In this document: positions 1 to 64,000 of the stretch, one piece after another
Numbering within the stretch: position 1 is the stretch's first letter
Layout: each line of letters begins with the position of its first letter
Virus record (IMG/VR): IMGVR_UViG_3300048591_000212
Length of the DNA: 64,000 nucleotides
Origin: a virus
Taxonomy: Duplodnaviria > Heunggongvirae > Uroviricota > Caudoviricetes
Reading direction: 5' to 3' (one strand)
The notes under the pieces: model-generated
Databases searched by the model: none
What the model was told of the DNA's origin: nothing
What the model saw: the letters and a program-made list of their open reading frames with translations, nothing else
Position numbers and translations under genes: made by a program

Positions 1-868
1 GTGTTTGTTGTGTCGCCATATAGATAACCAGTTGACTTAAATTTGAAATTAGCATCAATCAAATCAACTTCATTTACATCGTGCCGGAATCTTAGCCAAA
101 CCTTTGCTGTCGAAGAATCAAAAGAATTCCACAAAGAATCCTTTCCGTTATCTTTATGAATAATCGAATAAAGAACATTTGAGGCAGAGTTTGCTTCGTT
201 TTTCTTATAGGCAAATGCCGTTCTGTCGGCTGCGCCAGTCTGCATGTCCATAGTCAACAGACCATTTAGAATGCTGATATTTCCACTGACCTGCAACTTT
301 TCAGAAGGATCTGAAACTCCAATACCGACATTATCGGTATTGTAGTAAATCTTGTTTCCGGTTGCCTGCCAAAATGCCGTTGCAGTTGCCCAAGAAAGAG
401 TCCCAGAACCATTCGTAGTGAGAACCTGACCATTCGATCCGGCAGTCGCCGGAAAGGTCAGAGTCACATTTGAAGAAACCGTTGCTGGCGACTTCAAGGC
501 AATATAATGAGATGAATCCGAATCCGCCAGTCTCAATTCCGAGGCAGCATTTAGTGTAATATTCGAGGTTGAGGTCAGGCCAGCGAAGGTCGGAGAAGCC
601 CCCGTATGAATATTCTGGGGCAAAGAGATCGTCACATCATTCGCATTATTTGTAATAACAACCTGATTCGTTGTTCCTAATAGACTCTTATTCTCAAAAA
701 ACTGAGAAGATGAATTATATCTCAATATTTGATTATTGGATGGAGAAGAGACAGAGATAATTTCTAAGGATGATGGGGACAGATTTGAAATATAATTAAT
801 TGCTGCATTAGTCTTATCGATGTATTCAGCAAAAGAATCCGAATTCGGAATTATTTGTTTTAGTGACA
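1..868 (-). CDS. fibre-like structural protein, 5' part only (N-terminal ~289 aa; gene continues past window start)
   Basis: Open minus-strand frame from ATG at ~868 running off coordinate 1; Ser/Thr/Asn/Gly-rich fibre-like composition (MSLKQIIPNSDSFAEYIDKTNAAINYISN...). Confidence 0.5.
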
Positions 869-876
869 TATCTCTC

Positions 877-1058
877 TTATTTATTCAGAATGTTTATGAG
901 TTGATCCAGCTTCATTGACAGTTGTTCTACTTTACTTTCCAGATCATTCATCTTCTGTTCGGCCCGTTTTTGCTCTAGGAACTTTTGTCTGGCGCTATTA
1001 TCCTCAATAATAATTGCCCTTGAAGCAGTATCCCGAATTAAATTATCCTGTTCTGTTC
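877..1058 (-). CDS. small coiled-coil protein (~60 aa; track ORF 877..1131 trimmed to internal Met)
   Basis: Heptad-like C-terminus (KMNDLESKVEQLSMKLDQLINILNK); sits between two fibre genes, possible fibre assembly factor. Confidence 0.3.
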
Positions 1059-1076
1059 TTACATACATTTCCAGTA

Positions 1077-4000
1077 TTACTCCATATCTAGGACGATTGC
1101 TCTCATATCTTTCACAAACGGGACCACACATTTGTTGTCTGAGAGAAGCACGATCTTGACCACCAGACGATTAAATTCACCAATTGAAGTGGCCTCGTTC
1201 GGAGAAAACACGAACTCGATTAGGTCTCTGTCTGAATTCGAAAACACGTTTGAGTTCGGTTCTTCCTGAACCATTTCCACATAGGGAAGATTATTTATGG
1301 TATTGGCGTCCTCAGTTTTGGCAACCTTATAGTAGACCCGAATGTCCGTTCCGGCTGGCTTGTTGGCGGTGAGATACACTTTCAGGTAATCATTATTATT
1401 CTTTAGATTTGCCACTCTCGTAAAGTATCGTGTCTCAGAACCACCAAATTCGGCATCAGTTTCGGAGCTTACGGCAGTGATTGTACACAAAACCGCATTG
1501 GCTGAGGTAAATGTTTCTGCTGGAGCGAAGTATCCAGAAGAGGTTTTCTTTAGGAAAAGTTTTCCGCTTTCGGAGATAATGATATGATCGGTTCCCACAC
1601 CCAATCCGGTGATGTCTTGGGCCGTTCCGGCAATGGCATTTGCCGCAGAGGTAGCCAATTTGATTGTATCATTATCCACCTTAATCACGAAATACACGGC
1701 AGAGTTAGAGAGTCCAGTAATGCTCGTTCCACCACCATTACCATAAATTACTTTATTTCCGGTAATGAAACCGTGATTTTCAATACTGATAGTGTTGTTC
1801 GCAACACTGACAATATTAGCATCGGAACCATTAAAGACGAATTTTGATATTTCATAATCATACACAATTCCAGTATTTGATCCAACAGTCTGGTTGGCCC
1901 CAGAAACGAAACTTGGGCCATCGGTCGAAGCATGAGTAAATGAGAGAACATCTGTGGCATTATTTACCAAATTTTCAACACAGATCAGATTAGTTCTTTC
2001 GGAGTCAATGATTGGAGAAACGAACTTATTCGCCGTTCTCATTATGGTTCTATATCTGAAATTCTCAGAAGCCTCTCCAGTGATCTCTTTCTCATTCTTC
2101 AGAAATACATTATTGTTAGGAGAAATTGGAACAAAATTATTCACTGAGGCATTATAGGAAACATCTGTCACGTTTTTCGAAATGTAAGAATGGCTCAGGG
2201 AACAAGAAGGAAAAGTCTGAATTGTGTCTCCAATCTTAATCAGGCTCATGTATGTCATATCCGAATACGGCTTATTCTCCACAAATTCAGCGAAGACGTT
2301 TGTGTTGGTCGAAAATTCACAAAGGAATAATTCAAACACCAGATCCAGATTTTGTTCCGGTGTCCATGTTGAGCTATTCTGAGAAGTGAACAGAGATCCA
2401 GCATAAGGCTGCTCCGAAATGACTTCTGTCGAACCGAGTCTCTTCTGACCGATCTCGGCAGTGTAGACCTCATAATTATTTGAATTCGAAAGAATGACAA
2501 CAGAATATTCTCCGGGTTGTAGATAAATCGGAGAATCAAACTCGATGGTTGTTCCGTAATTCAGAATTTGAGTATTGTTATTATTCAAATTCGAAGGAGG
2601 AATATTGACTGAAGCCGGAAGCACGGTCTTAGAACCAAAAGGCATCACAAAGGAAGAGTGTGGAAACCCGTTTACTGTAGGCCGAATTTGTACTGTCACA
2701 GGAAGAGAATTATCCTTTGAGCGGAAGAACAACTTCACTTTACTTAGAAATACTCCTTCCTTATAGACGGATGGATCAACCAAGAATGTCTGGGCCAGAG
2801 GATCAATCCAAGTGACAACTGGTGCCTGTTCAAATAGATTTTCAGAAAATTCCGATGTTCTGGACACAATCCTATTGATTGGATTGGAAGAAATATTCTG
2901 TGTCTCGGTTAGAATCTGATTCTGAATCTCAAAATTTCTAATTCTAGCAATCGTTTCTTCTACTGTATTAATTGTGCCAGATGAAGAGAAAATTCCCTCT
3001 GCCATAGTCGTAGAAGTTGTCAACTCATTGAGAGAGCTATCAGTAATTCTGACAGTCTTATTTCCAGTACGAAAACGAAATGTTGCCGAAGAATTCGGAT
3101 TCGGAATATTGATTGTTCCAATGAAGGTTCCCGCCGAGTCAGTTTTAAGTGTACCAGAAATAACATACGGAGAATTTCCTGTCACTATTGAGGACACATT
3201 CACATCATCAAAGAACACATAGACACGAGTATTCGGTTTCAATGATGTGGCAACCACAGCAATTTGGGCTGCTCTCATAAACGGAATCACAGAAACGTCA
3301 ACGATCCGCTCTCCTCTGGATTCTTCGGTGATGGTTGAGGTTAGAGAACTAGAAATTCCAGTACGAGTTCTCTGGCCCGTCTGAACAAAATTTTCTGTGG
3401 TGATGGTATCCCGACGAATATTTTCTCCGATGATAGTATCGAAATCCATATTTCCAGTAGGATCAACTCGAAAAATAGGAGCAACCCCAACCGAAGAAAT
3501 GCTGCTTTGGTCCAGAATTTCGATTCCAGTCCATGTTGTTTCCCATTCATTCCATCGAGTCCCTTCGAAATTCTGGGACAGAAAATTATCATTTATGTTG
3601 TCAATATTCAGAATAACGTCTGGTCTCTTATTTGTCTCTACCCAGACATCCGAGGCAGGATTCAACTGCATCTGTCCAACCCAAGAGAAGACATTATATG
3701 GATTCACGTTCAGGAACCCAGATGCCTGTAATTGGGACACCATTTTGAAATTAGATGTATAAGGAATGAGAAGAATATTACCCTTCTTTACTGGCTTGTT
3801 TCCAACCGATTCCGTAGAGATTGTACTTGAGGTATGCTCCAGTTTGAAATTACGAGACTTAAATCTCGGTCTCAGTTGTCTATTTTCGAAATCGATAGAA
3901 CAAGAATAATCAGCCCGATCAACATCGCCAATATTATGTCCTGAAAAATTCTCAGCGATAAAGCCATTTTTGAACCTGCTATTACCAGCGCCGTCTCTAA

Positions 4001-7000
4001 CCAAAAGATCGGCGGTTTCTTTTTCCAATAATGTTAAAGCGGTATAGTATTCAAGATTTCCAATTCTCTTTTCGATTCTGCCAATATCTCTCATGGTATA
4101 TCTTTTGTTTTCGATAAATTCTAAAAAGAGATCATTCTGGTTATAAGTGTATGGATTCAAAGAAATATTGTAAATAGTCATTGAATCGCTATTACTTTGC
4201 GGCAGCTTCGGATTTTCGTCAGATATTCCTTTTAATACTTCAAATCTCTTTTCCTTAGAGATGACCAGACGATCCTTTCTCGGAAGATAATACGCAGCAT
4301 CAGCCTCAAAGTTCGAATTATTCAGAGGAAATTCAGAAAAGAAGGAAGCGAACATCGCTGCTGGAAATACATTTTCATTATTGATTGGAGTATTATCCGG
4401 CACAATTGGACGGAAGTCCACGCAGTCTCTTAGATTAAATGCCCGCCCACTTACCGAAGAATAGTAGGTAGGAATCTTCTTGTAGTCATTATAGCTACGA
4501 GTAACGATGGCCCCAATTGATCGAGAATGTTCCCAATAATTAAATAGAACTAGAATATTACCAACAGGAAAATTGGCCCGAAATTCTGGTTTTAATGTAA
4601 TGGAAGCATGATCATAATGAGTGTCACGCTGACCATTATCAAAAGTGAACATTAAAGTAATGTCCTCCCCACCAGTAATTTCGTTTCCAGACACGACCGG
4701 ATTCAAATAAATCTTTTCGGCATTAATCACGTCGGATTTATTCAGAGAGAATCGATAATCATTTGTGGCAAAATCATAAGCAGAAACATATCGTCTTCCA
4801 GATGACAGGTTATCCGATAGTGAAATGGTAGTAGAATATCTTCTAAAGGTTTTGGTTCTTGGATCGGGAGATTCGGCCTTCACTGTTGCATATAGACAAT
4901 ATGTGGCGTCATCGAAGTCCGTTCCTCTGGAAATCGTTACAGTACTATTACTAACCGAATTTGAAACGGTGGCTCCGGTCAGGGTGCTTGTTAGATCGAC
5001 ACATGGATCGCCATTCGTTGCCCCAATTTGAATCAATTGAAAATTAGAAAGGCCCGGAAGAAACTCATAAGGAGAATTAATAGTAAATTGTAGTTCCTGA
5101 ATTCCTGAACCACCACCAGAAACAGTATTATAGTTTCTCAGATAATAGGCAGTATTGGCAAATGTCGGCGTGACTCCATCATCAATAACCGGAGACATTC
5201 CAAAAAATCCAACAGGAATGATCCATTCTTGGTTAGTGTTTCCATAAATGCGAGTATCTCGAATTCGAAAACTGGTTGGAATAGAAACCGTGGCCGATGA
5301 AGAAAGTGTAAGCTGAGTGTCGCTTGTAATCACCGTAACATCATAGGCAACATTATTGATGACAATTCTTGATCCAACTCTCAATTCTGTCTGAAACTTT
5401 GTTCCGGTTCCGGTTGCGGTTGTTCCAGATACGGTTACGTTTCCGGTTCCTGTTGATTCTGTGGCACCGATTCCATCAATTAGGATGGTTGCTGTTTGGG
5501 CTGTGCTGCCGTATTTTGCAATTTTTCGAACAGTCTCGAAGAATTTTCCTGAACTCATTTTCACATTAAACAAATAGACTCTGTAGTTTGTTCCTTCAGA
5601 CTCTATCATTCTGACATTCGCCAGACCAATTACATTATTATCATAGTCGAGTAACTGAACATTCTCCAAAACCGAGAAATTGAAATTCGCTGCCATCACC
5701 GAACAGACGACATAGCTACCATAGGCCACAGAAAAGTCGTGTCTTGAGACGTTCACGATTTCTCTGGCCTTGTCAATAAGAATATTATTTGGAGAAATGG
5801 TCTCAAATTCGGCACCTTTCACATAGGCTTTGCCGGGAGAAATTCTCAGATTAATCTTCTTTCCGTCCTTCACCAGAAAACGAGATGCCGAGACAACTGT
5901 GCTGTTTTCTCCTGATGTTGGAGTTACTGATACTTGAAGATTATTCTCGACATTTCCTACGACCGTAAATTCTTTTCCATCGGCTTCGATAACGGAACCT
6001 GTAGCCAACTCTTCAGTGAACAGAGTATTTGTCCCAGAAACCGTTCCGGCACTTACTGTAATTGTTCCCGTGCCTTTGAAAGAATTTAGTGGCTGAACCA
6101 AGAACGGTCTTACGGTATAGTCACCGGACTCGTCATAGGTTCTGCGTTCCAACATTTTTTCGATATCAGAATATTGAGGATAGATGATCTGTTTCAGAAT
6201 CTCTCCGTTTTCCAGACGAATCAATTCATAGAAATCCGTCAAATTATCGGCTGAGTCGATGTCTCTTGTTTCCAGAAGAAGCTCAATTTTCAGACGATGG
6301 GCACCGGGAGAGGCGTAGTTACTAAAACCGGCAGCCGGATCAAGAAGACTATTGTCCGAAGAATCATCCACCACAATATAATTTACGTCAATTCCAACTT
6401 TCTTTGAAGGAATATCGGTATAATCAACCACAATCGTCTGAGAATTTACCACACAAAAGAATCCATCAATAAAGAAAATTCCGTCATTGATCGAGGCTGT
6501 TGTGGCCTTTCCGTAAAATGCGGTTTCCTGAATTTCGGCGTCCTGAGATGACGCGCTTCCTTCAATTCGAACATGAGCATTCCCAACAATTGCGGAAAAG
6601 TCTCCAAAGATTTCTGAAATGATTAGAGTATCCGATCCAGCAGTCAGAGTAACAACTGCCTTGGCTACCTGAGTTGTTCCGGTTTCATCAAAGATATCGA
6701 TTCTTTTGTTCAGAAAATTTAGAATATTGACAGTAGTTCCACCATTCTGAATTGTTTCTCCGTTATTCGTAGACTTGATTTTGAGAAACTTCGCACCGCG
6801 ATTAATGGTAGTCTGGGCACCAACGACAAGAGAACCATTCTTGAAGATATGATTTCCGAACTTGGTAATTTGATCCTGAAGAATCGACTGAATCTGGGTC
6901 AACTCTCTTGCCTGAACAGAATAACCCGGCCTAAAGAGAAGCTGGTAGAAACTCTTTAGAGAATCGAAATCATCATAATATGGTGCAATATTTGTATTCT

Positions 7001-7007
7001 TTGGCAT
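1077..7007 (-). CDS. very large virion structural protein (1976 aa), fibre or baseplate-associated
   Basis: Uninterrupted 5.9 kb ORF; T/S/G/N-rich beta-rich composition typical of phage fibres; AAGGA SD 5-6 nt before ATG; in late structural operon. Confidence 0.75.
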   Translation of the reverse strand: MPKNTNIAPYYDDFDSLKSFYQLLFRPGYSVQARELTQIQSILQDQITKFGNHIFKNGSLVVGAQTTINRGAKFLKIKSTNNGETIQNGGTTVNILNFLNKRIDIFDETGTTQVAKAVVTLTAGSDTLIISEIFGDFSAIVGNAHVRIEGSASSQDAEIQETAFYGKATTASINDGIFFIDGFFCVVNSQTIVVDYTDIPSKKVGIDVNYIVVDDSSDNSLLDPAAGFSNYASPGAHRLKIELLLETRDIDSADNLTDFYELIRLENGEILKQIIYPQYSDIEKMLERRTYDESGDYTVRPFLVQPLNSFKGTGTITVSAGTVSGTNTLFTEELATGSVIEADGKEFTVVGNVENNLQVSVTPTSGENSTVVSASRFLVKDGKKINLRISPGKAYVKGAEFETISPNNILIDKAREIVNVSRHDFSVAYGSYVVCSVMAANFNFSVLENVQLLDYDNNVIGLANVRMIESEGTNYRVYLFNVKMSSGKFFETVRKIAKYGSTAQTATILIDGIGATESTGTGNVTVSGTTATGTGTKFQTELRVGSRIVINNVAYDVTVITSDTQLTLSSSATVSIPTSFRIRDTRIYGNTNQEWIIPVGFFGMSPVIDDGVTPTFANTAYYLRNYNTVSGGGSGIQELQFTINSPYEFLPGLSNFQLIQIGATNGDPCVDLTSTLTGATVSNSVSNSTVTISRGTDFDDATYCLYATVKAESPDPRTKTFRRYSTTISLSDNLSSGRRYVSAYDFATNDYRFSLNKSDVINAEKIYLNPVVSGNEITGGEDITLMFTFDNGQRDTHYDHASITLKPEFRANFPVGNILVLFNYWEHSRSIGAIVTRSYNDYKKIPTYYSSVSGRAFNLRDCVDFRPIVPDNTPINNENVFPAAMFASFFSEFPLNNSNFEADAAYYLPRKDRLVISKEKRFEVLKGISDENPKLPQSNSDSMTIYNISLNPYTYNQNDLFLEFIENKRYTMRDIGRIEKRIGNLEYYTALTLLEKETADLLVRDGAGNSRFKNGFIAENFSGHNIGDVDRADYSCSIDFENRQLRPRFKSRNFKLEHTSSTISTESVGNKPVKKGNILLIPYTSNFKMVSQLQASGFLNVNPYNVFSWVGQMQLNPASDVWVETNKRPDVILNIDNINDNFLSQNFEGTRWNEWETTWTGIEILDQSSISSVGVAPIFRVDPTGNMDFDTIIGENIRRDTITTENFVQTGQRTRTGISSSLTSTITEESRGERIVDVSVIPFMRAAQIAVVATSLKPNTRVYVFFDDVNVSSIVTGNSPYVISGTLKTDSAGTFIGTINIPNPNSSATFRFRTGNKTVRITDSSLNELTTSTTMAEGIFSSSGTINTVEETIARIRNFEIQNQILTETQNISSNPINRIVSRTSEFSENLFEQAPVVTWIDPLAQTFLVDPSVYKEGVFLSKVKLFFRSKDNSLPVTVQIRPTVNGFPHSSFVMPFGSKTVLPASVNIPPSNLNNNNTQILNYGTTIEFDSPIYLQPGEYSVVILSNSNNYEVYTAEIGQKRLGSTEVISEQPYAGSLFTSQNSSTWTPEQNLDLVFELFLCEFSTNTNVFAEFVENKPYSDMTYMSLIKIGDTIQTFPSCSLSHSYISKNVTDVSYNASVNNFVPISPNNNVFLKNEKEITGEASENFRYRTIMRTANKFVSPIIDSERTNLICVENLVNNATDVLSFTHASTDGPSFVSGANQTVGSNTGIVYDYEISKFVFNGSDANIVSVANNTISIENHGFITGNKVIYGNGGGTSITGLSNSAVYFVIKVDNDTIKLATSAANAIAGTAQDITGLGVGTDHIIISESGKLFLKKTSSGYFAPAETFTSANAVLCTITAVSSETDAEFGGSETRYFTRVANLKNNNDYLKVYLTANKPAGTDIRVYYKVAKTEDANTINNLPYVEMVQEEPNSNVFSNSDRDLIEFVFSPNEATSIGEFNRLVVKIVLLSDNKCVVPFVKDMRAIVLDME

Positions 7008-7015
7008 CTATATCC

Positions 7016-9274
7016 TTAAAACTCTAAGATAACTTTGAACTCTTCTTTCTGATCATCGGAACGAGAAATTTTCTTTCTGTTCTGGACAATCATACATTCC
7101 CCATATTCAGTAAGAACCGAAGGTAGTTCCACTGCGCTGATGGCGACATTGGCACTTCCGCCGACAACATTATAGCTGTCTTCAAATATACCAGAAGTAT
7201 TTAGAACATATAATTTCGATGCAACAGTGTCCTGATAGATCACAATTCCCTTGGCATTTGTTGTGTTCTGGGTTACTTCTTCATCCTGAACAAATGAGCC
7301 AGATCCGGTATAAGTCAGAACAACAGTCTGATTGTAAATATTTCCAGACACAACAATTCCATATTCCGAATTTGGTCTTCCTGTGGTTCCGTTCACTCCA
7401 GCAGTCGGTAAAGCATTTGAGTCCCAGACCGAATCGACTTCGGTCCTTCCATACTCAATTGTGGCTACCTTTGTGGTTCCATTATAGCCAGTAATTAATT
7501 TTTTCTGACCATAGCCAATTCCGTCAATAATCTTGATTAGACGATTGATATAGAAATCATTCGTTGCCGATGATGACGCATCCAAGGTAATTGTCGTACT
7601 AGTCGAGGCGACAGTTGCGGCCTTTTCAGAAATTGGATTCTTGATGATTCCGACTTTTCGATAATCATTGGAAGCCACAATTTCTCCAGCTTCCGAACCA
7701 TCCAAATTAATATTACAAATTAAGGCAGACGCTCCAAGTTCCTTCTGGGCATCATGACCGTGCCCGTATTTTGGTGAAAGAATTGCGGAGAATTCTGCGC
7801 CGGAACCAACAGCCGGAACACCAGATACCGTAATAGTGGCATCCTTATAACCCGAACCCATTTCTAAAACCGACACGGCCTGAATCTTTCCGCCAACAAT
7901 TTTTGAATAAGGAATACGAGCGACCATTCCGGTTCCAGTATTTGATGTGATGGTTAATGTTGGACAAATTTCAAATACCGAAGACGAATTCGGCGTGACA
8001 CCCCATGCCGCAACAGTCGCAGTTTTGGTGGACCCGACATAATTTGAAATGGTCCGAATCTGCCCCGCTCCCTGTCCAGACACGATATACACAGACATTC
8101 CTGTATAATGATTATCGGAGGCACTTGCCCCACCATCCAGAACAATCGTAGTTGACGATCCAGATGCGGCATTACCAGTATAAATTCGATCCCCATACCC
8201 AGAACCACTCTTTAGGACAACGACAGTATCAATACCATCCAGAGCATTTGTCTGAATATCAAATTGATCGGTTCCGTCATCATACATCTTAATTCCAACG
8301 GGAATCCAATTCTTTGTAAGAAAATTAATCGAATCTGCTGGACTAATTGAAAACATATACTTCCAGCGGTATCCATCAGCCAACTCCACTGTCTGCTGAG
8401 AAGAATTTAATGATGTCACTGTTGGCTCAATTGTGGAATATCCTCTCTTCTCAACCGTGATAACGTCTCCCTCTTTCACGGCCCCAGAAACAAATTGAAT
8501 TGTTGTGGTGCTGGATTCAATATATGTATTAAAATTCTTTCTCTTATTTGAAGAGAATACCAGAATTTCGTCTGTGGCTGGAGTATAGGTGAATGAAGCC
8601 AGAGTAACCGATTCCCTCAGAAGAGTATGAGTTGTTCCTGTTCCGAGTGTTCCAAGAGCAACCGCGCCACCGCCCACCGTTAGAGACAACTGAAAAGTAT
8701 TTTGGGTTGAATTTACAACATAATATACCGTTCCAGAGGTCAAAGAACCAATTGCTGTTCCAGAACCCGGAGAATAATAAACCTTGGTTCCGCTTTCAAA
8801 ACCGTGATCATTTGATGTGATAACATTGGTTGATGTATTCACCACAGATCCAGAAGATCCATCAAAGGTCAGTTTATTAATAACAAATGACTCCCGAATC
8901 GCTCCGTTCCAGAGACACTTGAAAACTTGAAATTGGGAATTGACAACATAGAAAGGAGAAAACAATACATCAGTATAATCGAAGATGTCATTCTTATCGT
9001 CATAATATTGATAAATGTTGCCAGATTCCCAATTATATCTCTTGGCACCAATGGTCAGATTGGAGGCTCCAACTTTCTTTAGGGCCAGAATTTCCTTGCT
9101 TAGAATAAGATTGAGATCCTGAGAATCAAAATTAGAATCAGGATTATCTTCATCGGACCATGACGACGGCTTCGCGATGAAGAAGTAAAATACGTCCCGG
9201 TTGCTCAATAGGTCATTGAACAACTTTTTGCAGTTGTCCACTCTCAGATTTGTTGTGGTTACGACTGATGCCAT
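7016..9274 (-). CDS. virion structural protein (752 aa), fibre or baseplate-associated
   Basis: Long ORF, G/T/S-rich; GAGGGAG SD; late-like CATAAATA box upstream. Confidence 0.7.
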   Translation of the reverse strand: MASVVTTTNLRVDNCKKLFNDLLSNRDVFYFFIAKPSSWSDEDNPDSNFDSQDLNLILSKEILALKKVGASNLTIGAKRYNWESGNIYQYYDDKNDIFDYTDVLFSPFYVVNSQFQVFKCLWNGAIRESFVINKLTFDGSSGSVVNTSTNVITSNDHGFESGTKVYYSPGSGTAIGSLTSGTVYYVVNSTQNTFQLSLTVGGGAVALGTLGTGTTHTLLRESVTLASFTYTPATDEILVFSSNKRKNFNTYIESSTTTIQFVSGAVKEGDVITVEKRGYSTIEPTVTSLNSSQQTVELADGYRWKYMFSISPADSINFLTKNWIPVGIKMYDDGTDQFDIQTNALDGIDTVVVLKSGSGYGDRIYTGNAASGSSTTIVLDGGASASDNHYTGMSVYIVSGQGAGQIRTISNYVGSTKTATVAAWGVTPNSSSVFEICPTLTITSNTGTGMVARIPYSKIVGGKIQAVSVLEMGSGYKDATITVSGVPAVGSGAEFSAILSPKYGHGHDAQKELGASALICNINLDGSEAGEIVASNDYRKVGIIKNPISEKAATVASTSTTITLDASSSATNDFYINRLIKIIDGIGYGQKKLITGYNGTTKVATIEYGRTEVDSVWDSNALPTAGVNGTTGRPNSEYGIVVSGNIYNQTVVLTYTGSGSFVQDEEVTQNTTNAKGIVIYQDTVASKLYVLNTSGIFEDSYNVVGGSANVAISAVELPSVLTEYGECMIVQNRKKISRSDDQKEEFKVILEF

Positions 9275-9311
9275 TTTCTTTTTTGATTCTCCCTCTCAGG
9301 TATTTATGATA

Positions 9312-12300
9312 CTAGTATTTCAAATTTGTGTCTATTTCTGTACGAATTTTTTTCATTCTGGCGACAATATCATCCTCGTCGATGTAATAATCCTGAATAT
9401 AATCATTCACATCAAACATTGCCGAATCGAAAAATGACGAATAATCTTTTCTCTTTACTTTATATACAGATGTGTGATTTGGAATGACATTCCAATCGTT
9501 CTCGAAAATACAAAGATTTCGAATATCATCATAAATTTGATATGAACTAGGAACGAAGTTATCATATCCGAAAAACTTGGAAACGACGTTTGTTTGTCCT
9601 CGGCCAACTCCAGAAATAATTTCAATTTCCTTGCCTTCTAATTCTGAATAATTTATTTGGGAATCTTCGGACACTCTGAGATTCCAAAGAGCAATTCCTC
9701 GACTGGTATTTCCAGTGTATGATGCCGTGGACGAATCCAAAAGTAAGGCCACCCTAAATCTCATATCAACAACGTCTTCGGATGGAGTGTAATTGAAACT
9801 GATTCTGTACCAATCATCACCAACATCAGTTAGCTGTGCCCCGGACAGGTTTGGTCCAATCACATTATTAATTTGTGGAGTTCCCGAAATTGTGGCCCGA
9901 ACCAAGGAAGCGTTTGTTCCTTCTCCAATATGAATTACATAAAAATCCACAGCCGGATTTCCAAGAGACTTCATAAATCCAGAAAAATTATATGTCCGAC
10001 CAGCAGAAAATCCCGGCACTCCTTGTTCCAGATAGTGTTCTCCGTCTTCTACAGTCTCATAGATTGAATATTCATTTGATATGCTATATGGAGAATTAAT
10101 ATTATCAGACTGAGAACAAGTCACATTCTTTTTTCTCCAGCCCGAATTCAGGTTTGTGGTGTTCTCTATTTCATCTCCAGAAAGAAGCTCCAAATTCCAA
10201 ACATAAACATCTCCAGTATCCAAGGCCGAACCACCAAGAATTGAGGCTCGATTTTCTAGTCCGAAGTCAATTGATTCGGACGAATTTCCAAATGTTCTTG
10301 AAAGCAAATATCGAGTTGGCTTATTGGTCAGGTCAATAGTCACAAAACTGTCGTCGGCCTCTCCGGTTGTTCCGTTCGCAAGCCGAATACCAATTTTTGT
10401 TTTATTTGGACTCCAGAGCCAGACGGATACTGTGTGTTTGATTCCAATAATATCCCCAATCGGAGGCATCACATAGGTAAATCTCTTGTACCGATAGGAA
10501 CTGGCATCATCAAATGAAATTAGATTGGCCGAATTTCCTCCAGCCGGATCTGGTTCATTTAGAGAAACAAGTGTGGTATTTGATTCCAAGGACGACATTT
10601 CTAAGGAAAAATTGAACGGACTCGTATTCAAGGCATTTCTATAAAAACCATTCGAGGAAACCAAAAGATTTTTTCCAATAACATCGGACTCATTCAGATC
10701 CAAATTTGTTGAACTTTCCGAGAGAGAATTTCTCATTACTCCGTTTTCGAACTTGGTAGATTTGGAAATGATATATTCCATAGTATTATCAAATCGATTT
10801 GGAAAATGACCATCAACGTACACAGTCAGAAAGATTCCATTGTTTTCAAATTTAAGAATCTTCCCTCCATAGTTTCGATTTGAGATGTATGGGTTATATT
10901 CTGTGACAGTATAGATATTCTTTTCTGATCGAGAAACCTGCGCCCCCCAGATATGAAAGAACTTTGAGCCATCACCGGCAACGCCCTGTCCACCATTTTC
11001 GGAAGGAACAATCACAAATTCCTTTACTGATGAATCCAACAATCCGTAACCGTAAACCGAACATCTCAGCCAGCCGCCCCCCATATCCTCAATGGTTGCT
11101 CCATGATCCTTCCAAGTAGCCGAAATATCTCCACCATCATAGGTAACGGTTTGAGTATCCAGATCAAAAAGATATCGAATAAATGAAACTCCGCTGTGCT
11201 GAAGAAGTAATTTTACTTCAGTCAAAGATCCAGCCAAAACATACACCGAGCCAACATAAAATCCGCCATCCGAGCTTTCCGGTGCCGACCAGTTTAATGC
11301 CTGAGTTATGGACTGAGAAGAAGTTGAATTATTACATACTACCTTCGTCGCATTTCCGGTTCCAGTTGGCGATGTTTCATCGTCGTCAGTTAAGGTCACG
11401 TTTGACTTTATCCAATTTGCTACCGAAAATAGTTCCGAATTTGTCAGAAGATTTTCTTTTCCATCAAAAACATGAATGTTGAACCCATTTAGAGTGTCTG
11501 TCGGGAAACTCAGACCAAGAGGTTTTAGATTGATTTTTGATACAACAGTAGAATAATTTACCGAAGAGTCCGCTCTTAGATACTCTACATCTCTTTGGTG
11601 TAGTGATTTTCTGAAAAATTGAGTTCCATAGATTCGGAAACCATCAACCCATGCACTTCCGGTCTTGGTTGTTCCGTTATCGGCTCCGACAGAGCGAATT
11701 TCAATATATGGAACAATTTCGGTAAAGGACACTGAGGACACAAATGCTGTGGACTCTATGGTGCATCGATAGAAGCCATTTCCGGCATCTTCGATTGTTC
11801 CGGCACAGCCGTTTTCGGTTCCCTTGACACCATTTTCTAAATCAAACCAACACACGAAATATCCAGAATTTGAATATTGAACATATAACCGAACCCATTG
11901 GGCCGAACCCTGCTTTTGAAGATAGGTGGACAACACATAATTTCCTGTACTCGTGATTCCATTTACTCTCTGAAGAATACTATATATGCTTCCGGCTGTG
12001 CTATTATTTTCCAAAACTTCGTCGTATTCGTTGGTATGCTCGACATCGACGTTCGTTCTCACCCAAGAATTTTTGGTAATATCAGCAGAATCAATAATCA
12101 GGTTGGTCTTACCGGAAGAGAAGGCCTCTGTTTTAACATAAGGAAGCATGATTTCCCGACTCAGTTGCGCCCCCCAAGCAAGAAAGGAATGTTCGGCACT
12201 CTCTTCGTCTGGATGTGAATGAATGTAAATATTTCCGGTTGCTGTATTTTCTGGCATGAATTCAAATGAAAATCTTTGCCATTCAGCAGTAGCAATAACT

Positions 12301-13391
12301 TCCAATTCGTCAGACACCGTTCCGTCATTCCAGACCAGATTCAATTTTAGTGGAGTCTTAGCGAGAGTCCTCAGCCAAACCGAAAACGAATATCTCTTAT
12401 CTTCAAGAAATTCTACTTCCTGTCGAATTAATCTGTCTGAACCAGAAGAGTTGACAATACGATTTGCCGTAAAGGTTCCGTCTGGGGCCAAAGCAAAATT
12501 GGCGGCAACAGTTGCATTTGACTTCACCCATGCCGCATTTGAAAAATCTTCAGACCAAATAAGAAAATTCTGGTCAAAAAGATTCTCATTGTTCCCAGAC
12601 TGAATACCAGAAGACGAGCCATAAAGAATATTGTAGGCCGGAATATTCTGGTCGGTATAGATTTTATTGGAGACCGACTCTTCAATATCGGGCCACCGAA
12701 GAGAAAATTCAATTTCTGATGAATTGTACAGTCTTCTGTTCAATTCAATTACAATATTCAGAATTGATTCAATGGTAGAGATAATGGCACGAGTTCTTTC
12801 GGTGTCCTCAATCTCGGCCTTGAATTTTCCGAACATCTTCATGCCAGCCGGATGAAGAATCTTGGAGACAATATCCCGATATTCGGAGATCACCTTTTCG
12901 GAAATGATCTCATAGGAAAATTGTTGCCAGTAATTCGAGTCATGAATCTTGTAGTCTTCTGAAACCTTTCCCTTGACCGAATCCGAAAGAGTCAGAACCT
13001 TGGTGTGAGGAATAAAAAATTCGATGTCCTCATTATAGAGAATTTTGAAGAGAAACTTATAGGAGGCATTGTTTCCCTTATTCAGAAAAAAGTCTCTGGA
13101 GTGCTTGATGAACAGTTTCTTGTTTCCTAGAATATTCTGGGGAATTCCATGCAGAAACTTGGAGAAGAAATACTTTCGAAAATCCGAGAAGTTATCATTC
13201 GAAAAAACCTCGTCCACATCGAAACCAGATTCAATATTCTTGATGAAGTATTCGGTGCCTTTGGTTTCTTCCATCCATTCATAGTAGGTCTGCATGAACA
13301 GAATGAAAAGAGATTCCCCGGAGTCCTGAGCATAGAGTTCTTGAACAAAGGCCGGAATCTGTTCTGGAATTAGAATTGAGGTTTTCTTCAT
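9312..13391 (-). CDS. large structural protein (1359 aa) with three repeated carbohydrate-binding-module-like segments
   Basis: Repeated segments FSNAAWVKSNATV / ITKNSWVRTNVDV / FSVANWIKSNVTLT each followed by a jelly-roll-like block; occupies the position expected for a gp7-like protein or fibre. Confidence 0.7.
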   Translation of the reverse strand: MKKTSILIPEQIPAFVQELYAQDSGESLFILFMQTYYEWMEETKGTEYFIKNIESGFDVDEVFSNDNFSDFRKYFFSKFLHGIPQNILGNKKLFIKHSRDFFLNKGNNASYKFLFKILYNEDIEFFIPHTKVLTLSDSVKGKVSEDYKIHDSNYWQQFSYEIISEKVISEYRDIVSKILHPAGMKMFGKFKAEIEDTERTRAIISTIESILNIVIELNRRLYNSSEIEFSLRWPDIEESVSNKIYTDQNIPAYNILYGSSSGIQSGNNENLFDQNFLIWSEDFSNAAWVKSNATVAANFALAPDGTFTANRIVNSSGSDRLIRQEVEFLEDKRYSFSVWLRTLAKTPLKLNLVWNDGTVSDELEVIATAEWQRFSFEFMPENTATGNIYIHSHPDEESAEHSFLAWGAQLSREIMLPYVKTEAFSSGKTNLIIDSADITKNSWVRTNVDVEHTNEYDEVLENNSTAGSIYSILQRVNGITSTGNYVLSTYLQKQGSAQWVRLYVQYSNSGYFVCWFDLENGVKGTENGCAGTIEDAGNGFYRCTIESTAFVSSVSFTEIVPYIEIRSVGADNGTTKTGSAWVDGFRIYGTQFFRKSLHQRDVEYLRADSSVNYSTVVSKINLKPLGLSFPTDTLNGFNIHVFDGKENLLTNSELFSVANWIKSNVTLTDDDETSPTGTGNATKVVCNNSTSSQSITQALNWSAPESSDGGFYVGSVYVLAGSLTEVKLLLQHSGVSFIRYLFDLDTQTVTYDGGDISATWKDHGATIEDMGGGWLRCSVYGYGLLDSSVKEFVIVPSENGGQGVAGDGSKFFHIWGAQVSRSEKNIYTVTEYNPYISNRNYGGKILKFENNGIFLTVYVDGHFPNRFDNTMEYIISKSTKFENGVMRNSLSESSTNLDLNESDVIGKNLLVSSNGFYRNALNTSPFNFSLEMSSLESNTTLVSLNEPDPAGGNSANLISFDDASSYRYKRFTYVMPPIGDIIGIKHTVSVWLWSPNKTKIGIRLANGTTGEADDSFVTIDLTNKPTRYLLSRTFGNSSESIDFGLENRASILGGSALDTGDVYVWNLELLSGDEIENTTNLNSGWRKKNVTCSQSDNINSPYSISNEYSIYETVEDGEHYLEQGVPGFSAGRTYNFSGFMKSLGNPAVDFYVIHIGEGTNASLVRATISGTPQINNVIGPNLSGAQLTDVGDDWYRISFNYTPSEDVVDMRFRVALLLDSSTASYTGNTSRGIALWNLRVSEDSQINYSELEGKEIEIISGVGRGQTNVVSKFFGYDNFVPSSYQIYDDIRNLCIFENDWNVIPNHTSVYKVKRKDYSSFFDSAMFDVNDYIQDYYIDEDDIVARMKKIRTEIDTNLKY

Positions 13392-13471
13392 TAGAGATTA
13401 TTTATTTTCGCTGTCCAGTAAATGTTGTAGTTTATCTTTTCTAACATAATATGTGTTACCGTCCGGTCTTT

Positions 13472-14011
13472 CTACCATAGCTCCATTCGACCCAACACTA
13501 TATATGACACCTTTACCGTATTCATCATGAGTATATTCTTTCCCAATGAGAACATTTTATATTTTCGAAAATCGTCCTTGACTGCATCCGGTCTATACTT
13601 AGTCCAAAATTCATAGCCGTCATCAGAAAGAACGGAAGAGGGGTAAAGTTGTTGGCCTATATGTTTTTCGATGTGGTGATAGAGTTGGTATGCAACACCT
13701 TTTCCTCTATATTCTGGGTTTACAACAGACTTGAACATTGACGGTTTATCGTGTGCATGATTAATATCCGTTTTCATCCAAACCGCCGCACCAGCCACCC
13801 TTCCTTTGTAATATGCCTTAAATGGTTTTGGATCTTTTGGGTGTGGTCGTATACTTACTTTTATATGGTGTGGTTTCAGAATCAATTCTTCGTCCACACT
13901 AGATTCGAAAATGTCCTCTTCTTCAAAACCATATTCTTTCTTCAGTTTTTCGAGGTAATCTAAACCAGTTGGCTCTGAAGTGTTCTCTAATATATGTCTT
14001 AAATGGTTCAT
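13472..14011 (-). CDS. GNAT-family acetyltransferase-like protein with N-terminal MNHLRHILE peptide
   Basis: Motif-A-like YRGKGVAYQLY; N-terminus shared with the two upstream paralogs; start overlaps upstream stop (TAATG). Confidence 0.6.
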   Translation of the reverse strand: MNHLRHILENTSEPTGLDYLEKLKKEYGFEEEDIFESSVDEELILKPHHIKVSIRPHPKDPKPFKAYYKGRVAGAAVWMKTDINHAHDKPSMFKSVVNPEYRGKGVAYQLYHHIEKHIGQQLYPSSVLSDDGYEFWTKYRPDAVKDDFRKYKMFSLGKNILMMNTVKVSYIVLGRMELW

Positions 14012-15078
14012 TAATAGTAACTCCGAGAACTTCTATTTGTCGCCAACCATTCTATGTGCATTGCCTTTGGCGATGGATTTTTTATGTATTTGTAAACCTT
14101 ATAATCTTTGGAAACGGCAACAATTTGGGCTTTCTCTGTTGGATTCTCTATAAATCTAATGGCAGAAGGTTCATCATTAACTGCTTCCACTTGAACGTCA
14201 TTGCTCGGATTTTGAATATATTTAATCGAAAATCCGTTTCGTTTGACCGCTTCCAATTTCACTGCCTCTGTTGGATTTCTAATTAGACTAATCGACATTC
14301 CTTTTTTTATTGTTTCCATTTGTAGTTCTTCGGTGGGATTTGGAACAATATTTATTGCCATATACTTTTTGTTTTTCGGAATAAATGTAGAGAATATGTA
14401 ATCGAGGATATAAGGATGTGTGTCATTCAAAACATCAGGATCGATATCATTGTCCGCTTCATCCTTCAGGTCTGGTGGTGCCAATAGTCCAGTCACATAA
14501 GAAAGCTGATATTTTTCGCCAATACGATTCTTTCTTTTTGGAATAAAAATTACCAATTCATCAAACTCTTCTTCTCCTGCATATTCCACAAACTTATTGT
14601 CATTTCTGGCTGCGGTACACCATCGAGTTCCCTGTCCAAAGTAACAGGCAGAATCTTTATCCAGAATAGAAATAACTTTCATGTTTTCGTCATCCAGAAG
14701 AATCTTATATTTTCCTTTATTCGTTTCTTTTTTTTGTTCTGAAGTATCATAATCATTCAGAATTTTTTCGAGATCATCCAGAGTTCTAATTCTTCCGATA
14801 TCGGAGTGCTCTGGTTTCAATTTGTTTCTTTTCTTTAGGAGGATATATTTCTCTAAGAAAACTTTTCCTTTTGATACCAAATCTTCCACTTTAGTCCCGC
14901 GCTGGAATGATCTAACCATCCAAGACACATAACCCTTATTTTTCGATGGATCAATTTCTTCCATCTTGCTCCAGAGTTCATCCTTGGTGATATTTTCCTG
15001 TTCCAGTCTGGCATCCAATTCTGGACCAAATCCGGCCTTAGTTTTTGATTCTGATAATATATGTCTTAAATAGTTCAT
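14011..15078 (-). CDS. MNYLRHIL-family protein (355 aa); conserved Cys/Trp motif and C-terminal DUF4116-like tandem repeats
   Basis: Paralog of 16988..17977; motif ILDKDSACYFGQGTRWCTAARN; repeats IxNP(S/T)Exxq(l/v)xAV x5; ATGA overlap with gp6-like stop. Confidence 0.65.
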   Translation of the reverse strand: MNYLRHILSESKTKAGFGPELDARLEQENITKDELWSKMEEIDPSKNKGYVSWMVRSFQRGTKVEDLVSKGKVFLEKYILLKKRNKLKPEHSDIGRIRTLDDLEKILNDYDTSEQKKETNKGKYKILLDDENMKVISILDKDSACYFGQGTRWCTAARNDNKFVEYAGEEEFDELVIFIPKRKNRIGEKYQLSYVTGLLAPPDLKDEADNDIDPDVLNDTHPYILDYIFSTFIPKNKKYMAINIVPNPTEELQMETIKKGMSISLIRNPTEAVKLEAVKRNGFSIKYIQNPSNDVQVEAVNDEPSAIRFIENPTEKAQIVAVSKDYKVYKYIKNPSPKAMHIEWLATNRSSRSYY

Positions 15079-16907
15079 ATAATCTCGATCTGGGAGTCTA
15101 CTGAGATATCATCTTCGGAAATTGTCAGAATAGTATTCTGAAATGATCTTACATCAAACGTGGCTGGTTCTACCGTGATGACCAATTTGTCTCCAACATA
15201 CAGACTATTTATGTCGATGTTGTCGATATTTCCTCGTCCAGAATTATAGTTAATCATTCCCACTCCCGGCCTTAGAATTCTTTCTCCGGTTACGGTAGTA
15301 TTGTACAGATCAATATTTCCTTCACCGTCGTCTCTGAAGAATAGATTATAGTTATCTTCCTGCGGTAATGTTGAATCATTAATCGTGAATTTGTTGCTCA
15401 CTAGGGTTCCCGGCATAACCGAATTCACAAAATTGATCTCAATAAAGGTCGGATCAATAAAGGAAATATCGAATTCCTTTTCCAGCTTAATGCGAGTCAC
15501 GTTTGACAGAATAGCCGCATCAACCGAGTCAATCTCCTTGACCAGCTTCGAGAATCTCAGGACCGAATCGAACGAGTTTATGCTGTTCTCACAGAAGCCC
15601 AGAATAGCCGTCCGAACATTTGTTTTCAGAAAATTCGTGCTGTCATTTGTCAGATTTGAGTTATACTTAAATACCGTGTCAATTAGAACATTTACATAGG
15701 ACGGATCAACGAATTCTGGAATGATCGTAACCAGACTTCGGCTTTGAATAGCCGTTCGAATATTTGATTTCTCAAATTCCGTCAAAGTCAAATTACCCTT
15801 TGGCTTGATTGAGATGAAGACTTTTCCGTAGAATGGAGGATCATTATCCTGTCCCCCCCAGACCTTCATTGAATCAATATTCGGATAGACTGACTCCACC
15901 TGAAAAATAAAGTCGTCTTCGGTTACGGTTCGGTACTGAGAGGCATAGTGTCTCGGAGCCTTCAAACGAATCGACTCAATGGACTCAGCAGCCGAGCCAC
16001 CATCAATTCTCTCCAGAAGAGTAATTCCGGCATTGATTTGGGAATTGGTTAGCTGTAGGGAATCCAGACCTGATTCCGAAAAGGCGATATTCTGGGAACC
16101 ATTTACTTCATTTGTGTCTGTGACCAGATAATTAACGACCACGACATTTCCCGGTTCGGGAGCCTTACCAATAACATTGTCTCCGAAGTAGATTTCCATG
16201 AAGCCATTATTCTTTTCCTGAATAAAGAATACCGTGGAAGTCGATTCAATATCCACGAAGTTTAGGGCATTGGTGTACTTTGTAAAATTGTTGGCTGTTG
16301 GCGTGGCATAGACCAGAACCTCAATTGTGGCGGCATCAATATTCTGATTTTCAAGAATGAATCTGCGAGTTTCAAGAGTAGTTGAATTGATTGAAAATCT
16401 CTTTTGGACAAATGCTCCCTGAGTCAGAGTAATATTTGAAAAAGAGTAGGTAAAGGAATTTGAATCCGTAGGAACTCTGGTTGCGGTATAGTCCTGAATG
16501 GGATAAAACGAATAGCTGGTATTATCCACAATCGTCTCGAATCTGTCGGTTCTCTTTAGAAGAATCTGGTTTGGGGCAACCTGAGTATCCGGCACCGTGA
16601 GGGAAATATTGATATTGGCCTTGGCTCCGACAGCCGAGCGAGGAGTATAACCTAAAGATTTCGCATGAGAGATAACCGAATCCCTAAGAATAGCCGTGTC
16701 CACAAACATCTCATTTGCTACCATGTTCAGGTAGTAGGCATTGTATTGAGTATTGTAAGAAAGAAGATTAATTAGAACCGAAAGAGACGATCCCTCGAAA
16801 TTATAGTCAGAGAATTCTGAGCTATTGTTTCGAAGATAATTCTTGAAGTTTTCTTTTATCTGGGCGAAGTCCAGACCAGCAATTATTAGATTGGTATTTG
16901 TTGACAT
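15075..16907 (-). CDS. baseplate wedge protein, gp6-like (Baseplate_J family)
   Basis: N-terminus FAQIKENFKNYLRNNSSEFSDYNFEGSSLSVLINLLSYNTQYNAYYLN matches the conserved T4 gp6 N-terminal pattern; 610 aa. Confidence 0.8.
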   Translation of the reverse strand: MSTNTNLIIAGLDFAQIKENFKNYLRNNSSEFSDYNFEGSSLSVLINLLSYNTQYNAYYLNMVANEMFVDTAILRDSVISHAKSLGYTPRSAVGAKANINISLTVPDTQVAPNQILLKRTDRFETIVDNTSYSFYPIQDYTATRVPTDSNSFTYSFSNITLTQGAFVQKRFSINSTTLETRRFILENQNIDAATIEVLVYATPTANNFTKYTNALNFVDIESTSTVFFIQEKNNGFMEIYFGDNVIGKAPEPGNVVVVNYLVTDTNEVNGSQNIAFSESGLDSLQLTNSQINAGITLLERIDGGSAAESIESIRLKAPRHYASQYRTVTEDDFIFQVESVYPNIDSMKVWGGQDNDPPFYGKVFISIKPKGNLTLTEFEKSNIRTAIQSRSLVTIIPEFVDPSYVNVLIDTVFKYNSNLTNDSTNFLKTNVRTAILGFCENSINSFDSVLRFSKLVKEIDSVDAAILSNVTRIKLEKEFDISFIDPTFIEINFVNSVMPGTLVSNKFTINDSTLPQEDNYNLFFRDDGEGNIDLYNTTVTGERILRPGVGMINYNSGRGNIDNIDINSLYVGDKLVITVEPATFDVRSFQNTILTISEDDISVDSQIEII

Positions 16908-16914
16908 ACTTAGT

Positions 16915-16922
16915 TATTTATA
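16915..16922 (-). promoter_or_regulatory. T4-late-type promoter box TATAAATA 7 nt upstream of gp6-like ATG
   Basis: Minus strand TATAAATAactaagtATG; 80-nt intergenic region lacks an SD. Confidence 0.45.
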
Positions 16923-16987
16923 ATCATATCCAATCTGTTTCATGATTCCATAAAACTGTTCTGGAGTTTTCTGTTTTTTTGAGGACA

Positions 16988-17977
16988 TCATTTACCAGCC
17001 GCCTTTCCTTTTAATTCTCTTATTAGTTTCTTTACGTTTTCGGTTGGATTTTTGATTAACGAAAATGCATGAATGTTTTCTCGAACAGCAGCCAACTGTA
17101 ATTTTTCAGGTGGATTTATAATATCTGAAATTGCCATTCCATCCGTTTCAACGGCAATTAATTGTAATTTCTCTGATGGATTTTGAATATGCTTAAATGA
17201 TATAGGGCTTTCCCGAACAGCAGCTATTTGTTCATCCTCCGTCGCGTTACTATCAAACCCTATGAAATTAAGTCTTCCTCTTTCTGGAATTGTCGGAAGA
17301 ATATATCTTTCAATATATTTTCGTGCGAGTTCTGCATTAGTAGCTTTCTCGTCTTTTTCGTTATTAAACTGAATATCTTCATACCAATGAGAAAAATACA
17401 ACTGATACTTTTCTCCGGGGTATTTCGGTTTTTTTGGAATAAAAACAAAGAGTCTTCCTTCTTCGCTTGAATAGTAATCATACATATTATTGTTTTTAGC
17501 TGCTGTACACCATTGAGTTCCTCGACCGTAATAGCAAGCAGAATCTTTGTCCAGAATTTCAATTACTCTCATATTCGAATCATTAACTAATTCTATATAT
17601 TCTCCTTTGTTCGTGGGAACCGAAGATGGTCCTTCTGGATAATCCGTTCTTAGTATGGATTCCAGATCAGTTAACTTTTGAAAACGTCCAATATCAGAAT
17701 GTTCTGGTTTCAGTTTCTTCTTCAATTTCAATTGTTCAAATCGTTCAAGAGAATCCTTGCCTCTTGAAAGCAAGTCTTCAATCTTGGAGCCGAATTGAAA
17801 TGCCTTCACTAGCCAGTTAACATACTGTTTATTTTTGGTTGGATCGGCTTCTTCCATTTTTTTCCAAAGTTCGTCTTTCGAAATATTTTCTTGTTCTAGG
17901 CGGGCATCCATCTTGGAACCAAATCCGGCCTGAGATTTTGTTCTGTCGTATTCGAATAGGTGTCTTAAATAATTCAT
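16988..17977 (-). CDS. MNYLRHLFE-family protein (329 aa), paralog of 14011..15078
   Basis: Shared N-terminal 60-aa domain, motif ILDKDSACYYGRGTQWCTAAKN, C-terminal IxNPxE repeats; ATGA overlap with gp25-like stop. Confidence 0.65.
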   Translation of the reverse strand: MNYLRHLFEYDRTKSQAGFGSKMDARLEQENISKDELWKKMEEADPTKNKQYVNWLVKAFQFGSKIEDLLSRGKDSLERFEQLKLKKKLKPEHSDIGRFQKLTDLESILRTDYPEGPSSVPTNKGEYIELVNDSNMRVIEILDKDSACYYGRGTQWCTAAKNNNMYDYYSSEEGRLFVFIPKKPKYPGEKYQLYFSHWYEDIQFNNEKDEKATNAELARKYIERYILPTIPERGRLNFIGFDSNATEDEQIAAVRESPISFKHIQNPSEKLQLIAVETDGMAISDIINPPEKLQLAAVRENIHAFSLIKNPTENVKKLIRELKGKAAGK

Positions 17978-18387
17978 CTCACTCTCTCTAAAATAAGATT
18001 AAAGGAAACCAACTGATCTGGAATATTCTCAAAGTAATACACAATCTTAATATCATAGGCATTGGTATTCGGAATTGTTACTTCGACATCAATCACGCTC
18101 ACTCTGGGTTCGAAGTTCTCGATTGTCTCGATGATATAATTTTTCAGAAGAACCCGGTTATATGGAGTATCATTTTCAAAGAGAAAGTTTCGAACATTCG
18201 AGCCAATTGACGGCTGAAATGGCACATCAAAAAAATTCATCAGGACCAGATTCTTGATGGCCTTCTTAATGGCCTCCTGATTGGTCTTTTTGAAGATGTC
18301 TCCGGTTACTGGGTTTTTAGTAAATCCCAAATCAAAGTCCTTATAGACTACCGGAGTTGTTGGAGTTTTTTCTTTTTTTAGGGACAT
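17974..18387 (-). CDS. baseplate wedge protein, gp25-like (GPW_gp25 lysozyme-like fold)
   Basis: 137 aa; conserved pattern ...RNFLFEN...ENFEPRVSVIDVEV... parallels T4 gp25 (LFEN, EPRI motifs). Confidence 0.75.
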   Translation of the reverse strand: MSLKKEKTPTTPVVYKDFDLGFTKNPVTGDIFKKTNQEAIKKAIKNLVLMNFFDVPFQPSIGSNVRNFLFENDTPYNRVLLKNYIIETIENFEPRVSVIDVEVTIPNTNAYDIKIVYYFENIPDQLVSFNLILERVR

Positions 18388-18390
18388 TTG

Positions 18391-19644
18391 TTATTTCAGT
18401 TCTTCCTTTACCGCCACATAAGGTCCATAGGGTCTTGGATATTGTCTGGATTTGGTGGAGTCATCAGGCTTATTTATCATAACTCCTTGCGGCTGAGGAG
18501 GTTTCGGAATTACCACACCAAGCCCGCCAGCAACCGAGGATCTTAGGGACATATCGATGCCGGGATTAGAAGTAACAGAAGTTCCTTTTAGGGCCACAAT
18601 CTTCGCGGCCCCCACTGTAGTATTATTTCCAGACTTGATTTCTACGTCCTCTTCTCCATAAAGTTTCAGCTTTCCCTTGGCAGAAATCTCCACATCCTTT
18701 CCAGCAGTCAGAGTACAATTTTCTCCAACAGAAATTGTGGCATTTCCCTTAATCTGAACATTACAATTATTATTGACGATGACATTAAATGGTCCATCAA
18801 TTGTTAGATTAAATCGATTCTGAACATATTCATACTTTTCTTCCAGAGTAATCTTGTACGAATTACCAACAATCTTTTCAACCTTTACTCCATCTGGATA
18901 AATTTCTGAGAATGTTCCTGAACGATGATACTGGTGAAGCCTCTCGACGCCGCGAGTATCATCTATCTCAAAAATATGGCCCGATTCCGATTCCAGAACA
19001 TGATTATAGGGATAGGAAGAATCATAAGGAGTTTCCGGCTCATCCCAGACATCTCCTTCGGCAGTCGGTACGGCAAATACTCTGGAACCCTTTTTAATCT
19101 GAACAATGGTGTCCTGAATTTTTTCATCATTTCGGGCCAGACGATTCGTGTCCGGTTCTCCAATAATATTTCCAAATGGATGATTCTGCCGAGGCCACAA
19201 TTCTCCTGTCTCTGGAGAAGGATCTTCTTCGGTTAAAATTGCTCCGGTGCCGTCTTCTCGGTATTCTTTCTTTTTCAATTTGCGAGGATTTCTGGATAAT
19301 TCTTTTCGAGGATCAAGAAAGCCCTCTCGAATATTCCGAGGAAAGGCATACTCGGAAGGAATTCCACCAATCGTTCCAAGAATCATTGGCTCCTGAGAAT
19401 CGACTCCATCCCTAAAAAAACCGACAACCCATGATCCTTCTACCGGACCCATTGGAGTCTGACCGATTCCATTTACCGAAGAACTCTGAACCGGAGAAAC
19501 AGGCCAAGCCCAAGGAAGTTCATCTGTTGGAATAAACCTTTTATTTTCGGTATGAGAACCAAGAACTCTTACCCGGCACCGACCCAACATTAAAGGATCA
19601 AGCCGACTTTCTACAACACCAATAAAGAATTTCCATTCAATCAT
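18391..19644 (-). CDS. baseplate central spike, gp5-like or VgrG-like (OB-fold N-domain, beta-helix C-terminus)
   Basis: N-terminus GRCRVRVLGSHTENKRFIPTDELPWAWP...GSWVVGFFRDGDSQEPMILGTIGG typical of gp5 or gp27-associated spike; C-terminal repetitive beta-helix segment. Confidence 0.75.
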   Translation of the reverse strand: MIEWKFFIGVVESRLDPLMLGRCRVRVLGSHTENKRFIPTDELPWAWPVSPVQSSSVNGIGQTPMGPVEGSWVVGFFRDGVDSQEPMILGTIGGIPSEYAFPRNIREGFLDPRKELSRNPRKLKKKEYREDGTGAILTEEDPSPETGELWPRQNHPFGNIIGEPDTNRLARNDEKIQDTIVQIKKGSRVFAVPTAEGDVWDEPETPYDSSYPYNHVLESESGHIFEIDDTRGVERLHQYHRSGTFSEIYPDGVKVEKIVGNSYKITLEEKYEYVQNRFNLTIDGPFNVIVNNNCNVQIKGNATISVGENCTLTAGKDVEISAKGKLKLYGEEDVEIKSGNNTTVGAAKIVALKGTSVTSNPGIDMSLRSSVAGGLGVVIPKPPQPQGVMINKPDDSTKSRQYPRPYGPYVAVKEELK

Positions 19645-19645
19645 A

Positions 19646-20992
19646 TTAGGAATAAATCTCCGATTCCATAAGTGGATTCACAAAAAGAGTGTCCTTGGAA
19701 AGTTCCAGAGTCATCGAATATACACCAAAATTCGGAGCCTCGGTTGTGATGATGTGCCGAACACAGGTAATCAAAAACTTACCTCTGTAGTATTTATCCA
19801 AATATTCATTAGAATTCACGTCTGCCGAATCCTTTGGAGAAGTAATCTCCAGATTAATCACGTCCCCGACACTAAGAGAAGGATCTGCCGGAATAGTCAC
19901 ATTGATTTTCACATTATTCAATTGCTGAATCTGGGATTTTCGGAAAGGAATAAATCTTGAGGAATCCTTGTCCTGAAAGGTTCCGTCATAAAGAGAATTA
20001 TTGTAGGTATAGACTGTCCTGTTTGATTCTGGTTTTTGTGTAAACTTCGTGGTCAGTTTTGATACCAGTCGCCCTTCATCAGAAAGATGTCTCAGTTTTG
20101 GATAGGTTTCGAGATAATTAAATGAAATCTCATCGGTTTTCTTATTCAAAATATCCCACTGAAGAATATGATTGGCATACATTCCAGTCTTGATGTTATC
20201 GATGATATTGAAGGTCTTCGAAAAGGAATAGGCATTAATTCTTTCGGCTGAGTCGTCGGCATTTGGAGTTCGGGCCAAATCAATGATATTTGCAATCGAA
20301 GTTTTTAGAGTCTTCACTGAAGGCTTTTCGTATAGTTTTTCCAATGGCACGAAATGGAATGTGGACTGAAGGGCCGAACGAAAATTGATCGTTTCAAAGA
20401 AAAGATAAGAAGCACCCAGATAATTTGGAGAAATGGACTTGGAGGCCAGCCAATTAATCGCGGCAAATGGATTTAGGTGAGGGATGATGATATTCTTTGG
20501 TCTGTCTGTCTCCTCAAAATTAATTCTCTTTCGAGTCTTGAGATCATTAAAAAGAATGTCTGCCGTGATTGCCGAATACTTCTTGTCTCGGTAGGATTTT
20601 GAAATTCTAGTAGTCTGGTCCTCAAAGAATTCTGGAGTCACTAGATTCAAGACAGTGGCCTGTTTCTTCGTGTTCACCAAAAATCGGTTACTGATGTTAT
20701 AGACATGAAAGACCAGCTTCAGAGTCTTTCGATTTTTCTTTTCCTGAATGGTAATATGAATTTCTTCATTTCCGATAATCGGGCCGACTGTGTGAAACTT
20801 ATCAATTGGTGTCGAGGCGATATTATGAATCTCATTCAGAATCAAAGTTCCGTGAATACAATTAAGAAAAATGTCCTCAACCAATTCAAATGATGAATAA
20901 TACTCCAGAAGATCAAGCCACTGAGGTTCTGATGTTCTTCGGTGCGACTTCAGCCTTAATTCCAAAATTTCTAGTCCTTGGGATATTGCCAT
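19646..20992 (-). CDS. baseplate hub-like structural protein (448 aa), hypothetical
   Basis: Immediately upstream of and coupled to the spike gene (position of a gp27-like hub); no motif recognised. Confidence 0.5.
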   Translation of the reverse strand: MAISQGLEILELRLKSHRRTSEPQWLDLLEYYSSFELVEDIFLNCIHGTLILNEIHNIASTPIDKFHTVGPIIGNEEIHITIQEKKNRKTLKLVFHVYNISNRFLVNTKKQATVLNLVTPEFFEDQTTRISKSYRDKKYSAITADILFNDLKTRKRINFEETDRPKNIIIPHLNPFAAINWLASKSISPNYLGASYLFFETINFRSALQSTFHFVPLEKLYEKPSVKTLKTSIANIIDLARTPNADDSAERINAYSFSKTFNIIDNIKTGMYANHILQWDILNKKTDEISFNYLETYPKLRHLSDEGRLVSKLTTKFTQKPESNRTVYTYNNSLYDGTFQDKDSSRFIPFRKSQIQQLNNVKINVTIPADPSLSVGDVINLEITSPKDSADVNSNEYLDKYYRGKFLITCVRHIITTEAPNFGVYSMTLELSKDTLFVNPLMESEIYS

Positions 20993-20997
20993 CTTTT

Positions 20998-21780
20998 TTA
21001 GATACTCTTTAGCTCATTCTTGAAAGCATTTACGAAATCCTGAAGCAATTCCGGCTTCAGAACCCGAATGATTCTTTTATTCTGATTCTCGATTACTTCT
21101 TCGTCATACATTGATCGGCGGAATCTTCTCTGATCCTCGGCAATGAGGGACCATGTATCGATATCAGTTTCCATAAATTCCTTTTCGTCCACATGATGCT
21201 TCATGTAATATTTCACGAATGGAGGATGAATTTTCGCCACATCATTTTGCCCATCAGCCAGTTCATCTTCCAGAATTACCGAAAAGGAATAATTTGAAAT
21301 ATAATCTATTGTGTAGATTCCATTATACTTATTGCTGGATGAAAACCAGACGAAGGCTCGGCGTTGGTCCATAAACCCATGAGTATCAATTGAGGTAATC
21401 GTGCAAACATTTCCAGAAATTACATAAGAGGCATCAAATGGGTCCGAGAAGTTCTGAATATCCTGAAGAGATCCACCATACTTGTTGATGACATATTTCT
21501 GAAATTCTCTGGAATTCAAAGGCAAGTCCCATAAAGGATCTATTAGAGAATTCATATAGAGAATAATCCAGTAGTAATATGGGCTACCATAGAGTTTGTC
21601 ACTGACTGTTTCCAGTGTCTCAAATTCATTCATGGCATATTCATAATAATTTGAGGAATCAATGACTGAATCAGTCCGAAGGACGACTCTCTTGAATATA
21701 TCCGAAACAACTGTTTTCTTGCTGGCCCCCGGATTCAGTAGATCAGGATAGAGTAGATATTGTAATTCTGAAAAATACAT
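20998..21780 (-). CDS. hypothetical virion or baseplate assembly protein (260 aa)
   Basis: In late operon, TAATG overlap with upstream gene. Confidence 0.5.
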   Translation of the reverse strand: MYFSELQYLLYPDLLNPGASKKTVVSDIFKRVVLRTDSVIDSSNYYEYAMNEFETLETVSDKLYGSPYYYWIILYMNSLIDPLWDLPLNSREFQKYVINKYGGSLQDIQNFSDPFDASYVISGNVCTITSIDTHGFMDQRRAFVWFSSSNKYNGIYTIDYISNYSFSVILEDELADGQNDVAKIHPPFVKYYMKHHVDEKEFMETDIDTWSLIAEDQRRFRRSMYDEEVIENQNKRIIRVLKPELLQDFVNAFKNELKSI

Positions 21781-22721
21781 TAGAATCCTCGGTTAATTGA
21801 CTCTTTCGTGTGAACCACGGTTTCTCTAAATTTCAGGGCCAGATCGATCTCAACTGGCTGACCGTCAGTAAAGGTATTAAATTGATTCTTCTGACCAGAG
21901 TAATTCACATTCATGTCTTCCAAATAGCACGAAGAAATCTTATTCAACATGACATTTTCAACGGCCTTTCCGCCTTGGGATCGCCAGTAGGTAATCACGA
22001 ACAGAGAAGGAAACTTAAATTCCTTTCCATTGACAGCCAATTCTGGGTGCATCTGAAATCGAAACTCTTTCAGAATATTCTGAATTGTTCGGGACTCGTT
22101 TTGGTTTCTGGGAACAAGCCGGAAATTATAGTCAAAGGTTCTCATTTTCATATTCTTGAATAGCTGTTCGGAAACAGGATTATAGGCCGATCCTCTTTTT
22201 CCTAATTGCAGGGCAAAGATTTCGGTTGCACTCAAGGCACCAGCTACGCTCAATAGGGCCGACTTTGCTATGTCTCCTGATCGCTGCCACAGATGACTCA
22301 GGGACTCCTTTCCCACTCCCAACAAATCGACTCCTTCGGCCTGAATATAGTCTCTCATAAGACCCTGATCAATTTGCTGTAAATCTGCTGAATAGTTCAC
22401 CTTTACTTCATCTGGCATGTACAGAATAATATTTGAATCAGAAACTCTTCGATAGGTTCCTTGTGAAGACAGCCGAGGCAGAGTATACTGGTCAACAATT
22501 CGGGAATTTACTCCGTCATCAATGTCCACCACGGAACCGTCTGTGTTCCGAATTGTCCGAACCGAAGTGAACTGTTCGGTATCCGAAGCCAGCCGAACAG
22601 CCGAGAATATCATAAAATGAAAGGCATCATTATCTTTATTATTGTTGGTGCCAGTTTCTCGGACATAGGTATTTTGTCCCAAGTCATTTGGGAACACATG
22701 GGTTCTTGGTGCTGTTGCCAT
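21780..22721 (-). CDS. hypothetical late protein (314 aa; start re-assigned to MATAPRTHVFPNDLG)
   Basis: Track ORF 21780..22820 trimmed: the internal ATG at ~22721 lies 7 nt downstream of a T4-late-type TATAAATA box with no SD (predicted leaderless). Confidence 0.55.
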   Translation of the reverse strand: MATAPRTHVFPNDLGQNTYVRETGTNNNKDNDAFHFMIFSAVRLASDTEQFTSVRTIRNTDGSVVDIDDGVNSRIVDQYTLPRLSSQGTYRRVSDSNIILYMPDEVKVNYSADLQQIDQGLMRDYIQAEGVDLLGVGKESLSHLWQRSGDIAKSALLSVAGALSATEIFALQLGKRGSAYNPVSEQLFKNMKMRTFDYNFRLVPRNQNESRTIQNILKEFRFQMHPELAVNGKEFKFPSLFVITYWRSQGGKAVENVMLNKISSCYLEDMNVNYSGQKNQFNTFTDGQPVEIDLALKFRETVVHTKESINRGF

Positions 22722-22738
22722 ATAAGTATATTTATATG
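22721..22738. promoter_or_regulatory. divergent overlapping late-type promoters: TATAAATA (minus) and TATAAGTA (plus), each 7 nt from an ATG
   Basis: Near-palindrome CATATAAGTATATTTATATG; intergenic distance only 14 nt; no SD on either side. Confidence 0.5.
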
Positions 22739-23206
22739 AGACGAAGAGGCGGCTATATTCAAGGAACATTTCGGCCAAAAAATCCGGCAAAGTACCGAGG
22801 CAATCTGAATAATATAACATTTCGGAGTTCTTGGGAACTTCGTCTTTTTAATTATCTGGACCAGAATTCAAGTGTTCTCGAATGGAATTCCGAAGAGGTT
22901 GTTATTCCATATTTTTTTCCTCTTGATGGAAAATGGCACCGATACTTCGTTGACGCCTATGCAAAATTCCGAACTCGGTCTGGCGAAATTCAGAAATATC
23001 TGATAGAGGTAAAGCCAGAAAAGGAGACTCTGAATCCGGCCCTGAAGCCCAGAAAAAGACGGACAAAGTATTCTCGACTGGAAGAGGAAACCTATGCCAA
23101 AAATTCCTGTAAGTGGAAGGCCGCGACCGAGGCGGCGGAACTAAATGGCATGAAGTTTATTATTCTTACCGAAAATGAACTCTATAACAAGAAGAGACAT
23201 AAATAA
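22736..23206 (+). CDS. conserved small basic late protein (156 aa), possible head or tail completion-type protein
   Basis: Track ORF 22688..23206 trimmed to ATG ~22736, which lies 7 nt after a TATAAGTA late-like box; motifs NITFRSSWELRLFNYL, WHRYFVDAYAKF; it reminds me of a T4-like phage protein family I cannot name with confidence. Confidence 0.55.
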   Translation: MRRRGGYIQGTFRPKNPAKYRGNLNNITFRSSWELRLFNYLDQNSSVLEWNSEEVVIPYFFPLDGKWHRYFVDAYAKFRTRSGEIQKYLIEVKPEKETLNPALKPRKRRTKYSRLEEETYAKNSCKWKAATEAAELNGMKFIILTENELYNKKRHK

Positions 23207-23211
23207 GAGAT

Positions 23212-23823
23212 ATGCCGATCAATACACCGAACCCAGAAAGACGTGGTGGGTTCTCAGATTTCATCGCAAATATTAATAAGACCTCCTATGCTACCAAATA
23301 CAAGTACGAGGTTCAGTTTCTCTTTCCAGAATATTTTCGGACCAATTTTCTGACAAATGAGTCATTTCGATTTTTTAAGTATTCGGATTTCAAGACTGTA
23401 GACGAAATAAATCGATTTCGGTGTGTCGAGGCAGCATTTCCGGCACGAGTATTTTCGACAATTGATTATAGGTACAATGGTCCGGTTCGTAAGCAACCAT
23501 TCAATATTCAATTTGATGACGTGTCCTTTACGATTTTATGTAGTGAGGATCACCGAGAGAGATTTCTTTTTGAGGAATACTTTCAATTGGCCTATGACAG
23601 TAAGTATAATCTAAGATACAATGACGACATTAAATGTCCTGCCATCAAGATTTTCCAATTGGATCATACCGAAGAATACAAGACCCTAGAGATTGAACTG
23701 ATGGACTGTATGCCAGTTTCTCTGGAGTCCATGCCGCTGTCCTATTCAATTCAGAATGAACCACAGACCTTTCAGGTTAGATTTAATTTCAGAGATTACC
23801 AAACAAAGGAGCTTAATTATTAA
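23212..23823 (+). CDS. hypothetical baseplate or tail assembly protein (203 aa; gp26-like by size and position)
   Basis: ATG 6 nt after CATAAATA late-like box embedded in upstream gene end. Confidence 0.5.
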   Translation: MPINTPNPERRGGFSDFIANINKTSYATKYKYEVQFLFPEYFRTNFLTNESFRFFKYSDFKTVDEINRFRCVEAAFPARVFSTIDYRYNGPVRKQPFNIQFDDVSFTILCSEDHRERFLFEEYFQLAYDSKYNLRYNDDIKCPAIKIFQLDHTEEYKTLEIELMDCMPVSLESMPLSYSIQNEPQTFQVRFNFRDYQTKELNY

Positions 23824-23828
23824 AAATT

Positions 23829-24605
23829 ATGGCAAAGTTACCAAAACTACCAATTCCAAAGTATGACGTGATTCTTCCTTCCACTGGAAAAAAGATCGCT
23901 GTTCGGCCCTATTTGGCTAAGGAACAGATCATTCTTCTAATGGCTCAGGAATCCAATGACAGATCAGATATTATTTCCGCGATTAAGCAGGTAGTAAATA
24001 ACTGTATTCTGGACGACAGCGTGGACATTGATTCTCTACCGAGTTTCGATGTCGAATATCTTTTCCTGAAACTTCGGGGAATTTCTGTTAATCAGCAGAT
24101 CGAGCTAACCTTTTCCTGCACAAAGGAAATTAAGGGAAAGAAGTGTACCGGAACATTCGATCATGTGATTCAGATTGAGAATCTGGATGTAGATAAGAAG
24201 GTAAAGAAGGGAGATAATGTTATCAAATTGGTGGACGATTTCTCCATGATTATGAAGTATCCGACCTTTGATATTTTGGAATCTAATGCCAAATTCTTTC
24301 AGGGTCTTCTGGAATCCGAAGAGGAACAATCTAAAAAGGATCGCCTGTTTGGAACTTCCTTCAATATTATCTATGACTGTACCGAGTCCATCGTAAAAGG
24401 AAATGAAATTTATGATGTGCATAATGACTATACGAAGGAAGAATTTGGAGAATTTCTTGAAGGAATGACCGACGAAGTCTTTGAAAAGGTTCTTGGATTC
24501 TTCGATTCGATGCCCAAATTGAATTATGTAATTGAATTTAAGTGTCCTAAGTGCGGGGCCGAAGAGAGCATCGTTTTGAATTCTCTGCCGGATTTTTTCG
24601 GCTAG
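23829..24605 (+). CDS. hypothetical baseplate or tail assembly protein (258 aa; gp51-like by size and position) with C-terminal Cys4 zinc ribbon
   Basis: C-terminus KCPKCGAEESIVLNSLPDFFG; precedes tape measure. Confidence 0.5.
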   Translation: MAKLPKLPIPKYDVILPSTGKKIAVRPYLAKEQIILLMAQESNDRSDIISAIKQVVNNCILDDSVDIDSLPSFDVEYLFLKLRGISVNQQIELTFSCTKEIKGKKCTGTFDHVIQIENLDVDKKVKKGDNVIKLVDDFSMIMKYPTFDILESNAKFFQGLLESEEEQSKKDRLFGTSFNIIYDCTESIVKGNEIYDVHNDYTKEEFGEFLEGMTDEVFEKVLGFFDSMPKLNYVIEFKCPKCGAEESIVLNSLPDFFG

Positions 24606-24611
24606 TAGTTG

Positions 24612-24650
24612 GTTACGAGACTCTTCAGAACTATCTCGTAACTAACTTTT
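24612..24650 (+). terminator. hairpin GTTACGAGA-N13-TCTCGTAAC followed by TAACTTTT
   Basis: 9-bp stem after the stop of 23829..24605; possible attenuator before tape measure gene. Confidence 0.35.
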
Positions 24651-24799
24651 CGTTAATGCTTCATCATCATTATTCATTGACTGAATTGGAAAACATGATG
24701 CCTTGGGAGAGACAGGTGTATGTCCTTCTGACTAGTCAATATGTAAAGGAAGAAAATCAGCGAAGAGAACAGGAAAAACAGAAAGCCTTTGGATAAGAT

Positions 24800-27487
24800 A
24801 TGGCAGCAAAACTAATTAAAAGTGGTATCGCAGGAGCGGGGTCAATTGGAAAGGCAACCAAAGACCCCATGCTCTCTACATTGGCCTCTCTTTTCGAAGA
24901 ATTAGTTACCGAAATTGGAACTGATCGAAGAGAAAGAAAAAGAAAGAAATCAAACTTATTTGACTCGAATACTACTAGTGTTGTCACCAAGCCAAAGAAG
25001 TCCAAAAAAGTTCAGAGTCCAGCCGTTTCTTCTGTGGCGAAAAGATCCGCAACAACTCAGGCTGCTGTTTCCACCACACATATAGAAAATTCCTTTTCTG
25101 GAATGATTGCCACTCTTGGGGATATGTTCAAACAAAGTCTCCGAAGAGAACCCAAAGAAGAAAAGAAAAAGCGTTCGGACGGAAAATCCCGGTCATATTA
25201 TTCCGACAAAAGAGACAAGGATAAACAGCCGTCTGGTGCCTTGCTTCTTCGCCTAAACCGAAAGGTCTCTCGGACAAATGAATTATTAACCCAGATGAAT
25301 AAGAACATGGTTTCTGGTTTTAGGCTACTTCATGAGACCATGAAGGATTGTTGTGCTGGAAATTCAAATGGTGAGAAGATGATGGAACTGAAGAATTCCA
25401 TTGTGAATCTCAGCCGAAAGACTGCTATCTCCAAAAAGTCTGGTAAGCCTCTGGCTGGCGCTGCTCTGACTGCCGTTCTGGATCGGGCCGAGGAAAAAAG
25501 CCGGGATAGAGATTCGGCTATTGCCTCAATGCTGGAATCAATGATCTCAAAGGTTCCAACAAGAGCCGCAAAAAAGTCTGCGTCCAAGAAGAATAAGACT
25601 CTTTCAGAATCAGACCTAATCGAAAAAATCAATCTTCTGAATCGAGAGAAGTATGAGAAAATGTTCTCGGTATTCTTTGACCGAATGAAACTCGGTTTTG
25701 AAAAAACCGTCTCGGCTATTCTTTCCCTGAATAATATGTTTCTGACTAAAGTGGACGAGATTGGCAAAGAGGTCAAAGATCCAATTTTGTCAATGATCTC
25801 AAAATTCATTCCATTTATCTTCGGTACAGTCAAGGCTGCATGGAAGTTTATCTGGGGAATTCCAAAGACTTTGGTTTCAATTAAGGATATTCTGAGGGAC
25901 ACCAACCAGAAAATATCTGAACTAACTAAGAAAATCTCGGACGAAAACGAGCTTATTCGTGAATCAGTAAAGGGGACCAAGAGTGTTCCTTCGGTTCCGG
26001 CTGCTCCGAAAACCTCTGCTGCTAAAGAATCTAAGTCAGAGGGCCGAGGAATTTCTGGAATCGTTGACACTCTTTTGAATATTTTCACCCTAAAGGCTCT
26101 GGCTGGAAGAGGAGGGGCGGTCGTCGGAAAACTCGGAAAGGTACTTCCGTTTTTAGGGAAAATTGCTGGAAGATTGGGTCCGGTCGGAGTAGCCGCTGGC
26201 GTTGGTTATTCTGCCTATGACAAGTACAAGGAAACCGGATCTGTGGGCAAGGCAGCTACTACAGGAGGTTCGGCCTTGGGTGGTGCCATGCTTGGGGCCA
26301 AGATTGGTGCGGCTGGTGGTCCGGTCGGAATTGCTCTTGGAGCAGTGATTGGCGGCATTGCCGGAAACTTCATTGGGGACAAACTGGCCGACAATTTCTC
26401 TTCAATCAAGAAGAATTTTCTATCAATGTGGAATAGTACGTTTTCAGATTCAGCAAATATTCTGGACAAACTGAGTTCCTTAATGAAAGAATCTCTTTCG
26501 GATCTAGTTGAAAAGATGAAGACTATGTGGAATGGAGTGGTGAAAACTTTACCAGTTCCTTCGCTGTTTAAGGAGGGACTATATGTGGAGGAAACCCCGA
26601 AAAAAATTGATGTGTCGCCAGCACAGCAAGAACGAGTTGGGCCGGGAAATGAAATATATAAAGGATTGGCCGGGTCCAATGTAAATCCGGGCAATATTCG
26701 TCAAGGAAAGTCCAAGAAAAAGGACATATTTTTTGGGACAGTCGGTTTCGATGAAAAGGGGTTCAATAAATTTGAAAATGAATTATATGGAATTCGTGCA
26801 ATGTTTAGGCAATTTGAAACATACAAAAAGAGCGGAAAAGAAACTCCTGAACAAATGATTAAGACCTATGCTCCCAAAGCCGACGGAAATAATCTCGAAA
26901 AATACAGAATAAATTTAGAGAAACAAGGCGTTAAGTGGAATAAAAAACTGTCTACTGATCAGGAATTGATACAATTTGCTTCGGCTGTATCTAATGCAGA
27001 AAATTCAACACTACTTCTGGATAGATTCACCCAAGACCAATTACAATCAGTATTAAATTCTGCTAGATTAAATGATATTGCCGCCATTAGAAAATCATTA
27101 GAAAAAGTCGAGAAATCATCCACAAAACCGATACTTTCTTTGAAGCCAGATGGGACGGAATTGTCTTTGGATTCCAAGGAAAAACGGCAGCCGAATAAAG
27201 TGTCGGCCATTCCGAAAAACCTAAACATTAATCCAATCGGCCCGGTCGTTGAAGGACCATTCCTAAATGCCGAATCAGTGATTGCCCGCAATTCTCCAAC
27301 TCCGGTTCTGAGTATGAATCCTCCACCAATCATTGCGCCAACAATGATTAATAACATGAATGGTGGCTCCGGTGGCTCTGATAACTCATTTGGTCCGGTG
27401 GCGTCTCCGAGGTCAGTTGAGAATACCTTCGAAAAGGCTTCTCATGATAGCTTTACCTTATCATTATTCCGAACTCATTTAGCCTAA
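24800..27487 (+). CDS. tail tape measure protein (gp29-like), 895 aa
   Basis: Lys/Glu-rich coiled-coil N-half, Gly-rich segment GAMLGAKIGAAGGPVGIALGAVIGGIAGNFIG, position between assembly proteins and tube-like proteins. Confidence 0.75.
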   Translation: MAAKLIKSGIAGAGSIGKATKDPMLSTLASLFEELVTEIGTDRRERKRKKSNLFDSNTTSVVTKPKKSKKVQSPAVSSVAKRSATTQAAVSTTHIENSFSGMIATLGDMFKQSLRREPKEEKKKRSDGKSRSYYSDKRDKDKQPSGALLLRLNRKVSRTNELLTQMNKNMVSGFRLLHETMKDCCAGNSNGEKMMELKNSIVNLSRKTAISKKSGKPLAGAALTAVLDRAEEKSRDRDSAIASMLESMISKVPTRAAKKSASKKNKTLSESDLIEKINLLNREKYEKMFSVFFDRMKLGFEKTVSAILSLNNMFLTKVDEIGKEVKDPILSMISKFIPFIFGTVKAAWKFIWGIPKTLVSIKDILRDTNQKISELTKKISDENELIRESVKGTKSVPSVPAAPKTSAAKESKSEGRGISGIVDTLLNIFTLKALAGRGGAVVGKLGKVLPFLGKIAGRLGPVGVAAGVGYSAYDKYKETGSVGKAATTGGSALGGAMLGAKIGAAGGPVGIALGAVIGGIAGNFIGDKLADNFSSIKKNFLSMWNSTFSDSANILDKLSSLMKESLSDLVEKMKTMWNGVVKTLPVPSLFKEGLYVEETPKKIDVSPAQQERVGPGNEIYKGLAGSNVNPGNIRQGKSKKKDIFFGTVGFDEKGFNKFENELYGIRAMFRQFETYKKSGKETPEQMIKTYAPKADGNNLEKYRINLEKQGVKWNKKLSTDQELIQFASAVSNAENSTLLLDRFTQDQLQSVLNSARLNDIAAIRKSLEKVEKSSTKPILSLKPDGTELSLDSKEKRQPNKVSAIPKNLNINPIGPVVEGPFLNAESVIARNSPTPVLSMNPPPIIAPTMINNMNGGSGGSDNSFGPVASPRSVENTFEKASHDSFTLSLFRTHLA

Positions 27488-27499
27488 ATACTACAAAAC

Positions 27500-28135
27500 A
27501 TGTTCAATATCTCAAATTTCTTCGCCCAACAAAAACTCTTCGGTATCGCCAGAGCCAATTACTTTGAGGTTTATCTTGGTGGAGTTGGTCTAGTGGATGA
27601 TCTGGTAGCCAAGACATTTTCTCGAATTTACTGCAAGGCGGCGTCCATTCCTTCCATGAATCTGAACTATGTTGAGGTTCCTTTTCGGGGTCTTTTGGTT
27701 ACTTTGCCTACAACTCGATTTTATGATGAATGGCAGGTAACAGTCACCAACGACACGAATTTTGTTCTGAGGACTCGGCTGGAAAAGTGGGTGGAAGAGA
27801 TTAATGGAAAATTCGGTGTGCCGGAAAGAACTGGCCTGAATATTGCGAATATTCTTTCAATTGGAAATAATAATGAACAGGGAGTTGCCGACTTTGGAAG
27901 ACTATTGAAAGATGTATGGATTGTTCAATATGCAAATGATCGATTCATTCGGCCTACGGCAACCTACTTTCTTCGGGACGCCTTTCCGACAACGGTTACT
28001 TCGGCTGAGGTAGGATGGGATAATAATGATGCCACTCAGGACTATACGGTGTCCTTTCGGTATCAGTACCTAGAAAGAAAGAGCCTGAACGAATTGCCTT
28101 CGGAAATTCTGAATCAGATAAGGAATCTAGGATGA
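27500..28135 (+). CDS. tail tube-family protein, paralog 1 (gp48/gp54/gp19-like baseplate-tube initiator)
   Basis: Paralogous to next gene (shared ...TY.E W.VT...D......R...W....), directly after tape measure as gp48/gp54 are in T4. Confidence 0.55.
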   Translation: MFNISNFFAQQKLFGIARANYFEVYLGGVGLVDDLVAKTFSRIYCKAASIPSMNLNYVEVPFRGLLVTLPTTRFYDEWQVTVTNDTNFVLRTRLEKWVEEINGKFGVPERTGLNIANILSIGNNNEQGVADFGRLLKDVWIVQYANDRFIRPTATYFLRDAFPTTVTSAEVGWDNNDATQDYTVSFRYQYLERKSLNELPSEILNQIRNLG

Positions 28136-28740
28136 AAGACGGATTTAATTTAGAGAGCTTTCTTGGAGAAATAAAGAAGCATTCTTTCTCGAAGCCATAT
28201 TCATTTCGGGTTTCGATAGAGCCACTTTATTCAGAACATTCTAGTCTGTTGTCCTTGTACACGAAGGCCGCGACAATTCCAACTCATACCAACACGATTA
28301 CTAACCTACCACACAAGGGCCGAATCATGAAGGTGCCGGGAGAGAAAACCTATCCAGAATGGACCTGTACTATTATCTCGGACGAGACACATAAAATTCG
28401 GGAACTATTTGAAGATTGGTCCGACCTTATTAGCAAATCTGGAACGGGATTCAGAGAAGCGAAAAACGAAGGACGGCAAACATTAAATTCAATATATGGA
28501 CCAACAGTGTCGGAAGTATCAAAATATTCCAGCCATTATAGGGATGTGGTGATTGATCAGTTGGGGTCAGACAACACTATAGTCAAGACCTACACTCTAA
28601 GACAGGCGTGGCCCACGGTGATCTCCCAGATGGAATTGAATGCAGAATCTATTTCCAATACTCAGGATCTCACCGTGACCTTTGCCTACCAATACTATAT
28701 TATAGGCCAACCGGATGCGGTCTATTCTTCCATATCTTGA
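28132..28740 (+). CDS. tail tube-family protein, paralog 2
   Basis: ATGA overlap with paralog 1; similar length and motif order. Confidence 0.55.
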   Translation: MKDGFNLESFLGEIKKHSFSKPYSFRVSIEPLYSEHSSLLSLYTKAATIPTHTNTITNLPHKGRIMKVPGEKTYPEWTCTIISDETHKIRELFEDWSDLISKSGTGFREAKNEGRQTLNSIYGPTVSEVSKYSSHYRDVVIDQLGSDNTIVKTYTLRQAWPTVISQMELNAESISNTQDLTVTFAYQYYIIGQPDAVYSSIS

Positions 28741-29030
28741 TAACAAGGAGTTAGCGGTTCCATACCATAGATATCCGTGACATAATCAGGATCGAACTGA
28801 ATCCAGTGGTTGTGGTCCACATCGAAAGCCACGACATATTCTGTATGCCTATTTCCGGCACCAGATGGCACGCCATAATTAACAACGGCATCCGGGTTCC
28901 GAGTAATTTTGGCATACCTCACCGAGCCATCCTTCTTTTCGAACATCAGCCGAAGAATTCCGTTGGCGAGAACGTCCTTATATTTTTGAATTAAATCTAT
29001 CTTTGACTTATTCATTTTCACTTTCTCCAT
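28722..29030 (-). CDS. hypothetical protein (102 aa)
   Basis: ORF track; first gene of leftward early region. Confidence 0.4.
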   Translation of the reverse strand: MEKVKMNKSKIDLIQKYKDVLANGILRLMFEKKDGSVRYAKITRNPDAVVNYGVPSGAGNRHTEYVVAFDVDHNHWIQFDPDYVTDIYGMEPLTPCYQDMEE

Positions 29031-29445
29031 AAAAGTCGTTAGAGATCAACAGCATGATATTATGAATCGCCTTCAGAAGATCCTTGCGATTCTTACCGCC
29101 CTTCTTGCCGTACCGGGCAAGATATTCGATGGCATTTGAAATGTAACTGCCCTCGGCATGTCCGAGAGCAATGATCAGATCATTTACCTGAACTCCGCTC
29201 TTGCCGATATAGTGCTGATTGTAGGTGGACTTGATATATTCCTCAAGCTCGACCAAAATCTCGGCTTCGTTGTACTTTAGGTTGATATCGTTCTCCGGTG
29301 TTGGGACCGATGTCGTTTTCGGTGAATCTTCTCTTCCAGAAAATCTGTCCAACAAATCATGCTGAAATTCATAACTCAAATACTTTCTTGGATACATTCC
29401 TATTATTTCTCCTGTTTTCCTTTTCCATAATCCGTCACATACCAA
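29008..29445 (-). CDS. hypothetical protein (145 aa)
   Basis: ORF track. Confidence 0.4.
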   Translation of the reverse strand: MVCDGLWKRKTGEIIGMYPRKYLSYEFQHDLLDRFSGREDSPKTTSVPTPENDINLKYNEAEILVELEEYIKSTYNQHYIGKSGVQVNDLIIALGHAEGSYISNAIEYLARYGKKGGKNRKDLLKAIHNIMLLISNDFYGESENE

Positions 29446-29603
29446 CCACTGCCCTTAAATGAAAGTGGATTTGAATAATACTCAATCTTCTTCATTTTGT
29501 TTCCGCATTCGGCGCATTCGACGACACCATCCTGAGATGCAGTCGATTCATATCTCTCCAGAATATTACCACAAATGGGACACCGATATTCAAATACTGG
29601 CAT
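29403..29603 (-). CDS. FmdB-family zinc-ribbon protein (66 aa)
   Basis: MPVFEYRCPICGNILE...CAECGN: the CxxC-x17-CxxC signature of FmdB/CxxC_CXXC_SSSS. Confidence 0.6.
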   Translation of the reverse strand: MPVFEYRCPICGNILERYESTASQDGVVECAECGNKMKKIEYYSNPLSFKGSGWYVTDYGKGKQEK

Positions 29604-29604
29604 T

Positions 29605-29979
29605 TTATCTTCCTAACAGCATTTTCTGAATTTTCAAATATGACTGTCGATGAAACTCCGGTGGCGTCTTGTAGTATTCTGCCAGAGCCTTACACATCTT
29701 TTCCGTCCCCTGAATACTCAACGAGTGAACGAAAACCTTGGGAGACTTCGGCAGCTTCTTGGCCTCCATACAGTATTGTAGCACATCGAACCCCGTCTTG
29801 TCAAGTGGTTCATTACCCAAAGTTGCCTGTTCATCCAGATCATGATCCAGCCAAATTTCATCAAACCCATACTCCTCCAACAGCTTGACGGCTTCGTCAT
29901 AGGACCGGGCAATCTTCCAGTGGCCTATAAACGGGCACGGTCTCACATCATCCAACCACAAACCTCTAGCAGATTTCAT
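29605..29979 (-). CDS. hypothetical protein with receiver-like motif (WLDDVRP...DHDL)
   Basis: ORF track; motif resembles cyclic-phosphate-processing receiver-like domains; weak. Confidence 0.4.
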   Translation of the reverse strand: MKSARGLWLDDVRPCPFIGHWKIARSYDEAVKLLEEYGFDEIWLDHDLDEQATLGNEPLDKTGFDVLQYCMEAKKLPKSPKVFVHSLSIQGTEKMCKALAEYYKTPPEFHRQSYLKIQKMLLGR

Positions 29980-29984
29980 TCTTT

Positions 29985-30488
29985 TTATTTTCCTTTTCCG
30001 TAATGCGAAGATAGCATATCAGCATAATGAAACATCTGGGCCAAGGCAGTCTGAGGCTCTACCGGGCTTCCCCATTCTTTTCGTCCGTGGTGGGACAAAA
30101 GAATATGAGAGATTTCGTTTCTCTCCGTTCCGCTTAATTCGGTGGAAATAACGTCTTTCATATCTTCACAAAAGAGTTCATAGCCGCCAACGACATGACC
30201 AACCTGATCGGCCCAATTTGTTTTATTTCCAAATTCATCATACTCAAAGACCTTGCAATAATCATGATAGAGGGAGGCAATAAACAGAATACGAAGAATA
30301 GTATTTCTGTCTTCGATGTCCGTCTCTAATCCGTATGGAGAAAATTCGTATGGAGAATTTAGTGCCGGAAGAGAATCAATCATAGATTTCGCAATCTGAA
30401 ATACTTCATAAGTATGAACTACTAGACCACCGGGATAATTGTGATGATGATTTCTGGAGGCCGGGGCGCTCTTGAAATGGGGGGTCAT
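29985..30488 (-). CDS. HD-domain phosphohydrolase
   Basis: H...HD...K...H...D pattern: VVHTYEV, LYHDYCK, LLSHHGRKEWGSP. Confidence 0.7.
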   Translation of the reverse strand: MTPHFKSAPASRNHHHNYPGGLVVHTYEVFQIAKSMIDSLPALNSPYEFSPYGLETDIEDRNTILRILFIASLYHDYCKVFEYDEFGNKTNWADQVGHVVGGYELFCEDMKDVISTELSGTERNEISHILLSHHGRKEWGSPVEPQTALAQMFHYADMLSSHYGKGK

Positions 30489-30620
30489 AAAGTCTCTTAC
30501 ATAAGATATTCCGTAAATTCATGTGTCTCAGAAAAGGAGGATTGGCCGAGTTCTGAAATATTATAAGCATTTTTTGAAACGCCTGATCAATGATATCATT
30601 TGGTACTTTTCTTTCCATAA

Positions 30621-30913
30621 TTAAAAATCCGAGCCTCCTAGACTCATCCATGTGGTATCTTTTGTGAATAATGCTCCACAGGATTCACACCGATCCCGAT
30701 CTTTCCAAATCTGGAGCAATTCTTCTGGGGTGAGGGATTGACCTAAAAGGGCCTCTCGCTTCTTGATTCGATCCAGACACTCAAATCTCTTTTCAAAATA
30801 TTGGTCTTGTCTTTCACCACAAAGAGAACAATATGAACCGCCAGTTCCCACGTCGGTTACATTATGTTCAATTATGGCCTCTTTGTCATAATTCAGTAAA
30901 TCAGTTTTAATCA
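30621..30913 (-). CDS. small Cys-rich (zinc-finger-like) protein; start trimmed to MIKTDLL so as not to overlap tRNA
   Basis: CSLCGERQ...CESCGALF two CxxC pairs; track N-terminus (MAEQRT...) is antisense read-through of the tRNA-Thr gene. Confidence 0.45.
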
Positions 30914-30988
30914 TGGAGCCAGCGACAGGCATCGAACCTGCGACCTTCGCATTACAAGTGCGTTGCTCTGCCATCTGAGCTACGCTGG
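30913..30988 (-). tRNA. tRNA-Thr (anticodon UGU)
   Basis: Cloverleaf by eye: acceptor GCCAGCG/CGCTGGC, D-arm AGCTCAGATGGCAGAGC, anticodon loop CUUGUAA, T-arm GCAGGTTCGATGCCTGT, encoded CCA. Confidence 0.8.
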
Positions 30989-31183
30989 CTTATTGGGTTT
31001 CCAAATTTTCTCGTATTTTTTCAGATCATATTCTATTCCAAAAAACGACAAACATGCCAGAAAACCACTTATCTCACGAGAAATATGATCATCATACATA
31101 CAACCTTCCAAAGCAAGTTTATCATCAACGAAAAGGGCCTCTCGGCTTGTGGTATTATCAATAATATATCTAATATGTTTCAT
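30980..31183 (-). CDS. hypothetical protein (67 aa)
   Basis: ORF track; stop overlaps 5' end of tRNA-Thr. Confidence 0.4.
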   Translation of the reverse strand: MKHIRYIIDNTTSREALFVDDKLALEGCMYDDHISREISGFLACLSFFGIEYDLKKYEKIWKPNKPA

Positions 31184-31185
31184 AT

Positions 31186-31425
31186 TTATATAGTCCTCTT
31201 TTTCATTGGGTTTAGAGCATTTCTGAGAATCGACTCAGCATAAAAGTCAGCACTTGCGTCTGAAAAAGAAAACTCCTCAAAACCAGCTAGTTCTTTTCGA
31301 ATATGAGACTCCATAGCCTGTGGGTCCAATTTCGAATCAAGAGCATGAATCTGCTTTAGGAGAATATAAATCGCCGCTTTCAGTCTTTCTTCATTTTGAA
31401 TTTTGAACATATCTAAATCCTTCAT
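31186..31425 (-). CDS. hypothetical protein (~79 aa, ATG start)
   Basis: ORF track 31186..31428 uses TTG; ATG one codon in. Confidence 0.4.
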   Translation of the reverse strand: MKDLDMFKIQNEERLKAAIYILLKQIHALDSKLDPQAMESHIRKELAGFEEFSFSDASADFYAESILRNALNPMKKRTI

Positions 31426-31592
31426 CAACTATAATGTCCGAACTCTCTCGGATTCCCCTTCTTTCCGTTCTTATCGACTGGTCTCCAAGATACAATCCTG
31501 AATAGAAAATATAATGGAACGAGCATTAATAAGTATTCAATACAGGTCATAGAACTTGTAGAACATTTCACCTTTCCACAAGTTAGTGGAAT

Positions 31593-32381
31593 CTACTTTA
31601 CCGGAACAATCGGGGAAGCTCCAGTTCCCATCAGGAAGGTACACTTTCCGCCAGAACAGACTTCATTCAACATCTTGATTTGTTCAAGCTGAAGAAACTG
31701 ACCGGGCGAGAGTTGCATTGATTCACGGTAAGCGTTATCGGCCTTGGCACGAGACTTTTCGGCCTCCATTCTCTGATCCTCTGCCAGCTTTCTTTCCCTT
31801 TCGGTATTTTGGCGCTGCTGTTGGGCCGCAGTTTCGACGCGCTGAGACTTAATACTATCAGGAGGATTCGCCTTACCGACAGTCACCTGAATCAATTCAA
31901 CAGGAATGCCAGCTTCCTTAATATAAGTCCGCATTGATTCGGTGACTTCATCATCAATTTCTTCAATAGCGTTGGTATCAATAGCAGTTTCGTTCATGCC
32001 ATGCTTTCGAACGGCCTGACGAAGACGCTCAGAAAACTCCTTTTCAATATTCGCCTCATAAAATTCCGCGCCAAAGTTTTCAAACAATTTCACGGAATCC
32101 AGAACCTTTAGACGAATAACGGCATCGAAATCCAAAGGCACGCCATCACTGGACATCAAATCCTCGAAATGTACCGTATATTGTAGTGGCCTCATATTAA
32201 TATAAACTGGCTCGGTGGTGACGGCAATCAAGTGGCGGCCCGTTTTCAGGGGTTCCTTATCAACGCCACCGGAACCAAATATAAGAGGCTTCTTCACCAA
32301 GACGGCTTCATGACCGGCATCAGGAACAGCCCAACCACAGCCACCCAGAAACAACATTGACAAAATCAAAATATTCTTCAT
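31593..32381 (-). CDS. SPFH/band-7 (prohibitin/HflC-like) lipoprotein
   Basis: Lipobox LFLGGC at N-terminus; band-7 core followed by Glu/Arg-rich coiled coil (QQQRQNTERERKLAEDQRMEAEKSRAKAD). Confidence 0.7.
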   Translation of the reverse strand: MKNILILSMLFLGGCGWAVPDAGHEAVLVKKPLIFGSGGVDKEPLKTGRHLIAVTTEPVYINMRPLQYTVHFEDLMSSDGVPLDFDAVIRLKVLDSVKLFENFGAEFYEANIEKEFSERLRQAVRKHGMNETAIDTNAIEEIDDEVTESMRTYIKEAGIPVELIQVTVGKANPPDSIKSQRVETAAQQQRQNTERERKLAEDQRMEAEKSRAKADNAYRESMQLSPGQFLQLEQIKMLNEVCSGGKCTFLMGTGASPIVPVK

Positions 32382-32382
32382 T

Positions 32383-32574
32383 TTATTCCTCTTTCTTTCC
32401 TTTAATCATCAGATAACCCATAAACTTCAAAAACTTCGCCTTCTCCTGCCAAGTCTTCTTACTTTCGTACTGCTTCATCAAAACCGAATTCTCGGCATTA
32501 TCCTCTCGGAAAATCTTGTCCGCTCCACGAAACGTAGCGTCAGGTAGAACTCTCTGTACTGTTTTGGTTTTCAT
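32383..32574 (-). CDS. hypothetical protein (63 aa)
   Basis: ORF track. Confidence 0.35.
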   Translation of the reverse strand: MKTKTVQRVLPDATFRGADKIFREDNAENSVLMKQYESKKTWQEKAKFLKFMGYLMIKGKKEE

Positions 32575-32908
32575 CGGGCTTAACCTCCTCCCACCGTTTC
32601 ATCAATTTCTTTTGTACCATTCTCAGTGAGTCTTCCATTGAAATTCCGTAAATTGAATACAACTTAATCAAAAGCACGACAACATCACCCAACTCTTCTG
32701 AAATATTATCAATGTGGGCATCGGGATCAAACCGAAATCGTCGCCCCTCGTACTTTCGCATTTCCTTTACCGACTCGCCCAATTCCTCAATAATATGTTC
32801 AACGGTGGTTGCGCGGGCCTCGGCTGTACTCAGATTCGAAAACTCTGGATATACCGTTTTCGTATAACTTTCACACCATTTCTGAAAATCTTCAATTCGT
32901 ATCATCAA
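32540..32908 (-). CDS. MazG-like nucleoside triphosphate pyrophosphohydrolase
   Basis: EExGE...RK and EELGDVVVLLIKL motifs of the all-alpha NTP-PPase fold. Confidence 0.65.
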   Translation of the reverse strand: MMIRIEDFQKWCESYTKTVYPEFSNLSTAEARATTVEHIIEELGESVKEMRKYEGRRFRFDPDAHIDNISEELGDVVVLLIKLYSIYGISMEDSLRMVQKKLMKRWEEVKPDENQNSTESST

Positions 32909-33422
32909 TTTCCTCCAATATATCCGTCAACAACTTCGGTTGGTAATTCAGAACCTCAACCGAGACGTTATAGAACTTCTTATCAAATACTCCAGCCCGT
33001 CTATTATGAATGTGTCCATGAATACAATAGTCAGACTCTTCACTTAGCCGCTCATACTTATTTGGAAAAGAGTATGGCGGGCGGTGACACATAAAGACCT
33101 TTCTATCACCAATCGTAAGAGTCTTATGAAGGGCGACACTCTCGAAGCCAGAATAGTTGTAATTCTTCCGATCATGATTTCCCATAATCAGATTGATTCT
33201 TCCTTTGAGTCGGGACACAAATGGACCCGGTTCCCCGAAGGAAAAGTCTCCCAGATGATAAACGATATCATCGTTTGTCACCACAGAATTCCACTTGGCA
33301 ATCATGGCCTCATTCATTTCCTCTACGGACTCAAACGGACGATTGCAGTACCGAATAATATTCCTATGAGAAAAATGGTGATCCGATATTACAAAAATTC
33401 TATTCATTTTTAACCAGACCAA
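32892..33422 (-). CDS. calcineurin-like metallophosphoesterase
   Basis: Canonical motifs D-HH, GDF, GNHD, GHIH in order (VISDHHFSH, HLGDFSFG, IMGNHDR, HGHIHNR). Confidence 0.75.
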   Translation of the reverse strand: MVWLKMNRIFVISDHHFSHRNIIRYCNRPFESVEEMNEAMIAKWNSVVTNDDIVYHLGDFSFGEPGPFVSRLKGRINLIMGNHDRKNYNYSGFESVALHKTLTIGDRKVFMCHRPPYSFPNKYERLSEESDYCIHGHIHNRRAGVFDKKFYNVSVEVLNYQPKLLTDILEEIDDTN

Positions 33423-33516
33423 GATTAGAATTCAAGAGGCCCACATGTATAGCAGCTTCCTCTAGGGTTTTCGCTCTGGAGGCGACATAATCAATATCAA
33501 ATCGCACATCAGCCAT

Positions 33517-33702
33517 TCACCCAAACCGATACGAAGACACTTTCCCATTCACAATAGAAATATTGAGACGAGACTGGTCATAGTCTGCCGTCAGAATAAC
33601 ACTGCGACCATTCTCGGCTGAGATGCGCCAGCGAACACCACGGCTGGTCAAAAACTGAGCAGCCTCTTGAATATCCATTCCCAAAATTTCGTCATAATTC
33701 AT
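33517..33702 (-). CDS. hypothetical protein (61 aa)
   Basis: ORF track. Confidence 0.35.
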   Translation of the reverse strand: MNYDEILGMDIQEAAQFLTSRGVRWRISAENGRSVILTADYDQSRLNISIVNGKVSSYRFG

Positions 33703-33775
33703 TGTTTTATTCTCCTCTCAAACACTCATGAAGTTCCTCAAGCCACTTGTTTGTTGTGGCTGCGCGATCCAGTCA

Positions 33776-34534
33776 TCATCCTTTTCCCCTCCACTCAAAT
33801 TCATATTCCTTGATTGCATTTACGCACATCCGATTGATTCTTCCGGTTTCCGGCTTCTCAGGAATAAAAACGTCCCGGTCAATCAAAATCTGCAAAATGC
33901 TTCTTTCTTCTTCAATGATCTCCAAAAAGTCATCAAAGGCCACATTTCCATTTCGAATAAAGGAACAGGTTTCCTTTCCGGCCTGAATATTCACTCCATG
34001 ATCATTACAGAAAATACTCTTTCCTAGAGACAACAAGCGATAGGCATGGGCAGCGGCCTTTACATCATAACCATATTCCTCAACGAGAGCCTTGCGCTTT
34101 TCTCCCCACTTTCCAGAAACTCCGATCTTGGCACGAGAAATCATACCGTCAGCATAGCCAATCAAAGTAGCGGCAGCACTTTTCGAAATAAATGTCGAGC
34201 GATTCTGAATAATCGGCACCATCACCGGATGAACAAACCGCCATGCCGATAGATTCGGCTTTAGGACTTCATACCAATTCTTTGGCACATCCAGAAACAA
34301 CATCGGAATGACGTTCGGATTGAACTTGGCACACAGACTAACGAAGTTACGGAACTCATAAGAAGAGACATCATTTTCTCCATCATTGGTCTGCTTGGAC
34401 TCGGTTTCCTTCTGAATACCGAAGTAGTGATCCAGAGGAGCCACGAAGACGTTCATGTAGTCAACATCTGATTCTGGAGTGGCACACCCGTAGGCGTGGG
34501 AACCAACCACTCCGCATAGCACATTGTCACTCAT
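33776..34534 (-). CDS. nucleotidyltransferase (pol-beta superfamily, RlaP/Nuc-transf-like), 252 aa
   Basis: GSHAYGCATPESDVDY = G[SG]x9-13Dx[DE] NTase signature; track start 34606 trimmed to MSDNVLCG because a sigma70-type promoter lies inside the extension and the ATG sits 6 nt after its -10. Confidence 0.65.
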   Translation of the reverse strand: MSDNVLCGVVGSHAYGCATPESDVDYMNVFVAPLDHYFGIQKETESKQTNDGENDVSSYEFRNFVSLCAKFNPNVIPMLFLDVPKNWYEVLKPNLSAWRFVHPVMVPIIQNRSTFISKSAAATLIGYADGMISRAKIGVSGKWGEKRKALVEEYGYDVKAAAHAYRLLSLGKSIFCNDHGVNIQAGKETCSFIRNGNVAFDDFLEIIEEERSILQILIDRDVFIPEKPETGRINRMCVNAIKEYEFEWRGKG

Positions 34535-34540
34535 ATAACT

Positions 34541-34569
34541 AGTATAGCACCTTTCTGGAGGATTGTCAA
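34541..34569 (-). promoter_or_regulatory. early promoter TTGACA-N17-TATACT inside track ORF extension, ATG at +7 (leaderless NTase mRNA)
   Basis: Minus strand: TTGACAatcctccagaaaggtgcTATACTagttatATGAGT. Confidence 0.55.
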
Positions 34570-34578
34570 GTAAAAATT

Positions 34579-34655
34579 TGGCACGGACGAGGGGATTCGA
34601 ACCCAACTACTCTTTGAGTCAAAGTCAAAGGTGCTAACCGTTACACTACGTCCGA
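34579..34655 (-). tRNA. tRNA-Gln (anticodon UUG)
   Basis: Acceptor xCGGACG/CGTCCGx, D-arm GTGT AACGGTT GCAC, anticodon stem TTTGA/TCAAA loop CUUUGAC, T-loop TTCGAAT, GCCA 3' end; T-stem only 3 bp plus mismatches. Confidence 0.65.
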
Positions 34656-34660
34656 GTAAG

Positions 34661-35089
34661 TCAGTCCCACTGTTCCCAAAAGAAGAACGAAGAATCAAAT
34701 ATTCCAAAAATCTTTCTCTTTCGAAAGGTTTGTGAATATTTTCGCTCTTTTACCGAAAACCTCAGCTTTTTGTAGTCATCAACAATATTCACATCATTGA
34801 TAGCATACCTGTCCAGAAAAGAAAACGGAACGGCCTTAATGACACGATCTATATAATTGGTGGCTTCTCTCCGAGGATTACAGTCATCTTCATAAAGTTT
34901 CGTTCCATCATAGTTACTAATAAATGGACCATTATCGAAAACTTTGGTATACAGATGAAAGTCTTCAAAGAAGACACTCACTGTATACTCTGTCACATCA
35001 AATGTCCGATATTCCCAAGGAAAAAGTTTGTCTTTAATATTCATCTTTATGACTCCATAATCCAGTAAAAAGTCCACCAAGATAAACAT
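34661..35089 (-). CDS. hypothetical protein (142 aa), tandem paralog A
   Basis: C-terminal similarity to 35034..35447 (YKKLRFSVKERKYSQTF vs LKKIKFHVTETKWTQVWF). Confidence 0.45.
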   Translation of the reverse strand: MFILVDFLLDYGVIKMNIKDKLFPWEYRTFDVTEYTVSVFFEDFHLYTKVFDNGPFISNYDGTKLYEDDCNPRREATNYIDRVIKAVPFSFLDRYAINDVNIVDDYKKLRFSVKERKYSQTFRKRKIFGIFDSSFFFWEQWD

Positions 35090-35447
35090 TTCGGAACCAC
35101 ACCTGAGTCCACTTGGTTTCGGTAACGTGAAATTTGATTTTCTTTAGGTCATCAACCAAAACTGGCTGACAGAATTTTCCATCAATATCTCGATTAAAGA
35201 GAAAATTAAAAAGAGGAATCCTCTTGGTAAATTCCATAATATACTCGGTGACCCGTAAATCGGCAGATTTGTGTAATTCAAGCCCAGAACATACATGTTC
35301 CCAGACACTATCAGAAAAAATTCTCGTCTCAACTTTTATGCCCTCGAAAGAAACATGTACAACGTATGTACACATACCAAAGGATCGAACTTCTAGCGAC
35401 TTCAGGAATTTTTTAATCTTCTTCATCATCTTCTTCATAATCCTCAA
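35034..35447 (-). CDS. hypothetical protein (137 aa), tandem paralog B
   Basis: See paralog A. Confidence 0.45.
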   Translation of the reverse strand: MRIMKKMMKKIKKFLKSLEVRSFGMCTYVVHVSFEGIKVETRIFSDSVWEHVCSGLELHKSADLRVTEYIMEFTKRIPLFNFLFNRDIDGKFCQPVLVDDLKKIKFHVTETKWTQVWFRNVYLGGLFTGLWSHKDEY

Positions 35448-35652
35448 ATGAATTCATCTCATAATCGGTCTTGATGGTCTCAAATTCATCCAGATCATCA
35501 AATTCGTCGTCGGTCATCTCGACAACCTCTAAGGTAAAGGTTTCTCCCTCTCCGCTATCCAACAGTTCATCAAGCAATACACTCAGTTCCGTCTTATTCA
35601 TTTTCAGGACATATGAACTGGTATATTGCGGCTTAACTTTCAGAAATCTCAT
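35413..35652 (-). CDS. small acidic protein (79 aa)
   Basis: ORF track; D/E-rich. Confidence 0.4.
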   Translation of the reverse strand: MRFLKVKPQYTSSYVLKMNKTELSVLLDELLDSGEGETFTLEVVEMTDDEFDDLDEFETIKTDYEMNSFEDYEEDDEED

Positions 35653-35814
35653 TCAGGCTCATTCTCCTCTTAGTACATAGGAAGGCCATAATCGAAATTA
35701 TTCTTTTCGGCCATTTCCTTAAATTTTGTTGCCAGACGAACCGCCATTTCGTTGCGGAGATCATTCGGAGCATTGGCATAGTCAATAAGCATCAGAGTGA
35801 TCATGCTCCAGAAA

Positions 35815-35960
35815 GACTACTGAAGAGTCCGGTGTTCTCGGAGCAGACGCTTTAGGACCATTTCCTTAACTTCCCGCGACGAGGTTCCGTTAAGGGCATC
35901 CAAAATGGTGGATACCGCTTCTGTCACGCGATTAGTAATTTCTTCTTGAGTTCCGTACAT
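35815..35960 (-). CDS. small protein (~48 aa) with AGGAG SD
   Basis: ATG 8 nt after AGGAGAG, downstream of a consensus promoter; below the 60-aa cutoff of the ORF track. Confidence 0.3.
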
Positions 35961-35978
35961 AATATCTCTCCTAGTTAT

Positions 35979-36007
35979 AGTATAACAGATCAGTCAAAGG
36001 ATGTCAA
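35979..36007 (-). promoter_or_regulatory. sigma70-consensus early promoter (TTGACA-N17-TATACT)
   Basis: Read on minus strand: TTGACAtcctttgactgatctgtTATACT; drives small ORF with SD. Confidence 0.5.
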
Positions 36008-36017
36008 CCTTTTCAAG

Positions 36018-36105
36018 TGGCCTCGGTGGGATTCGAACCCACACTCCCCGGAGGGAAGCGGATTTTCTTACCACTACATTTTTCAATGCCCGCCGCAAAG
36101 CGGTT
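36018..36105 (-). ncRNA. tRNA-like element C (canonical T-arm and 3' acceptor, non-canonical 5' half)
   Basis: GTGGGTTCGAATCCCAC + CGAGGCCA at 3' end; short variable-arm-like hairpin UCCC/GGGA; no 7-nt anticodon loop foldable by eye; paralogous to element at 36646..36735. Confidence 0.4.
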
Positions 36106-36131
36106 TGTGGTCTGGACTTTATCTTTGCCAT

Positions 36132-36161
36132 ATTATAAATAACTTAGGCATCCCCTGTCAA
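36132..36161 (-). promoter_or_regulatory. sigma70-consensus promoter TTGACA-N18-TATAAT upstream of tRNA-like element C
   Basis: Minus strand reads cTTGACAggggatgcctaagttatttATAAT; TSS predicted ~36125. Confidence 0.55.
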
Positions 36162-36343
36162 GTCTCTACACCTTTTAATTAGAAATTCAAAAACATCCAA
36201 TTAACTTGGCTCGGTATTGGCATCGGCTTTACCCGTTAAGCGTTCACCGAATTTAAGGGATTCTACATAAAAGATTTCTCCCTTTGCACTCAAATTAATA
36301 AGTCCGCTGCGTCTGCCAATTACGCCACAAGGCCAAAAACTTT

Positions 36344-36639
36344 TCACCAACCATAGACATCATTTCCAATAATCCTAACAAGCATCATTATTCCACAAAT
36401 CAGAAAACCAACAAAAATGATGGCCTGATGGACGAATATTCCGCCAGCCACGGAAAGCAGTAGAGCAGAAACCAAAGAAACCCGAAACAGGTTTTCGTAT
36501 TTGAAAACGAACGATAACAAAAACCAGATGAAAACTACCATTCCTGCCGTTAACCATGCACTTTCGAATAAGACCGAAACAAGTCCAACTGCTCCAGCCG
36601 AAAACAAAAATGTCATAAGAATTTGATAATATTTACGCA
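36344..36639 (-). CDS. small membrane protein (~98 aa, 3 predicted TM helices)
   Basis: Hydrophobic stretches; track start 36670 trimmed to MRKYYQIL to avoid overlap with tRNA-like element. Confidence 0.45.
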
Positions 36640-36645
36640 TAAGGG

Positions 36646-36735
36646 CCTCCGGTGGGAGTCGAACCCACAAATGACGCAGGTTTCGGAAATGAACTTTCCT
36701 ACGCCCGCCGATTTGCCAGTTTTCTACGGAGACAA
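36646..36735 (-). ncRNA. tRNA-like element A (~90 nt; possible aberrant type II tRNA)
   Basis: Acceptor GTCTCCG/CGGAGGC (one G-U) and T-arm GTGGGTTCGACTCCCAC are good; the 58-nt interior has nested hairpins (CGTAGG...CCTGCG around GGAAA-GTTCA-TTTCC) but no canonical D or anticodon arm; shares GGCGGGC box with element C. Confidence 0.4.
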
Positions 36736-36749
36736 AAATACTTAACTAG

Positions 36750-36822
36750 TAGCCCCGCAGGGATTCGAACCCCGATAAATGCGGTAGAAGCGCATTGCCT
36801 TAATCCGTTAGACGACAGGGCC
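36750..36822 (-). tRNA. tRNA-Arg (anticodon UCU)
   Basis: Acceptor GGCCCTG/CGGGGCT (two G-U), D-stem GTCT/AGGC, anticodon stem ATGCG/CGCAT loop CUUCUAC, T-arm CGGGGTTCGAATCCCTG; no encoded CCA. Confidence 0.75.
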
Positions 36823-36834
36823 AAAAGATATTTC

Positions 36835-37170
36835 TTATAATACAGACATCATTGTCAATTTCTTGATTGGCCGATAATCCTCAAAGAAGAGAGTATCATA
36901 GGGCTGAGACCACACATCATGATATCCTTTTTCGTTTTTCGAAACGCAGATAATGCGGGCATCAGCCTCAATCGGTCTGGGATATTCCTGAGATTTAGTT
37001 TTATGCGAAAAATCGAAATTGAACGGAATCTTGAGAAAAATCTCTCGTCTGCGGTCAGTACCCACAGTACCCACCTTTGCCGAGAAGAAACCGAATGGAA
37101 TGTTCTTGGCGGCTGTCAAATCGCAACCCGCACTATCACTAAAAACAGTCTCAATAATCTGTTGTTCCAT
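36835..37170 (-). CDS. hypothetical protein (111 aa), tandem paralog
   Basis: Similar to 37188..37505 (IPFGFF..VG......I..P..F......EY/EC..........K.Y..VW...YD/FL..E.YRP). Confidence 0.45.
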   Translation of the reverse strand: MEQQIIETVFSDSAGCDLTAAKNIPFGFFSAKVGTVGTDRRREIFLKIPFNFDFSHKTKSQEYPRPIEADARIICVSKNEKGYHDVWSQPYDTLFFEDYRPIKKLTMMSVL

Positions 37171-37187
37171 ATTTATTCCCCACTCTC

Positions 37188-37505
37188 CTAAAACTTAACC
37201 CGCATGTCCAATTCCATGACGGGCCGATACTCCTCAATATCGAGGAAAGTCGCATCCCATACACTAGGATAGCTCTTTTTATTTTCCGTTAAAGAGATGA
37301 TGTACGCGCCAGTACACTCTTTCGGCGTCAAGTCTCGATGGAATTTAGTTGGAGCCTTAATGAGAAGTCCTTCGTACTCCCCAATTCTTCCATAAAAAAT
37401 TCCAAACGGAATTTCCTCAGCGCAAGCCAACGATTTCGCGCTTTTCTCGTATTCAACCGTAACTTTCTGGTTCATATCATTCTCCCTCAATCCAGCATCA
37501 TACAC
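37188..37505 (-). CDS. hypothetical protein (105 aa), tandem paralog
   Basis: See previous. Confidence 0.45.
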   Translation of the reverse strand: MYDAGLRENDMNQKVTVEYEKSAKSLACAEEIPFGIFYGRIGEYEGLLIKAPTKFHRDLTPKECTGAYIISLTENKKSYPSVWDATFLDIEEYRPVMELDMRVKF

Positions 37506-37604
37506 TGATCATCGATGATCCAATAGACCATAACGAAGGTCAACCAAAGATCAAGTCCCATTTTACATAATTCCTTTCACAGTTCGAAACGTAAACGCAT
37601 CCTT

Positions 37605-37780
37605 CACTTCCCGGCGAGTGCCAACGACGCTCCCAGAGGGGGAAGCGGATGTCTTCTTCCCCCCTTCAGGACAACAGAAGACCGCCCGCTTGTGATCTTC
37701 TGTTCCATCAACTTGTTCTGTGCGATCCGATACTGAATTCGTTCGGCGGGCGTCATCTCGGTGTAGGCTTTGTTCTTCAT
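37605..37780 (-). CDS. small protein (~58 aa), predicted leaderless
   Basis: ATG 6 nt downstream of TATACT of promoter 37787..37815; below track cutoff. Confidence 0.35.
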
Positions 37781-37786
37781 ACTTAT

Positions 37787-37815
37787 AGTATACCAGTTCT
37801 GGGGTCTGTTGTCAA
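37787..37815 (-). promoter_or_regulatory. early promoter TTGACA-N17-TATACT, ATG at +7 (leaderless)
   Basis: Minus strand: TTGACAacagaccccagaactggTATACTataagtATG. Confidence 0.55.
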
Positions 37816-38070
37816 CTACTTTTTATCAAAATTCTTCAGACACAGAGTATAGGCGAACGCCTTCGCGGAGTTCAGGGGACCAATCCACTTATGTTTATCC
37901 AGATTTGCTCCCCAAGACACACCATACATGTTTGGAGTATCGTGCCCGGACATACCCAAAGAGCCATTGACGATTGTCATGTTCACTTTCTGACCATTCC
38001 AGTAAACTTCGAAGTGCCCGATCCACAGGCGCTTGGTCACAAACCGTTCATCGCTCGTGTATTTCTTCAT
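37816..38070 (-). CDS. hypothetical protein (84 aa), predicted leaderless
   Basis: ORF track; ATG 6 nt after -10 of promoter 38077..38105. Confidence 0.45.
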   Translation of the reverse strand: MKKYTSDERFVTKRLWIGHFEVYWNGQKVNMTIVNGSLGMSGHDTPNMYGVSWGANLDKHKWIGPLNSAKAFAYTLCLKNFDKK

Positions 38071-38076
38071 ACTTAT

Positions 38077-38105
38077 AGTATAGCAATCCCGAAGAGTCTT
38101 GTCAA
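38077..38105 (-). promoter_or_regulatory. early promoter TTGACA-N17-TATACT, ATG at +7 (leaderless)
   Basis: Minus strand: TTGACAagactcttcgggattgcTATACTataagtATGAAG; 20-nt block identical to 37771-37792. Confidence 0.55.
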
Positions 38106-38533
38106 GTGGTTTCTACACAAAGATCCACATGAATCAGAACACAGGAGTATGGTTCACCCGGCGCGGGCCTCTTTGCTCCTCTGCGATATCGTGAAGAAGA
38201 AGCCAGATTGTACGCATAGTAATCCGACCCCGCCCCATTCTCGGTTTTTCTCAGACCATCAAACGGCCCACCAACACAAAGAAATTTACTAACTCCAGAA
38301 ACGGTTTTCCGAGAATGAGAGTACTTCCATTCAGGGTCAGATTCATCGATACGATAAAACGTATCCCAAATGAATACGGTTTCGTCTCGAAGATCGTCTT
38401 CGTGGTCATAGGACAAGCCAAGACAGGAATCAAAAACGTATCGATGATCCTCGCCAATATCTTTCGGCTGAGTAAATCGTCTTTTCGTTATGTATGGATA
38501 TTTTGAATTATTATTCATGATTTCCTTCTTCAT
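38102..38533 (-). CDS. hypothetical protein (143 aa)
   Basis: ORF track; ATGA overlap with upstream membrane peptide gene. Confidence 0.45.
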   Translation of the reverse strand: MKKEIMNNNSKYPYITKRRFTQPKDIGEDHRYVFDSCLGLSYDHEDDLRDETVFIWDTFYRIDESDPEWKYSHSRKTVSGVSKFLCVGGPFDGLRKTENGAGSDYYAYNLASSSRYRRGAKRPAPGEPYSCVLIHVDLCVETT

Positions 38534-38709
38534 TTCTTATACCTCAACCATGCACCAAAAATAAAGATAAGCGAAAAGAGAAGACAAAGAGTCACACTTG
38601 CTCCAAATATACTTGAGATAAACATAAGAGCAGGCACAGAAAATGCCCCACCACCAATTATCATAAGAATCAAACCGAAAAATTTTCTGTCACTATTATT
38701 ATCAATCAT
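38530..38709 (-). CDS. small hydrophobic membrane peptide (~59 aa)
   Basis: MIDNNSDRKFFGLILMIIGGGAFSVPALMFISSIFGASVTLCLLFSLIFIFGAWLRYKK; not in track (<60 aa). Confidence 0.35.
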   Translation of the reverse strand: MIDNNSDRKFFGLILMIIGGGAFSVPALMFISSIFGASVTLCLLFSLIFIFGAWLRYKK

Positions 38710-38720
38710 ATCGAGAACTC

Positions 38721-39182
38721 CTATTCATAACAACCCTTACAGCCGTCATAGTCATCTTCTTCCGGCTCGTCATCATAACAGCCGCGACAGGTATCCCAGA
38801 CATCCTCGTCTTCCGATTCCGGTTCGGAGATTGGTTCAGGAGGATTATCCACATCAACAATCTCAAAGTGGTGGGTTAGATTTTTCGTCATTCCCGGCAT
38901 CATGAAGACCCAGAATAACTGTCTATCAGTTGATTCAAAATCCGAACAAGTAATGGCGGATTTCAAAAATGGATCAACAATCGCTTCCGGCGTCTCTCCC
39001 AATAGAACTCTTCGAACTACGGAAAAGGAAGAATCAGTAAACGCAACTCTGTCCCCGGCACACAATACCTGATCCGAAGTCACCAAAATTCCCGGCACAT
39101 GAAAGGCGTCCCGCTTTCCGCCATTTTCCATAATCGTCTTTTTGTCTGCCCAACTGGATTCACCAATATTAACTTTCATCAT
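38721..39182 (-). CDS. hypothetical protein (153 aa) with acidic Cys-containing C-terminus
   Basis: ORF track. Confidence 0.45.
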   Translation of the reverse strand: MMKVNIGESSWADKKTIMENGGKRDAFHVPGILVTSDQVLCAGDRVAFTDSSFSVVRRVLLGETPEAIVDPFLKSAITCSDFESTDRQLFWVFMMPGMTKNLTHHFEIVDVDNPPEPISEPESEDEDVWDTCRGCYDDEPEEDDYDGCKGCYE

Positions 39183-39363
39183 TATCTCCTCTATAGACTT
39201 TCAATACTATACCTGACGTGGGAATTACATACTTGGCGGATAATTCTCGAATATAGCCTTCAGAAACTTTTCGCCCATCGGCCCTTTTATGGACGTTCCG
39301 AATACATTGCTCTGGATCGTTTTCGAAAAAGAACCAAATTGGATTAATGTTTTCTTTTTTCAT
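39169..39363 (-). CDS. hypothetical protein (~64 aa; start trimmed to MKKENIN)
   Basis: Track N-terminus overlaps tRNA gene. Confidence 0.35.
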   Translation of the reverse strand: MKKENINPIWFFFENDPEQCIRNVHKRADGRKVSEGYIRELSAKYVIPTSGIVLKVYRGDNDES

Positions 39364-39394
39364 CCTCTTATCTGGAGGCACTGCCGAGGCATAA

Positions 39395-39484
39395 TGGTCC
39401 TGCGGTGCGGAATCGAACCGCATCCTGGGTCTTATCTGGACTAAGGGCTTATAAGGCCCCCTGCTCTCCATGAGCTACCGCAGG
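39395..39484 (-). tRNA. tRNA with anticodon UAU (Ile-like) and ~21-nt extra arm (90 nt incl. CCA)
   Basis: Acceptor CCTGCGG/CCGCAGG, anticodon stem GGGGC/GCCCU loop CUUAUAA, T-arm TGCGGTTCGATTCCGCA, ACCA end; long variable region is unusual for an Ile tRNA. Confidence 0.6.
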
Positions 39485-39647
39485 CAATCTTTTATATATT
39501 CTTCAGTGATCTGAGAAAGGGAGCAGACTTATTTATTCCCACCCGAAGAAGAGATTATGAAACTTGAACGGCGAATAAAGGAGGCAATTCAGCAAATTGT
39601 TCAAGAAAATCAAAACCTCTTCTTCAGGAATTTCCGCCCTCTTGATA

Positions 39648-39878
39648 TTAGTCAGCAACCCAGATAGCAGACATTCGCCCATTCCCCAGAACCGACTTTT
39701 CGGCATCATTCCAACCGCGCCTCCATGCGTTAAACGCATCCTTATCAACAAACAGCAGGGTGCCATCAACAGAATAAGGATTGTCAACATCGGGGTCATG
39801 TCCGAGAGTGTGAGCCTTCCGCCCAAGCAGGTATGCAACCCGCATATCGTATTTATGTGCGTTGTCGTTTTTCATCAT
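39648..39878 (-). CDS. hypothetical protein (76 aa)
   Basis: ORF track; downstream of promoter 39907..39935 with ~25-nt leader. Confidence 0.4.
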   Translation of the reverse strand: MMKNDNAHKYDMRVAYLLGRKAHTLGHDPDVDNPYSVDGTLLFVDKDAFNAWRRGWNDAEKSVLGNGRMSAIWVAD

Positions 39879-39906
39879 CGTCTCAGTCCCTTTCTTCTAC
39901 TCTTTC

Positions 39907-39935
39907 AGTATAGCAGTTCCGCTAACGCTTGTCAA
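39907..39935 (-). promoter_or_regulatory. early promoter TTGACA-N17-TATACT
   Basis: Minus strand: TTGACAagcgttagcggaactgcTATACT. Confidence 0.5.
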
Positions 39936-39938
39936 GAC

Positions 39939-40184
39939 TTACCAAGAAGAATTCCACGAATCCAGAACAAAATTGTTGCTGTCAACAGTCCACTCAAAGG
40001 TGGCATGAGCATCAGGGTCGATCTTTCCTGCATCATTCATCGCATCAAGCCAAGACTTCACTTCATCAATCACGGCACCAATGAGCAGGTTGGACACATT
40101 CTTATGAGTGTAAGACAGATGGTTGATCCGGTTTCCTTCGGAGTCGGATACTACCACAATCAGATTGGCAGTTTTCGTTTCCAT
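39939..40184 (-). CDS. hypothetical protein (82 aa from METKTANL), predicted leaderless
   Basis: Track ORF 39939..40232 trimmed; ATG 6 nt after -10 of promoter 40191..40219. Confidence 0.45.
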   Translation of the reverse strand: METKTANLIVVVSDSEGNRINHLSYTHKNVSNLLIGAVIDEVKSWLDAMNDAGKIDPDAHATFEWTVDSNNFVLDSWNSSW

Positions 40185-40190
40185 GATTAT

Positions 40191-40219
40191 AGTATAGCAG
40201 GACCAAACCCACTTGTCAA
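40191..40219 (-). promoter_or_regulatory. early promoter TTGACA-N17-TATACT, ATG at +7 (leaderless)
   Basis: Minus strand: TTGACAagtgggtttggtcctgcTATACTataatcATGGAA. Confidence 0.55.
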
Positions 40220-40548
40220 GTGATAGGACCAAGATATTTCAGACCGAAGGCCGAAGACCGCTTCACATGGGTCCAGCGCCCCGACACGACACCATGAAAA
40301 AGCGTGGTGGTTTGAATCATCTCAAGAAGCTCGGTCGGAAACATTTCAAACGGAACTCCGGTGGAGGACCGGAGCACGAAAAGTTTTCCACAACGCCCCT
40401 CCAGCTTCATCGTTTCCTCAAATACACGAGGCTCAGAATGTTCCCACAAATCGGGATAGCCGATGGAGTCCCACACGTCATAGTGGGTTCGCGGAACATA
40501 GCCGTCGGACTTTCTGTATGGAACAGTAAATTTTGGTTTCTTTGGCAT
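40216..40548 (-). CDS. hypothetical protein (~110 aa; ATG start after GAGGA)
   Basis: Track ORF 40216..40563 begins at TTG; GAGGA SD precedes the second ATG. Confidence 0.45.
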   Translation of the reverse strand: MPKKPKFTVPYRKSDGYVPRTHYDVWDSIGYPDLWEHSEPRVFEETMKLEGRCGKLFVLRSSTGVPFEMFPTELLEMIQTTTLFHGVVSGRWTHVKRSSAFGLKYLGPIT

Positions 40549-40737
40549 AATCATTATCCTCAATTAAAAATCCGATCCACCAAGCCTATCCTCCAGACGA
40601 GAGATTCGACGTTCCAGTTCCTCCCGCCTTCGCCTCTCTTTCAGAAGCAACTCAACGACCATTTCAAATCGCTCATCGACACTCAAGGCTCCACCTTCGT
40701 CATTGATTTCCATTTGGAACTTCCTTTCATAAAACGC

Positions 40738-40827
40738 AGCGGGGGGCGAAGGAATCGAACCCTACTGGCTCGTCACCAGTCCCCGGATTTCAAGTCCGGT
40801 TGCCGACCATTCAGCGGCACCCCCCAA
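40738..40827 (-). tRNA. tRNA-Ser (anticodon UGA), type II
   Basis: G-rich acceptor GGGGGGU/GCCCCCC, D-stem GCCG/CGGC, anticodon stem CCGGA/UCCGG loop CUUGAAA, long variable arm ACUGG-UGACGAG-CCAGU, T-loop TTCGATT; 5' end coincides with predicted TSS of promoter 40835..40863. Confidence 0.7.
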
Positions 40828-40834
40828 CATCTAC

Positions 40835-40863
40835 AGTATAGCACACGATCTTTGTGCCGTCAA
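40835..40863 (-). promoter_or_regulatory. early promoter TTGACG-N17-TATACT directly upstream of tRNA-Ser
   Basis: Minus strand: TTGACGgcacaaagatcgtgtgcTATACTgtagatGTTGGGGGG. Confidence 0.5.
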
Positions 40864-41141
40864 CTATCGAGATCAGCTTTCTTCAGAAGACTCGCGAGTT
40901 TCGCATAATCTTTCGGTTGCAGAATAAACGATTCAAAGTCTCCGTACTTTGACTTGTAACCAAAAATATATTTGATTCCGGCAACCAATCTTCGAAAGAA
41001 ACTTCGATACTGACACAGATAAATCGAAAAATAAAAATCCGACAGACCGTTTTCTGGATCAGTATAGACGGTTACCTTAAGTGTATGCTCGTCCGAGGAG
41101 CAGACACACTCAAAAAACTCCATATCTCGTTCTGTTGTCAT
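40860..41141 (-). CDS. hypothetical protein (93 aa)
   Basis: ORF track. Confidence 0.4.
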   Translation of the reverse strand: MTTERDMEFFECVCSSDEHTLKVTVYTDPENGLSDFYFSIYLCQYRSFFRRLVAGIKYIFGYKSKYGDFESFILQPKDYAKLASLLKKADLDS

Positions 41142-41941
41142 AGAATCTCCGAATAGTATTGTTTCAGCTTCGAATGACCACTATGAGAATGAACAATATC
41201 AGAATAATCATGAATAGTAAAAATTCCCGCATCAACAATCTGCTTGGACGGCTGATGACCCAAGGCGGCGGATGACCAATGTTCTTTAGGAAATAGCCGG
41301 AAGAAATACTTCAAAACCGGATCATTTTTAGAGAACACCACATGAATATCTTCTTTGAAATAATCCTTAATGAATCCGGCTGACACATCAGAGATCGTTT
41401 TCTCATAAAAAGAATTGGTAATTGCTGGTGCCGCAAACACCACTTTACCGACAAATTCGGCTACTTCTCTTCGAATAAAATGTTCGATTACTTCACATCC
41501 CAGAGAATGCCCCTGAATGATAATATTTTCTTCTAGGTATCCAATATTCTTTAGTGCCTGAACTGCCCGCATCAGCCACTTAGCCGCTTCCTGAGTTCTC
41601 TTCTTTGCGAAGTAGAAACCGAGAGTTCTGGACCAAGAGGAAGGCCAGAAGAAATTCAACACGTCCACTTTCTCATAACGAGAGTGATTATCAATGTTCT
41701 CGGCCATTCTATCATAAACAGTCACAATCTTATCATAGACGCCGCGATATCCATGAACCAGAATGATGACCTTTCTATTTTTGTCCGCCAAGAATGAACT
41801 TGAACTGCCTACCATATAATTACCAATACCAACAATTCTTTTTTCGAGATAATTCTTTCCATACTCAAACTTAACGAATTCCGTATCGGAACGTCCATTC
41901 TTTCTGCAATTAAACTCGTAGATATGATTAATTCTCGTCAT
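41138..41941 (-). CDS. alpha/beta-hydrolase (lipase or esterase-like, GHSLG nucleophile elbow)
   Basis: VIILVHGYRG ... IIQGHSLGCEV pattern. Confidence 0.6.
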   Translation of the reverse strand: MTRINHIYEFNCRKNGRSDTEFVKFEYGKNYLEKRIVGIGNYMVGSSSSFLADKNRKVIILVHGYRGVYDKIVTVYDRMAENIDNHSRYEKVDVLNFFWPSSWSRTLGFYFAKKRTQEAAKWLMRAVQALKNIGYLEENIIIQGHSLGCEVIEHFIRREVAEFVGKVVFAAPAITNSFYEKTISDVSAGFIKDYFKEDIHVVFSKNDPVLKYFFRLFPKEHWSSAALGHQPSKQIVDAGIFTIHDYSDIVHSHSGHSKLKQYYSEIL

Positions 41942-42510
41942 TTATTTCGAAACTCCTCTATGGCATCATAGACCAGCATACAGGTCTTGGCGTCCGACAA
42001 GGCATCATGAATATCACATTCGATGCCCATCAATTTTGCAATATTCTCCAAAGTAAAGTTTTCGAATTTATGACGATTTTCCATTACCACTTCTTGAAGC
42101 AAAACAGCAACATCAACCGGAGGCCACCAGAAGTAGGAGGAGTAATACATCTCATTATTATTTTCGAAAAACTTCCTCACAAACATATTATCGAAGAAAG
42201 CATTGTATCCGACCAGAAAGAGTTTGTCGGTCTTGTCGTACCGATTCACATAGGCATCCAAGAAGGACACAAACTCTCGATAGGTGTCCACCGGATCTGG
42301 ATATTCCATAATCTCTTCGACAGTCTTCTTATTTATTTCAAGGGCTTCCTTAGAGATTTTCTGATACGGAAATGGTCTACAACGAAGATTGATCTCATTA
42401 ATGACTTCATCGCCAATTCGAATGACGGCACCAATCTGAATAATGCCGTGACGATTATAGTCCAGCCCGGTTGTCTCAGTATCCAAAAAGAGTCTTTTTA
42501 TCTTCTTCAT
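41938..42510 (-). CDS. DEDDh 3'-5' exonuclease (DnaQ or RNase T-like)
   Basis: Exo I FLDTETTGL, Exo II LVGYNAFFD, Exo III HDALSDAKTC. Confidence 0.75.
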   Translation of the reverse strand: MKKIKRLFLDTETTGLDYNRHGIIQIGAVIRIGDEVINEINLRCRPFPYQKISKEALEINKKTVEEIMEYPDPVDTYREFVSFLDAYVNRYDKTDKLFLVGYNAFFDNMFVRKFFENNNEMYYSSYFWWPPVDVAVLLQEVVMENRHKFENFTLENIAKLMGIECDIHDALSDAKTCMLVYDAIEEFRNK

Positions 42511-43039
42511 TAATTACAAACTTTCCTGATTTATTTGTGGTCAATTGAAATACCACCGATGACCGTGGGCGAAAGAGAGCCATGTATCGATATTCATCAT
42601 TTTCTGAATTTGGTACGCCATCAACAGTTGTCCGATTTTTTGAATTCTTCAGATTTAGACCGTCGTATGTATTTTCCGCAATCATGATGTGCTTTTCATC
42701 GCCACCCAAAAATCCAGAGAAGCGAATGATATCTACTGGTTTCCACACATCATCTTCAATATTAACTACAACATGATATCCCTTTGACTTAGACCGCCAC
42801 AGACGAACGCTCATAATCGGCGCAATGATCTTGTTGAACATATTCAAAAGAGACAGTAGTCTCTCGATATCTCTTGAATCATAGTCAACCAAAATAGTGT
42901 CATTATTCTTCGAGTTTGTAACTATCTCGAATTGAGATTCGTCCACTTCTGCCAATTTTTCGTGAAAGTTAGAATTGTAATAATCGTCTGATGCTTTTTC
43001 TAATTTCATATCATCAATGAATTCATTCATACAATTCAT
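42476..43039 (-). CDS. hypothetical protein (187 aa)
   Basis: ORF track. Confidence 0.45.
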   Translation of the reverse strand: MNCMNEFIDDMKLEKASDDYYNSNFHEKLAEVDESQFEIVTNSKNNDTILVDYDSRDIERLLSLLNMFNKIIAPIMSVRLWRSKSKGYHVVVNIEDDVWKPVDIIRFSGFLGGDEKHIMIAENTYDGLNLKNSKNRTTVDGVPNSENDEYRYMALFRPRSSVVFQLTTNKSGKFVINEEDKKTLFGY

Positions 43040-43044
43040 ACAAT

Positions 43045-43689
43045 TTACTCCACGATGGCCTTGTATTCTTCAAAGTCTTCGGGAGTCATTCTCATTTCGG
43101 CCCCACATGGACACTTAGGAAATCCGGCAGTCAGACTCTTGACCGTCGCCTTGACTTCATAATCGCCTTCGAATGTTCCAGAAAGAACACAATTCGGAGA
43201 CTCGACTCGCTTTTCTGGGCAGTGAAGTTTGAAGGTATTCTTCTTATTCTTACGCTCCTTTTCCTTCAGAATGATACGAGAATTAGGAAACTCCCCAAGC
43301 TCCCCAACCACTTTTTCAATAAATCGATTGAGTTCATCACCGGGCGCAGCATGAATCGCCTTACCTTCGAGACCAATTTTCTTCATGCCGTCCTTAAACA
43401 GCTTACCATGTTTCGCTCCATCCGGCAACACAGCATGAAGAAGCTCATGAGCAAGAGTTCCAAGAACCTCAACCGCATTTGAATGATGTGCAGGAGAGAT
43501 GAAGATCTGTTTCACTCCATTTTCGGTTGCGGTGGAGTGCCAACACTCCCCCATCGTCCGCTTCGGATTTTTGGCTCCGAATCCACAGGCAACTTGAATT
43601 GCCGGAATAGTAAACTGTTTACTCTCAAAAACCGGACGCAGCTTATCGACCGCCGCATACAAATACTCTTCTCGCGTTTCGAATGGCAT
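43045..43689 (-). CDS. SprT-like HExxH zinc metallopeptidase with C-terminal zinc ribbon
   Basis: LAHELLHAV plus CPEKR...CPCGAEM. Confidence 0.5.
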   Translation of the reverse strand: MPFETREEYLYAAVDKLRPVFESKQFTIPAIQVACGFGAKNPKRTMGECWHSTATENGVKQIFISPAHHSNAVEVLGTLAHELLHAVLPDGAKHGKLFKDGMKKIGLEGKAIHAAPGDELNRFIEKVVGELGEFPNSRIILKEKERKNKKNTFKLHCPEKRVESPNCVLSGTFEGDYEVKATVKSLTAGFPKCPCGAEMRMTPEDFEEYKAIVE

Positions 43690-43692
43690 ACA

Positions 43693-43896
43693 TTATTTCC
43701 TTTCCATAACCAATTCTATCGGCTTTCCATCTTCATTACTAGTTGGCACAAAAATGTTTCCGCATTCATCAGTCAGATACTTCGTTCCGTTTCGATCCAT
43801 CTTCTCCTCGGCGGCGACAATTCTCCACCGTCCAGAAAGAGTAGTGGACAACTCAATCTTCCTTTTCATCATAGCACATCTCCAGATGTTTGTCAA
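43693..43896 (-). CDS. hypothetical protein (67 aa)
   Basis: ORF track; TTGACA-N17-TATGAT promoter at ~43868..43896 overlaps its 5' end. Confidence 0.35.
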   Translation of the reverse strand: MTNIWRCAMMKRKIELSTTLSGRWRIVAAEEKMDRNGTKYLTDECGNIFVPTSNEDGKPIELVMERK

Positions 43897-44916
43897 CTAG
43901 TAAACGATATTGAAGACGCGAAAGAAATCGCGATCCATTTCACAATAATCTTCCTCATTGTGGTGCATATAAACAATGGAATCAGTTGTGTAGATTCTAA
44001 GAAATTTTTCTTCCAATTCTCCAAGGCCCTTGGAAAAGATTCCGTGAGTTACGAACAGGGAGGCCCTCAAAGTTCGGGCGAAAGCTCCCGGCATTACAAT
44101 ATTCGCCTCCTCCAATTTTTCATTAATTCCGATAAACGTCCCACCACCGTCACAGATGTCATCCACAATTAAAATTGAGCCGTTTTCATCGAATTCGGTT
44201 TTATCGGGAATCTCAAACCCAAGAAATTTCCCGGTTGCCGCGTCCCGATTCTTCTTAGCAAATAGCTTGCTGATCTTAATTGTTCCAGTATTTCCAAAAA
44301 TCTCATTTGGAATCGAATATCGTCTTGATGCTCCCTCATCGGGAAACAGGATATTAATAGATCTGGTTCCGGCAGAACTTTTGGCTTTATAGTACTCATG
44401 AATTTTAACCTCTTCAAGAATCGCCGCCATGATGTACGGTTCGGCGGAAAGCTCCTGAACCTCGATCAATCCAGCGCCAGAACGATTCGCCTCTTCCGCG
44501 ATCCAATTCCTTGTCTTGGGGTTATGATTATCCAAAGTGATAATCTTGCTCACACCAAAGGTCTTACAAATTCCAACCAACTGATAAATGAAAACATGAA
44601 GACCATGGCAATCTCCCTCAACGAACACTCGGTCGGCCCGACTAAACGGAAGATAAGGAATAAACAGTTCAATCTGCCTTTTTCCATTAAATGCCCTATT
44701 ATAATTGATAATATTCAAAACCTGACCCAAAATGATCAGATCATCACCGGAAGTATATTCCATACGAATAACGACTCGTTCGGCGGCTTTCAGGCTAGGA
44801 AGATACTTTACATCAGAAATACGGGTCTGAATTTCTCCAGCCGGATACCGAAAGCTCTTAAAATACCCCGGCTTCTCGGAACCAACCTTGGGAAGATTAA
44901 TAGTCATTGTATTCAT
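43897..44916 (-). CDS. ribose-phosphate pyrophosphokinase (PRPP synthetase)-like protein; candidate Prs or ADP-ribose pyrophosphokinase (Adps)
   Basis: PRPP-binding loop ILIVDDICDGGGT and N-terminal Pribosyltran_N-like region; track start 44991 overlaps the NAMPT gene, so trimmed to MNTMTINL directly after its stop. Confidence 0.7.
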   Translation of the reverse strand: MNTMTINLPKVGSEKPGYFKSFRYPAGEIQTRISDVKYLPSLKAAERVVIRMEYTSGDDLIILGQVLNIINYNRAFNGKRQIELFIPYLPFSRADRVFVEGDCHGLHVFIYQLVGICKTFGVSKIITLDNHNPKTRNWIAEEANRSGAGLIEVQELSAEPYIMAAILEEVKIHEYYKAKSSAGTRSINILFPDEGASRRYSIPNEIFGNTGTIKISKLFAKKNRDAATGKFLGFEIPDKTEFDENGSILIVDDICDGGGTFIGINEKLEEANIVMPGAFARTLRASLFVTHGIFSKGLGELEEKFLRIYTTDSIVYMHHNEEDYCEMDRDFFRVFNIVY

Positions 44917-44917
44917 T

Positions 44918-47900
44918 TTAACGATTCTCCAGATTCTCTTTGATTTGATCAAAAGTAATATAGTTTGTCTCAGAACCAATAAGCTCATCAAAAACTAGAT
45001 CATAAGCACAGTTTTCCAACTCAGAAACAGTAGCATTCTGCTTCACAAAAAGTTCACCATTTTCGTTCCGATATACTGCCGGAATTCCTCGAATCGACTT
45101 TTTGGAATTTTTCTTATCATCAGTAATCGGATCTTTGAAGATTGGCTGAATGGTGTCACCGTTCACTTCGATTGCGGTCGCCTTCATTGCGAAACCAAAG
45201 GTGTCCCGCGTCACATATTCATAAGTAAAGGAACCAATTCCGAAGACCATATTATAGGGACTCAACTTCAATTCATTTACCATTCGATCCAGAATGGCAT
45301 CCGCCCGCTCATAAGTGATGGCATCACCATAAATGACTCCAGCATTATTGATCATCGGAAGCCCGCCATCGACGCCCGGAGTAGTACCAAGAGCCTCAGC
45401 CAGAAGCCGAAGAACTCCCTTACGTTCATTCTCATTGGATGAATTCGGATCACCACAGACAATATTAACTGGATCGCCAGAATTACCAGAAACAACAACA
45501 CAGCCGTTTCGTCTGACCACGATCATGCCAGTATTAACCTGAACGCAATACACCTTTCCGGTATACGAAACAGCGGCTTTCTTAATACTTTGCCCACCAG
45601 AAGTAGACGTTTTGTTTATGTGAATCGTGTATACCTTAGAGAAGTAGGATTTTCTCGTATCGTCATATTCAGAAGAACACGTCCTATAGCCAGCCAAGGT
45701 AGCCAATAATTGAACGGCCTCGGCATTAATCTTAACGGTTGTATCGTATTTTATTCTATTTTCGCTCCTGATACAACTATCCCAATTGGACAATTCATCA
45801 ATAAATTCTTTGGCCCAGACGCCTGAAATGTCATTCAGCATATCAAAAACCCAAGCAAAAGTTTTTTGTGCATCATTTGGAAGAGTAACATAGAATTGGG
45901 TGTTTCTTGGACGAGCGGGTTCAACAGTTTCCTTATACTCGAAACCAGATTCAATCAATAATTTTCTCATGCGATCCACTTTTCGCTGTTTAGTGAAATT
46001 AAATCTCACCTTATTTTTCGGACCAGTCGTGTTGAACGAACCATCCGCCTGAAAAGCAATCAACAATCTTTCTTCCGAAGTAAGAGATTTCGGCTTGCCA
46101 ACCAAAACGCCAGAATGGATCATATCCTTCTCATAGAAGTATTTTATATTTTCTGCCTCTTTTACTTCTACTCCTCCGCGCCCATTTGTTCTGACCATAC
46201 GATGATTTGAAGTAACCAACAAATCGACGTGACTGTCGTTTCTGAAATGAATCATATCTTGTTCGGATTCCAGCTCCGATTCATAATAACGGATAGGCTT
46301 GGTGAAATTGATGGTCCCGTCTTGGTTATACTCTGCTACCAGATCCTCTTCATTTAAGTCCTTAAATAAAACAAAACCGCGATTAGTAAGGATTTCTGTT
46401 TTGTCATCATAACAATCCGGCCTGATCACGATCTTACCATTTCGATTCAAAATTGAATCCTTCAGTCGTGGAATATAATTTGTCAAAACTTTCCACAAAT
46501 CAAACGAATCAGAAACAATTGACACGATGCCTTCGGGGTAAACCTTATTGATCAGTCGGTCAAACATCTCAAATTCATCAACTTCTCCATTCGGAAGATA
46601 CTTGGCAGAACTTGTCATCACGCTATGTTCCGTGTTTCCTGAAATAGCAATGATGCCATTTCTCCGAACAACAATCATCTTCGAAGGAACAGAAACACAA
46701 TATACATAATCGTCATAATCAAACACTTCATTTATTATTCCATGACAGGTAACAACACTTTTATTCAAAGTAATTGTGATGCGGTGCATTGGATTTCTTT
46801 TATAATCTTCCCTCTTGTCAATGTACATGCTGACCTTAGTTTTACAATTACATAAAGTAGCCAAGCATTCAACAACTTCAACATTTAGTTGATTTGTTGA
46901 GGAGTAGATAATATGATTTTTTCTTCTGCTGCCGTCCCAATATTGCAACTCTTCAATAAAAGCTCGGCACCAAGATGACGACACTTCAACGATGTTAACC
47001 CAAGAGAAATCCTTCAGCAATTTTTCGGGTAAATTGATCCAAAAAGAATAATAACCATCTTTATATTTTGTCCAAGTGAAAACACAATCATCAATTTCCG
47101 ATAAAATCGACAACAATCTTTTGAACTTTCTTTCTTTCTTGAAAGAAAAACGAATCGGAAATTTTCCGCTCCTCTCCCCGGTATAATCTTCCGCATGTGA
47201 AGGATATGACCCATCTGCTTGAAAAGCAATCTTCAGCTTCTCCAATGGAGATAATGTTTCTTTCCCACCAATTTTATTTCCAGAAACAACAACTTTATTT
47301 TTTGTGTTATACACAGATTGAGAAGATGCTTCTTTCAGTTCAATTTTCCGGTCTTTATTTAAGAACACCAACTTATGATTTGGAGTAACACAAATATCTA
47401 TATAACGATGACCCTCTTTATAAAACCGATACATTTTTCCTTTATATCGATCCTTATAATATTTCGTCGGAGAAACAAACTCTATATTACCATCGATAGT
47501 ATATTGTGCAACCAGATCAGTTTCCAGTAAATCATCAAATTTCTTAAATCCTGAATTTGTCAACAATTCCGTTTCTTTATCAAAGCAAGCCGGAACCGAC
47601 CCACCACAAGAATATTCCGCACCATAGTATTCAACGGCACCCAAAATCGCCGGAATGGTGTCGGTTCCATTAAAAGAAAGAAGATGACCCATTCCAGACA
47701 TTACGGCATCTTCCAGACCCGACATGCCACGATACGAAAAATCATGTCCCTGCCATTTCGTGAAAGTTAGATCCTTTTCGCCAGAGAGAATCGCCCACTT
47801 CTCAAACAGTCTCTTGTACCGATCTGCGATGGTGGCAGAAGTCATTCCCTTCCAGAGCATATTAGAAATCATCGTTTCCAGATAGTTTGGAAGCCAGAAA

Positions 47901-48301
47901 GCCCACGGCTCAGTGTTATGAATCACAATCGACGGAATTCCGAGAGGTACCAGAGTACCTTCTGGAAGAGAATAAATCCGAATTGGCAATGCGCCATGAT
48001 GCCACAACTGTTCAATATGATCCGTCTTCGGATTAGCCACACCCAGAGTCGCGGAGATGATCTCACGATACTGCCGAAGAATATTTCTCAAGTCTTCAGT
48101 GAAAAATAATTCATCGAACATTTCCTCAATTCGACGAAGCACACACTGAACCCCAAAATGGACAATCTTATTCACGCCATCAATTCGGCTGGAACGGGGC
48201 GTCCAATTCGAGAAAACCGTGGTTACGTTTTCTGGATACTGCTGGACGTGTCCGACCTTATAAAAGTCGATCATGAAAATAGGATTAATTTCTTTCATCA
48301 T
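44918..48301 (-). CDS. nicotinamide phosphoribosyltransferase-like (NAMPT/NadV or Namat) precursor interrupted by two inteins; extein 498 aa
   Basis: N-terminal signature IDFYKVGHVQQYP (NAPRTase family); 1127 aa vs ~490 expected; two insertions beginning with Cys after ...GGSVPA and ...KIVIRPD and ending ...VVRRNG(I/C)xxxSGN followed by Thr or Ser. Confidence 0.8.
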   Translation of the reverse strand: MMKEINPIFMIDFYKVGHVQQYPENVTTVFSNWTPRSSRIDGVNKIVHFGVQCVLRRIEEMFDELFFTEDLRNILRQYREIISATLGVANPKTDHIEQLWHHGALPIRIYSLPEGTLVPLGIPSIVIHNTEPWAFWLPNYLETMISNMLWKGMTSATIADRYKRLFEKWAILSGEKDLTFTKWQGHDFSYRGMSGLEDAVMSGMGHLLSFNGTDTIPAILGAVEYYGAEYSCGGSVPACFDKETELLTNSGFKKFDDLLETDLVAQYTIDGNIEFVSPTKYYKDRYKGKMYRFYKEGHRYIDICVTPNHKLVFLNKDRKIELKEASSQSVYNTKNKVVVSGNKIGGKETLSPLEKLKIAFQADGSYPSHAEDYTGERSGKFPIRFSFKKERKFKRLLSILSEIDDCVFTWTKYKDGYYSFWINLPEKLLKDFSWVNIVEVSSSWCRAFIEELQYWDGSRRKNHIIYSSTNQLNVEVVECLATLCNCKTKVSMYIDKREDYKRNPMHRITITLNKSVVTCHGIINEVFDYDDYVYCVSVPSKMIVVRRNGIIAISGNTEHSVMTSSAKYLPNGEVDEFEMFDRLINKVYPEGIVSIVSDSFDLWKVLTNYIPRLKDSILNRNGKIVIRPDCYDDKTEILTNRGFVLFKDLNEEDLVAEYNQDGTINFTKPIRYYESELESEQDMIHFRNDSHVDLLVTSNHRMVRTNGRGGVEVKEAENIKYFYEKDMIHSGVLVGKPKSLTSEERLLIAFQADGSFNTTGPKNKVRFNFTKQRKVDRMRKLLIESGFEYKETVEPARPRNTQFYVTLPNDAQKTFAWVFDMLNDISGVWAKEFIDELSNWDSCIRSENRIKYDTTVKINAEAVQLLATLAGYRTCSSEYDDTRKSYFSKVYTIHINKTSTSGGQSIKKAAVSYTGKVYCVQVNTGMIVVRRNGCVVVSGNSGDPVNIVCGDPNSSNENERKGVLRLLAEALGTTPGVDGGLPMINNAGVIYGDAITYERADAILDRMVNELKLSPYNMVFGIGSFTYEYVTRDTFGFAMKATAIEVNGDTIQPIFKDPITDDKKNSKKSIRGIPAVYRNENGELFVKQNATVSELENCAYDLVFDELIGSETNYITFDQIKENLENR
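45482..46414 (-). mobile_element. intein 2 (311 aa) with LAGLIDADG-type homing endonuclease domain, paralogous to intein 1
   Basis: Starts CYDDKTEILTNRG, contains LLIAFQADGSF, ends MIVVRRNGCVVVSGN | S. Confidence 0.7.
46634..47587 (-). mobile_element. intein 1 (318 aa) with LAGLIDADG-type homing endonuclease domain
   Basis: Starts CFDKETELLTNSG (Hint block A), contains LKIAFQADGSY (LAGLIDADG-like), ends MIVVRRNGIIAISGN | T. Confidence 0.7.
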
Positions 48302-48657
48302 TACTCCAAAATAATATTCATTCCATTAACTTCTCTATAGTCAATACAGATGAATTTCTCTTTTCCATTTACAATATAAGTGGGTCCAGCTTTCATATTC
48401 AGTGGAACCAAAACACTAAGAGGACGAGAAGAGGAGGGCGTGGTATATTCATCAACCAGAACAATCTTAAATAAGTTTAATATTCCGGAAATATTTGCGT
48501 AGGCTCGAACCTCTGCGTCTTCACGGACCTCATAAATCGTTCCCGTAAAGATTTGTCCAACGGAAACCTTAGACAAATCCATTCGGCGCTGGTCCACAAC
48601 TCTGATTTCATTACTCATCTTCGTCCTCTTCCTCTTCCTCATACCAGTCATCATCAT
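48301..48657 (-). CDS. hypothetical protein (118 aa)
   Basis: ORF track. Confidence 0.4.
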   Translation of the reverse strand: MMMTGMRKRKRTKMSNEIRVVDQRRMDLSKVSVGQIFTGTIYEVREDAEVRAYANISGILNLFKIVLVDEYTTPSSSRPLSVLVPLNMKAGPTYIVNGKEKFICIDYREVNGMNIILE

Positions 48658-48874
48658 CGTCTTCTTCGTCGTCGGGACCGAAGCCGCCGTTTACGCAATA
48701 AGAAGAAATCGTCGCCAGAAGATTATCATAGTCTCCACTCATGGCTTCGATTTTGACTTCATCAATTTCATCCGGTGTCCAACCAGCACGCTTTGCTTCT
48801 CGTTGAAATGCTCCCAGAATAGCAAAAGCATTTCCATCCATGCCGACAAGTTCAAGATTCACTTCGTTTTTCAT
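48611..48874 (-). CDS. small acidic protein (87 aa)
   Basis: ORF track; SD AAAGGTAATT before ATG; poly-acidic C-terminus. Confidence 0.4.
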   Translation of the reverse strand: MKNEVNLELVGMDGNAFAILGAFQREAKRAGWTPDEIDEVKIEAMSGDYDNLLATISSYCVNGGFGPDDEEDDDDDWYEEEEEDEDE

Positions 48875-48928
48875 AATTACCTTTCTTCTTTAATTGAAAT
48901 CGGGTACTTTAATAGATACTGGAGATTT

Positions 48929-49234
48929 TCATCGCATACTACCTAAGATACTTTCCAACATCTCTTTCTGACCGCCAAGGTGAGCCATTTTCAGCATTGT
49001 AATTAGTTCTTCTTCAGAGATATCGGGAGAAAAACTGCCACCATCAAGATATTTCTTCATCGTCGAAGAGAGTTCCTTAAAATCTTCTTGGATACTCCGC
49101 TCAAGAATCTTTATGGCACCCTCAATTCTACTTTTATATAAGAGAACCTGATCGGCCATTAGAATAACTCCCCAACGTCCTGAAGATATTGTTTCATTTT
49201 GGTTAATTCCTGAATTTTGGCATCCGTCGTACAA
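48929..49234 (-). CDS. hypothetical protein (101 aa)
   Basis: ORF track. Confidence 0.4.
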   Translation of the reverse strand: MYDGCQNSGINQNETISSGRWGVILMADQVLLYKSRIEGAIKILERSIQEDFKELSSTMKKYLDGGSFSPDISEEELITMLKMAHLGGQKEMLESILGSMR

Positions 49235-49386
49235 ATCATACCGAACATGACAGTTTCATCTCCACTAAAGAGATCTTTACGACCATCAAATGAATTGGAA
49301 TACTCCTCAATCAACTTGTTGAGGGCAGCAATCTCTTCATCAATCCACTCAATCTTCTTCTGATACGGATTACTCTTCATTACCAA
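49159..49386 (-). CDS. hypothetical protein (75 aa)
   Basis: ORF track. Confidence 0.4.
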   Translation of the reverse strand: MVMKSNPYQKKIEWIDEEIAALNKLIEEYSNSFDGRKDLFSGDETVMFGMICTTDAKIQELTKMKQYLQDVGELF

Positions 49387-49712
49387 TTCCTAAAGTCCTT
49401 TCTGGAATAAACCACGCTCAAATCCTCGCTCTTCGGTGTACGACCAACATGGTAGCCATCACACCATCGGCACTTGTACGGAACATAAGAACCACGAGGC
49501 CGAATCACTTCTTGACGATAGGCTCCGATAGTAGCCAAAGCCTTCGTCGGGTACTTATGCTTTTTCGAACAAGAATAGTAGGCATCAAAGACACCATCCT
49601 TCTGTAGTCGGTCAAATAGATCGAGAGCGTCCCGGTCAGAGAGACAATCGATATGAATACCTAGAACAGAGAGATGACGCTTGGCCCGCTGTCCAGCAGT
49701 TTCTTTCTCCAT
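49380..49712 (-). CDS. hypothetical Cys/His-containing protein (110 aa), predicted leaderless
   Basis: ORF track; ATG 6 nt after -10 (TACCAT) of promoter with perfect TTGACA. Confidence 0.45.
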   Translation of the reverse strand: MEKETAGQRAKRHLSVLGIHIDCLSDRDALDLFDRLQKDGVFDAYYSCSKKHKYPTKALATIGAYRQEVIRPRGSYVPYKCRWCDGYHVGRTPKSEDLSVVYSRKDFRNW

Positions 49713-49719
49713 ACTTCTA

Positions 49720-49748
49720 TGGTATCAGATTCATGAGTGAATGTCAAG
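49720..49748 (-). promoter_or_regulatory. early promoter TTGACA-N17-TACCAT, ATG at +7
   Basis: Minus strand: TTGACAttcactcatgaatctgaTACCATagaagtATGGAG. Confidence 0.45.
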
Positions 49749-50049
49749 CCCCGCCAAGAAGTTTTTCTGCGGCCTCTACAATCTGACAAACATCATCAAG
49801 ATCCAGATCCTTTCGAAGCGCATCACTGGCACCAGCAGCATAGGCCATCAGAAGCTCGGCCTGAATGTCGGGGACAGCATCAGGAACGTCCCTAGCGATC
49901 TCTTCATAGCGATTGATAATATTTTGAATATCAACAGATTCGGTCTTCAGACTTGGCCTTGGCGCAGGAGGAGGACACACCGGACGAACCAAAGGGGGAT
50001 AGCCACCGTCAGCATCAATCGGAAGAACCTTTTTGACAGTAAAATCCAT
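49744..50049 (-). CDS. hypothetical protein (101 aa)
   Basis: ORF track. Confidence 0.45.
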   Translation of the reverse strand: MDFTVKKVLPIDADGGYPPLVRPVCPPPAPRPSLKTESVDIQNIINRYEEIARDVPDAVPDIQAELLMAYAAGASDALRKDLDLDDVCQIVEAAEKLLGGA

Positions 50050-50085
50050 TGTAATACTCCTCCATTCAAAAATATAGTGTCATAG

Positions 50086-50161
50086 TAGTCCGCCTCGGAC
50101 TCGAACCGAGAATGCCTCCTGAATGTAAATCAGGCGCTCTAACCAATTGAGCTAACGGACT
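50086..50161 (-). tRNA. tRNA-Val (anticodon UAC)
   Basis: Acceptor AGTCCGT/GCGGACT, D-arm GCTC AATTGGTTA GAGC, anticodon stem CCTGA/TCAGG loop UUUACAU, T-arm CTCGGTTCGAGTCCGAG; TATAAT -10 4-5 nt upstream of 5' end. Confidence 0.75.
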
Positions 50162-50166
50162 ATAAA

Positions 50167-50397
50167 TTATAACTGAAACGGAAAATTGAGACAGGAGGGA
50201 AAATTTTCCTCAACGACTCTGACATCCAGTTGTTTAGTATTTCTGATAGCTTCTACTCGAATTATTTCCACCTGTTCATCAGAAAGTTCCATATTGGATT
50301 CAATAACACTGATTTGATCTTTGAATATGCGGCGGCACTTCAGACATATTCCGACCGCATTTACTGTCCCCGAATATTTGTACATATTAATCTCCAT
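50167..50397 (-). CDS. hypothetical protein (76 aa)
   Basis: ORF track. Confidence 0.35.
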   Translation of the reverse strand: MEINMYKYSGTVNAVGICLKCRRIFKDQISVIESNMELSDEQVEIIRVEAIRNTKQLDVRVVEENFPSCLNFPFQL

Positions 50398-50599
50398 CCA
50401 ATAAAACTAAATTTGATTCCGGTTCCCAGAAATAATCAGGCCAAGGATTAACTTGCGAACGCACAAACCAAGTCTTCTCTGTACGAAGACCGACGTGGAC
50501 AAGCGGGCCTTCACAAATGACGTAACCAGTCCGACCCCGATTTTTCGAATCTGTGGACTCTCTGACCATAACATCGTCATGAATTTTGATATTTTTCAT
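50387..50599 (-). CDS. hypothetical protein (70 aa)
   Basis: ORF track. Confidence 0.35.
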   Translation of the reverse strand: MKNIKIHDDVMVRESTDSKNRGRTGYVICEGPLVHVGLRTEKTWFVRSQVNPWPDYFWEPESNLVLLDGD

Positions 50600-50608
50600 T
50601 TATTTCTC

Positions 50609-51064
50609 CTATGCTAGCGGAAAAGACTTCAACCAAGCAATAAATTCGAGAATACACATCGCATCATGAGTACCACGCTTAGACACTCGCATAATTTTCA
50701 TAGCCTTCTCTTCATCATAGAGCCAATTGGGAAGAATGATACCAACTGCCGTCAATGCCCCATTCAGGGATTGCTCGTCCTCATAAAAAGATGCCATTGG
50801 AATACATGACTCAGAAAAACGAAAACACTTCGACAGATATCCATTGCTAAAAAATTCAGTGATATGATCACGAATCCCCTTCAGGCTGGCACAGTTGCCT
50901 CCATTCAGGACTATAATGGTCTTATGATCAGCGGCCCACTCAGTAAACACGGTAACATCAATTTCGTTTCGTTCTTGAAACGCCATCTCAGAAACAACAT
51001 GAGCGGTCTGAATTCCGCGCTGAATGTCCGACAGGTACATATTCGTAAAGCTATACAATCTCAT
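50609..51064 (-). CDS. hypothetical protein (151 aa)
   Basis: ORF track; weak resemblance to small hydrolase folds, not assignable. Confidence 0.45.
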   Translation of the reverse strand: MRLYSFTNMYLSDIQRGIQTAHVVSEMAFQERNEIDVTVFTEWAADHKTIIVLNGGNCASLKGIRDHITEFFSNGYLSKCFRFSESCIPMASFYEDEQSLNGALTAVGIILPNWLYDEEKAMKIMRVSKRGTHDAMCILEFIAWLKSFPLA

Positions 51065-51073
51065 TATTTGCCT

Positions 51074-51331
51074 CTATTCTTCCCACAATTCATATTCACG
51101 CAAGTCACTCTCAAAAACCCACACCACAGGAAATATCGAAACGTCCTTGCCGCCAGAATACAACTCAACGAGCCACGTCATCTTGTTTTCTTCGTGTGGA
51201 CCATAATATGACCGGGGGCCGAGACCCACAACTTCACCAACTTCACCATTCAGCGGACCAGCAGCAACCCCCTCAATAATCACTCGATCACCGTACTTGA
51301 ATTTCAATTTCATAAATTCCTCCCTCACCAT
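51074..51331 (-). CDS. hypothetical protein (85 aa)
   Basis: ORF track. Confidence 0.4.
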   Translation of the reverse strand: MVREEFMKLKFKYGDRVIIEGVAAGPLNGEVGEVVGLGPRSYYGPHEENKMTWLVELYSGGKDVSIFPVVWVFESDLREYELWEE

Positions 51332-51341
51332 TATTTAGATG

Positions 51342-51418
51342 TGGAGTCCCCTGTAGGAGTCGAACCTACTAAGAGCGACTTTGCAGGTCGCCGCCTCCAC
51401 CACTTCGGCATAGAGGAC
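51342..51418 (-). tRNA. tRNA-Cys (anticodon GCA)
   Basis: Acceptor GTCCTCT/AGGGGAC, anticodon stem GCGAC/GTCGC loop CUGCAAA, T-arm GTAGGTTCGACTCCTAC, discriminator U + CCA; 3-bp D-stem. Confidence 0.75.
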
Positions 51419-51427
51419 AATTAAAAA

Positions 51428-51985
51428 CTAAACAGCAGCCATAGTCTTACTGTTCATTCTCGACCAAAAAACCTTTCCGAAAACTGGACCGCCGTCAACA
51501 ATTCCTTTCGGAATATTCGCGAGATATTTACCGTACCTCACTCCATAGTGAGTGTCTTCCTTGCCGGGGGCGGGTGACAGAAAAGGAACATACTTTTTCA
51601 TTCCATCGGACCAACGAACAAACTTTTTGGCAAAGGCAATCGCATAAGATGCCAAACACTGCTCCATTTTCTCCTGACAGCGATCATTCCAGACCAGAGC
51701 ATTATCCATCGCCCACTCCCAAGCAAAGATTTCCCGATCCTGTTTGCTGGTGTTTTCGGTATCCATAATATGACCGATCTCATGAAGGGCCACCACATAG
51801 GAGATAACCGAAGAAATCTTTCCGACCTGAATCTTTCTCGTCCTCATCCATGCCCGACCCCTACCCGAAACACCGGACTCGAAGATTTCAATGTCATGTT
51901 CCTTACATAGTTCAAGAATGTGCCAGCGCATAAAACTCTTGGAAACTTCAGTTGTCTTCGTCTTCGTCTTCGTCTTCGTCATCAT
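51428..51985 (-). CDS. HExxH metallopeptidase-like protein (185 aa) with N-terminal (TK)n repeat
   Basis: VALHEIGHIMD zinc-binding motif; N-terminal MMTKTKTKTKTT encoded by (cgtctt)n microsatellite. Confidence 0.5.
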   Translation of the reverse strand: MMTKTKTKTKTTEVSKSFMRWHILELCKEHDIEIFESGVSGRGRAWMRTRKIQVGKISSVISYVVALHEIGHIMDTENTSKQDREIFAWEWAMDNALVWNDRCQEKMEQCLASYAIAFAKKFVRWSDGMKKYVPFLSPAPGKEDTHYGVRYGKYLANIPKGIVDGGPVFGKVFWSRMNSKTMAAV

Positions 51986-51994
51986 TACTCTTTC

Positions 51995-52023
51995 AGTATA
52001 ACAGGTAGAGAGGAGCTTGTCAA
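51995..52023 (-). promoter_or_regulatory. early promoter TTGACA-N17-TATACT, ATG ~9 nt downstream
   Basis: Minus strand: TTGACAagctcctctctacctgtTATACTgaaagagtaATGATG. Confidence 0.5.
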
Positions 52024-52042
52024 GAGTCTCCCAAAAAATTTC

Positions 52043-52240
52043 TTAGAAGGTTGCCCGCATCACATCAACAGCAGCCAGAGTCAAAGTCGGATGATTCCGC
52101 CCAACACATTCCTCTTTATACCAAGCAGAGTAGGTCTTGGTGTCCTTGTTATAGATGACATATCCTTGAGCAATCGAACGATACAGAACGCCGAACACGA
52201 TAGTATCTTCCGTTTCGTACACAACAACATTCTTCGTCAT
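52043..52240 (-). CDS. hypothetical protein (65 aa), predicted leaderless
   Basis: ORF track; ATG 6 nt after -10. Confidence 0.45.
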   Translation of the reverse strand: MTKNVVVYETEDTIVFGVLYRSIAQGYVIYNKDTKTYSAWYKEECVGRNHPTLTLAAVDVMRATF

Positions 52241-52246
52241 GTCTAC

Positions 52247-52275
52247 ATGATAGCAGACGAGGAAGAACTTGTCAA
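52247..52275 (-). promoter_or_regulatory. early promoter TTGACA-N17-TATCAT, ATG at +7
   Basis: Minus strand: TTGACAagttcttcctcgtctgcTATCATgtagacATGACG. Confidence 0.5.
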
Positions 52276-52850
52276 GTCATAAACGAAAAAAATTCTTTAG
52301 TGAAGGCTTGCTTATACTTATCCAAGTTCCCACGAACATAAACTTTTCTTATATCCGATCCCTTGTAATGTGTATAAGAAAATTTTATACTTCGGTGGTA
52401 CTTGTTCACCACGTCACCGGACGGCAGCACCACATTCAGATTCTTCTCAATATGTTCTGCCAGTTTTCCGACATAATCAAATTCGAGAATGTATAGAAGA
52501 TCGGCCCGAAAGAAACAGGACACTAAGATTTTGTAGTTGTTGTCGATTAGATTCTGGTGTCTCTTGTGAGTGAAATCTGAAAAACTTCCATAGCCATTGA
52601 TCTTCTTTGTGGATCTTTCATCATAATAGGAAGTCTTTATCTCAACAAATCTGCCTTTCTTATCCTTAGCATCAAAGGATAATTTAGTATCATTATGAAT
52701 TATACCACACACCGAACAAGTAACTCTCTCCCGAATCTCATGTGATAAAAAAGAAAGCTGAATTAATTTATCTAGATTCTCTGGCTGTGTTACAAATTCT
52801 TGTGTCTGACCTTTTGAATAATTGGAAAGCTGTTTGAATAGTCTAGTCAT
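52272..52850 (-). CDS. hypothetical protein (192 aa), possible PD-(D/E)XK-like nuclease
   Basis: FDAKDKKGRFVEIKTS resembles a D...ExK catalytic core; weak. Confidence 0.4.
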   Translation of the reverse strand: MTRLFKQLSNYSKGQTQEFVTQPENLDKLIQLSFLSHEIRERVTCSVCGIIHNDTKLSFDAKDKKGRFVEIKTSYYDERSTKKINGYGSFSDFTHKRHQNLIDNNYKILVSCFFRADLLYILEFDYVGKLAEHIEKNLNVVLPSGDVVNKYHRSIKFSYTHYKGSDIRKVYVRGNLDKYKQAFTKEFFSFMT

Positions 52851-53113
52851 AGTTGGCGAATCTTTACTCTTGGAGTCTTCGGCTCAATTCTATAATCCAC
52901 AGAAAAAAACAAATCTCTGAGAGAAATAAGTTCGGCCCGCTGCAATCTATAACTTATATCAGAATTATCGGAATCAGAATAATGTTTTCGAATTATGTTT
53001 TCTAAGCAAAGTGCATTATAGAAACAATCGTCACCACGCACAAAGACCCCCGGCCAGTCTTCTTCACCATTTTCATGAACGCAAACAACTGAACCAGTCT
53101 CAAGTCTTTTCAT
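52847..53113 (-). CDS. hypothetical protein (88 aa)
   Basis: ORF track. Confidence 0.4.
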   Translation of the reverse strand: MKRLETGSVVCVHENGEEDWPGVFVRGDDCFYNALCLENIIRKHYSDSDNSDISYRLQRAELISLRDLFFSVDYRIEPKTPRVKIRQL

Positions 53114-53468
53114 TCAATTTTCTCTCCACTTCTTCATCAATCGCTCTATACTCTAATCTTTCTCGAAAGATTCTGTTGCTCCACTTGTCTTCCGAATATT
53201 TGGAATCATATTCGATAGGAAATTCTGGGTTATCTATTAAAGCATCCTCGAAAGAAAAACTTTCCAATACAATCTTTTTTCCTTCTGATAATACAGTAAA
53301 AGATTCTGGATATGAATCATACTTTGGATTCATCTTGAATGCACACCCATCCCAATACATCTCGGTTGTATATGGCTTGAAAAAATCCACGGCCCCTTCT
53401 ATGAAAACTTCTGTCTCTCCTGTTGGATCTACTTCTTGTAAATATGCAATAAGTTCTTTTGATTTCAT
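53100..53468 (-). CDS. hypothetical protein (122 aa)
   Basis: ORF track. Confidence 0.4.
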   Translation of the reverse strand: MKSKELIAYLQEVDPTGETEVFIEGAVDFFKPYTTEMYWDGCAFKMNPKYDSYPESFTVLSEGKKIVLESFSFEDALIDNPEFPIEYDSKYSEDKWSNRIFRERLEYRAIDEEVERKLNEKT

Positions 53469-53683
53469 TAAATTTTTTCCTTTTCCAAACTCATGATCTC
53501 ATTTACGATCAGGCGAGAATATCTGTGCATAAGGTGAAGCTGATCATAGGGAGAAGCAGCCTTTTCTAATTCCCCAACAAGTTCACCAATTATATGAAAG
53601 GATTCAAAATATGGGCAAAATTCTAAACCCCAATCCCTTTTTTCAAAATCCTTTTCGGTTCTTAGTTCCTGTCTTTTTGCCAT
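53468..53683 (-). CDS. hypothetical protein (71 aa)
   Basis: ORF track. Confidence 0.4.
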   Translation of the reverse strand: MAKRQELRTEKDFEKRDWGLEFCPYFESFHIIGELVGELEKAASPYDQLHLMHRYSRLIVNEIMSLEKEKI

Positions 53684-54147
53684 ATAACCTTCATCGTATC
53701 AAGAATTTTCACTAAATTGTAATGAGTGAATCCAATTTCCACTAAATTGTAATGAGTGAATTCAGAAGAAAAATTGGGCACAACACTTGAATGAACCAGA
53801 TCAAACCAATACGGATGCTTTCGAAATACTCTTGAAATAGAAACCTGATTTGGTGGTCCGATATAAAACACTGGCTTATTCTGAACAAGAGCGGCACCGA
53901 CTTCCATGAGGGCACCCTTCAGAAATTCTTCATCATCATTTGAGAAGAGAATAACGAAATCACAATCTATTAATTCTCGAAAACAACAAAGAGTAAGATC
54001 CTCATAATCAGAGGTTTGTCCCTCTTCGGCCTCATGAATCCAGCTTGAGATCACGTTCATATTATATAGCTCAAGAATTTCTGTTTTCATCTCAAGCCAC
54101 ATCGGAGCGTACTTTACCTTAGATGCTACATATACTTTATATTTCAT
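53662..54147 (-). CDS. nucleoside 2-deoxyribosyltransferase-like (Rossmann, NDT/LOG-like) protein with in-frame 10-aa tandem duplication
   Basis: YKVYVASKV...EAEEGQTSD...GAALVQNKPVFYIG pattern; C-terminal FTHYNLVEIG/FTHYNLVKIL from a 30-bp direct repeat. Confidence 0.5.
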   Translation of the reverse strand: MKYKVYVASKVKYAPMWLEMKTEILELYNMNVISSWIHEAEEGQTSDYEDLTLCCFRELIDCDFVILFSNDDEEFLKGALMEVGAALVQNKPVFYIGPPNQVSISRVFRKHPYWFDLVHSSVVPNFSSEFTHYNLVEIGFTHYNLVKILDTMKVIWQKDRN

Positions 54148-54304
54148 AATTTAATATCAATTCCAAATGAACAAACATCACATCTCAAAAACAAATCACC
54201 ATAACAATGTCTCATTTCTCGGTGACAGTCACGACAATATCAAACCTTTTTACAGTTGTCTATTCCATCCACGTCACAGGTGCATTCTTCAACGATTTCT
54301 TCTT

Positions 54305-54460
54305 TCATGAATCAATTCCATCAATCCAGTATTGGTAATTACACTCTTCACAATAGTAATGAATATCCTCAAAGGCACCATCTGAGGATTCGACAATTTT
54401 ATGTCTGAGGGGAATTCTACAATCAGGGCAGTATTTTACGTCACATGAATCAATTATCAT
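54305..54460 (-). CDS. small zinc-ribbon protein (~51 aa)
   Basis: MIIDSCDVKYCPDCRIP...YYCEECNYQYW (CxxC...CxxC); ATGA overlap with HNH gene stop; not in track. Confidence 0.3.
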   Translation of the reverse strand: MIIDSCDVKYCPDCRIPLRHKIVESSDGAFEDIHYYCEECNYQYWIDGIDS

Positions 54461-54993
54461 AACTTAACCCACTTTCTGATAGCATTATCCGAAACACCAT
54501 ATTTTTTTCCAACAGCAACAAACCCCATTTCTTCAATCTCTTTCATCAAAACATCTAAATCTGGGCGCGAAACTTTTCTGTGTAGTATTCCTTTACATTT
54601 AGGAGAACAGGTTTTTTTATGTTTAGATTTAGATTTTCCACACACACAACAATTATCAAATTCATATTTTTTAAAACATTTATCATACGATACAAAACTT
54701 TCATCAAATTTATTGTATTTGTCCGGCAAAACAGCAATATTGGCGTGTAGTAATCTATGACAATTGGCACACAATAAAACACACTTTCTTAATTCTCTTA
54801 CTATTCTATCCCAAGATATAGCTGCTGCGCGAATCGATCCTAATGTGAATTCTTTTTGTGTCGGATCTATGTGGTGTAAATCAAATACATTAAAATGCTC
54901 ATTGTAACCACAAATTACGCATTCTCCTCCCATAGATTCTACTATTCGTTGTTTTGTTGTTTGTCTCCATTTTTTTACATCTTTATATGGCAT
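54457..54993 (-). CDS. HNH homing endonuclease with C-terminal HTH
   Basis: GGECVICGY...DLHHID...CANCHRLLH (HNH core) plus zinc-finger-like CCVCGKSKSKHKKTCSPKC. Confidence 0.75.
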   Translation of the reverse strand: MPYKDVKKWRQTTKQRIVESMGGECVICGYNEHFNVFDLHHIDPTQKEFTLGSIRAAAISWDRIVRELRKCVLLCANCHRLLHANIAVLPDKYNKFDESFVSYDKCFKKYEFDNCCVCGKSKSKHKKTCSPKCKGILHRKVSRPDLDVLMKEIEEMGFVAVGKKYGVSDNAIRKWVKL

Positions 54994-55058
54994 ATCTAAC
55001 CTCTGTTAAATACTTATCATTTTTCGATTTTCTATTTAACAGAGGTTCGAAATCCAAA

Positions 55059-55145
55059 TGGTAGCTTCGGTAGGACTCGAACCTACACGTCCGCGAGGAC
55101 AACAGGGCCTAAACCTGTCGCGTCTGCCAGTTCCGCCACGAAGCC
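55059..55145 (-). tRNA. tRNA-Leu (anticodon UAG), type II
   Basis: Acceptor GGCTTCG/CGAAGCT, D-arm GCG GAACTGGCAGA CGC, anticodon stem ACAGG/CCTGT loop UUUAGGC, variable arm GUCC-UCGC-GGAC, T-arm GTAGGTTCGAGTCCTAC, ACCA end. Confidence 0.8.
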
Positions 55146-55150
55146 ACAAA

Positions 55151-55480
55151 TTACACAAAACTCTTCATATTATATTTATGCTTACGAAGAGCCGCACCAT
55201 CATTGCGATTGAAATAAGCCTTCCATGCCTTAGAGCGGACATTCACAGGAAAGATACTAATTGCTCTCGAAAAAGCCAGCTTTCGACCCGTTTCATTATT
55301 CGGACGATCCATTGGATTACGATGAGAGTATCCACTCGAAACCAGACCGGAGTCCTCGAAATCGACTCGACCGTCTTTCACCAGACGAACTTCGCACTCA
55401 TAGCCATCCGTTTCCAGACGCCGGAAGGACACATCATATGTTTGTCCTTGATTTTCAAACTGAACTCTACTACTATTCAT
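55151..55480 (-). CDS. hypothetical protein (109 aa)
   Basis: ORF track; GAGGAG SD 10 nt upstream; promoter at ~55521..55549. Confidence 0.45.
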   Translation of the reverse strand: MNSSRVQFENQGQTYDVSFRRLETDGYECEVRLVKDGRVDFEDSGLVSSGYSHRNPMDRPNNETGRKLAFSRAISIFPVNVRSKAWKAYFNRNDGAALRKHKYNMKSFV

Positions 55481-55520
55481 ATTATATAGACTCCTCTACT
55501 CAAATTTTGACCACACTCCA

Positions 55521-55549
55521 ATCCTACCACATCCTCAGCAGTTTGTCAA
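55521..55549 (-). promoter_or_regulatory. leftward promoter TTGACA-N17-TAGGAT (first of early leftward region)
   Basis: Shares palindromic -35 with rightward promoter. Confidence 0.4.
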
Positions 55550-55570
55550 GACATAAATACTAGCGTGATA
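55542..55570 (+). promoter_or_regulatory. rightward promoter TTGTCA-N17-TGATAT
   Basis: Plus strand: TTGTCAagacataaatactagcgTGATAT; AAGGAAAG SD then ATG of FmdB gene. Confidence 0.4.
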
Positions 55571-55598
55571 TCCATGTTGTTCAAAGGAAAGAAAATCT

Positions 55599-55880
55599 AT
55601 GCCATTTTATGATTATACCTGTCAGTCCTGCCATCACTCCTTCGAAAAGCGTCTGTCCATGTCGGACTGCGACCTACCCGAATCTGAACCCTGCCCTGAA
55701 TGTCATCAGGAAAATTCAGTAAAAAAAGATGCCTGTGCGCCACCCATCGTTGATCCGGTTCGAATTGGAGTGACTCGCCCTCCGTCAGATTTTTCAAAAT
55801 ATGTTCTCGGAAAAATCAAGCACGCCAATCCGAAGGCCGACATTGGAAACCGCAGATTCAGCATTAACAAAGAAGTCTAA
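55599..55880 (+). CDS. FmdB-family zinc-ribbon protein (93 aa)
   Basis: MPFYDYTCQSCHHSFE...CPECHQE. Confidence 0.6.
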   Translation: MPFYDYTCQSCHHSFEKRLSMSDCDLPESEPCPECHQENSVKKDACAPPIVDPVRIGVTRPPSDFSKYVLGKIKHANPKADIGNRRFSINKEV

Positions 55881-55901
55881 TAAAAGGAGACCACTCTAAT
55901 C

Positions 55902-56624
55902 TTGTCTACATCATCCTCGTCCTCAAGAAAAAGAGCAGTAAAGAAACCTTCTAAGAATGATCTCAATGGATTACAATTAAAGACAATATTACCCAAGACC
56001 GATGCCCAAAAGGACGTATTTGATGCCTTCTCGGAAGGATATCATGTTTTCATGAATGGGTATGCTGGCACGGGCAAGTCGTTTATTTCCATGTACTTAG
56101 CCCTCAAGGAAATGCTTCGCTATCCAGAGAAATACAAAAAGGTGATCATTATTCGGTCGGCAGTTTCTTCCAGAGAATTGGGCCATCTTCCCGGCGACCA
56201 AAAGGAGAAAATTGAGGTCTATGAAGAACCATATATTCATTTATGTAAGGAACTCTTTGATCGTGGGGACGCCTATTCGATTCTAAAACAGAAGGACAAG
56301 ATTCAGTTTCTATCAACGTCTTTTCTGCGCGGCACCACTCTGAATAATGCCATCATCATCGTGGATGAATTTCAGAATTTTCGAAAATCCGAATGTGTCA
56401 CAGTCTTCACTCGAATGGGAGAAAACACTCGAATCTTCGTGCTTGGAGACGTTGACCAGAACGATCTCGTAGTTTTTCGAAATGATGTATCATGGGGATA
56501 CTCTCTTATCGAAGTTATCTCAAAGATGGAATCCTTTGATGTGATTAACTTTGAACTGGACGATATCGTCCGCTCTGGCTTCGTCAAAGAATTCATTATT
56601 GCCAAATCTGAATTAAAAGATTGA
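55902..56624 (+). CDS. phoH: PhoH-like ATPase
   Basis: Walker A GYAGTGKS, Walker B IIIVDEFQN, conserved PhoH C-terminal block. Confidence 0.8.
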   Translation: MSTSSSSSRKRAVKKPSKNDLNGLQLKTILPKTDAQKDVFDAFSEGYHVFMNGYAGTGKSFISMYLALKEMLRYPEKYKKVIIIRSAVSSRELGHLPGDQKEKIEVYEEPYIHLCKELFDRGDAYSILKQKDKIQFLSTSFLRGTTLNNAIIIVDEFQNFRKSECVTVFTRMGENTRIFVLGDVDQNDLVVFRNDVSWGYSLIEVISKMESFDVINFELDDIVRSGFVKEFIIAKSELKD

Positions 56625-56663
56625 TTCTTTTATTCTTTCGTGCTACAATAATAAATGTAATTT

Positions 56664-57335
56664 ATGAAGAAGACTATTATAGGTAACAGTCTGGTTGACT
56701 TACCAACCGAGGACATAGATGGAAGAAGATATTATGTGACTCCAGAAGGAATTCGATATCCATCTGTCACTACTGCTCTTTCGGAATATTCCGACAAGAC
56801 CTTTTTACAAAAATGGAAAGATCGTATTGGGGAAGAAGAGGCCAATAAAATCACTCAGTATGCCTGTGATGTTGGAACGGCGGTTCACTCTCTTATTGAA
56901 AATTACTTATTCAATAAAAAAACCAAACCTGAACCATCTCCGTTTGCCATTCATCGAGACATGATGTTTGGAGCCATTCAGAGAAATCTCACCAAAATAG
57001 ATAACATTCATGCTCTGGAGGCTCCGCTCTATTCTCATACTCTAAGACTGGCAGGACGGACAGACTGTATTGCCGAGTACGACGGAAAACTTTCCATCAT
57101 CGACTTTAAGACTTCCAAGAAAGAAAAGAAGCTGGAATGGATTGAGAATTATTTCATTCAGGGAACTATTTACTCCTTAATGTACGAGGAGCTAACCGGA
57201 CTCAAGGCCAAGAATGTTGTGATTATTCTAGTGACCTATGACTGTGAGCCATTTGTCTGGGTCCAAAAACGCCGAGACTACTTTCCGCAAGTACAAAAAT
57301 TGACAACAGAGGTTGTGCCAAAGCTATTATTATGA
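56664..57335 (+). CDS. PD-(D/E)XK (RecB/Cas4-like) nuclease
   Basis: GTAVHSLIE ... RTDCIAEYDGKLSIIDFKTSKK (D, ExK motifs). Confidence 0.65.
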   Translation: MKKTIIGNSLVDLPTEDIDGRRYYVTPEGIRYPSVTTALSEYSDKTFLQKWKDRIGEEEANKITQYACDVGTAVHSLIENYLFNKKTKPEPSPFAIHRDMMFGAIQRNLTKIDNIHALEAPLYSHTLRLAGRTDCIAEYDGKLSIIDFKTSKKEKKLEWIENYFIQGTIYSLMYEELTGLKAKNVVIILVTYDCEPFVWVQKRRDYFPQVQKLTTEVVPKLLL

Positions 57336-57760
57336 AATTTGAAGAACTCCAAAAACAAATAGAAGATGATTTCAACAAAACAGACGAATACGATCTAGGA
57401 AAAGAGGTTCTTCGGAACGACAATCTTTTCGGAAAATATATCATTTTTCTGAAGGACGAAAAGATTCGTCTGGCTAAGATCGAGGCCCAACTGAAGAAAA
57501 TGATCTTTTTCAAAAAACAATACTACTCCGGGCAACTAAGTGACGAATATTATCAGGAACATCCTCTGGATAAAAGATACATTAAAACGGAATTAGGTGA
57601 TGTTCTAAACTCCGACGAGGACATTATCAAATTAAATGAAATGTTATCCAATTCAGCCCTCAAGGTCACGATGATCGAGGGGGCCATTAAGAGAATAGAT
57701 CGACGAGGATTTGACCTAAAGACTGCTGTTGATTACCTGAAATTCACTCAGGGAGTCTGA
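57332..57760 (+). CDS. hypothetical protein (142 aa)
   Basis: ORF track; ATGA overlap with upstream. Confidence 0.5.
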   Translation: MKFEELQKQIEDDFNKTDEYDLGKEVLRNDNLFGKYIIFLKDEKIRLAKIEAQLKKMIFFKKQYYSGQLSDEYYQEHPLDKRYIKTELGDVLNSDEDIIKLNEMLSNSALKVTMIEGAIKRIDRRGFDLKTAVDYLKFTQGV

Positions 57761-57773
57761 TGTTTGTGAACTA

Positions 57774-57795
57774 CATCAAATCTTTAGATTTGATG
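57774..57795. terminator. perfect 9-bp hairpin (CATCAAATC-TTTA-GATTTGATG) between convergent genes
   Basis: Could serve as bidirectional terminator and/or IS605-type subterminal hairpin. Confidence 0.4.
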
Positions 57796-58965
57796 CTTCC
57801 TTGGCCGAATCTCCAACGAGACTCGTATCTCCACAGGCGTTAATTTCCGTAGTTCCTACGGTATATTTGCTTATTCCTTCACTCAAAATATTCAAAGCAG
57901 CATTGAGATCTCGGTCAATTTCAAAATCACAGAATAAACATTTATAGGTTCGATCCGACAACCCAAGATCTTTCTTAATTTCTCCACATGATGAACACTT
58001 CTTTGAAGAAGGATACCAAGGATTGATTTTCGTGAATATCTTACCTTGCTTCTGGCATTGCCATTTCAAAGCCTCATGAAATTGAAACCAACTTACATCA
58101 GCAATTGATTTCGCAAGTTTATGATTTTTCATCATTCCTTGAATATTTAAAGTTTCCACCACAACAACATCATTATTCTTGATTATCGAATTTGCTGTTT
58201 TGTTAATGAAATCTTTTCTTTGGTTTTTGATTTTTCTATGTAATTTAGCTAATTTTCGTCTAGCCTTTTCTCTATTCTGCGACCCGCTCTTTTTTCTAGA
58301 GTGATGTTTATTTCTTCTCTTCAGTTTCTTTTCTGAAGATTTCATAAATTTTGGATTTGATATGATCTCGGCATCTGATGTGATGGCGTACTCTTTTAGC
58401 CCCACATCAATTCCGATGCCGGATGTAATTTCAAAAATTGTGGGAGGAAAATAATCATCCGGCAATTTCACAAGAATGGATGCAAAATAATCTCCTACCT
58501 ATCTCGACTAATGGTGATAGAACCGGGAGTTCCTAGTAGCTCTCTATGAAGAACGATTCGAATTCCAGTCTTCATTTTCGGAAGACGAATTTTATTATTT
58601 TCCAATTGAAAAGAAGGAAATCGAATCCCAGACTCATCTGTCTTTTTGGATTTAAATCTCGGAAATCCTTTTCTATTCTTATTGATTTTGAATGTCTGTT
58701 TTATTGCCGTGTCCAAGTCCTGACACTTCTGCTGAAGACATTGGGATGGAATCTCTTTTAACCACTCGGTTTCTGGCTGCCGCTTGAGATCGGGTAACAT
58801 GTTGTTCATATCATACTCGAATATGAATTTCTTCGACTGTTCATATTCGTCAACATTTTTTCTTAACATATAATTCCAGATGAAGCGGCCTTGACCCAAC
58901 CACGAATTAAGTTGTGTCCTTTGTTCCTTATTTGGATATAGCCGAAATTTTTGTCGAAGAAACAT
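57776..58965 (-). pseudogene. tnpB: IS200/IS605-family tnpB (OrfB) disrupted by a -1 frameshift plus stops, split into 58495..58965 (N-part) and 57776..58471 (C-part)
   Basis: N-part FRLYPNKEQRTQLNSWLGQGRFIWN (OrfB N-domain); C-part has RuvC-like and zinc-finger CSSCGEI...CLFCDFEIDRDLNAALNI; the frames differ and TAG/TGA stops lie between them. Confidence 0.7.
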
Positions 58966-59086
58966 GTGATAAATACTCTTTGTTACTGATAGTATTTAGT
59001 TGATCGATTCATCCCATCACCCAAAGGAGATGGGTTTTCTCGATTTTAACGAAAAGATAAATACAAGACAGGAGATTTCTATTTTC

Positions 59087-59680
59087 ATGTCATCATATTC
59101 ATTCAAGAACTACTACAGTCAATTAGTTATTTCGGAAAGCGTTTCCATTCAGAGAACGGCAGACAAGGCTCTGGCAGTCCTGACTTCTCATGACAGCGCC
59201 CCATACACAAAACTCGCCAATAATATTCGAAGACTTGCCGAGCTTGAGGCCGAGGTCAAAGAACTAAAGGAATCAATTAAGACTGACACGAGAGATCATG
59301 TTCAGGCTCTTTTTGAGGCCGAGGACGTTGTTCGGACCAGAATTGTCGAAACTGTTTCCTTTACCCTCACTCTTTCCAAAGATCCCAAGGCTTCCGAAAC
59401 CTTCAAATATAAAGAAATTTTGGATGAATTAGCCAAGTCATTTACTCCTGAACTAATTCAAAAAATGACCGATCTGAAAAAGACCTTTAAGTCCGTCACC
59501 CAAAAGCCGCCTTCCCTGAAACTTGCCGACAAAAAACCACTCAAGGAAGAAGTTTCCTTAAAGTCCTTCTTCTCCTCTCTCAAGAAAATGTCCTCAAAAT
59601 TCATGAAATATATTTCATCGTGGTCCAAGTCCTATGACAAGAAGCTGGCCTCCCTGAAGCAAAAAGCCAAGGCGATCTAA
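59087..59680 (+). CDS. hypothetical protein (~197 aa; start trimmed to ATG after AGGAG)
   Basis: Track ORF 59000..59680 begins with TTG inside the IS end. Confidence 0.5.
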   Translation: MSSYSFKNYYSQLVISESVSIQRTADKALAVLTSHDSAPYTKLANNIRRLAELEAEVKELKESIKTDTRDHVQALFEAEDVVRTRIVETVSFTLTLSKDPKASETFKYKEILDELAKSFTPELIQKMTDLKKTFKSVTQKPPSLKLADKKPLKEEVSLKSFFSSLKKMSSKFMKYISSWSKSYDKKLASLKQKAKAI

Positions 59681-59683
59681 TGT

Positions 59684-60568
59684 ATGAAAACTTTCAGAGA
59701 GTTGGTTCTAACCGAAGCCGCTCCAGCCAAAAAAAGAGAAATCAACGACTATTTGGACATTGGTCATCACGGACATAGCCCATTTCAATTATACTTCTTT
59801 GATGGCACGACTCGAAAAATGTATGTGTCCAAAGTACGAGAAAAGAAAGACAATCTTAGATATGATCACATACACTTTATTGGTGAAATAGGAATTAATA
59901 GGAACTTTCCATCAAGTGACATATCCGGCAGATACGAAACCCAAACTGGTCTTTTGAGTATTGGATTAGGTTCGGACTATGAAAGAAAAGGAAAGAAAAT
60001 TCCAGTCAAATTCGTCGAAAAGCTGATCGATATATTCCCGAATATCAAAGAAATATATGTGACTACTTGGAGTGGCGGCGTCAAAAAAGTCACATTTTCT
60101 GAGCTATTGAATGAGTCAATCTATGATAATCTCAGATATTTCTCTATGTGGTGGAAACATGGTGACTCAGAACCCCTCTATATGTGGGGAAATTCCGAAG
60201 AACACTCCGAAGCCATAGTTCGTTTGGCCCCCAATCTATTCACTGGAGCCTACGAAAAGGCAAAAGAAGATCCTTATTATTGGAAACAAATCAATTCAAG
60301 GGCCATCAGGAACGGATATATTCGAGTCGGTAAATTCGATACCAGTATTCACGGTAAGGAACTATTCATCCAATTTGATTCAAGAATAAAAGGAATATGG
60401 AAGACAATATTCAAAATTTTGAAATGGATGGATATTGATAATGATGAGAAAGTGTTACTGGTGTTCGGCCCAAATACGGACGGTTTCTCTGAACTGATGA
60501 CGAAGGCCGAGGCCATGAGACTCGCCACGGCCCATAACGAAAAAATGAGGAAAACAGCAGTCTCCTAA
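59684..60568 (+). CDS. hypothetical protein (294 aa)
   Basis: ORF track. Confidence 0.55.
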   Translation: MKTFRELVLTEAAPAKKREINDYLDIGHHGHSPFQLYFFDGTTRKMYVSKVREKKDNLRYDHIHFIGEIGINRNFPSSDISGRYETQTGLLSIGLGSDYERKGKKIPVKFVEKLIDIFPNIKEIYVTTWSGGVKKVTFSELLNESIYDNLRYFSMWWKHGDSEPLYMWGNSEEHSEAIVRLAPNLFTGAYEKAKEDPYYWKQINSRAIRNGYIRVGKFDTSIHGKELFIQFDSRIKGIWKTIFKILKWMDIDNDEKVLLVFGPNTDGFSELMTKAEAMRLATAHNEKMRKTAVS

Positions 60569-60585
60569 ATAATATCTAGGAGACT
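60559..60585 (+). terminator. hairpin AGTCTCCT-N11-AGGAGACT after stop of 59684..60568; its 3' arm contains the SD of the helicase gene
   Basis: 8-bp stem; no U tract, so could be a terminator or a translational attenuator. Confidence 0.35.
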
Positions 60586-60591
60586 ATTGTT

Positions 60592-62073
60592 ATGAACTCG
60601 CTTGAGATAATTCCAATCAATGAAACATGGGTCGGCCTAAACTCCTCCTCGCCTTCAATCATCTATGAACTGTCTGATGAACTAACCTTTCCGATTCCCG
60701 GTGCCCAATTTTCTCCCGCCTTCAAAAAGGGCTTCTGGGACGGTAAGATTCGTCTGGTCAAGAAGAATCGAGTCTATCGGGGGCTAGTTTCCTATATTCA
60801 GAAATTCTGTGAAGAGAGAGAATATTCCTGTGATGTTTCACAAATCGAGACTCAGAATAATTTCACGGACTTCAATATTGATTCATTCATTCGAGACCTA
60901 AAGCCAACAAACGCCACTGGAGAACTTATTTCTCCCTATGACTACCAGAGAGAGGGGCTGGAACTGGCGGTCCAGAATAAAAGAAAGACCATCCTGTCAG
61001 CCACGGCATCGGGTAAGTCTCTGATCATCTATATGATTCTGAGATTCTATCTGGAAAATCTCGAAGGCAATTTTCTTCTCATTGTCCCTAATATTTCTCT
61101 AGTGGAACAAATGTTCAATGATTTTCGGGAATATTCACAAATCAATGGTTTCGATGTTGAAGAACATTGCGCCAAGGTCTATTCCGGCAAGGACAAGAAC
61201 ACCGGAAAGAGAATCACGATTTCGACATGGCAGTCAATGTTCAAAATGCCAAAGGACTATCTGGAACAATTCACTCTTCTGATTGGAGACGAGTGTCATA
61301 CACAGAAGAGCAAGGAAACATCCGGCCTGATTGAGAATCTGATCAACTGCTCTCACCGATACGGATTTACTGGAACTCTGGACAACGAGAAAATTCATGA
61401 ACTAGTGATCACTGGTCTATTCGGGGATATTCAAAGAATTTCCAAGTCTTCCGAATTAATCAAAGACGGCAAGCTATCCAAACTGATGATTAACTGTATC
61501 ACTTTCAATTATTCAGAAGAAGAGTCCCGGCTTGTGTGCAAGAATGATTGGGAGCATGAGGTTCAGTTCATTAATTCCCATGAGGCCAGAAATGACTTCA
61601 TTGTCAATCTGGCTCATTCATTAAAAGGTAATGCTCTGATTGTCTTTTCCAGAGTAGAGAAACATGGCATGGTCATTTTCAATAAACTACAAGAGCGTAC
61701 CTCCAAGAACTGCTACTTTATTTACGGTAAGGTCAAGGCGAGTGAGAGAGAAGACATTCGACAGGCAGTAGAAGGCTCCGAAAACAATATTATTGTTGCC
61801 ACGTCTCAAATCTTCGCTCAGGGTATCAATATCAAATCTCTTCAGCACGTCATTCTTGCTCATCCATCCAAGGGACGAATTCGTCTAATCCAGACCATTG
61901 GCAGAGCCTTAAGAAAATCAGATCGTAAGGATGTTTCGTATATTCATGATCTTTCAGATAATCTCTGTAGCAAGAATAAAAAGAACTACTCCTTCAAACA
62001 TTTTAAGGAAAGACTCCGAATGTACGTTGAAGAGGAATTTCCTTATAGAACCTTTGAACATAGATTATTCTGA
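60592..62073 (+). CDS. SF2 DExH-box helicase (UvsW-like RNA-DNA or DNA helicase)
   Basis: Motif I ATASGKS, II GDECH, III FTGTL, V/VI ATSQIFAQGINI...QTIGRALR. Confidence 0.75.
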   Translation: MNSLEIIPINETWVGLNSSSPSIIYELSDELTFPIPGAQFSPAFKKGFWDGKIRLVKKNRVYRGLVSYIQKFCEEREYSCDVSQIETQNNFTDFNIDSFIRDLKPTNATGELISPYDYQREGLELAVQNKRKTILSATASGKSLIIYMILRFYLENLEGNFLLIVPNISLVEQMFNDFREYSQINGFDVEEHCAKVYSGKDKNTGKRITISTWQSMFKMPKDYLEQFTLLIGDECHTQKSKETSGLIENLINCSHRYGFTGTLDNEKIHELVITGLFGDIQRISKSSELIKDGKLSKLMINCITFNYSEEESRLVCKNDWEHEVQFINSHEARNDFIVNLAHSLKGNALIVFSRVEKHGMVIFNKLQERTSKNCYFIYGKVKASEREDIRQAVEGSENNIIVATSQIFAQGINIKSLQHVILAHPSKGRIRLIQTIGRALRKSDRKDVSYIHDLSDNLCSKNKKNYSFKHFKERLRMYVEEEFPYRTFEHRLF

Positions 62074-62228
62074 AGGACATCCTTTATTAATAATATTCTC
62101 CTTAATTACATTAATTATTATAGCAGAAAAAATGAAGTCTGTCAATATTTTAATTCAATTCCTGAATAAAAAGAAACTTGATTTTTCGTATTGATTCTTT
62201 TATTCTTTCGTGCTAGACTGGTTACAGT

Positions 62229-62450
62229 ATGACACAAGAAGCCTTATTGGAAGCAATTAATGAAATTTCAGAAAAGTATCAAATGGATACTCTGGAGTCC
62301 TTTGTTTATTTATGTGAGTCGAACGATTTCGATATTGAGGCGATGGCGACGATTGTTCCTCAGTCATTGAAGATTCGTATGGAGCGAGATGCCAAGCAAA
62401 AGAGACTTCTGAAGAAAAATGCCGACAGCGAGTATACTTTGCCACTATGA
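62229..62450 (+). CDS. hypothetical protein (73 aa)
   Basis: ORF track. Confidence 0.4.
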   Translation: MTQEALLEAINEISEKYQMDTLESFVYLCESNDFDIEAMATIVPQSLKIRMERDAKQKRLLKKNADSEYTLPL

Positions 62451-63100
62451 CTCAATTTGAACCCAAGCAGCGAGGCACCGGATTCGATGCCTACAAAATT
62501 TACACAGCAATCAAGTTACACTTCGATTCGGACTCGTATGATTACTTCAAATACAATGGAAGCATTCGGGCAACCGAGAATTCATTTCATAAAAGAAATG
62601 ATGTGTACTTCTTTGAGAAATTGGCGCGGGACTATGACCTGAATACTATCATCGGCAAGAATCTGGCTCAGGTTCGTATGGCTGGCGGCGGAACCAATAA
62701 GTATTGGATCAAGGATCTTTTGTCTAGAGAGAATGATAAAGAATACTTTCGGTGGAAAGCCTATACGGATTCCTTCGGTATTTATCTGAAGAATGAATTA
62801 TCTGAAATACGAGAATTTCTGATTCTGAATGAGGACATGAATTTTCCGAAGTTGTTCGTTCCTATTGAAAACTCTGATCCAATTTTTCTGAAATGGATGA
62901 TCACTCGAAAGCACACGGAAGAGTGTGTCCTCTCTATTCAGAAGGCCATGAAGTGTTTCGAAGTAATGGGTCTTCCAGAGAATTCTATTCATTCAGATTT
63001 GTACAATTACTACAATAAATATCTACCATTCGTGGAAAATTTTATAATTTCACGAAAAGAAATTCAGAATTTAATGATTGATCTTTTTAAGGGAGTGTGA
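62447..63100 (+). CDS. gp59-like helicase loader (217 aa)
   Basis: Same length as T4 gp59 and matching conserved pattern YKIYTAIKLHF..YDYFKYNG....SFHKRNDVYFFEKLARDY (T4: YKLYLMIKQHM..YDVIKYNW....AYQKRRDKYFFQKLSEKY); immediately precedes gp32-like gene as in T4. Confidence 0.7.
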   Translation: MTQFEPKQRGTGFDAYKIYTAIKLHFDSDSYDYFKYNGSIRATENSFHKRNDVYFFEKLARDYDLNTIIGKNLAQVRMAGGGTNKYWIKDLLSRENDKEYFRWKAYTDSFGIYLKNELSEIREFLILNEDMNFPKLFVPIENSDPIFLKWMITRKHTEECVLSIQKAMKCFEVMGLPENSIHSDLYNYYNKYLPFVENFIISRKEIQNLMIDLFKGV

Positions 63101-63112
63101 TAATATAGAATC

Positions 63113-63460
63113 ATGAGAAGAGATTTTGATGATGAAGATGATGACGATTTGGAAGAGGAAGAAGAAAATCCAGATATCATAAATATAGTAGATGATGAAG
63201 AGTCGTTGATGATTGAGGGTATGTCCGAAGAGGCCATAGCCGAATTAGTTTTCGATTCTTTTGAGAATATCTATGACGGTCTCGATGCTCTGGCAGAAGT
63301 TCTGGAATATTTTTATGTAAAGAACAAGGAATATAACGAAAGTAAGGATTCCGAAGTTCTAATTCTTACAGAAAAATGTCGCGGCTACGAAGCAGAATTG
63401 AAGAGACTTTATCAACAATTAGCAAAATATACCTCGGAAGAGGAACAAAGCAAAGAATAG
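63113..63460 (+). CDS. acidic protein (115 aa)
   Basis: ORF track; D/E-rich. Confidence 0.45.
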   Translation: MRRDFDDEDDDDLEEEEENPDIINIVDDEESLMIEGMSEEAIAELVFDSFENIYDGLDALAEVLEYFYVKNKEYNESKDSEVLILTEKCRGYEAELKRLYQQLAKYTSEEEQSKE

Positions 63461-63473
63461 GAGAAAAACATTT

Positions 63474-64000
63474 ATGGCTTTCAAAGACCTAAAAGTAAAC
63501 AGTAACACATCCATCTCGACACTCATCGAGGAATTAAATAAACAATCCAAAGGCAGCTACGTTGATGAACGTATGTGGAAGCCGAGCTTCGACAAGAAGA
63601 AGGGCGTGGGCACGGCCCTCATTCGGTTTCTTCCTGAATGCGGTTCCCAAAAAATTGGTTGGGTCAAGTATGGCTCATACTTCTTTAAGGGTCCGGGCGG
63701 ATACTATGTGGAAAAGTCTCTGTCCTCAATCGGACAGACAGATCCCGTATATGAAGTAAATCATGAACTGTGGGAATCTGGTATTGAGGCGAATAAGGAA
63801 ATCGTCCGGGGACGCAAACTTCAGAAGAAATTCGTTTCGAATGTCTATGTGATTTCTGATCCAGAAAATCCAGATAATGAAGGCAAGGTGTTTCTTTTTG
63901 AATATGGCAACCAGATTTTCAAGAAGATTCAGGAGAAGATCAAGCCGGAATTTGAACATGAAGAAAGTTTCGATCCGTTTAATTTCTGGACCGGAGCCAA
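63474..64000 (+). CDS. gp32-like single-stranded DNA-binding protein, 5' part (runs off window end)
   Basis: ALIRFLPE and ENEGKVFLF match T4 gp32 AVIRFLPS and ENEGKVF; AGGAG SD. Confidence 0.8.
   Translation, partial: MAFKDLKVNSNTSISTLIEELNKQSKGSYVDERMWKPSFDKKKGVGTALIRFLPECGSQKIGWVKYGSYFFKGPGGYYVEKSLSSIGQTDPVYEVNHELWESGIEANKEIVRGRKLQKKFVSNVYVISDPENPDNEGKVFLFEYGNQIFKKIQEKIKPEFEHEESFDPFNFWTGA

Follow-up and report, generated by a model that had tools for sequence, protein, structure and literature searches.

A 20-bp element between two divergent virion-gene operons is probably (we would put it at about 70%) an orthologous, maximally compacted version of a bidirectional late promoter that is known from phage T4. 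The case for a bidirectional late promoter comes from the anatomy of the sequence, the spacing between its promoter boxes and the start codons, the absence of Shine-Dalgarno (SD) sequences, conservation across five lineages, and homology to the gene 4/gene 53 junction of T4. We infer that the element is recognized late in infection by a gp55-type sigma factor that is encoded outside of the window.

Here, the window is the whole 64,000-nt stretch of DNA that was analyzed, and all positions are counted along its full length. The window is from an uncultured, distant T4-like myovirus with a baseplate module (Table 1), and its GC content is about 40%. Among the ORFs of the window that we scanned with PHROGs and Pfam, we found no homologs of gp55, gp33, or gp45. 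We rejected a 115-aa acidic ORF between gp59 and gp32 (63113-63460) as a late factor: it has no family match and no obvious clamp-binding C-terminus. All T4-related genomes encode gp55 (a core gene) and gp45 (PMC2988020). The TnpB-like transposase is uninformative about the host (its best match is 52% identical and is from a Spirochaetales MAG).

Table 1. Features of the window that are discussed in the text.
Feature	Position	Strand	Notes
20-bp imperfect palindrome	22719..22738	no strand	Covers the 14-nt intergenic gap and both start codons
TATAAATA late-type box, gp48-like operon	22729..22736	-	ATG 7 nt on; predicted transcript start near 22723
TATAAGTA variant late-type box, gp4-like operon	22721..22728	+	ATG 7 nt on; predicted transcript start near 22734
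gp48-like baseplate tail-tube cap, 313 aa	21780..22721	-	PHROG230 (E=7.7e-48); N-terminal alignment; identical 313-aa protein P0001
gp4-like head completion/closure, 156 aa	22736..23206	+	PHROG218 (E=3.3e-53); PF08722; TnsA-like nuclease fold
CATAAATA box before gp8-like gene (7016-9274)	9301..9308	-	Contrast case: conventional 26-nt leader with GGGAG SD
AATAAATA box before 1359-aa baseplate/fibre gene (9312-13391)	13399..13406	-	7 nt to ATG
TATAAATA box before gp6-like gene	16915..16922	-	actaagt (N7), then ATG; at end of 25-codon small ORF
CATAAATA box before 23212-23823	23198..23205	+	Overlaps gp4 stop codon; agagat (N6), then ATG
CCTAAATA box before tube-like gene (27500-28135)	27483..27490	+	Overlaps stop of tape-measure-like gene; 9 nt to gene; no SD
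gp6-like	15075-16907	-	PHROG219
gp25	17974-18387	-	PHROG profile search
gp5	18391-19644	-	PHROG profile search
gp53-like	20998-21780	-	PHROG profile search
Tube-like / tail-tube-like gene	23212-23823	+	PHROG profile search
gp26	23829-24605	+	PHROG profile search
Tape-measure-like	24800-27487	+	Position only: slot of the gene after gp51 in S-RIM2

The element, CATATAAGTATATTTATATG, is symmetric at 18 of its 20 positions. On the minus strand, TATAAATA (read from 22736 to 22729) is followed by tacttat and then by the ATG at 22721, which begins the protein MATAPRT... On the plus strand, TATAAGTA is followed by tatttat and then by the ATG at 22736 (MRRRGG...). The minus-strand box is an exact TATAAATA, while the plus-strand box matches it at 7 of 8 positions, with an A-to-G change at position 6. 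The initial annotation, which was made from the sequence alone, had placed a 20-bp palindrome with two divergent late-type boxes, each 7 nt from an ATG, within 22715-22740, and we find just this arrangement there. The coordinates also agree with the 14 nt that it gave as the distance between the start codons (22722-22735). The gap reads CAT-ATAAATATACTTAT-ATG, with 0 bp between the two boxes. Each box was said to overlap the start codon of the other gene; this overlap exists, but it extends to exactly one base on each side.

The gp48-like gene is the first gene of a leftward baseplate operon and is followed by the gp53-like gene, a gene for a 448-aa protein, gp5, gp25, and others. The gp4-like gene opens a rightward operon, and no gene on the same strand lies upstream of it (in 1-22735). 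The positions of the two start codons are both well supported by homologs. The homologs of gp48 have 308-314 amino acids (gene callers assign 312-314 aa to its relatives) and share a conserved (H)VFPNDLG motif from about residue 8. The gp4 protein aligns to PHROG218 from profile position 4. Among close relatives, the substitutions are of the synonymous type from about codon 5 onward. The gp48 reading frame stays open for another 33 codons upstream of the ATG. We rejected a longer form of gp48 that starts at 22820: a start there would create an 85-nt overlap with gp4, and the motif lies about 8 residues from the initial methionine in homologs of 308-314 aa. We also rejected a start at codon 9, where gp48 has a GTG in frame, because one of the relatives (L084) has GTC there.

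Neither gene has an SD sequence, as the initial annotation had stated. The predicted energy of the duplex with the anti-SD is +1.5 kcal/mol for gp48 and -1.0 kcal/mol for gp4, as compared to a median of -5.15 kcal/mol for the window. More broadly, the genes that lie close to a box have the weakest anti-SD pairing in the late module (0 to +1.5 kcal/mol, next to the -1.0 of gp4), and five of them have the five weakest values among the 18 late genes. All of the genes with short spacings, in the window as in its relatives, start with ATG. In minimum free energy (MFE) folds, these start codons show weak pairing or none, which does not set them apart from shuffled sequences. The predicted 5' ends lack structure, but to no greater degree than shuffles do.

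Similar boxes are found elsewhere in the window. Every late intergenic gap of 1-28740 contains (N)ATAAATA or CTAAATA on the sense strand. Within late genes, ATAAATA occurs 9 times in the sense orientation and never in the antisense orientation (9:0), as compared to 112:76 for 7-mers of matched composition. The exact 8-mer TATAAATA is not significantly enriched, with 4 matches in the 64-kb window versus 2.85 expected. In contrast, ATAARTA-N7-ATG occurs 4 times versus 0.32 expected (about 12-fold enrichment), and none of 100 shuffles reached 4. All four of these matches are at annotated starts of late genes (13391, 16907, 22721, and 22736). Only the pattern that is anchored by spacing is significant, and the spacing between box and ATG is not random.

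The gp6-like gene has the same box and the same spacing as gp48, which is what the initial annotation reported. It had ascribed this spacing to the gene at 23212 as well, but there the arrangement is CATAAATA-agagat-ATG, which is N6 instead of N7. Small ORFs precede two of the genes with N7 spacing: one ends at the box of the gp6-like gene (Table 1), and another, of 18 codons, ends in TAATG over the start of the 1359-aa gene (13391). At these two genes, the small ORFs allow for translational coupling or reinitiation instead.

Through homologs of gp48, we reached four further lineages, whose gp48 proteins are 42-86% identical to ours and whose gaps between gp48 and gp4 are 12-33 nt. In L083 (86% identity), the 12-nt gap reads CAT-AAATATACTTAT-ATG, and the boxes are CATAAATA-N7 for gp48 and TATAAGTA-N5 for gp4. 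In L084/L085 (76% identity), the gap is 18 nt, with TATAAATA-N11 for gp48 and TATAAATA-N7 for gp4. In L091 (44% identity), the gap is 33 nt, with TATAAATA-N8 for gp48 and TATAAATA at N25 for gp4. This is the only relative with a long SD-bearing leader: its gp4 has an AAGAGGA SD and starts with TTG. Together, the two boxes make up a 16-bp palindrome without mismatches, TATAAATATATTTATA, both in L084 and in L091. For L254 (42% identity), the 12-nt gap reads CAT-ATAAATATATAT-ATG, the boxes are TATAAATA-N5 and TATATATA-N5, and the two halves overlap by 2 bp.

Across the five aligned gaps (the window and the four lineages), ATAAATATA is invariant, while the flanking sequences average 60% identity. 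On the gp48 side, (T/C)ATAAATA is kept in all four relatives; on the gp4 side, AATAAGTA is found in L074. In the relatives with gaps of 12-18 nt, the gap holds the boxes alone. The boxes before other late genes are also kept. For instance, the box before the gene at 23212 is at N6 in the window and its orthologs have boxes at N8 (L084), N5 (L091), and N5 (L254), and the ortholog of the gene at 27500 in L091 has TATAAATA-N8-ATG. The smallest spacing that we saw between a box and an ATG was N5. These comparisons support the view that the boxes behave as conserved, oriented signals before late virion-gene operons.

We found no more close relatives by scanning metagenome contigs, and the gp48 relatives from IMG/VR are 39% identical or less. 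In about 50 distinct loci from IMG/VR, whose gp4 is about 50% identical, gp4 lacks an SD and its ATG is 5-8 nt past an ATA-rich motif. In most of these loci, a minus-strand TATAAATA and then a leader with an SD precede the divergent gp48-like gene. The motifs ATACATA or TATATATA before gp4 in 80 loci from IMG/VR (about 50% identity) are candidate late boxes. We regard both sets of loci as no more than suggestive.

T4 is a textbook example of late transcription, in which the mRNAs have been described with conventional SD-bearing leaders. The late promoters of T4, which depend on gp55, gp33, and gp45, share with the boxes in the window an 8-bp TATAAATA consensus and their recurrence before virion-gene operons. 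Variation at the first position of the box (T, A, or C) is tolerated in T4-type late promoters and is also seen in the window, and the variants NATAAATA and CTAAATA are late promoters in cyanophages and vibriophages. The differences are that leaders in T4 are tens of nucleotides, as compared to a predicted 0-2 nt here, and that one of our boxes has the change at position 6.

A close counterpart is the junction of genes 4 and 53 in T4. As in the window, gp4 diverges from a baseplate operon, the gap is occupied by two TATAAATA boxes in facing, inverted orientation, and each of the two promoters (P4 and P53) has its box within the initially transcribed region of the other. However, the gap in T4 (tggattctccTTATAAATAgataatatATTTATAaacaggagggccc) is 47 nt instead of 14 nt, and its boxes are 8 bp apart instead of 0 bp. 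The ATGs in T4 are 26 and 28 nt past the boxes and have strong SDs (AGGAGG and AAGGAGAA), while in the window they are 7 nt past the boxes and have no SD. In other words, the SD-bearing leaders of about 20 nt from P4 and P53 are absent from the window, where the canonical geometry allows at most 2 nt. Across 102 kb of T4 that we scanned, annotated late genes start 14-35 nt past a box. Also, the divergent partner of gp4 is gp53 in T4 but gp48 in the window. In Pelagibacter phage Mosig, the facing boxes lie between gp48 and gp4, as in the window. Because T4 and Mosig show the same layout, the facing-box architecture is ancestral and was already known. What is new here, as far as the sequence can tell us, is that this layout has collapsed to a spacer of zero and that both leaders appear to have been lost.

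In the T4 late promoter, the first T of the 8-bp box is at -13, the box spans -13 to -6, and the transcript begins at the sixth nucleotide after the box (PMC2988020). If the same geometry holds here, then the minus-strand TATAAATA would drive the gp48-like baseplate operon leftward from near 22723, the plus-strand TATAAGTA would drive the gp4-like operon rightward from near 22734, and each start would lie inside the opposite box. Each box would thus be in the melted or initially transcribed region of the other promoter. The 14-bp gap is the region that would be melted in either open complex, so we expect that only one polymerase can use the element at a time. Both transcripts would begin with 5'-AUAUG and would have leaders of 0-2 nt with no SD.

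More generally, the T4 geometry predicts that N5 would give a leader of 0 nt, N7 would give 2 nt, and N11 would give 6 nt. The predicted cases of 0 nt are gp4 in L083, both genes in L254, and 9516 in L091. The minimum spacing of N5 is the smallest that keeps the AUG within the transcript, as would be expected of a promoter (PMC2988020). The initial annotation had proposed that the late genes include leaderless transcripts. The window does contain SD-less genes behind late-type boxes, but since the T4 geometry would leave 2 nt of leader at N7, these transcripts are more accurately called "near-leaderless".

We expect that both mRNAs would be translated by a leaderless-type or another SD-independent route. 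Leaderless mRNAs include the cI mRNA of phage lambda (from PRM), and they are abundant in Actinobacteria, Deinococcus, and Caulobacter. Like those mRNAs, the genes in the window have no SD and have an obligatory AUG at or beside the 5' end (which is predicted, in our case). Classical leaderless mRNAs have a leader of 0 nt, whereas the leaders predicted from the T4 geometry are 2 nt in the window and range from 0 to 6 nt in the relatives. Also, the promoters would be of the late type that uses a phage sigma factor, instead of the sigma-70 type. In the literature that could be searched, we saw no description of T4-like phages whose late genes are leaderless, or of T4-like late promoters linked to such mRNAs. 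In Caulobacter, each extra nucleotide at the 5' end reduces leaderless translation by about 2-fold (PMC8459731). Given this effect, we conjecture that the starts may be deliberately weak, for virion proteins that are needed at low copy. Alternatively, transcription may really begin 1-2 nt away from the predicted position.

We considered whether the AT-rich boxes could instead be SD-independent translation-initiation regions, such as A/U-rich standby sites or S1-binding sites, on longer transcripts that come from upstream promoters or from readthrough. This would fit with the many late genes that have weak SDs (the median for late genes is -3.95 kcal/mol) and with the small ORFs before gp6 and 13391, which end in or beside the box (TAA ... 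ATG and TAATG) and could allow termination and reinitiation. Also, true leaderless initiation works poorly on a leader of 2-6 nt (PMC8459731). But the longer transcripts are difficult to account for at this junction. On the plus strand, nothing upstream of gp4 qualifies as a gene or as a promoter-like site. Near the gap, sigma-70-type promoters are not in excess over shuffles, and a transcript that reached gp48 from upstream would have to cross the plus-strand operon in antisense for about 6 kb. Furthermore, there are SD-less genes within operons (14011-15078, 19646-20992, and 24800-27487) that do not have a box. The box matches the T4 late consensus, its orientation is kept, and its positions are orthologous to those of P4 and P53 in T4. 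A floor of N5 for the spacing suits a promoter and would be unexpected for a translational enhancer. Overall, we think that a purely translational role is unlikely.

The symmetry of the element raises another issue: it might be mainly an operator for a dimeric regulator of both operons (a DsbA-like protein or a repressor), with its likeness to late boxes being secondary. The DsbA of T4 does bind A/T-rich sites that overlap late promoters (PMC2988020), and the perfect 16-bp palindromes in L084 and L091 are what an operator might look like. However, any asymmetric box that is repeated in inverted orientation yields a palindrome automatically. The symmetry is broken in the window and in L083 (TATAAATATACTTATA), while each box is kept. 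The arrangement of the half-sites varies from a 2-bp overlap in L254 to 8 bp apart in T4, which is a poor fit to a rigid dimer site, and the same 8-mer recurs singly, without a palindrome, before other late operons. An operator as the main function seems quite improbable to us. Finally, it would be very surprising if the element were just a chance AT-rich junction of two divergent genes, with no function as a signal. Short AT-rich intergenic regions are common, and the exact 8-mer by itself is not over-represented in the window, but the pattern with specific spacing is enriched, and only at the starts of late genes. The core is invariant down to 42% protein identity, and T4 and a pelagiphage have the same layout.

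Besides the bidirectional late promoter, we tentatively raise a broader idea, which we consider possible but doubtful: that in one sparsely sampled T4-like lineage, the genes that open the late operons, as well as several of the early genes, have come to be expressed from mRNAs with no leader or almost none. The early-type genes in the window have TTGACA-N17-TATACT-N6-ATG 6-7 times, versus 0.18 expected, and this geometry puts +1 on the A of the ATG (in six early-type genes). Because early genes carry this arrangement as well, this phage seems to make general use of leaderless expression. Under this broader idea, the sigma-70 early promoters and the late boxes (N5-N8-ATG) would both be placed so as to start transcription at or beside the AUG. 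The 12-18-bp stretch between gp48 and gp4 would be a symmetric shared bubble, whose direction would be set by which box is captured by the late sigma factor, and the orientation of an approaching sliding clamp might bias the direction.

If the element is a bidirectional late promoter as we propose, then it would be a natural minimal example, of just 16 bp, with two mutually exclusive orientations. It would be useful for studying how a sigma factor that reads only the -10 element chooses between strands, and for studying the effects of clamp orientation. A T4-like lineage with late operons that start 5-8 nt past the box would demonstrate that a gp55-type promoter can feed straight into translation of the leaderless type. 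There is also a practical implication: gene callers whose models cover SD-led starts alone could misplace the starts of genes in such phages, as for the gp48 ORF. The layout suggests that the host is good at translating leaderless mRNAs. And if the lineage has indeed moved its genes onto leaderless mRNAs, then the translation apparatus of the host, perhaps as modified by the phage, would efficiently handle SD-less AUGs at the 5' terminus throughout infection.

Consensus sigma-70 promoters stand directly ahead of several early genes in the window. Seven matches to a TTGACA-N17-TATACT-like pattern were found where 0.18 would be expected, and one of the seven lacks an ATG. With an ATG exactly 6 nucleotides after the promoter, transcription would begin (+1) at the A of the start codon; the early genes with this spacing therefore look truly leaderless. 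Other early genes close by have strong GGAGG Shine-Dalgarno sequences. The eight tRNA genes are also dispersed among the early genes.

Small ORFs occupy two of the intergenic gaps between late genes. The ORF before the gp6 gene starts at TAAATG, overlapping the stop codon of the upstream gene, and its own stop codon lies inside the TATAAATA box, 6 nucleotides ahead of the gp6 ATG. The ORF before the 1359-amino-acid baseplate or fibre gene terminates in TAATG across the start of that gene. Translational coupling or reinitiation may account for these arrangements, or they may be coincidental.

Features of the window, with coordinates
Feature	Position	Strand	Remarks
Consensus sigma-70 promoters (TTGACA-N17-TATACT-like)	34532-34569, 37778-37815, 38068-38105, 40182-40219, 49710-49747, 52238-52275	minus	ATG exactly 6 nt downstream
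Further sigma-70 promoter match	51985		N9 spacing
tRNA genes (8)	30914-55145	minus (all)	Thr, Gln, Arg, Ile, Ser, Val, Cys, Leu
Small ORF before gp6	within 16908-16987	minus	25 codons, MMSSKKQKTPEQFYGIMKQIGYDYK*
Small ORF before 13391 gene	within 13392-13471	minus	18 codons, MLEKINYNIYWTAKINNL*
Tail-tube-fold paralogs (3)	23212-23823, 27500-28135, 28132-28740	plus	PHROG45
gp59 loader, acidic ORF, gp32 (in this order)	62447-63460		also at L087, a further locus
Nicotinamide phosphoribosyltransferase-like gene	44918-48301	minus	1127 aa
TnpB/IS605-type transposase-like gene	57776-58345, 58495-58965	minus	two ORFs

In the plus-strand late operon, the three tail-tube-fold paralogs flank gp26, gp51, and the tape-measure gene, and the same three genes are present in the syntenic relative (L091). 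The ORF between gp59 and gp32 encodes a very acidic protein of 115 amino acids (DDEDDDDLEEEEE...) and sits near the position of gene 33 in T4; it has no family match and no obvious clamp-binding C-terminus.

The phosphoribosyltransferase-like protein matches that family at residues 2-238 and 956-1125, and the ~700 amino acids in between have weak matches to Hint and intein-splicing domains and also match intein-bearing PHROGs; the gene likely carries one or two inteins. Of the two TnpB-like ORFs, one matches the N-terminal part of PHROG506 and the other its C-terminal part, and this split gene is probably a decayed insertion. Its nearest bacterial homolog, from a Spirochaetales metagenome-assembled genome, is only 52% identical.

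In T4 itself (loci L081 and L094), late boxes also face each other in pairs in the 26/51 and inh/segE intervals. Facing boxes are thus a layout that T4 uses repeatedly, not one confined to genes 4 and 53.

Follow-up and report, generated by a model that had tools for sequence, protein, structure and literature searches.

The 64,000-nt stretch of DNA analysed here (hereafter the window) derives from a deep-branching myovirus of the T4 superfamily, a distant relative of T4. T4-type genes identified in the window include a gp6-like gene (phrog_219, E = 7e-157), gp5-like, gp27-like and gp48-like genes and UvsW, while the baseplate and replication core genes of the phage show 34-41% identity to Kyanoviridae. 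The genome has a GC content of 40% and, apart from the genes described below, makes strong use of Shine-Dalgarno (SD) sequences. The minus-strand block between 28 and 56 kb has the makeup typical of an early, hyperplastic region, with small orphan genes and tRNAs, the predicted early timing being drawn from promoter type and gene content. Within this block, between 34.5 and 52.3 kb, lie 11 predicted promoters of a single family, several of which run directly into the start codon of a gene (Table 1).

Table 1. Predicted promoters of the family and the features that follow them, from high to low coordinate
Feature	Position	Strand	Remarks
Promoter TTGACA-N17-(TGc)TATCAT	52247..52275	-	Upstream TGA stop (52274-52272) within -35
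65-aa ORF	52043..52240	-	ATG 6 nt past -10; C at -1, A at +1; leaderless candidate
Promoter TTGACA-N17-(TGt)TATACT	51995..52023	-	Exact match
185-aa metalloprotease-like ORF	51428..51985	-	ATG 9 nt past -10; near-leaderless candidate
Promoter TTGACA-N17-(TGa)TACCAT	49719..49747	-	Upstream TGA stop within -35; TATAAT or TACAAT in relatives
110-aa ORF	49380..49712	-	ATG 6 nt past -10; strongest leaderless candidate
Promoter-like TTGACA-N17-(TGc)TATGAT	43868..43896	-	Overlaps SD-led ATG 43872; role ambiguous
Promoter TTGACG-N17-(TGc)TATACT	40835..40863	-	tRNA-Ser(UGA) 5' end (40825) 9 nt past -10
Promoter TTGACA-N17-(TGc)TATACT	40191..40219	-	Upstream TGA stop (40218-40216) within -35
81-aa ORF	39939..40184	-	ATG 6 nt past -10; JGI call at same ATG; leaderless candidate
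Promoter TTGACA-N17-(TGc)TATACT	39907..39935	-	Ordinary purine-rich 28-nt leader to ATG 39878 (76-aa ORF)
Promoter TTGACA-N17-(TGc)TATACT	38077..38105	-	Upstream TGA stop within -35; kept in relative L296, spacer diverged
84-aa ORF	37816..38070	-	ATG 6 nt past -10; leaderless candidate; homolog at 74% identity with same junction
Promoter TTGACA-N17-(TGg)TATACT	37787..37815	-	Upstream TAG stop adjoins -35
58-aa ORF	37604..37780	-	ATG 6 nt past -10; leaderless candidate
Promoter TTGACA-N17-(TGt)TATACT	35979..36007	-	18-nt leader with AGGAG to ATG 35960 (47-aa ORF); SD-led comparison
Promoter TTGACA-N17-(TGc)TATACT	34541..34569	-	10 nt downstream of tRNA-Gln
RlaP-type nucleotidyltransferase, 252 aa	33776..34534	-	ATG 6 nt past -10; leaderless candidate

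A predicted promoter family with fixed spacing

All 11 sites conform to the pattern TTGACA-N17-TAnnnT on the minus strand, with a spacer of invariably 17 nt and a TG at -15/-14, the hallmark of an extended -10 element, which the initial annotation of this DNA had overlooked. The -35 hexamer is TTGACA in 10 of the 11, and the -10 hexamer is TATACT in eight, with TATCAT, TACCAT and TATGAT occurring once each. An exact search for TTGACA-N16-18-TATACT returned seven matches (34541, 35979, 37787, 38077, 39907, 40191 and 51995), against 0.02 in shuffles, and all seven fall on the minus strand with N17. Moreover, the sites combining the TG with a score of at least 10/12 are all on the coding strand. 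The motif had previously been counted at least 10 times: the seven exact copies stand, while those at 40835 (TTGACG), 52247 (TATCAT) and 49719 (TACCAT) deviate from it, and an 11th member (43896-43868, with TATGAT as -10) had been missed. These sites are best regarded as near-consensus primary-sigma (sigma70/sigmaA) promoters with extended -10, whose predicted activity is supported by a phylogenetic footprint of fixed hexamers and free spacer.

Two look-alikes were rejected. The first, TTGACA-N18-TATAAT at 36132..36161 (-), had been listed as a family member; however, it has an 18-nt spacer, lacks the TG and falls within the catalytic core of the group I intron interrupting a tRNA-Leu(UAA), and it was therefore dropped. 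The second, at 29804-29775, is internal to a gene with a complete cREC_REC domain.

The sequence following the -10 hexamer distinguishes the members of the family. Specifically, six of the 11 promoters are followed by an ATG after 6 nt, one by an ATG after 9 nt, one by tRNA-Ser and two by ordinary SD leaders, the remaining one being ambiguous.

Six start codons at a single offset

The 6-nt distance that had been reported for the ATGs at 34534, 37780, 38070, 40184, 49712 and 52240, and the 9-nt distance at 51985, were both reproduced on re-measurement. The binomial probability of finding six of 11 promoters with an ATG at a single offset is 1.4e-7, given that ATG occurs on this strand at a frequency of 0.026, and about 1e-6 once eight offsets are allowed for. 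All six junctions place a pyrimidine at -1 and an A at +1, which is the preferred context of a transcription start site. The intergenic gap at these junctions measures 35-38 nt and consists entirely of promoter; in five of the six an upstream stop codon is found 35-38 nt before the ATG, and at four of them (52247, 49719, 40191 and 38077) the TGA stop of the upstream gene is the TGA of TTGACA itself.

The same arrangement is not confined to this phage. The 38-nt architecture was found in 85 stretches of viral and 63 of bacterial DNA, and in more than half of these the ATG leads into tRNA-like sequence, an SD or an early stop; in unrelated phage and bacterial contigs, what comes after the promoter-ATAAGT-ATG string is often GGAGG, tRNA-like sequence or a stop codon 2-25 codons on. 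As the identical string occurs elsewhere with no ORF, an ATG at +1 can be a by-product of the preferred start-site context and is in itself no proof of a start codon, so that the case is carried by the evidence on ORFs and conservation. In favour of leaderless expression, among 110 non-seed consensus promoters from other IMG/VR phage contigs, each contig having been picked for carrying one such site, a sharp ATG peak appears at offset 6, with 21 sites, 14 of which open ORFs of at least 50 codons.

The many occurrences of the architecture with an early stop, an SD or tRNA-like sequence after the ATG favour an alternative in which the ATG at +1 merely belongs to a module of promoter and initial transcribed sequence, the true starts lying downstream or some of the small ORFs not being genes. 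The identity of promoters 38105 and 37815 over 14 nt past the -10 (ataagtATGAAGAA) points the same way, as does the ambiguous overall frame score of the 58-aa ORF. Several lines of evidence, namely ORF lengths, a frame test, homolog co-linearity, gene calls and N-terminal Pfam coverage, nevertheless indicate that the six ATGs are true gene starts. The ORFs that they open are 58-252 aa long; of random ATGs on the strand, only 24% open at least 58 codons (p = 2e-4 for six of six). In all six, codon usage already scores positive in frame 0 over the first 12 codons. The start codon is ATG, never GTG or TTG, at the six junctions and in the 9-nt case. In four of the six it is the first start codon past an in-frame stop; in the other two the sole upstream candidate is a TTG, which at 34606 falls within tRNA-Gln (34579-34655) and at 40232 overlaps the end of the upstream ORF. 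Neither TTG has an SD, and both N-termini had rightly been judged artefactual. Gene calls from other pipelines (JGI, ENA and Logan), covering relatives and a contig of 99.9% identity, place the start at identical ATGs for five of the six junctions, 52240 having no call. In addition, the Pfam RlaP match begins at residue 8 of the 252-aa protein, a domain that needs its N-terminus, and the homologs of the 110-aa protein (92, 81 and 75% identity) match it in length and are co-linear from residue 1, with synonymous changes between lineages at codons 2, 4, 5 and 7. Downstream starts are not preceded by an SD either, and at 49712 no further in-frame ATG, GTG or TTG occurs within the first 40 codons. 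On this evidence the module alternative is the least probable of those considered here.

The lack of an SD at the six genes, already remarked upon in the initial annotation, was confirmed; their upstream 20 nt are promoter and leave no room for one. A search for SD sequences at the upstream and downstream candidate starts of the six ORFs returned none. Anti-SD duplex energies are weak at five of the ATGs (0.7 to -3.6 kcal/mol); at 34534 the value is -6.2 kcal/mol, but there the paired bases belong to the promoter spacer and precede the predicted start. Neighbours with a clear SD carry AGGAG or GGAGG and reach -9 to -11 kcal/mol, which agrees with the earlier statement that other genes of the region are SD-led.

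Conservation and a probable leaderless mode of expression

Conservation was examined at two of the six junctions (49712 and 38070), in relatives at 74-92% protein identity. At both, the -35, the TG, the -10, the 17-nt spacing and the ATG 6 nt further on are kept, while the spacer has freely diverged. In particular, across four lineages of the 110-aa gene TTGACA, TGA, TA..AT, A.AAGT and ATG are invariant and 14 spacer positions vary; the junction of the 84-aa gene is kept in relative L296; and at these conserved junctions third-codon-position changes start from codon 2. Hexamers that stay fixed while spacers diverge are the signature of selection on polymerase contacts, not of homology tracts. 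Moreover, another relative, L126, has a promoter of the same kind, with its ATG 6 nt past the -10, before a 75-aa zinc-finger ORF. The 81-aa gene lacks homologs outside this phage.

The explanation that best accounts for these data overall, to which we assign a probability of roughly 0.7, is that host-sigma promoters start six genes on the A of their ATG, giving rise to leaderless mRNAs. According to this model, host primary-sigma RNA polymerase would read the 11 extended -10 promoters (TTGACA-N17-TGnTAnnnT). Given a -10 hexamer, 6 nt, an ATG and a pyrimidine at -1, the polymerase is expected to start on the A, and at six promoters it would thus produce an mRNA with no 5' UTR, whose 5'-terminal AUG would be bound directly by a 70S ribosome with fMet-tRNA, with no SD pairing, in the manner of lambda cI transcribed from PRM. 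The seventh gene, at 51985, would yield a message with a predicted 5' UTR of 1-3 nt, likewise devoid of an SD, and tRNA-Ser(UGA), with a predicted leader of about 3 nt, would be transcribed nearly from its mature 5' end. Although leaderless translation should benefit from an unstructured 5' end, the six putative mRNAs are no less structured there than random ATG sites: over the first 36 nt the MFE averages -4.5 kcal/mol (n = 6), versus -4.1 kcal/mol for 740 random ATG sites. None of the computational tests refuted this supported reading, and the six genes are probably leaderless.

Terminator-like sites are not in excess (17 versus 15.3 expected) and none is found at the cassettes, which implies that read-through transcripts initiated at upstream promoters carry the six genes as well. 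On such transcripts another mode of initiation would be needed, or the ORF would stay silent. It might accordingly be argued that the promoters are real and that the six ORFs are mainly translated from read-through transcripts, ribosomes entering internally and independently of an SD, for example by S1-dependent loading onto A-rich sequence or by 70S scanning past the upstream stop, with the coincidence of +1 and ATG resulting from genome compaction and not from a leaderless mode of expression. The short distance from the upstream stop and the purine- and A-rich first codons of the six ORFs would fit such a mechanism, as would the lack of terminator-like sites above chance between the genes. 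Compaction alone, however, cannot fix both offset 6 and the pyrimidine at -1, identical in six of six and kept in relatives. As regards coupling, a distance of 35 nt with no SD is poor for re-initiation, and at 34534, which follows a tRNA, coupling is impossible. This explanation is unlikely, though it is the most plausible of the competitors to leaderless expression.

The gaps made up entirely of promoter and the stops shared with TTGACA suggest that the leaderless genes are compact cassettes of promoter and ORF, each of which may be gained or lost as a unit. The promoter and the 58-aa ORF (37815-37604), for instance, are jointly missing in L296 and seem to behave as a cassette indel, and the gene order near the 110-aa gene varies among relatives. 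Both facts would also suit the proposal that the repeats are mainly recombination cassettes resembling PeSLs, whose shuffling is documented in T4-type phages (PMC2839356, PMC4122927), or else that a phage-modified polymerase reads them with a shifted start and a short leader. A recombination role, on the other hand, is compatible with promoter function, and the stem-loop component is absent, a 5-bp stem being possible in only two of the 11 spacers. Furthermore, a canonical primary-sigma consensus with extended -10 needs no phage factor, and the spacers diverge while the hexamers are fixed. We consider this proposal improbable, only marginally less so than the module alternative.

Comparison with known systems

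In Actinobacteria, including mycobacteria, and in their phages, a TAnnnT 6-7 nt before an ATG marks the start of both transcription and translation (PMC4633059, PMC3160421), and leaderless and SD-led genes coexist there as they do here. In that case, however, leaderlessness is a genome-wide trait of high-GC hosts, whose promoters mostly lack a strong -35, whereas this phage combines 40% GC with full-consensus promoters and strong SD use elsewhere.

The PeSL cassettes of T4-type phages are similar in that strong sigma70-like promoters are repeated directly before orphan ORFs in hyperplastic regions, and modules of promoter and ORF vary between close relatives in the present case as well. Published PeSLs, however, comprise a stem-loop terminator and carry an SD and a start codon at the 3' end (PMC2839356, PMC4122927). 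Here neither a stem-loop nor an excess of terminators is found, six cassettes lead from the -10 straight to the ATG with no SD, and only promoters 36007 and 39935 have leaders. Likewise, the early promoters of T4, RB69, RB49, 44RR and Aeh1 form large host-sigma families before early genes, novel ORFs and tRNA genes. Their consensus consists of a GTTTAC -35 and an A-rich UP-like tract, and leaderless starts are not described in the papers that define it (PMC1524935, PMC2988021). The family described here differs in its TTGACA -35, in the invariant TG at -15/-14 and in the absence of an A-tract, the upstream sequence being coding.

The geometry is identical to that of lambda PRM and cI, where, in the lambda record, the -10 TAGATT is followed after 6 nt (taacgt) by the cI ATG, which has a T at -1 and an A at +1 and lacks an SD. 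For lambda cI it is established that transcription starts on the A and that initiation is of the 70S type, and 434 cI and gene V of P2 provide further parallels of leaderless mRNAs. PRM, however, serves a single gene and is a weak lysogeny promoter that depends on an activator and has a poor -35 (TAGATA), whereas in this phage six or seven genes of a predicted lytic early region are placed behind near-consensus extended -10 promoters. To our knowledge, no previous work has described leaderless promoter-ATG junctions as a recurrent design in this group of phages. The mechanism itself is known, and the six genes add a new, well-supported instance of it in a deep-branching T4-like phage.

The promoter family and its genomic setting

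The window, with a GC content of about 40%, carries T4-type baseplate genes on the minus strand at 1-23 kb, including those for a gp6-like wedge protein (phrog_219, E = 7e-157), a gp5-like hub with lysozyme, and gp27-like and gp48-like proteins. The best tblastn identities, to Pelagibacter phage HTVC008M, cyanomyoviruses, Caulobacter phage Cr30 and Methylophilales phages, are just 34-41%, an INPHARED megablast with the window returned no near-identical relative, and gp6 homologs in IMG/VR reach 41% identity at most; the phage therefore branches deeply within the T4 superfamily. Identical proteins were found on a 181,309-bp JGI contig, and a 21.6-kb JGI contig (L295) matches window positions 32554-48070 with 99.93% identity. 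The block at 28-56 kb, in minus-strand orientation, contains eight tRNAs and small orphan ORFs by the dozen, and in addition a group I intron-split tRNA-Leu(UAA) and an intein-containing NAMPT gene; in its make-up it resembles the usual early, hyperplastic region of T4-type phages.

The initial annotation had noticed, on the minus strand of this block, a recurring TTGACA/TATACT motif. A search for TTGACA-N16-18-TATACT indeed finds 7 matches, all on the minus strand and all with N17 spacing, where 0.02 are expected. When one or two mismatches are tolerated, four more sites appear, namely 40863 (TTGACG), 52275 (TATCAT), 49747 (TACCAT) and 43896 (TATGAT). In an independent consensus scan of the window, weak promoter-like sites show no excess (48 seen versus 41 expected), and the sites that score at least 10/12 with TG before the -10 hexamer number 11, on the minus strand only. 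The TG, a feature absent from the initial annotation, precedes the -10 in 11/11 family promoters, and the family is thus classed as an extended -10 promoter, TTGACA-N14-TGn-TAnnnT. A further site that had been assigned to the family, 36161-36132 (N18, TATAAT, no TG), falls inside the group I intron, where its TTGACA belongs to the conserved core AGACUUGACAGGGGA, and is therefore not to be counted. The look-alike at 29804-29775 was also rejected as a family member, as it sits mid-gene in a complete cREC_REC domain gene.

The spacing to the start codon proved exact at every position claimed: 6 nt separate the -10 from an ATG at 34534, 37780, 38070, 40184, 49712 and 52240 (hereafter the N6-ATG junctions), and 9 nt at 51985. 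Given an ATG frequency of 0.026 on the minus strand, the presence of an ATG at one offset in 6/11 promoters has P = 1.4e-7. At all six junctions a pyrimidine occupies position -1 and an A position +1. Apart from minor corrections, the original observation is confirmed. Terminators or stem-loops do not exceed chance in the window, so that the stem-loop of the promoter-early stem-loop (PeSL) cassettes of T4-type phages was not found; for the same reason, the N6 ORFs would also be present on read-through transcripts. The T4 late-promoter motif TATAAATA is not enriched in the window (4 versus 2.85 expected).

Coordinates of promoters, genes and tRNAs discussed in the text (window positions unless a contig is named; SD, Shine-Dalgarno)
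Feature	Coordinates	Strand	Remarks
Family promoter (40863)	40835-40863	-	leads into tRNA-Ser, start 9 nt past the -10
Family promoter	36007	-	normal leader bearing AGGAG
Family promoter	39935	-	purine-rich normal leader
Family promoter	43896	-	overlaps SD-led ATG; ambiguous
Perfect consensus promoter, TTGACA-N17-TGcTATAAT	62117-62145	-	antisense into uvsW 3' end
UvsW	60592-62073	+	
tRNA-Leu(UAA)	36015-36345	-	long variable arm
Group I intron of tRNA-Leu(UAA)	36093-36309		anticodon loop; RF00028, 53 bits
tRNA-Ser(UGA)	40739-40825	-	
tRNA-Ile(UAU)	39395-39484	-	90 nt
tRNA-like 3' end	36650-36745	-	T-arm GGTTCGACTCC
NAMPT (NAMPT_N + NAPRTase)	44918-48301	-	1127 aa; intein with LAGLIDADG domain
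RNA-repair-like set	window 29605-29979, 33776-34534 (-); L295 14754-15179		
75-aa zinc-finger ORF in a relative (L126)	176-403 (141-403 with its promoter)	+	CxxC repeats

Other elements were observed in the course of the analysis. ARAGORN makes no call for the intron-split tRNA-Leu(UAA), whose stretch shares 69% identity over 91% of its length with unannotated parts of the 735-kb metagenomic huge phages LR756501 and LR756503 and partially matches Agrobacterium phage Atu_ph07. The 90-nt tRNA-Ile(UAU) is called by ARAGORN and goes undetected by Rfam at the gathering score, and the tRNA-like 3' end, with no tRNA called, lies just upstream of an ORF starting at 36640; both could represent unusual or interrupted tRNAs. 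The promoter of tRNA-Ser(UGA) ends 9 nt before the mature 5' end, so that the predicted precursor leader is only about 3 nt long, and many Saccharibacteria contigs likewise place such a promoter directly before a tRNA, with a 2-nt leader (L308, L329, L331). Near the tRNA cluster, a cyclic-phosphate-processing receiver domain protein (cREC_REC), an RlaP-type nucleotidyltransferase and a Metallophos_2 phosphoesterase form an RNA-repair-like set that may counter host anticodon nucleases. The NAMPT gene is called in L295 as two pieces of 327+ and 798 aa. Finally, the perfect consensus promoter facing uvsW has no ORF downstream and could give rise to an antisense RNA.

Gene starts at the N6-ATG junctions

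The six N6 ATGs open ORFs of 58, 65, 81, 84, 110 and 252 codons, whereas just 24% of minus-strand ATGs open ORFs of at least 58 codons (6/6 at the junctions; p = 2e-4). In-frame stops lie 15-75 nt upstream, and the sole upstream alternative starts are TTG 34606, within tRNA-Gln, and TTG 40232, which overlaps the ORF before it; both are without an SD, in line with the earlier view that these N-terminal extensions are artefactual. None of the downstream in-frame GTG/ATG candidates has an SD either, and the ORF at 49712 offers no alternative start codon in its first 40 codons. According to a codon-usage model trained on long structural genes, frame 0 scores positive for all seven candidates (the six N6 ORFs and that at 51985), first 12 codons included, the full-length score of the 58-aa ORF being ambiguous. 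In the 252-aa protein, the alignment to the RlaP nucleotidyltransferase domain begins at residue 8. Independent gene calls cover five of the six junctions, 52240 not being among them: those on L295 begin at 40184, 38070, 37780 and 34534, and in relatives the genes of the 49712 family are called as 110 aa. The ORF at 51985 is called as 185 aa. Neighbouring genes have AGGAG/GGAGG leaders, in agreement with the SD leaders noticed initially for other genes of the region.

Conservation in relatives and recurrence elsewhere

The 110-aa protein has three homologs, each of 110 aa, with 92, 81 and 75% identity. When the junction of its gene is aligned between the window and the homolog contigs (L125-L129), which represent four lineages, the invariant positions are TTGACA, the extended -10 TGA, the TA..AT of the -10, A.AAGT and the ATG. 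In contrast with these, 14 spacer positions are essentially unrelated among the four lineages, the -10 varies at its tolerant middle positions only (TACCAT, TATAAT, TACAAT), and the changes past the ATG fall in third codon positions, in codons 2, 4, 5 and 7. Such a pattern would be expected from selection on polymerase contacts and on a coding sequence starting at the ATG. The 84-aa gene has one homolog (74% identity, contig L296), preceded by TTGACA-N17-TGcTATACT-ataagt-ATG with a diverged spacer, and the module of promoter and 58-aa ORF that comes next in the window is missing from that contig. In one relative, L126, an extra N6-ATG promoter stands ahead of a zinc-finger ORF that the source gene caller missed; the TGA stop of this ORF is the TGa of the following promoter's extended -10. 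No homologs of the 81-aa gene were found outside the window phage, and a search of IMG/VR and JGI metagenomes with the RlaP protein returned matches of 23-32% identity only, without the family promoters.

The 38-nt architecture, TTGACA-N14-TGn-TAYMMT-AKAAGT-ATG, is matched exactly by 85 stretches in IMG/VR and by 63 bacterial ones. More than half of these matches have an early stop, GGAGG or tRNA-like sequence after the ATG, and an ATG at +1 can therefore arise as a side effect of a start-site context that is favoured. It is on the ORF and conservation evidence, and not on the motif alone, that the argument for the window starts rests. The generality of the design was assessed on IMG/VR contigs fished with TATACT-N6-ATG, leaving out the seeding matches. 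Among the resulting 110 distinct consensus promoters, ATGs peak sharply at offset 6 (21 sites, 14 with ORFs of at least 50 codons; 1-8 sites at each other offset), a rate that is not a population estimate, as each contig was chosen for carrying one such site. N6-ATG promoters with ORFs of at least 50 codons account for 5/11 promoters in L013 (IMGVR_UViG_3300023174_000064) and 3/4 in L045, and in L076 all 3/3 promoters are of this type, with ORFs of 42-64 codons. These three are unrelated uncultivated phage contigs (55% and 36% GC), and the ORFs behind their consensus extended -10 promoters span roughly 40-115 codons. T4-like loci selected through their gp6 homologs, 1.07 Mb in all, are mostly late regions and hence a weak background; none of their 7 comparable promoters is N6-ATG, and none was found in 50 kb of HTVC008M. 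The design thus recurs in other phage lineages and is not unique to the window phage; the offset-6 peak, albeit from contigs selected in this way, suggests that it is commoner than the literature indicates.

As regards the 63 bacterial matches (L307-L369), about 36 belong to Candidatus Saccharibacteria/Patescibacteria MAGs, with several matches per MAG, and about 22 to Clostridia/Oscillospiraceae; roughly 24 of the 63 open ORFs of at least 84 aa. These matches may point to the host, or else to leaderless genes among CPR bacteria. Among non-seed promoters, 2/11 in Patescibacteria loci and 0/13 in Clostridia are of the leaderless type, counts too thin to make a Saccharibacteria/Patescibacteria host more than a lead. 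No paper tying leaderless mRNAs to Patescibacteria was found, and the literature on the sample accessions yielded nothing on the host.

Predicted leaderless transcripts and known systems

The holoenzyme containing the primary sigma factor favours as start the seventh base after the -10, a purine preceded by a pyrimidine. This rule predicts the A of the ATG as the first transcribed base at each N6 junction. The same geometry is found in phage lambda, where TAGATT and 6 nt (taacgt) precede the cI ATG and positions -1 and +1 are T and A, and the cI mRNA transcribed from PRM is the textbook example of a leaderless message. The window junctions are also very compact: their intergenic space of 35-38 nt is promoter throughout, the TGA stop of the upstream gene is the TGA inside TTGACA at 4/6 of them, at the fifth a TAG adjoins the -35, and at the sixth a tRNA ends 10 nt before the promoter. 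On the strength of this compactness and of the cI geometry, each unit can be read as a self-contained promoter-plus-ORF cassette that would give a leaderless mRNA. The predicted leaderless expression of the six genes, advanced in the initial annotation, is supported both by their sequence and by the comparison between relatives. The predicted 5' ends do not differ in folding from random ATG sites and are not unusually unstructured.

It is also conceivable, if improbable in our judgement, that leaderless initiation constitutes a deliberate immediate-early class in this lineage and in many uncultivated phages, supplying takeover proteins from the first transcripts via SD-independent 70S initiation. 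Such a class could link the phage to a host group in which this mode is frequent; as the exact promoter-to-ATG architecture is commonest in Candidatus Saccharibacteria/Patescibacteria MAGs, the host would then be a CPR bacterium. The class could also shield the messages from an SD-targeted shut-off.

Should the leaderless reading of the window junctions be borne out by transcript mapping, some half of the early promoters in a T4-type phage would yield leaderless mRNAs, and a translation-level layer would be added to early control in a group usually described by promoters and SD-led messages only. In addition, SD-dependent gene callers can extend or miss leaderless genes, as exemplified here by two artefactual N-terminal extensions and by the zinc-finger ORF left uncalled in a relative. 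With a rule as simple as a consensus -10, 6 nt and an ATG, orphan genes of phages would be better annotated.

T4-type phages are known to carry large families of sigma70-type early promoters before early genes, novel ORFs and tRNAs (PMC1524935). Those of RB49/phi1 and other pairs form PeSL cassettes, which mediate module shuffling; in the published description, such a cassette contains a stem-loop terminator and closes with an SD and a start codon (PMC2839356, PMC4122927). The window cassettes have the same promoter, orphan-gene context and indel behaviour, but have neither the stem-loop nor the SD. Literature searches returned no account of leaderless early genes for T4-like phages or cyanophages, and the dRNA-seq study of phiKZ expressly reports none. 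Leaderless mRNAs are in turn well known in lambda cI and Actinobacteria (PMC4633059). The window junctions would therefore represent a new, multi-gene case of a known mechanism, hitherto undescribed for this phage group.

What the first reader, a model, noticed from the sequence alone, without database searches (positions are those of the whole stretch)
36018..36735. Two paralogous tRNA-like elements with perfect T-arm and acceptor 3' strand but no foldable anticodon arm
Elements at ~36018..36105 and ~36646..36735 share GTGGGTTCGA(A/C)TCCCAC + CG(G)AGGCC at the 3' end and a GGCGGGC box in the 5' half. Each has nested hairpins (A: CGTAGG...CCTGCG enclosing GGAAA-GTTCA-TTTCC; C: GCGG...CCGC enclosing CATT-GAAA-AATG) in place of a D or anticodon arm. 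An exhaustive by-eye search for a 5-bp stem with a 7-nt loop found none. Element C has its own textbook promoter (TTGACA-N18-TATAAT). Possibilities are degenerate type II tRNAs, tRNAs needing unusual processing, or a tRNA-mimic regulatory RNA.
Basis: seen in the sequence. Interest (0 to 1): 0.55.

Follow-up and report, generated by a model that had tools for sequence, protein, structure and literature searches.

The report
Intron-split phage tRNA-Leu plus degenerate copy

Summary
Both elements are real and lie on the minus strand of a deep-branching T4-like phage.

It is not a separate element. It is the last 39 nt of a 233-nt group I intron (36067-36299) plus the 3' exon of tRNA-Leu(UAA). The 5' exon is at 36300-36334. 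Joining the exons gives a clean 85-nt cloverleaf, and the splice context CUU|a...g|AAAA is the classical one. Its "textbook promoter" lies inside the intron.

The same split gene occurs, unannotated, in Agrobacterium phage Atu_ph07 and in two huge metagenomic phages. A 2014 review stated that no phage tRNA gene was known to carry an intron.

It has a perfect acceptor stem and T arm and a leucine-type D loop. A 16-nt hairpin sits in the anticodon loop, position 33 is G, and the D stem is weak. Removing the hairpin in silico gives a tRNA-Leu(UAA) call. It is most likely a non-decoding derivative of a Leu-family tRNA, either a relic or a processing module. No relatives were found, so its function is untested.

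The parts
36300..36334 (-). 5' exon of tRNA-Leu(UAA): acceptor 5' strand, D arm, 5' strand of the anticodon stem, and C32 U33 U34
   Evidence: Read directly. Joining it to 36018-36066 gives an ARAGORN tRNA-Leu(taa) of 85 nt at default settings.
36067..36299 (-). Group I intron, 233 nt, no ORF, inserted between U34 and A35 (CUU|a...g|AAAA)
   Evidence: Rfam RF00028 scores 53.1 bits against a gathering score of 50, E=1e-10, over 36093-36309. U(-1) forms a U-G wobble in P1 and the last base is G. The three-phage alignment has 26 compensated pairs.
36018..36066 (-). 3' exon of tRNA-Leu(UAA): A35-A38, 3' strand of the anticodon stem, long variable arm, T arm, acceptor 3' strand, discriminator A
36132..36161 (-). 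Perfect sigma-70-like consensus (TTGACA-18-TATAAT) inside the intron
   Evidence: TTGACA lies in the stretch that aligns to the core consensus of the Rfam model. The -10 box is not conserved in the intron homologues.
36644..36733 (-).
   Evidence: It has a 7-bp acceptor (36733-36727 with 36651-36645), U8, a Leu-type D loop AACUGGCA with only 2 D-stem pairs, and a perfect T arm at 36668-36652. There is no default ARAGORN call and no Rfam tRNA hit.
36684..36699 (-). 16-nt insertion GGAAAGUUCAUUUCCG (a 5-bp hairpin with loop GUUCA, plus G) inside the anticodon loop of the degenerate element
   Evidence: Deleting exactly these bases gives an ARAGORN tRNA-Leu(taa) call at default settings, with loop CGUAAAA against CUUAAAA in the real gene. 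The flanking stem GCGGG/CCUGC (36708-36704 with 36680-36676) sits at the canonical anticodon-stem position.
36646..36650 (-). GGAGG within the 3' acceptor strand, 5 nt upstream of the ATG of the next ORF
   Evidence: Read directly. The same arrangement is common downstream of ordinary phage tRNAs.
36344..36640 (-). 98-aa hydrophobic orphan ORF between the degenerate element and the split tRNA-Leu
   Evidence: called as a gene on the JGI contig. The only match among 5.8 billion protein clusters is itself, and there is no Pfam hit.
36749..36822 (-). tRNA-Arg(UCU), about 15 nt upstream of the degenerate element
   Evidence: ARAGORN and Rfam at 53.8 bits.

Best explanation
The region is one minus-strand cluster in a T4-like phage, in this order: tRNA-Arg(UCU), a degenerate Leu-family tRNA, a 98-aa ORF, and an intron-split tRNA-Leu(UAA). 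(1) The stretch 36018-36334 is a working tRNA-Leu(UAA) gene. Its transcript folds into a group I ribozyme that excises 233 nt between U34 and A35 and joins the exons. Ordinary end-processing and CCA addition then give an 84-nt class II tRNA reading UUA/UUG. (2) The stretch 36644-36733 derives from a Leu-family tRNA and can no longer decode. A 16-nt hairpin occupies its anticodon loop, U33 is replaced by G, the D stem keeps 2 pairs, and the discriminator is C. Its acceptor/T-arm half and D/T-loop contact bases are intact. It should therefore still fold into an L shape and be cut from the transcript by RNase P and the 3' processing enzymes. Its 3' acceptor strand also provides the GGAGG in front of the next ORF. 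Shown here: the anatomy, the in-silico splice, the Leu-family affinity, and the failure of tRNA models. Inferred: self-splicing activity, RNase P processing, and loss of decoding. I could not determine whether the second element is a relic or is kept as a processing module.
For: The intron scores above the Rfam gathering score. The spliced exons give a clean tRNA-Leu(taa). The junction CUU|a...g|AAAA is identical to the classical tRNA-Leu intron as described by Williams 2020. Homologous split genes occur in LR756501, Atu_ph07 and LR756511, with 26 compensated pairs across three of them. UAA fits the window's tRNA set, in which seven of the eight ARAGORN-called tRNAs (all but Cys-GCA) have U at position 34. 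For the second element, default ARAGORN and the Rfam tRNA model fail. Deleting 16 nt restores a Leu(taa) call. Of its 40 nearest tRNAs among 932, 25 are tRNA-Leu. It shares 54-57 of 74 positions with class I-shaped tRNA-Leu genes of other phages and 55 with its intron-bearing neighbour. Its central 35 nt resemble the neighbour's intron tail plus anticodon 3' strand more than all but 1 of 2000 shuffles.
Against: No RNA data exist, so neither splicing nor processing has been observed. For the second element there is no comparative evidence. The only other copy is 99.86% identical with no change in the element, so selection cannot be measured. Its central fold is only modestly better than shuffles (z=-2.2) and competes with an 8-bp alternative of similar energy. 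In the deletion scan 60 of 875 deletions gave some ARAGORN call, so the Leu(taa) result is suggestive rather than unique. The origin is unresolved between a shrunken intron and a new insertion into a short-arm tRNA-Leu.
Confidence: 0.6

Rival explanations
1. The element at 36644-36733 is a dedicated trans-acting tRNA mimic, a stable non-decoding RNA like T4 species 1 RNA (RNAC). Its remodelled anticodon-position arm would bind a protein or act as a decoy for a tRNA-targeting host factor.
For: T4 RNAC is a tRNA-like RNA with a T arm, a closing acceptor-like helix and a 10-bp arm carrying an invariant 6-nt loop at the anticodon position. Its structure is supported by 19 compensated pairs. In T4 it lies just downstream of tRNA-Arg(UCU), as the element does here. 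The top half of the element is perfect while its bottom half is remodelled.
Against: A covariance model of the RNAC family does not match the element, and the invariant RNAC loop is absent. No relatives were found, so nothing shows that the hairpin is conserved. The lesions (G33, A-A mismatches in the D stem) look like decay rather than design.
Confidence: 0.15
2. The 16-nt hairpin is a real mini-intron. It would be removed by protein enzymes (an endonuclease plus a phage RNA ligase) to give a class I-shaped tRNA-Leu(UAA).
For: Precise removal gives a 7-nt loop with anticodon UAA. Short-variable-arm tRNA-Leu genes exist in other phages. RlaP, a protein associated with RNA ligases, is encoded 2 kb away, and its homologues sit beside Rnl1/Rnl2-type ligases in T4-like contigs.
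Against: The product would have G33 instead of the near-universal U33, a 2-bp D stem and discriminator C. There is no bulge-helix-bulge motif. No bacterial or phage pathway of this kind is known. The one small-intron viral tRNA found in passing (L010) comes from a virus encoding a RING-finger protein, probably a eukaryotic virus.
Confidence: 0.06
3. The tRNA-like fold at 36644-36733 is a cis-regulator of the 98-aa ORF. It would hide the Shine-Dalgarno sequence in the acceptor helix, or have it removed by tRNA-type 3' processing.
For: GGAGG lies inside the 3' acceptor strand, 5 nt before the ATG.
Against: The same arrangement (T arm, GGAGG in the acceptor, ATG within 4-7 nt) gave more than 120 hits in IMG/VR. 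Most of these are ordinary tRNAs, and many are followed by ORFs of 50 or more codons. It looks like a by-product of compact phage genomes, not something special to this element.
Confidence: 0.12
4. The intron in tRNA-Leu(UAA) is inactive and that gene is also a pseudogene.
For: The Rfam score is only 3 bits above the gathering score. The Rfam model does not detect the homologous introns in the other phages at E<=0.001.
Against: Both exons are flawless. The core helices covary across three phages. U(-1), its wobble pair and the terminal G are all present.
Confidence: 0.05

Closest known systems
Classical group I intron in tRNA-Leu(UAA) of cyanobacteria and plastids (type Leu.3Ug in Williams 2020, bioRxiv 10.1101/2020.01.27.920355)
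   Same: The host tRNA, the insertion point (between U34 and A35) and the junction CUU|a...g|AAAA are the same. The intron is small, has no ORF, matches Rfam Intron_gpI, and has the U-G wobble in P1.
   Different: It is encoded by a phage (a T4-like myovirus) rather than a cell or organelle. The 2014 review PMC3984707 stated that all phage introns known then were in protein-coding genes. The intron subgroup was not determined here.
Bacteriophage T4 species 1 RNA (RNAC), a small stable RNA of unknown function in the T4 tRNA cluster (PMC3014915, PMC9697503)
   Same: Both are non-decoding tRNA-shaped RNAs in the tRNA cluster of a T4-type phage. Both have a canonical T arm, a closing helix formed by the two ends, and a hairpin without a 7-nt anticodon loop at the anticodon position. 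In T4 it also lies downstream of tRNA-Arg(UCU).
   Different: There is no detectable sequence or profile similarity. RNAC is 139 nt, with a long arm replacing the D arm, two U-U mismatches in the closing helix and an invariant CGUCAA loop. The element here is 90 nt and clearly derived from tRNA-Leu.
Short-variable-arm (class I-shaped) tRNA genes with Leu anticodons in other phage contigs (IMG/VR loci L043, L153, L155, L157)
   Same: They share the variable-loop and T-arm block AUUU-GUGGGUUCGA..CCCAC-CG, a Leu-type D loop and Leu anticodons. Identity to the hairpin-deleted element is 53-57 of 74 positions.
   Different: These are intact cloverleaves with U33 and full D stems and without an insertion.
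Protein-spliced tRNA introns of archaea and eukaryotes (bulge-helix-bulge type)
   Same: A short insertion extends the anticodon arm.
   Different: The element has no bulge-helix-bulge geometry, the insertion is not at 37/38, and removing it does not give a canonical loop. The host is bacterial in type, judging from the T4-like genes, the Shine-Dalgarno motifs and the sigma-70-like sites.

Membership tests
Group I intron-interrupted tRNA-Leu(UAA) | Match to the group I intron covariance model at or above the curated threshold | tested here: met
   RF00028 scores 53.1 bits against a gathering score of 50, covering model positions 1-253.
Group I intron-interrupted tRNA-Leu(UAA) | Insertion between U34 and A35, with U before the 5' splice site and G as the last intron base | tested here: met
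   The sequence reads ...GGACUU|AUUAAU...GGUAAG|AAAAUCCGC. The same notation is given for the classical intron.
Group I intron-interrupted tRNA-Leu(UAA) | The exons join into a canonical tRNA-Leu cloverleaf with a long variable arm | tested here: met
   ARAGORN at default settings calls tRNA-Leu(taa), 85 nt, with all arms regular.
Group I intron-interrupted tRNA-Leu(UAA) | P1 helix with a U-G wobble at the splice site, and conserved core helices supported by covariation | tested here: met
   In alignment A2 of three phage genes, U-G is present in all three at columns 35/50, and 26 of 78 pairs are compensated.
Group I intron-interrupted tRNA-Leu(UAA) | Self-splicing activity | not testable with these tools
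   This needs an in-vitro splicing assay or transcript reads across the junction.
Canonical tRNA (Rfam RF00005 / ARAGORN), tested for 36644-36733 | 7-bp acceptor stem and 5-bp T stem with a UUCGA-type loop | tested here: met
   GUCUCCG pairs with CGGAGGC (one G-U pair), and the T arm is GUGGG-UUCGACU-CCCAC.
Canonical tRNA (Rfam RF00005 / ARAGORN), tested for 36644-36733 | 5-bp anticodon stem closing a 7-nt loop with U33 | tested here: not met
   The stem GCGGG/CCUGC closes 23 nt. The best single excision gives CGUAAAA, with G at position 33.
Canonical tRNA (Rfam RF00005 / ARAGORN), tested for 36644-36733 | D stem of 3-4 pairs | tested here: not met
   Only G10-C and A11-U pair, followed by A-A mismatches.
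Canonical tRNA (Rfam RF00005 / ARAGORN), tested for 36644-36733 | Model score at threshold | tested here: not met
   There is no RF00005 or tRNA-Sec hit even at E<=10, only a 9.4-bit local T-arm match. ARAGORN gives no call at default settings, with or without introns.
T4 species 1 RNA (RNAC) family | Match to a covariance model built from five Tevenvirinae members | tested here: not met
   Model R1 (140 positions, 46 pairs) gives no match over 36644-36733 at E<=10 with filters off.
T4 species 1 RNA (RNAC) family | Invariant loop GCGUCAAC on a roughly 10-bp arm next to the T arm | tested here: not met
   The loop here is GUUCA on a 5-bp stem.
tmRNA / tRNA-Sec / other curated tRNA-like RNAs | Match to any Rfam family | tested here: not met
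   Searches give nothing above chance. ARAGORN in tmRNA mode finds nothing.
Bulge-helix-bulge (protein-spliced) tRNA intron | Two 3-nt bulges separated by a 4-bp helix, with removal giving a canonical anticodon loop | tested here: not met
   The fold has a symmetric 4x4 internal loop, not staggered bulges. No excision gives U33.

The most novel reading that the evidence does not exclude
The element at 36644-36733 is not junk but a purpose-built, anticodon-less tRNA mimic derived from an intron-bearing or short-arm tRNA-Leu gene. It would be a second, independent case, after T4 RNAC, of T4-type phages keeping non-decoding tRNA-shaped RNAs in their tRNA clusters, for example as decoys for host factors that recognise the acceptor/T-arm half of tRNAs. 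A more extreme version is that its 16-nt hairpin is a protein-spliced mini-intron.
Probability: 0.18. Interest if true: 0.65.

Novelty: new member of a known kind. Interest (0 to 1): 0.4.

Why it matters
Standard tRNA finders miss intron-split tRNA genes. As a result the tRNA-Leu(UAA) of this phage, of the cultured jumbo phage Atu_ph07 and of two published huge phages is absent from their tRNA inventories, and in Atu_ph07 a hypothetical CDS is annotated over part of it. A 2014 review stated that phage group I introns were known only in protein-coding genes, and I found no later report of one in a phage tRNA gene in the searched literature. These cases fill that gap and affect analyses of phage codon usage and tRNA complements. 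The degenerate copy next door is a possible record of how such a gene decays or is reused. It adds a second example to the 50-year-old puzzle of non-decoding tRNA-like RNAs in T4-type tRNA clusters.

Tried and rejected
- **DNA pattern scans for relatives of the degenerate element all failed.**
  - The exact hairpin plus T loop in IMG/VR gave 0 hits.
  - GGAAA-N5-TTTCC plus T loop gave 6 unrelated tRNAs.
  - Conserved loops with free stems gave 1 chance hit.
  - The metagenome scan gave 1 chance hit in a coding region and did not recover the phage itself.
  - The 24-nt T arm plus acceptor in GTDB genomes gave 4 hits: three ordinary tRNAs (two Thr, one Leu-CAA) and one uncalled archaeal tRNA-like sequence that looks intron-split.
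- **Protein searches for related phages found nothing close.**
  - The two flanking ORFs have no relatives in IMG/VR, and the 98-aa ORF matches only itself.
  - RlaP homologues are at most 42% identical and are not syntenic.
  - The baseplate protein gp6 is at most 35% identical to any cultured phage.
  - The only other copy of the locus is 99.86% identical and uninformative.
- **T4 RNAC homology.** A model was built and searched and gave no match.
- **tRNA-Sec, tmRNA and other Rfam families.** None matched.
- **Shine-Dalgarno occlusion as a special regulatory device.** I downgraded this idea after finding the same arrangement behind many ordinary phage tRNAs.
- **Small-intron tRNAs in phages as a class.** The best example (L010) comes from a contig encoding a RING-finger protein, so it is probably a eukaryotic virus. 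ARAGORN's intron mode produced mostly artefacts.
- **A spliced alignment of the element against the whole pre-tRNA-Leu with cheap gaps** was uninformative.
- **Two other T-loop-like matches** (48501 and 32723) are not tRNA-like.

Full report
**Naming.** I call them element 1 (36018-36105) and element 2 (36644-36733). Both are read on the minus strand, where all eight ARAGORN tRNAs of the window also lie.

**Setting.** The window comes from a T4-type myovirus. PHROG matches include the baseplate wedge gp6, the hub/lysozyme gp5 and the tail tube cap. The best gp6 match to any cultured phage is only about 35% identical. The locus order on the minus strand is:
- tRNA-Arg(UCU), 36822-36749
- element 2, 36733-36644
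- a 98-aa hydrophobic orphan ORF, 36640-36344
- a split tRNA-Leu(UAA), 36334-36018
- a sigma-70-like promoter for the next genes

**Element 1 is resolved.**
- Upstream of it I read GGCCUUGUGGCGUAAUUGGCAGACGCAGCGGACUU. This is an acceptor 5' strand, a D arm, the 5' strand of an anticodon stem, and C32 U33 U34.
- Removing 36299-36067 (233 nt) and joining the flanks gives a flawless 85-nt tRNA-Leu(taa) with a long variable arm at ARAGORN's default settings.
- The junction CUU|a...g|AAAA, with U before the 5' site in a U-G wobble and G as the last intron base, is exactly that of the classical tRNA-Leu(UAA) intron.
The "missing" anticodon arm is split by the intron.
- The nested CATT-GAAA-AATG hairpin is a conserved peripheral intron helix with a GAAA loop. 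It covaries in the homologous introns of two other phages.
- The "textbook promoter" TTGACA-N18-TATAAT is real, with 12 of 12 matches at 36161-36132, but it lies inside the intron. TTGACA falls in the stretch aligned to the core consensus of the Rfam model, and the -10 box is absent from the homologues.

**The same split gene occurs in other phages.**
- A distant DNA search of the phage collection matched only the intron region, in LR756501/LR756503 (735 kb), LR756511 (595 kb) and Agrobacterium phage Atu_ph07 (490 kb).
- LR756501 and Atu_ph07 each carry a tRNA-Leu(taa) split at the same position, with introns of 205 and 278 nt.
- LR756511 has the 3' intron core and 3' exon preceded by what reads as an HNH endonuclease ORF.
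- None of these is annotated. In Atu_ph07 a hypothetical CDS overlaps the 3' exon.
- An alignment of three of the genes has 78 predicted pairs, 26 of them compensated.
- Rfam's model misses these homologues at E<=0.001.
- The 2014 review of bacterial group I introns states that all phage introns observed to date are in protein-coding genes, despite the many phage tRNA genes. The huge-phage paper does not mention introns, and my literature searches found no report of an intron in a phage tRNA gene. I cannot exclude reports outside the held library.

**Element 2: anatomy.** I number bases so that base 1 is 36733.
- Intact features:
  - a 7-bp acceptor (1-7 with 83-89)
  - U8
  - a D loop AACUGGCA of the tRNA-Leu type, containing the GG that contacts the T loop
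  - a perfect T arm (66-82)
- Defects:
  - The D stem has only two pairs.
  - The discriminator is C.
  - Between bases 26 and 65 there is no 5-bp stem with a 7-nt loop.
- Default ARAGORN, ARAGORN with introns, its tmRNA mode, and the Rfam tRNA, tRNA-Sec and tmRNA models all fail. Only relaxed ARAGORN gives implausible calls.
- With the acceptor and T arm fixed, two folds of similar energy compete.
  - In one, GCGGG/CCUGC sits at the canonical anticodon-stem position. A 4x4 internal loop (CGUA/GAAA) follows, then GGAAA-GUUCA-UUUCC.
  - The other is an 8-bp stem with a 17-nt loop.
- The central fold is only modestly better than shuffles (z=-2.2; whole element z=-1.8).

**What element 2 is.**
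- I ran an exhaustive scan of 875 internal deletions. Removing bases 35-50 (GGAAAGUUCAUUUCCG, 36699-36684) gives a default ARAGORN call of tRNA-Leu(taa). The resulting loop is CGUAAAA, one base different (U33 to G) from the CUUAAAA of the real gene. In total 60 deletions gave some call, so this result is suggestive rather than unique.
- Independent support comes from similarity. Among 932 distinct tRNAs in all loci held, 25 of the 40 nearest to the hairpin-deleted element are tRNA-Leu, against 11% overall.
- It shares 55 of 74 positions with its intron-bearing neighbour. It shares 53-57 with a set of class I-shaped (short variable arm) tRNA-Leu genes from unrelated phage contigs that carry the same AUUU-GUGGGUUCGA..CCCAC-CG block.
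- Its central 35 nt also resemble the neighbour's intron tail plus the anticodon 3' strand (shared CGGCGGGC; 1 of 2000 shuffles score as well).
- Two origins remain open:
  - a copy of the intron-bearing gene whose ribozyme core was deleted and whose variable arm was lost
  - a short-arm tRNA-Leu that acquired a hairpin insertion
- Either way it is a Leu-family tRNA that should not decode. G33, a 23-nt "loop" and a 2-bp D stem are each incompatible with normal function.

**Function of element 2.**
- The acceptor/T-arm half is intact. This is the part recognised by RNase P, the 3' processing enzymes and the CCA-adding enzyme (established knowledge). I therefore infer that the element is still excised from the transcript like a tRNA.
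- GGAGG within its 3' acceptor strand lies 5 nt before the ATG of the orphan ORF.
- I tested whether that overlap is special, and it is not. Most hits were ordinary tRNAs, and many were followed by ORFs of 50 or more codons.
- The closest known functional analogue is T4 species 1 RNA (RNAC), whose role is still unknown. I showed that RNAC is tRNA-shaped, with a T arm, a closing helix, and a 10-bp arm with an invariant loop. Nineteen compensated pairs across five Tevenvirinae support this structure, and no Rfam family covers it.
- A covariance model of RNAC does not match element 2. The resemblance is therefore one of kind, not of family.

**Limits.**
- No informative relatives of element 2 exist in any collection I could reach. 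This covers, plus one 99.86% identical contig with no change in the element.
- Conservation, covariation and selection on the hairpin therefore cannot be assessed.
- The lesions cluster in the bottom half, but not significantly so by my estimate (about 0.1 by chance).
- No expression data are available.

**Verdict.**
- Element 1 is a new member of a well-known kind in an under-reported place, with practical consequences for annotation.
- Element 2 is most likely a non-decoding Leu-tRNA derivative of uncertain use.
- Overall interest is moderate.

Noticed in passing
window 39395-39484 (-); also L077 3356-3447 and L107 (IMG/VR): A 90-nt tRNA-Ile(UAU) with a roughly 19-nt variable region and an encoded CCA. 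ARAGORN calls it, but the Rfam tRNA model does not reach its gathering score. Similar 88-92-nt tRNA-Ile(tat) genes occur in two unrelated IMG/VR contigs. A long variable arm is unusual for tRNA-Ile.
   Followed up: partly
L043 4548-4624, L153, L155, L157 (IMG/VR contigs of 63-253 kb): Phage tRNA genes with Leu anticodons (UAA, UAG, CAA) are only 73-77 nt long, with a 5-nt variable loop instead of the long arm expected of bacterial tRNA-Leu.
   Followed up: partly
window 44918-48301 (-): A 1127-aa nicotinamide/nicotinate phosphoribosyltransferase homologue appears to be interrupted by an intein with a LAGLIDADG-like domain, on weak Pfam hits. This would be a second self-splicing or mobile element in the same window.
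   Followed up: no
window 36132-36161 (-): A 12-of-12 sigma-70 consensus lies inside the group I intron. If active it would start a transcript in the middle of the ribozyme. It is not conserved in the homologous introns.
   Followed up: partly
L029 695-1056 (NC_042013.1 about 112890-113251, minus strand): Agrobacterium phage Atu_ph07 has an unannotated tRNA-Leu(UAA) split by a 278-nt intron. The hypothetical CDS FDI40_gp154 is annotated over its 3' part.
   Followed up: yes
L030 (LR756511.1 408468-410028): The homologous tRNA-Leu intron in this 595-kb phage carries what reads as an HNH endonuclease ORF, judged by eye from a CPNCH-type motif. The intron family would then include a potentially mobile member.
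   Followed up: no
L088 around 6972 (-) (IMGVR_UViG_3300010429_000642): Another stretch has a closed 7-bp acceptor, a perfect T arm and an encoded CCA but no recognisable D or anticodon arms. It is followed directly by a 75-codon ORF.
   Followed up: no
IMG/VR loci L031-L110: In many phage contigs the 3' acceptor strand of an ordinary tRNA contains GGAGG and is followed within 4-7 nt by the ATG of an ORF. tRNA 3' ends may commonly double as ribosome-binding sites.
   Followed up: partly
L019 1409-1547 (T4 rnaC) and homologues L020-L023: T4 species 1 RNA has a well-supported tRNA-like consensus structure, with 46 pairs of which 19 are compensated and an invariant CGUCAA loop. Rfam has no family for it.
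   Followed up: yes
L014 12050-12446 and L017 11190-11581: T4-like metagenomic contigs encoding RlaP next to Rnl1- and Rnl2-type RNA ligases also carry a permuted (two-piece type) tmRNA gene.
   Followed up: no
L010 11048-11152 (-) (IMGVR_UViG_3300032270_001537): A tRNA-Arg(UCU) has a 29-nt intron at position 37/38. The contig encodes a RING-finger protein, so it is probably a eukaryotic virus with an ordinary eukaryote-type tRNA intron.
   Followed up: yes
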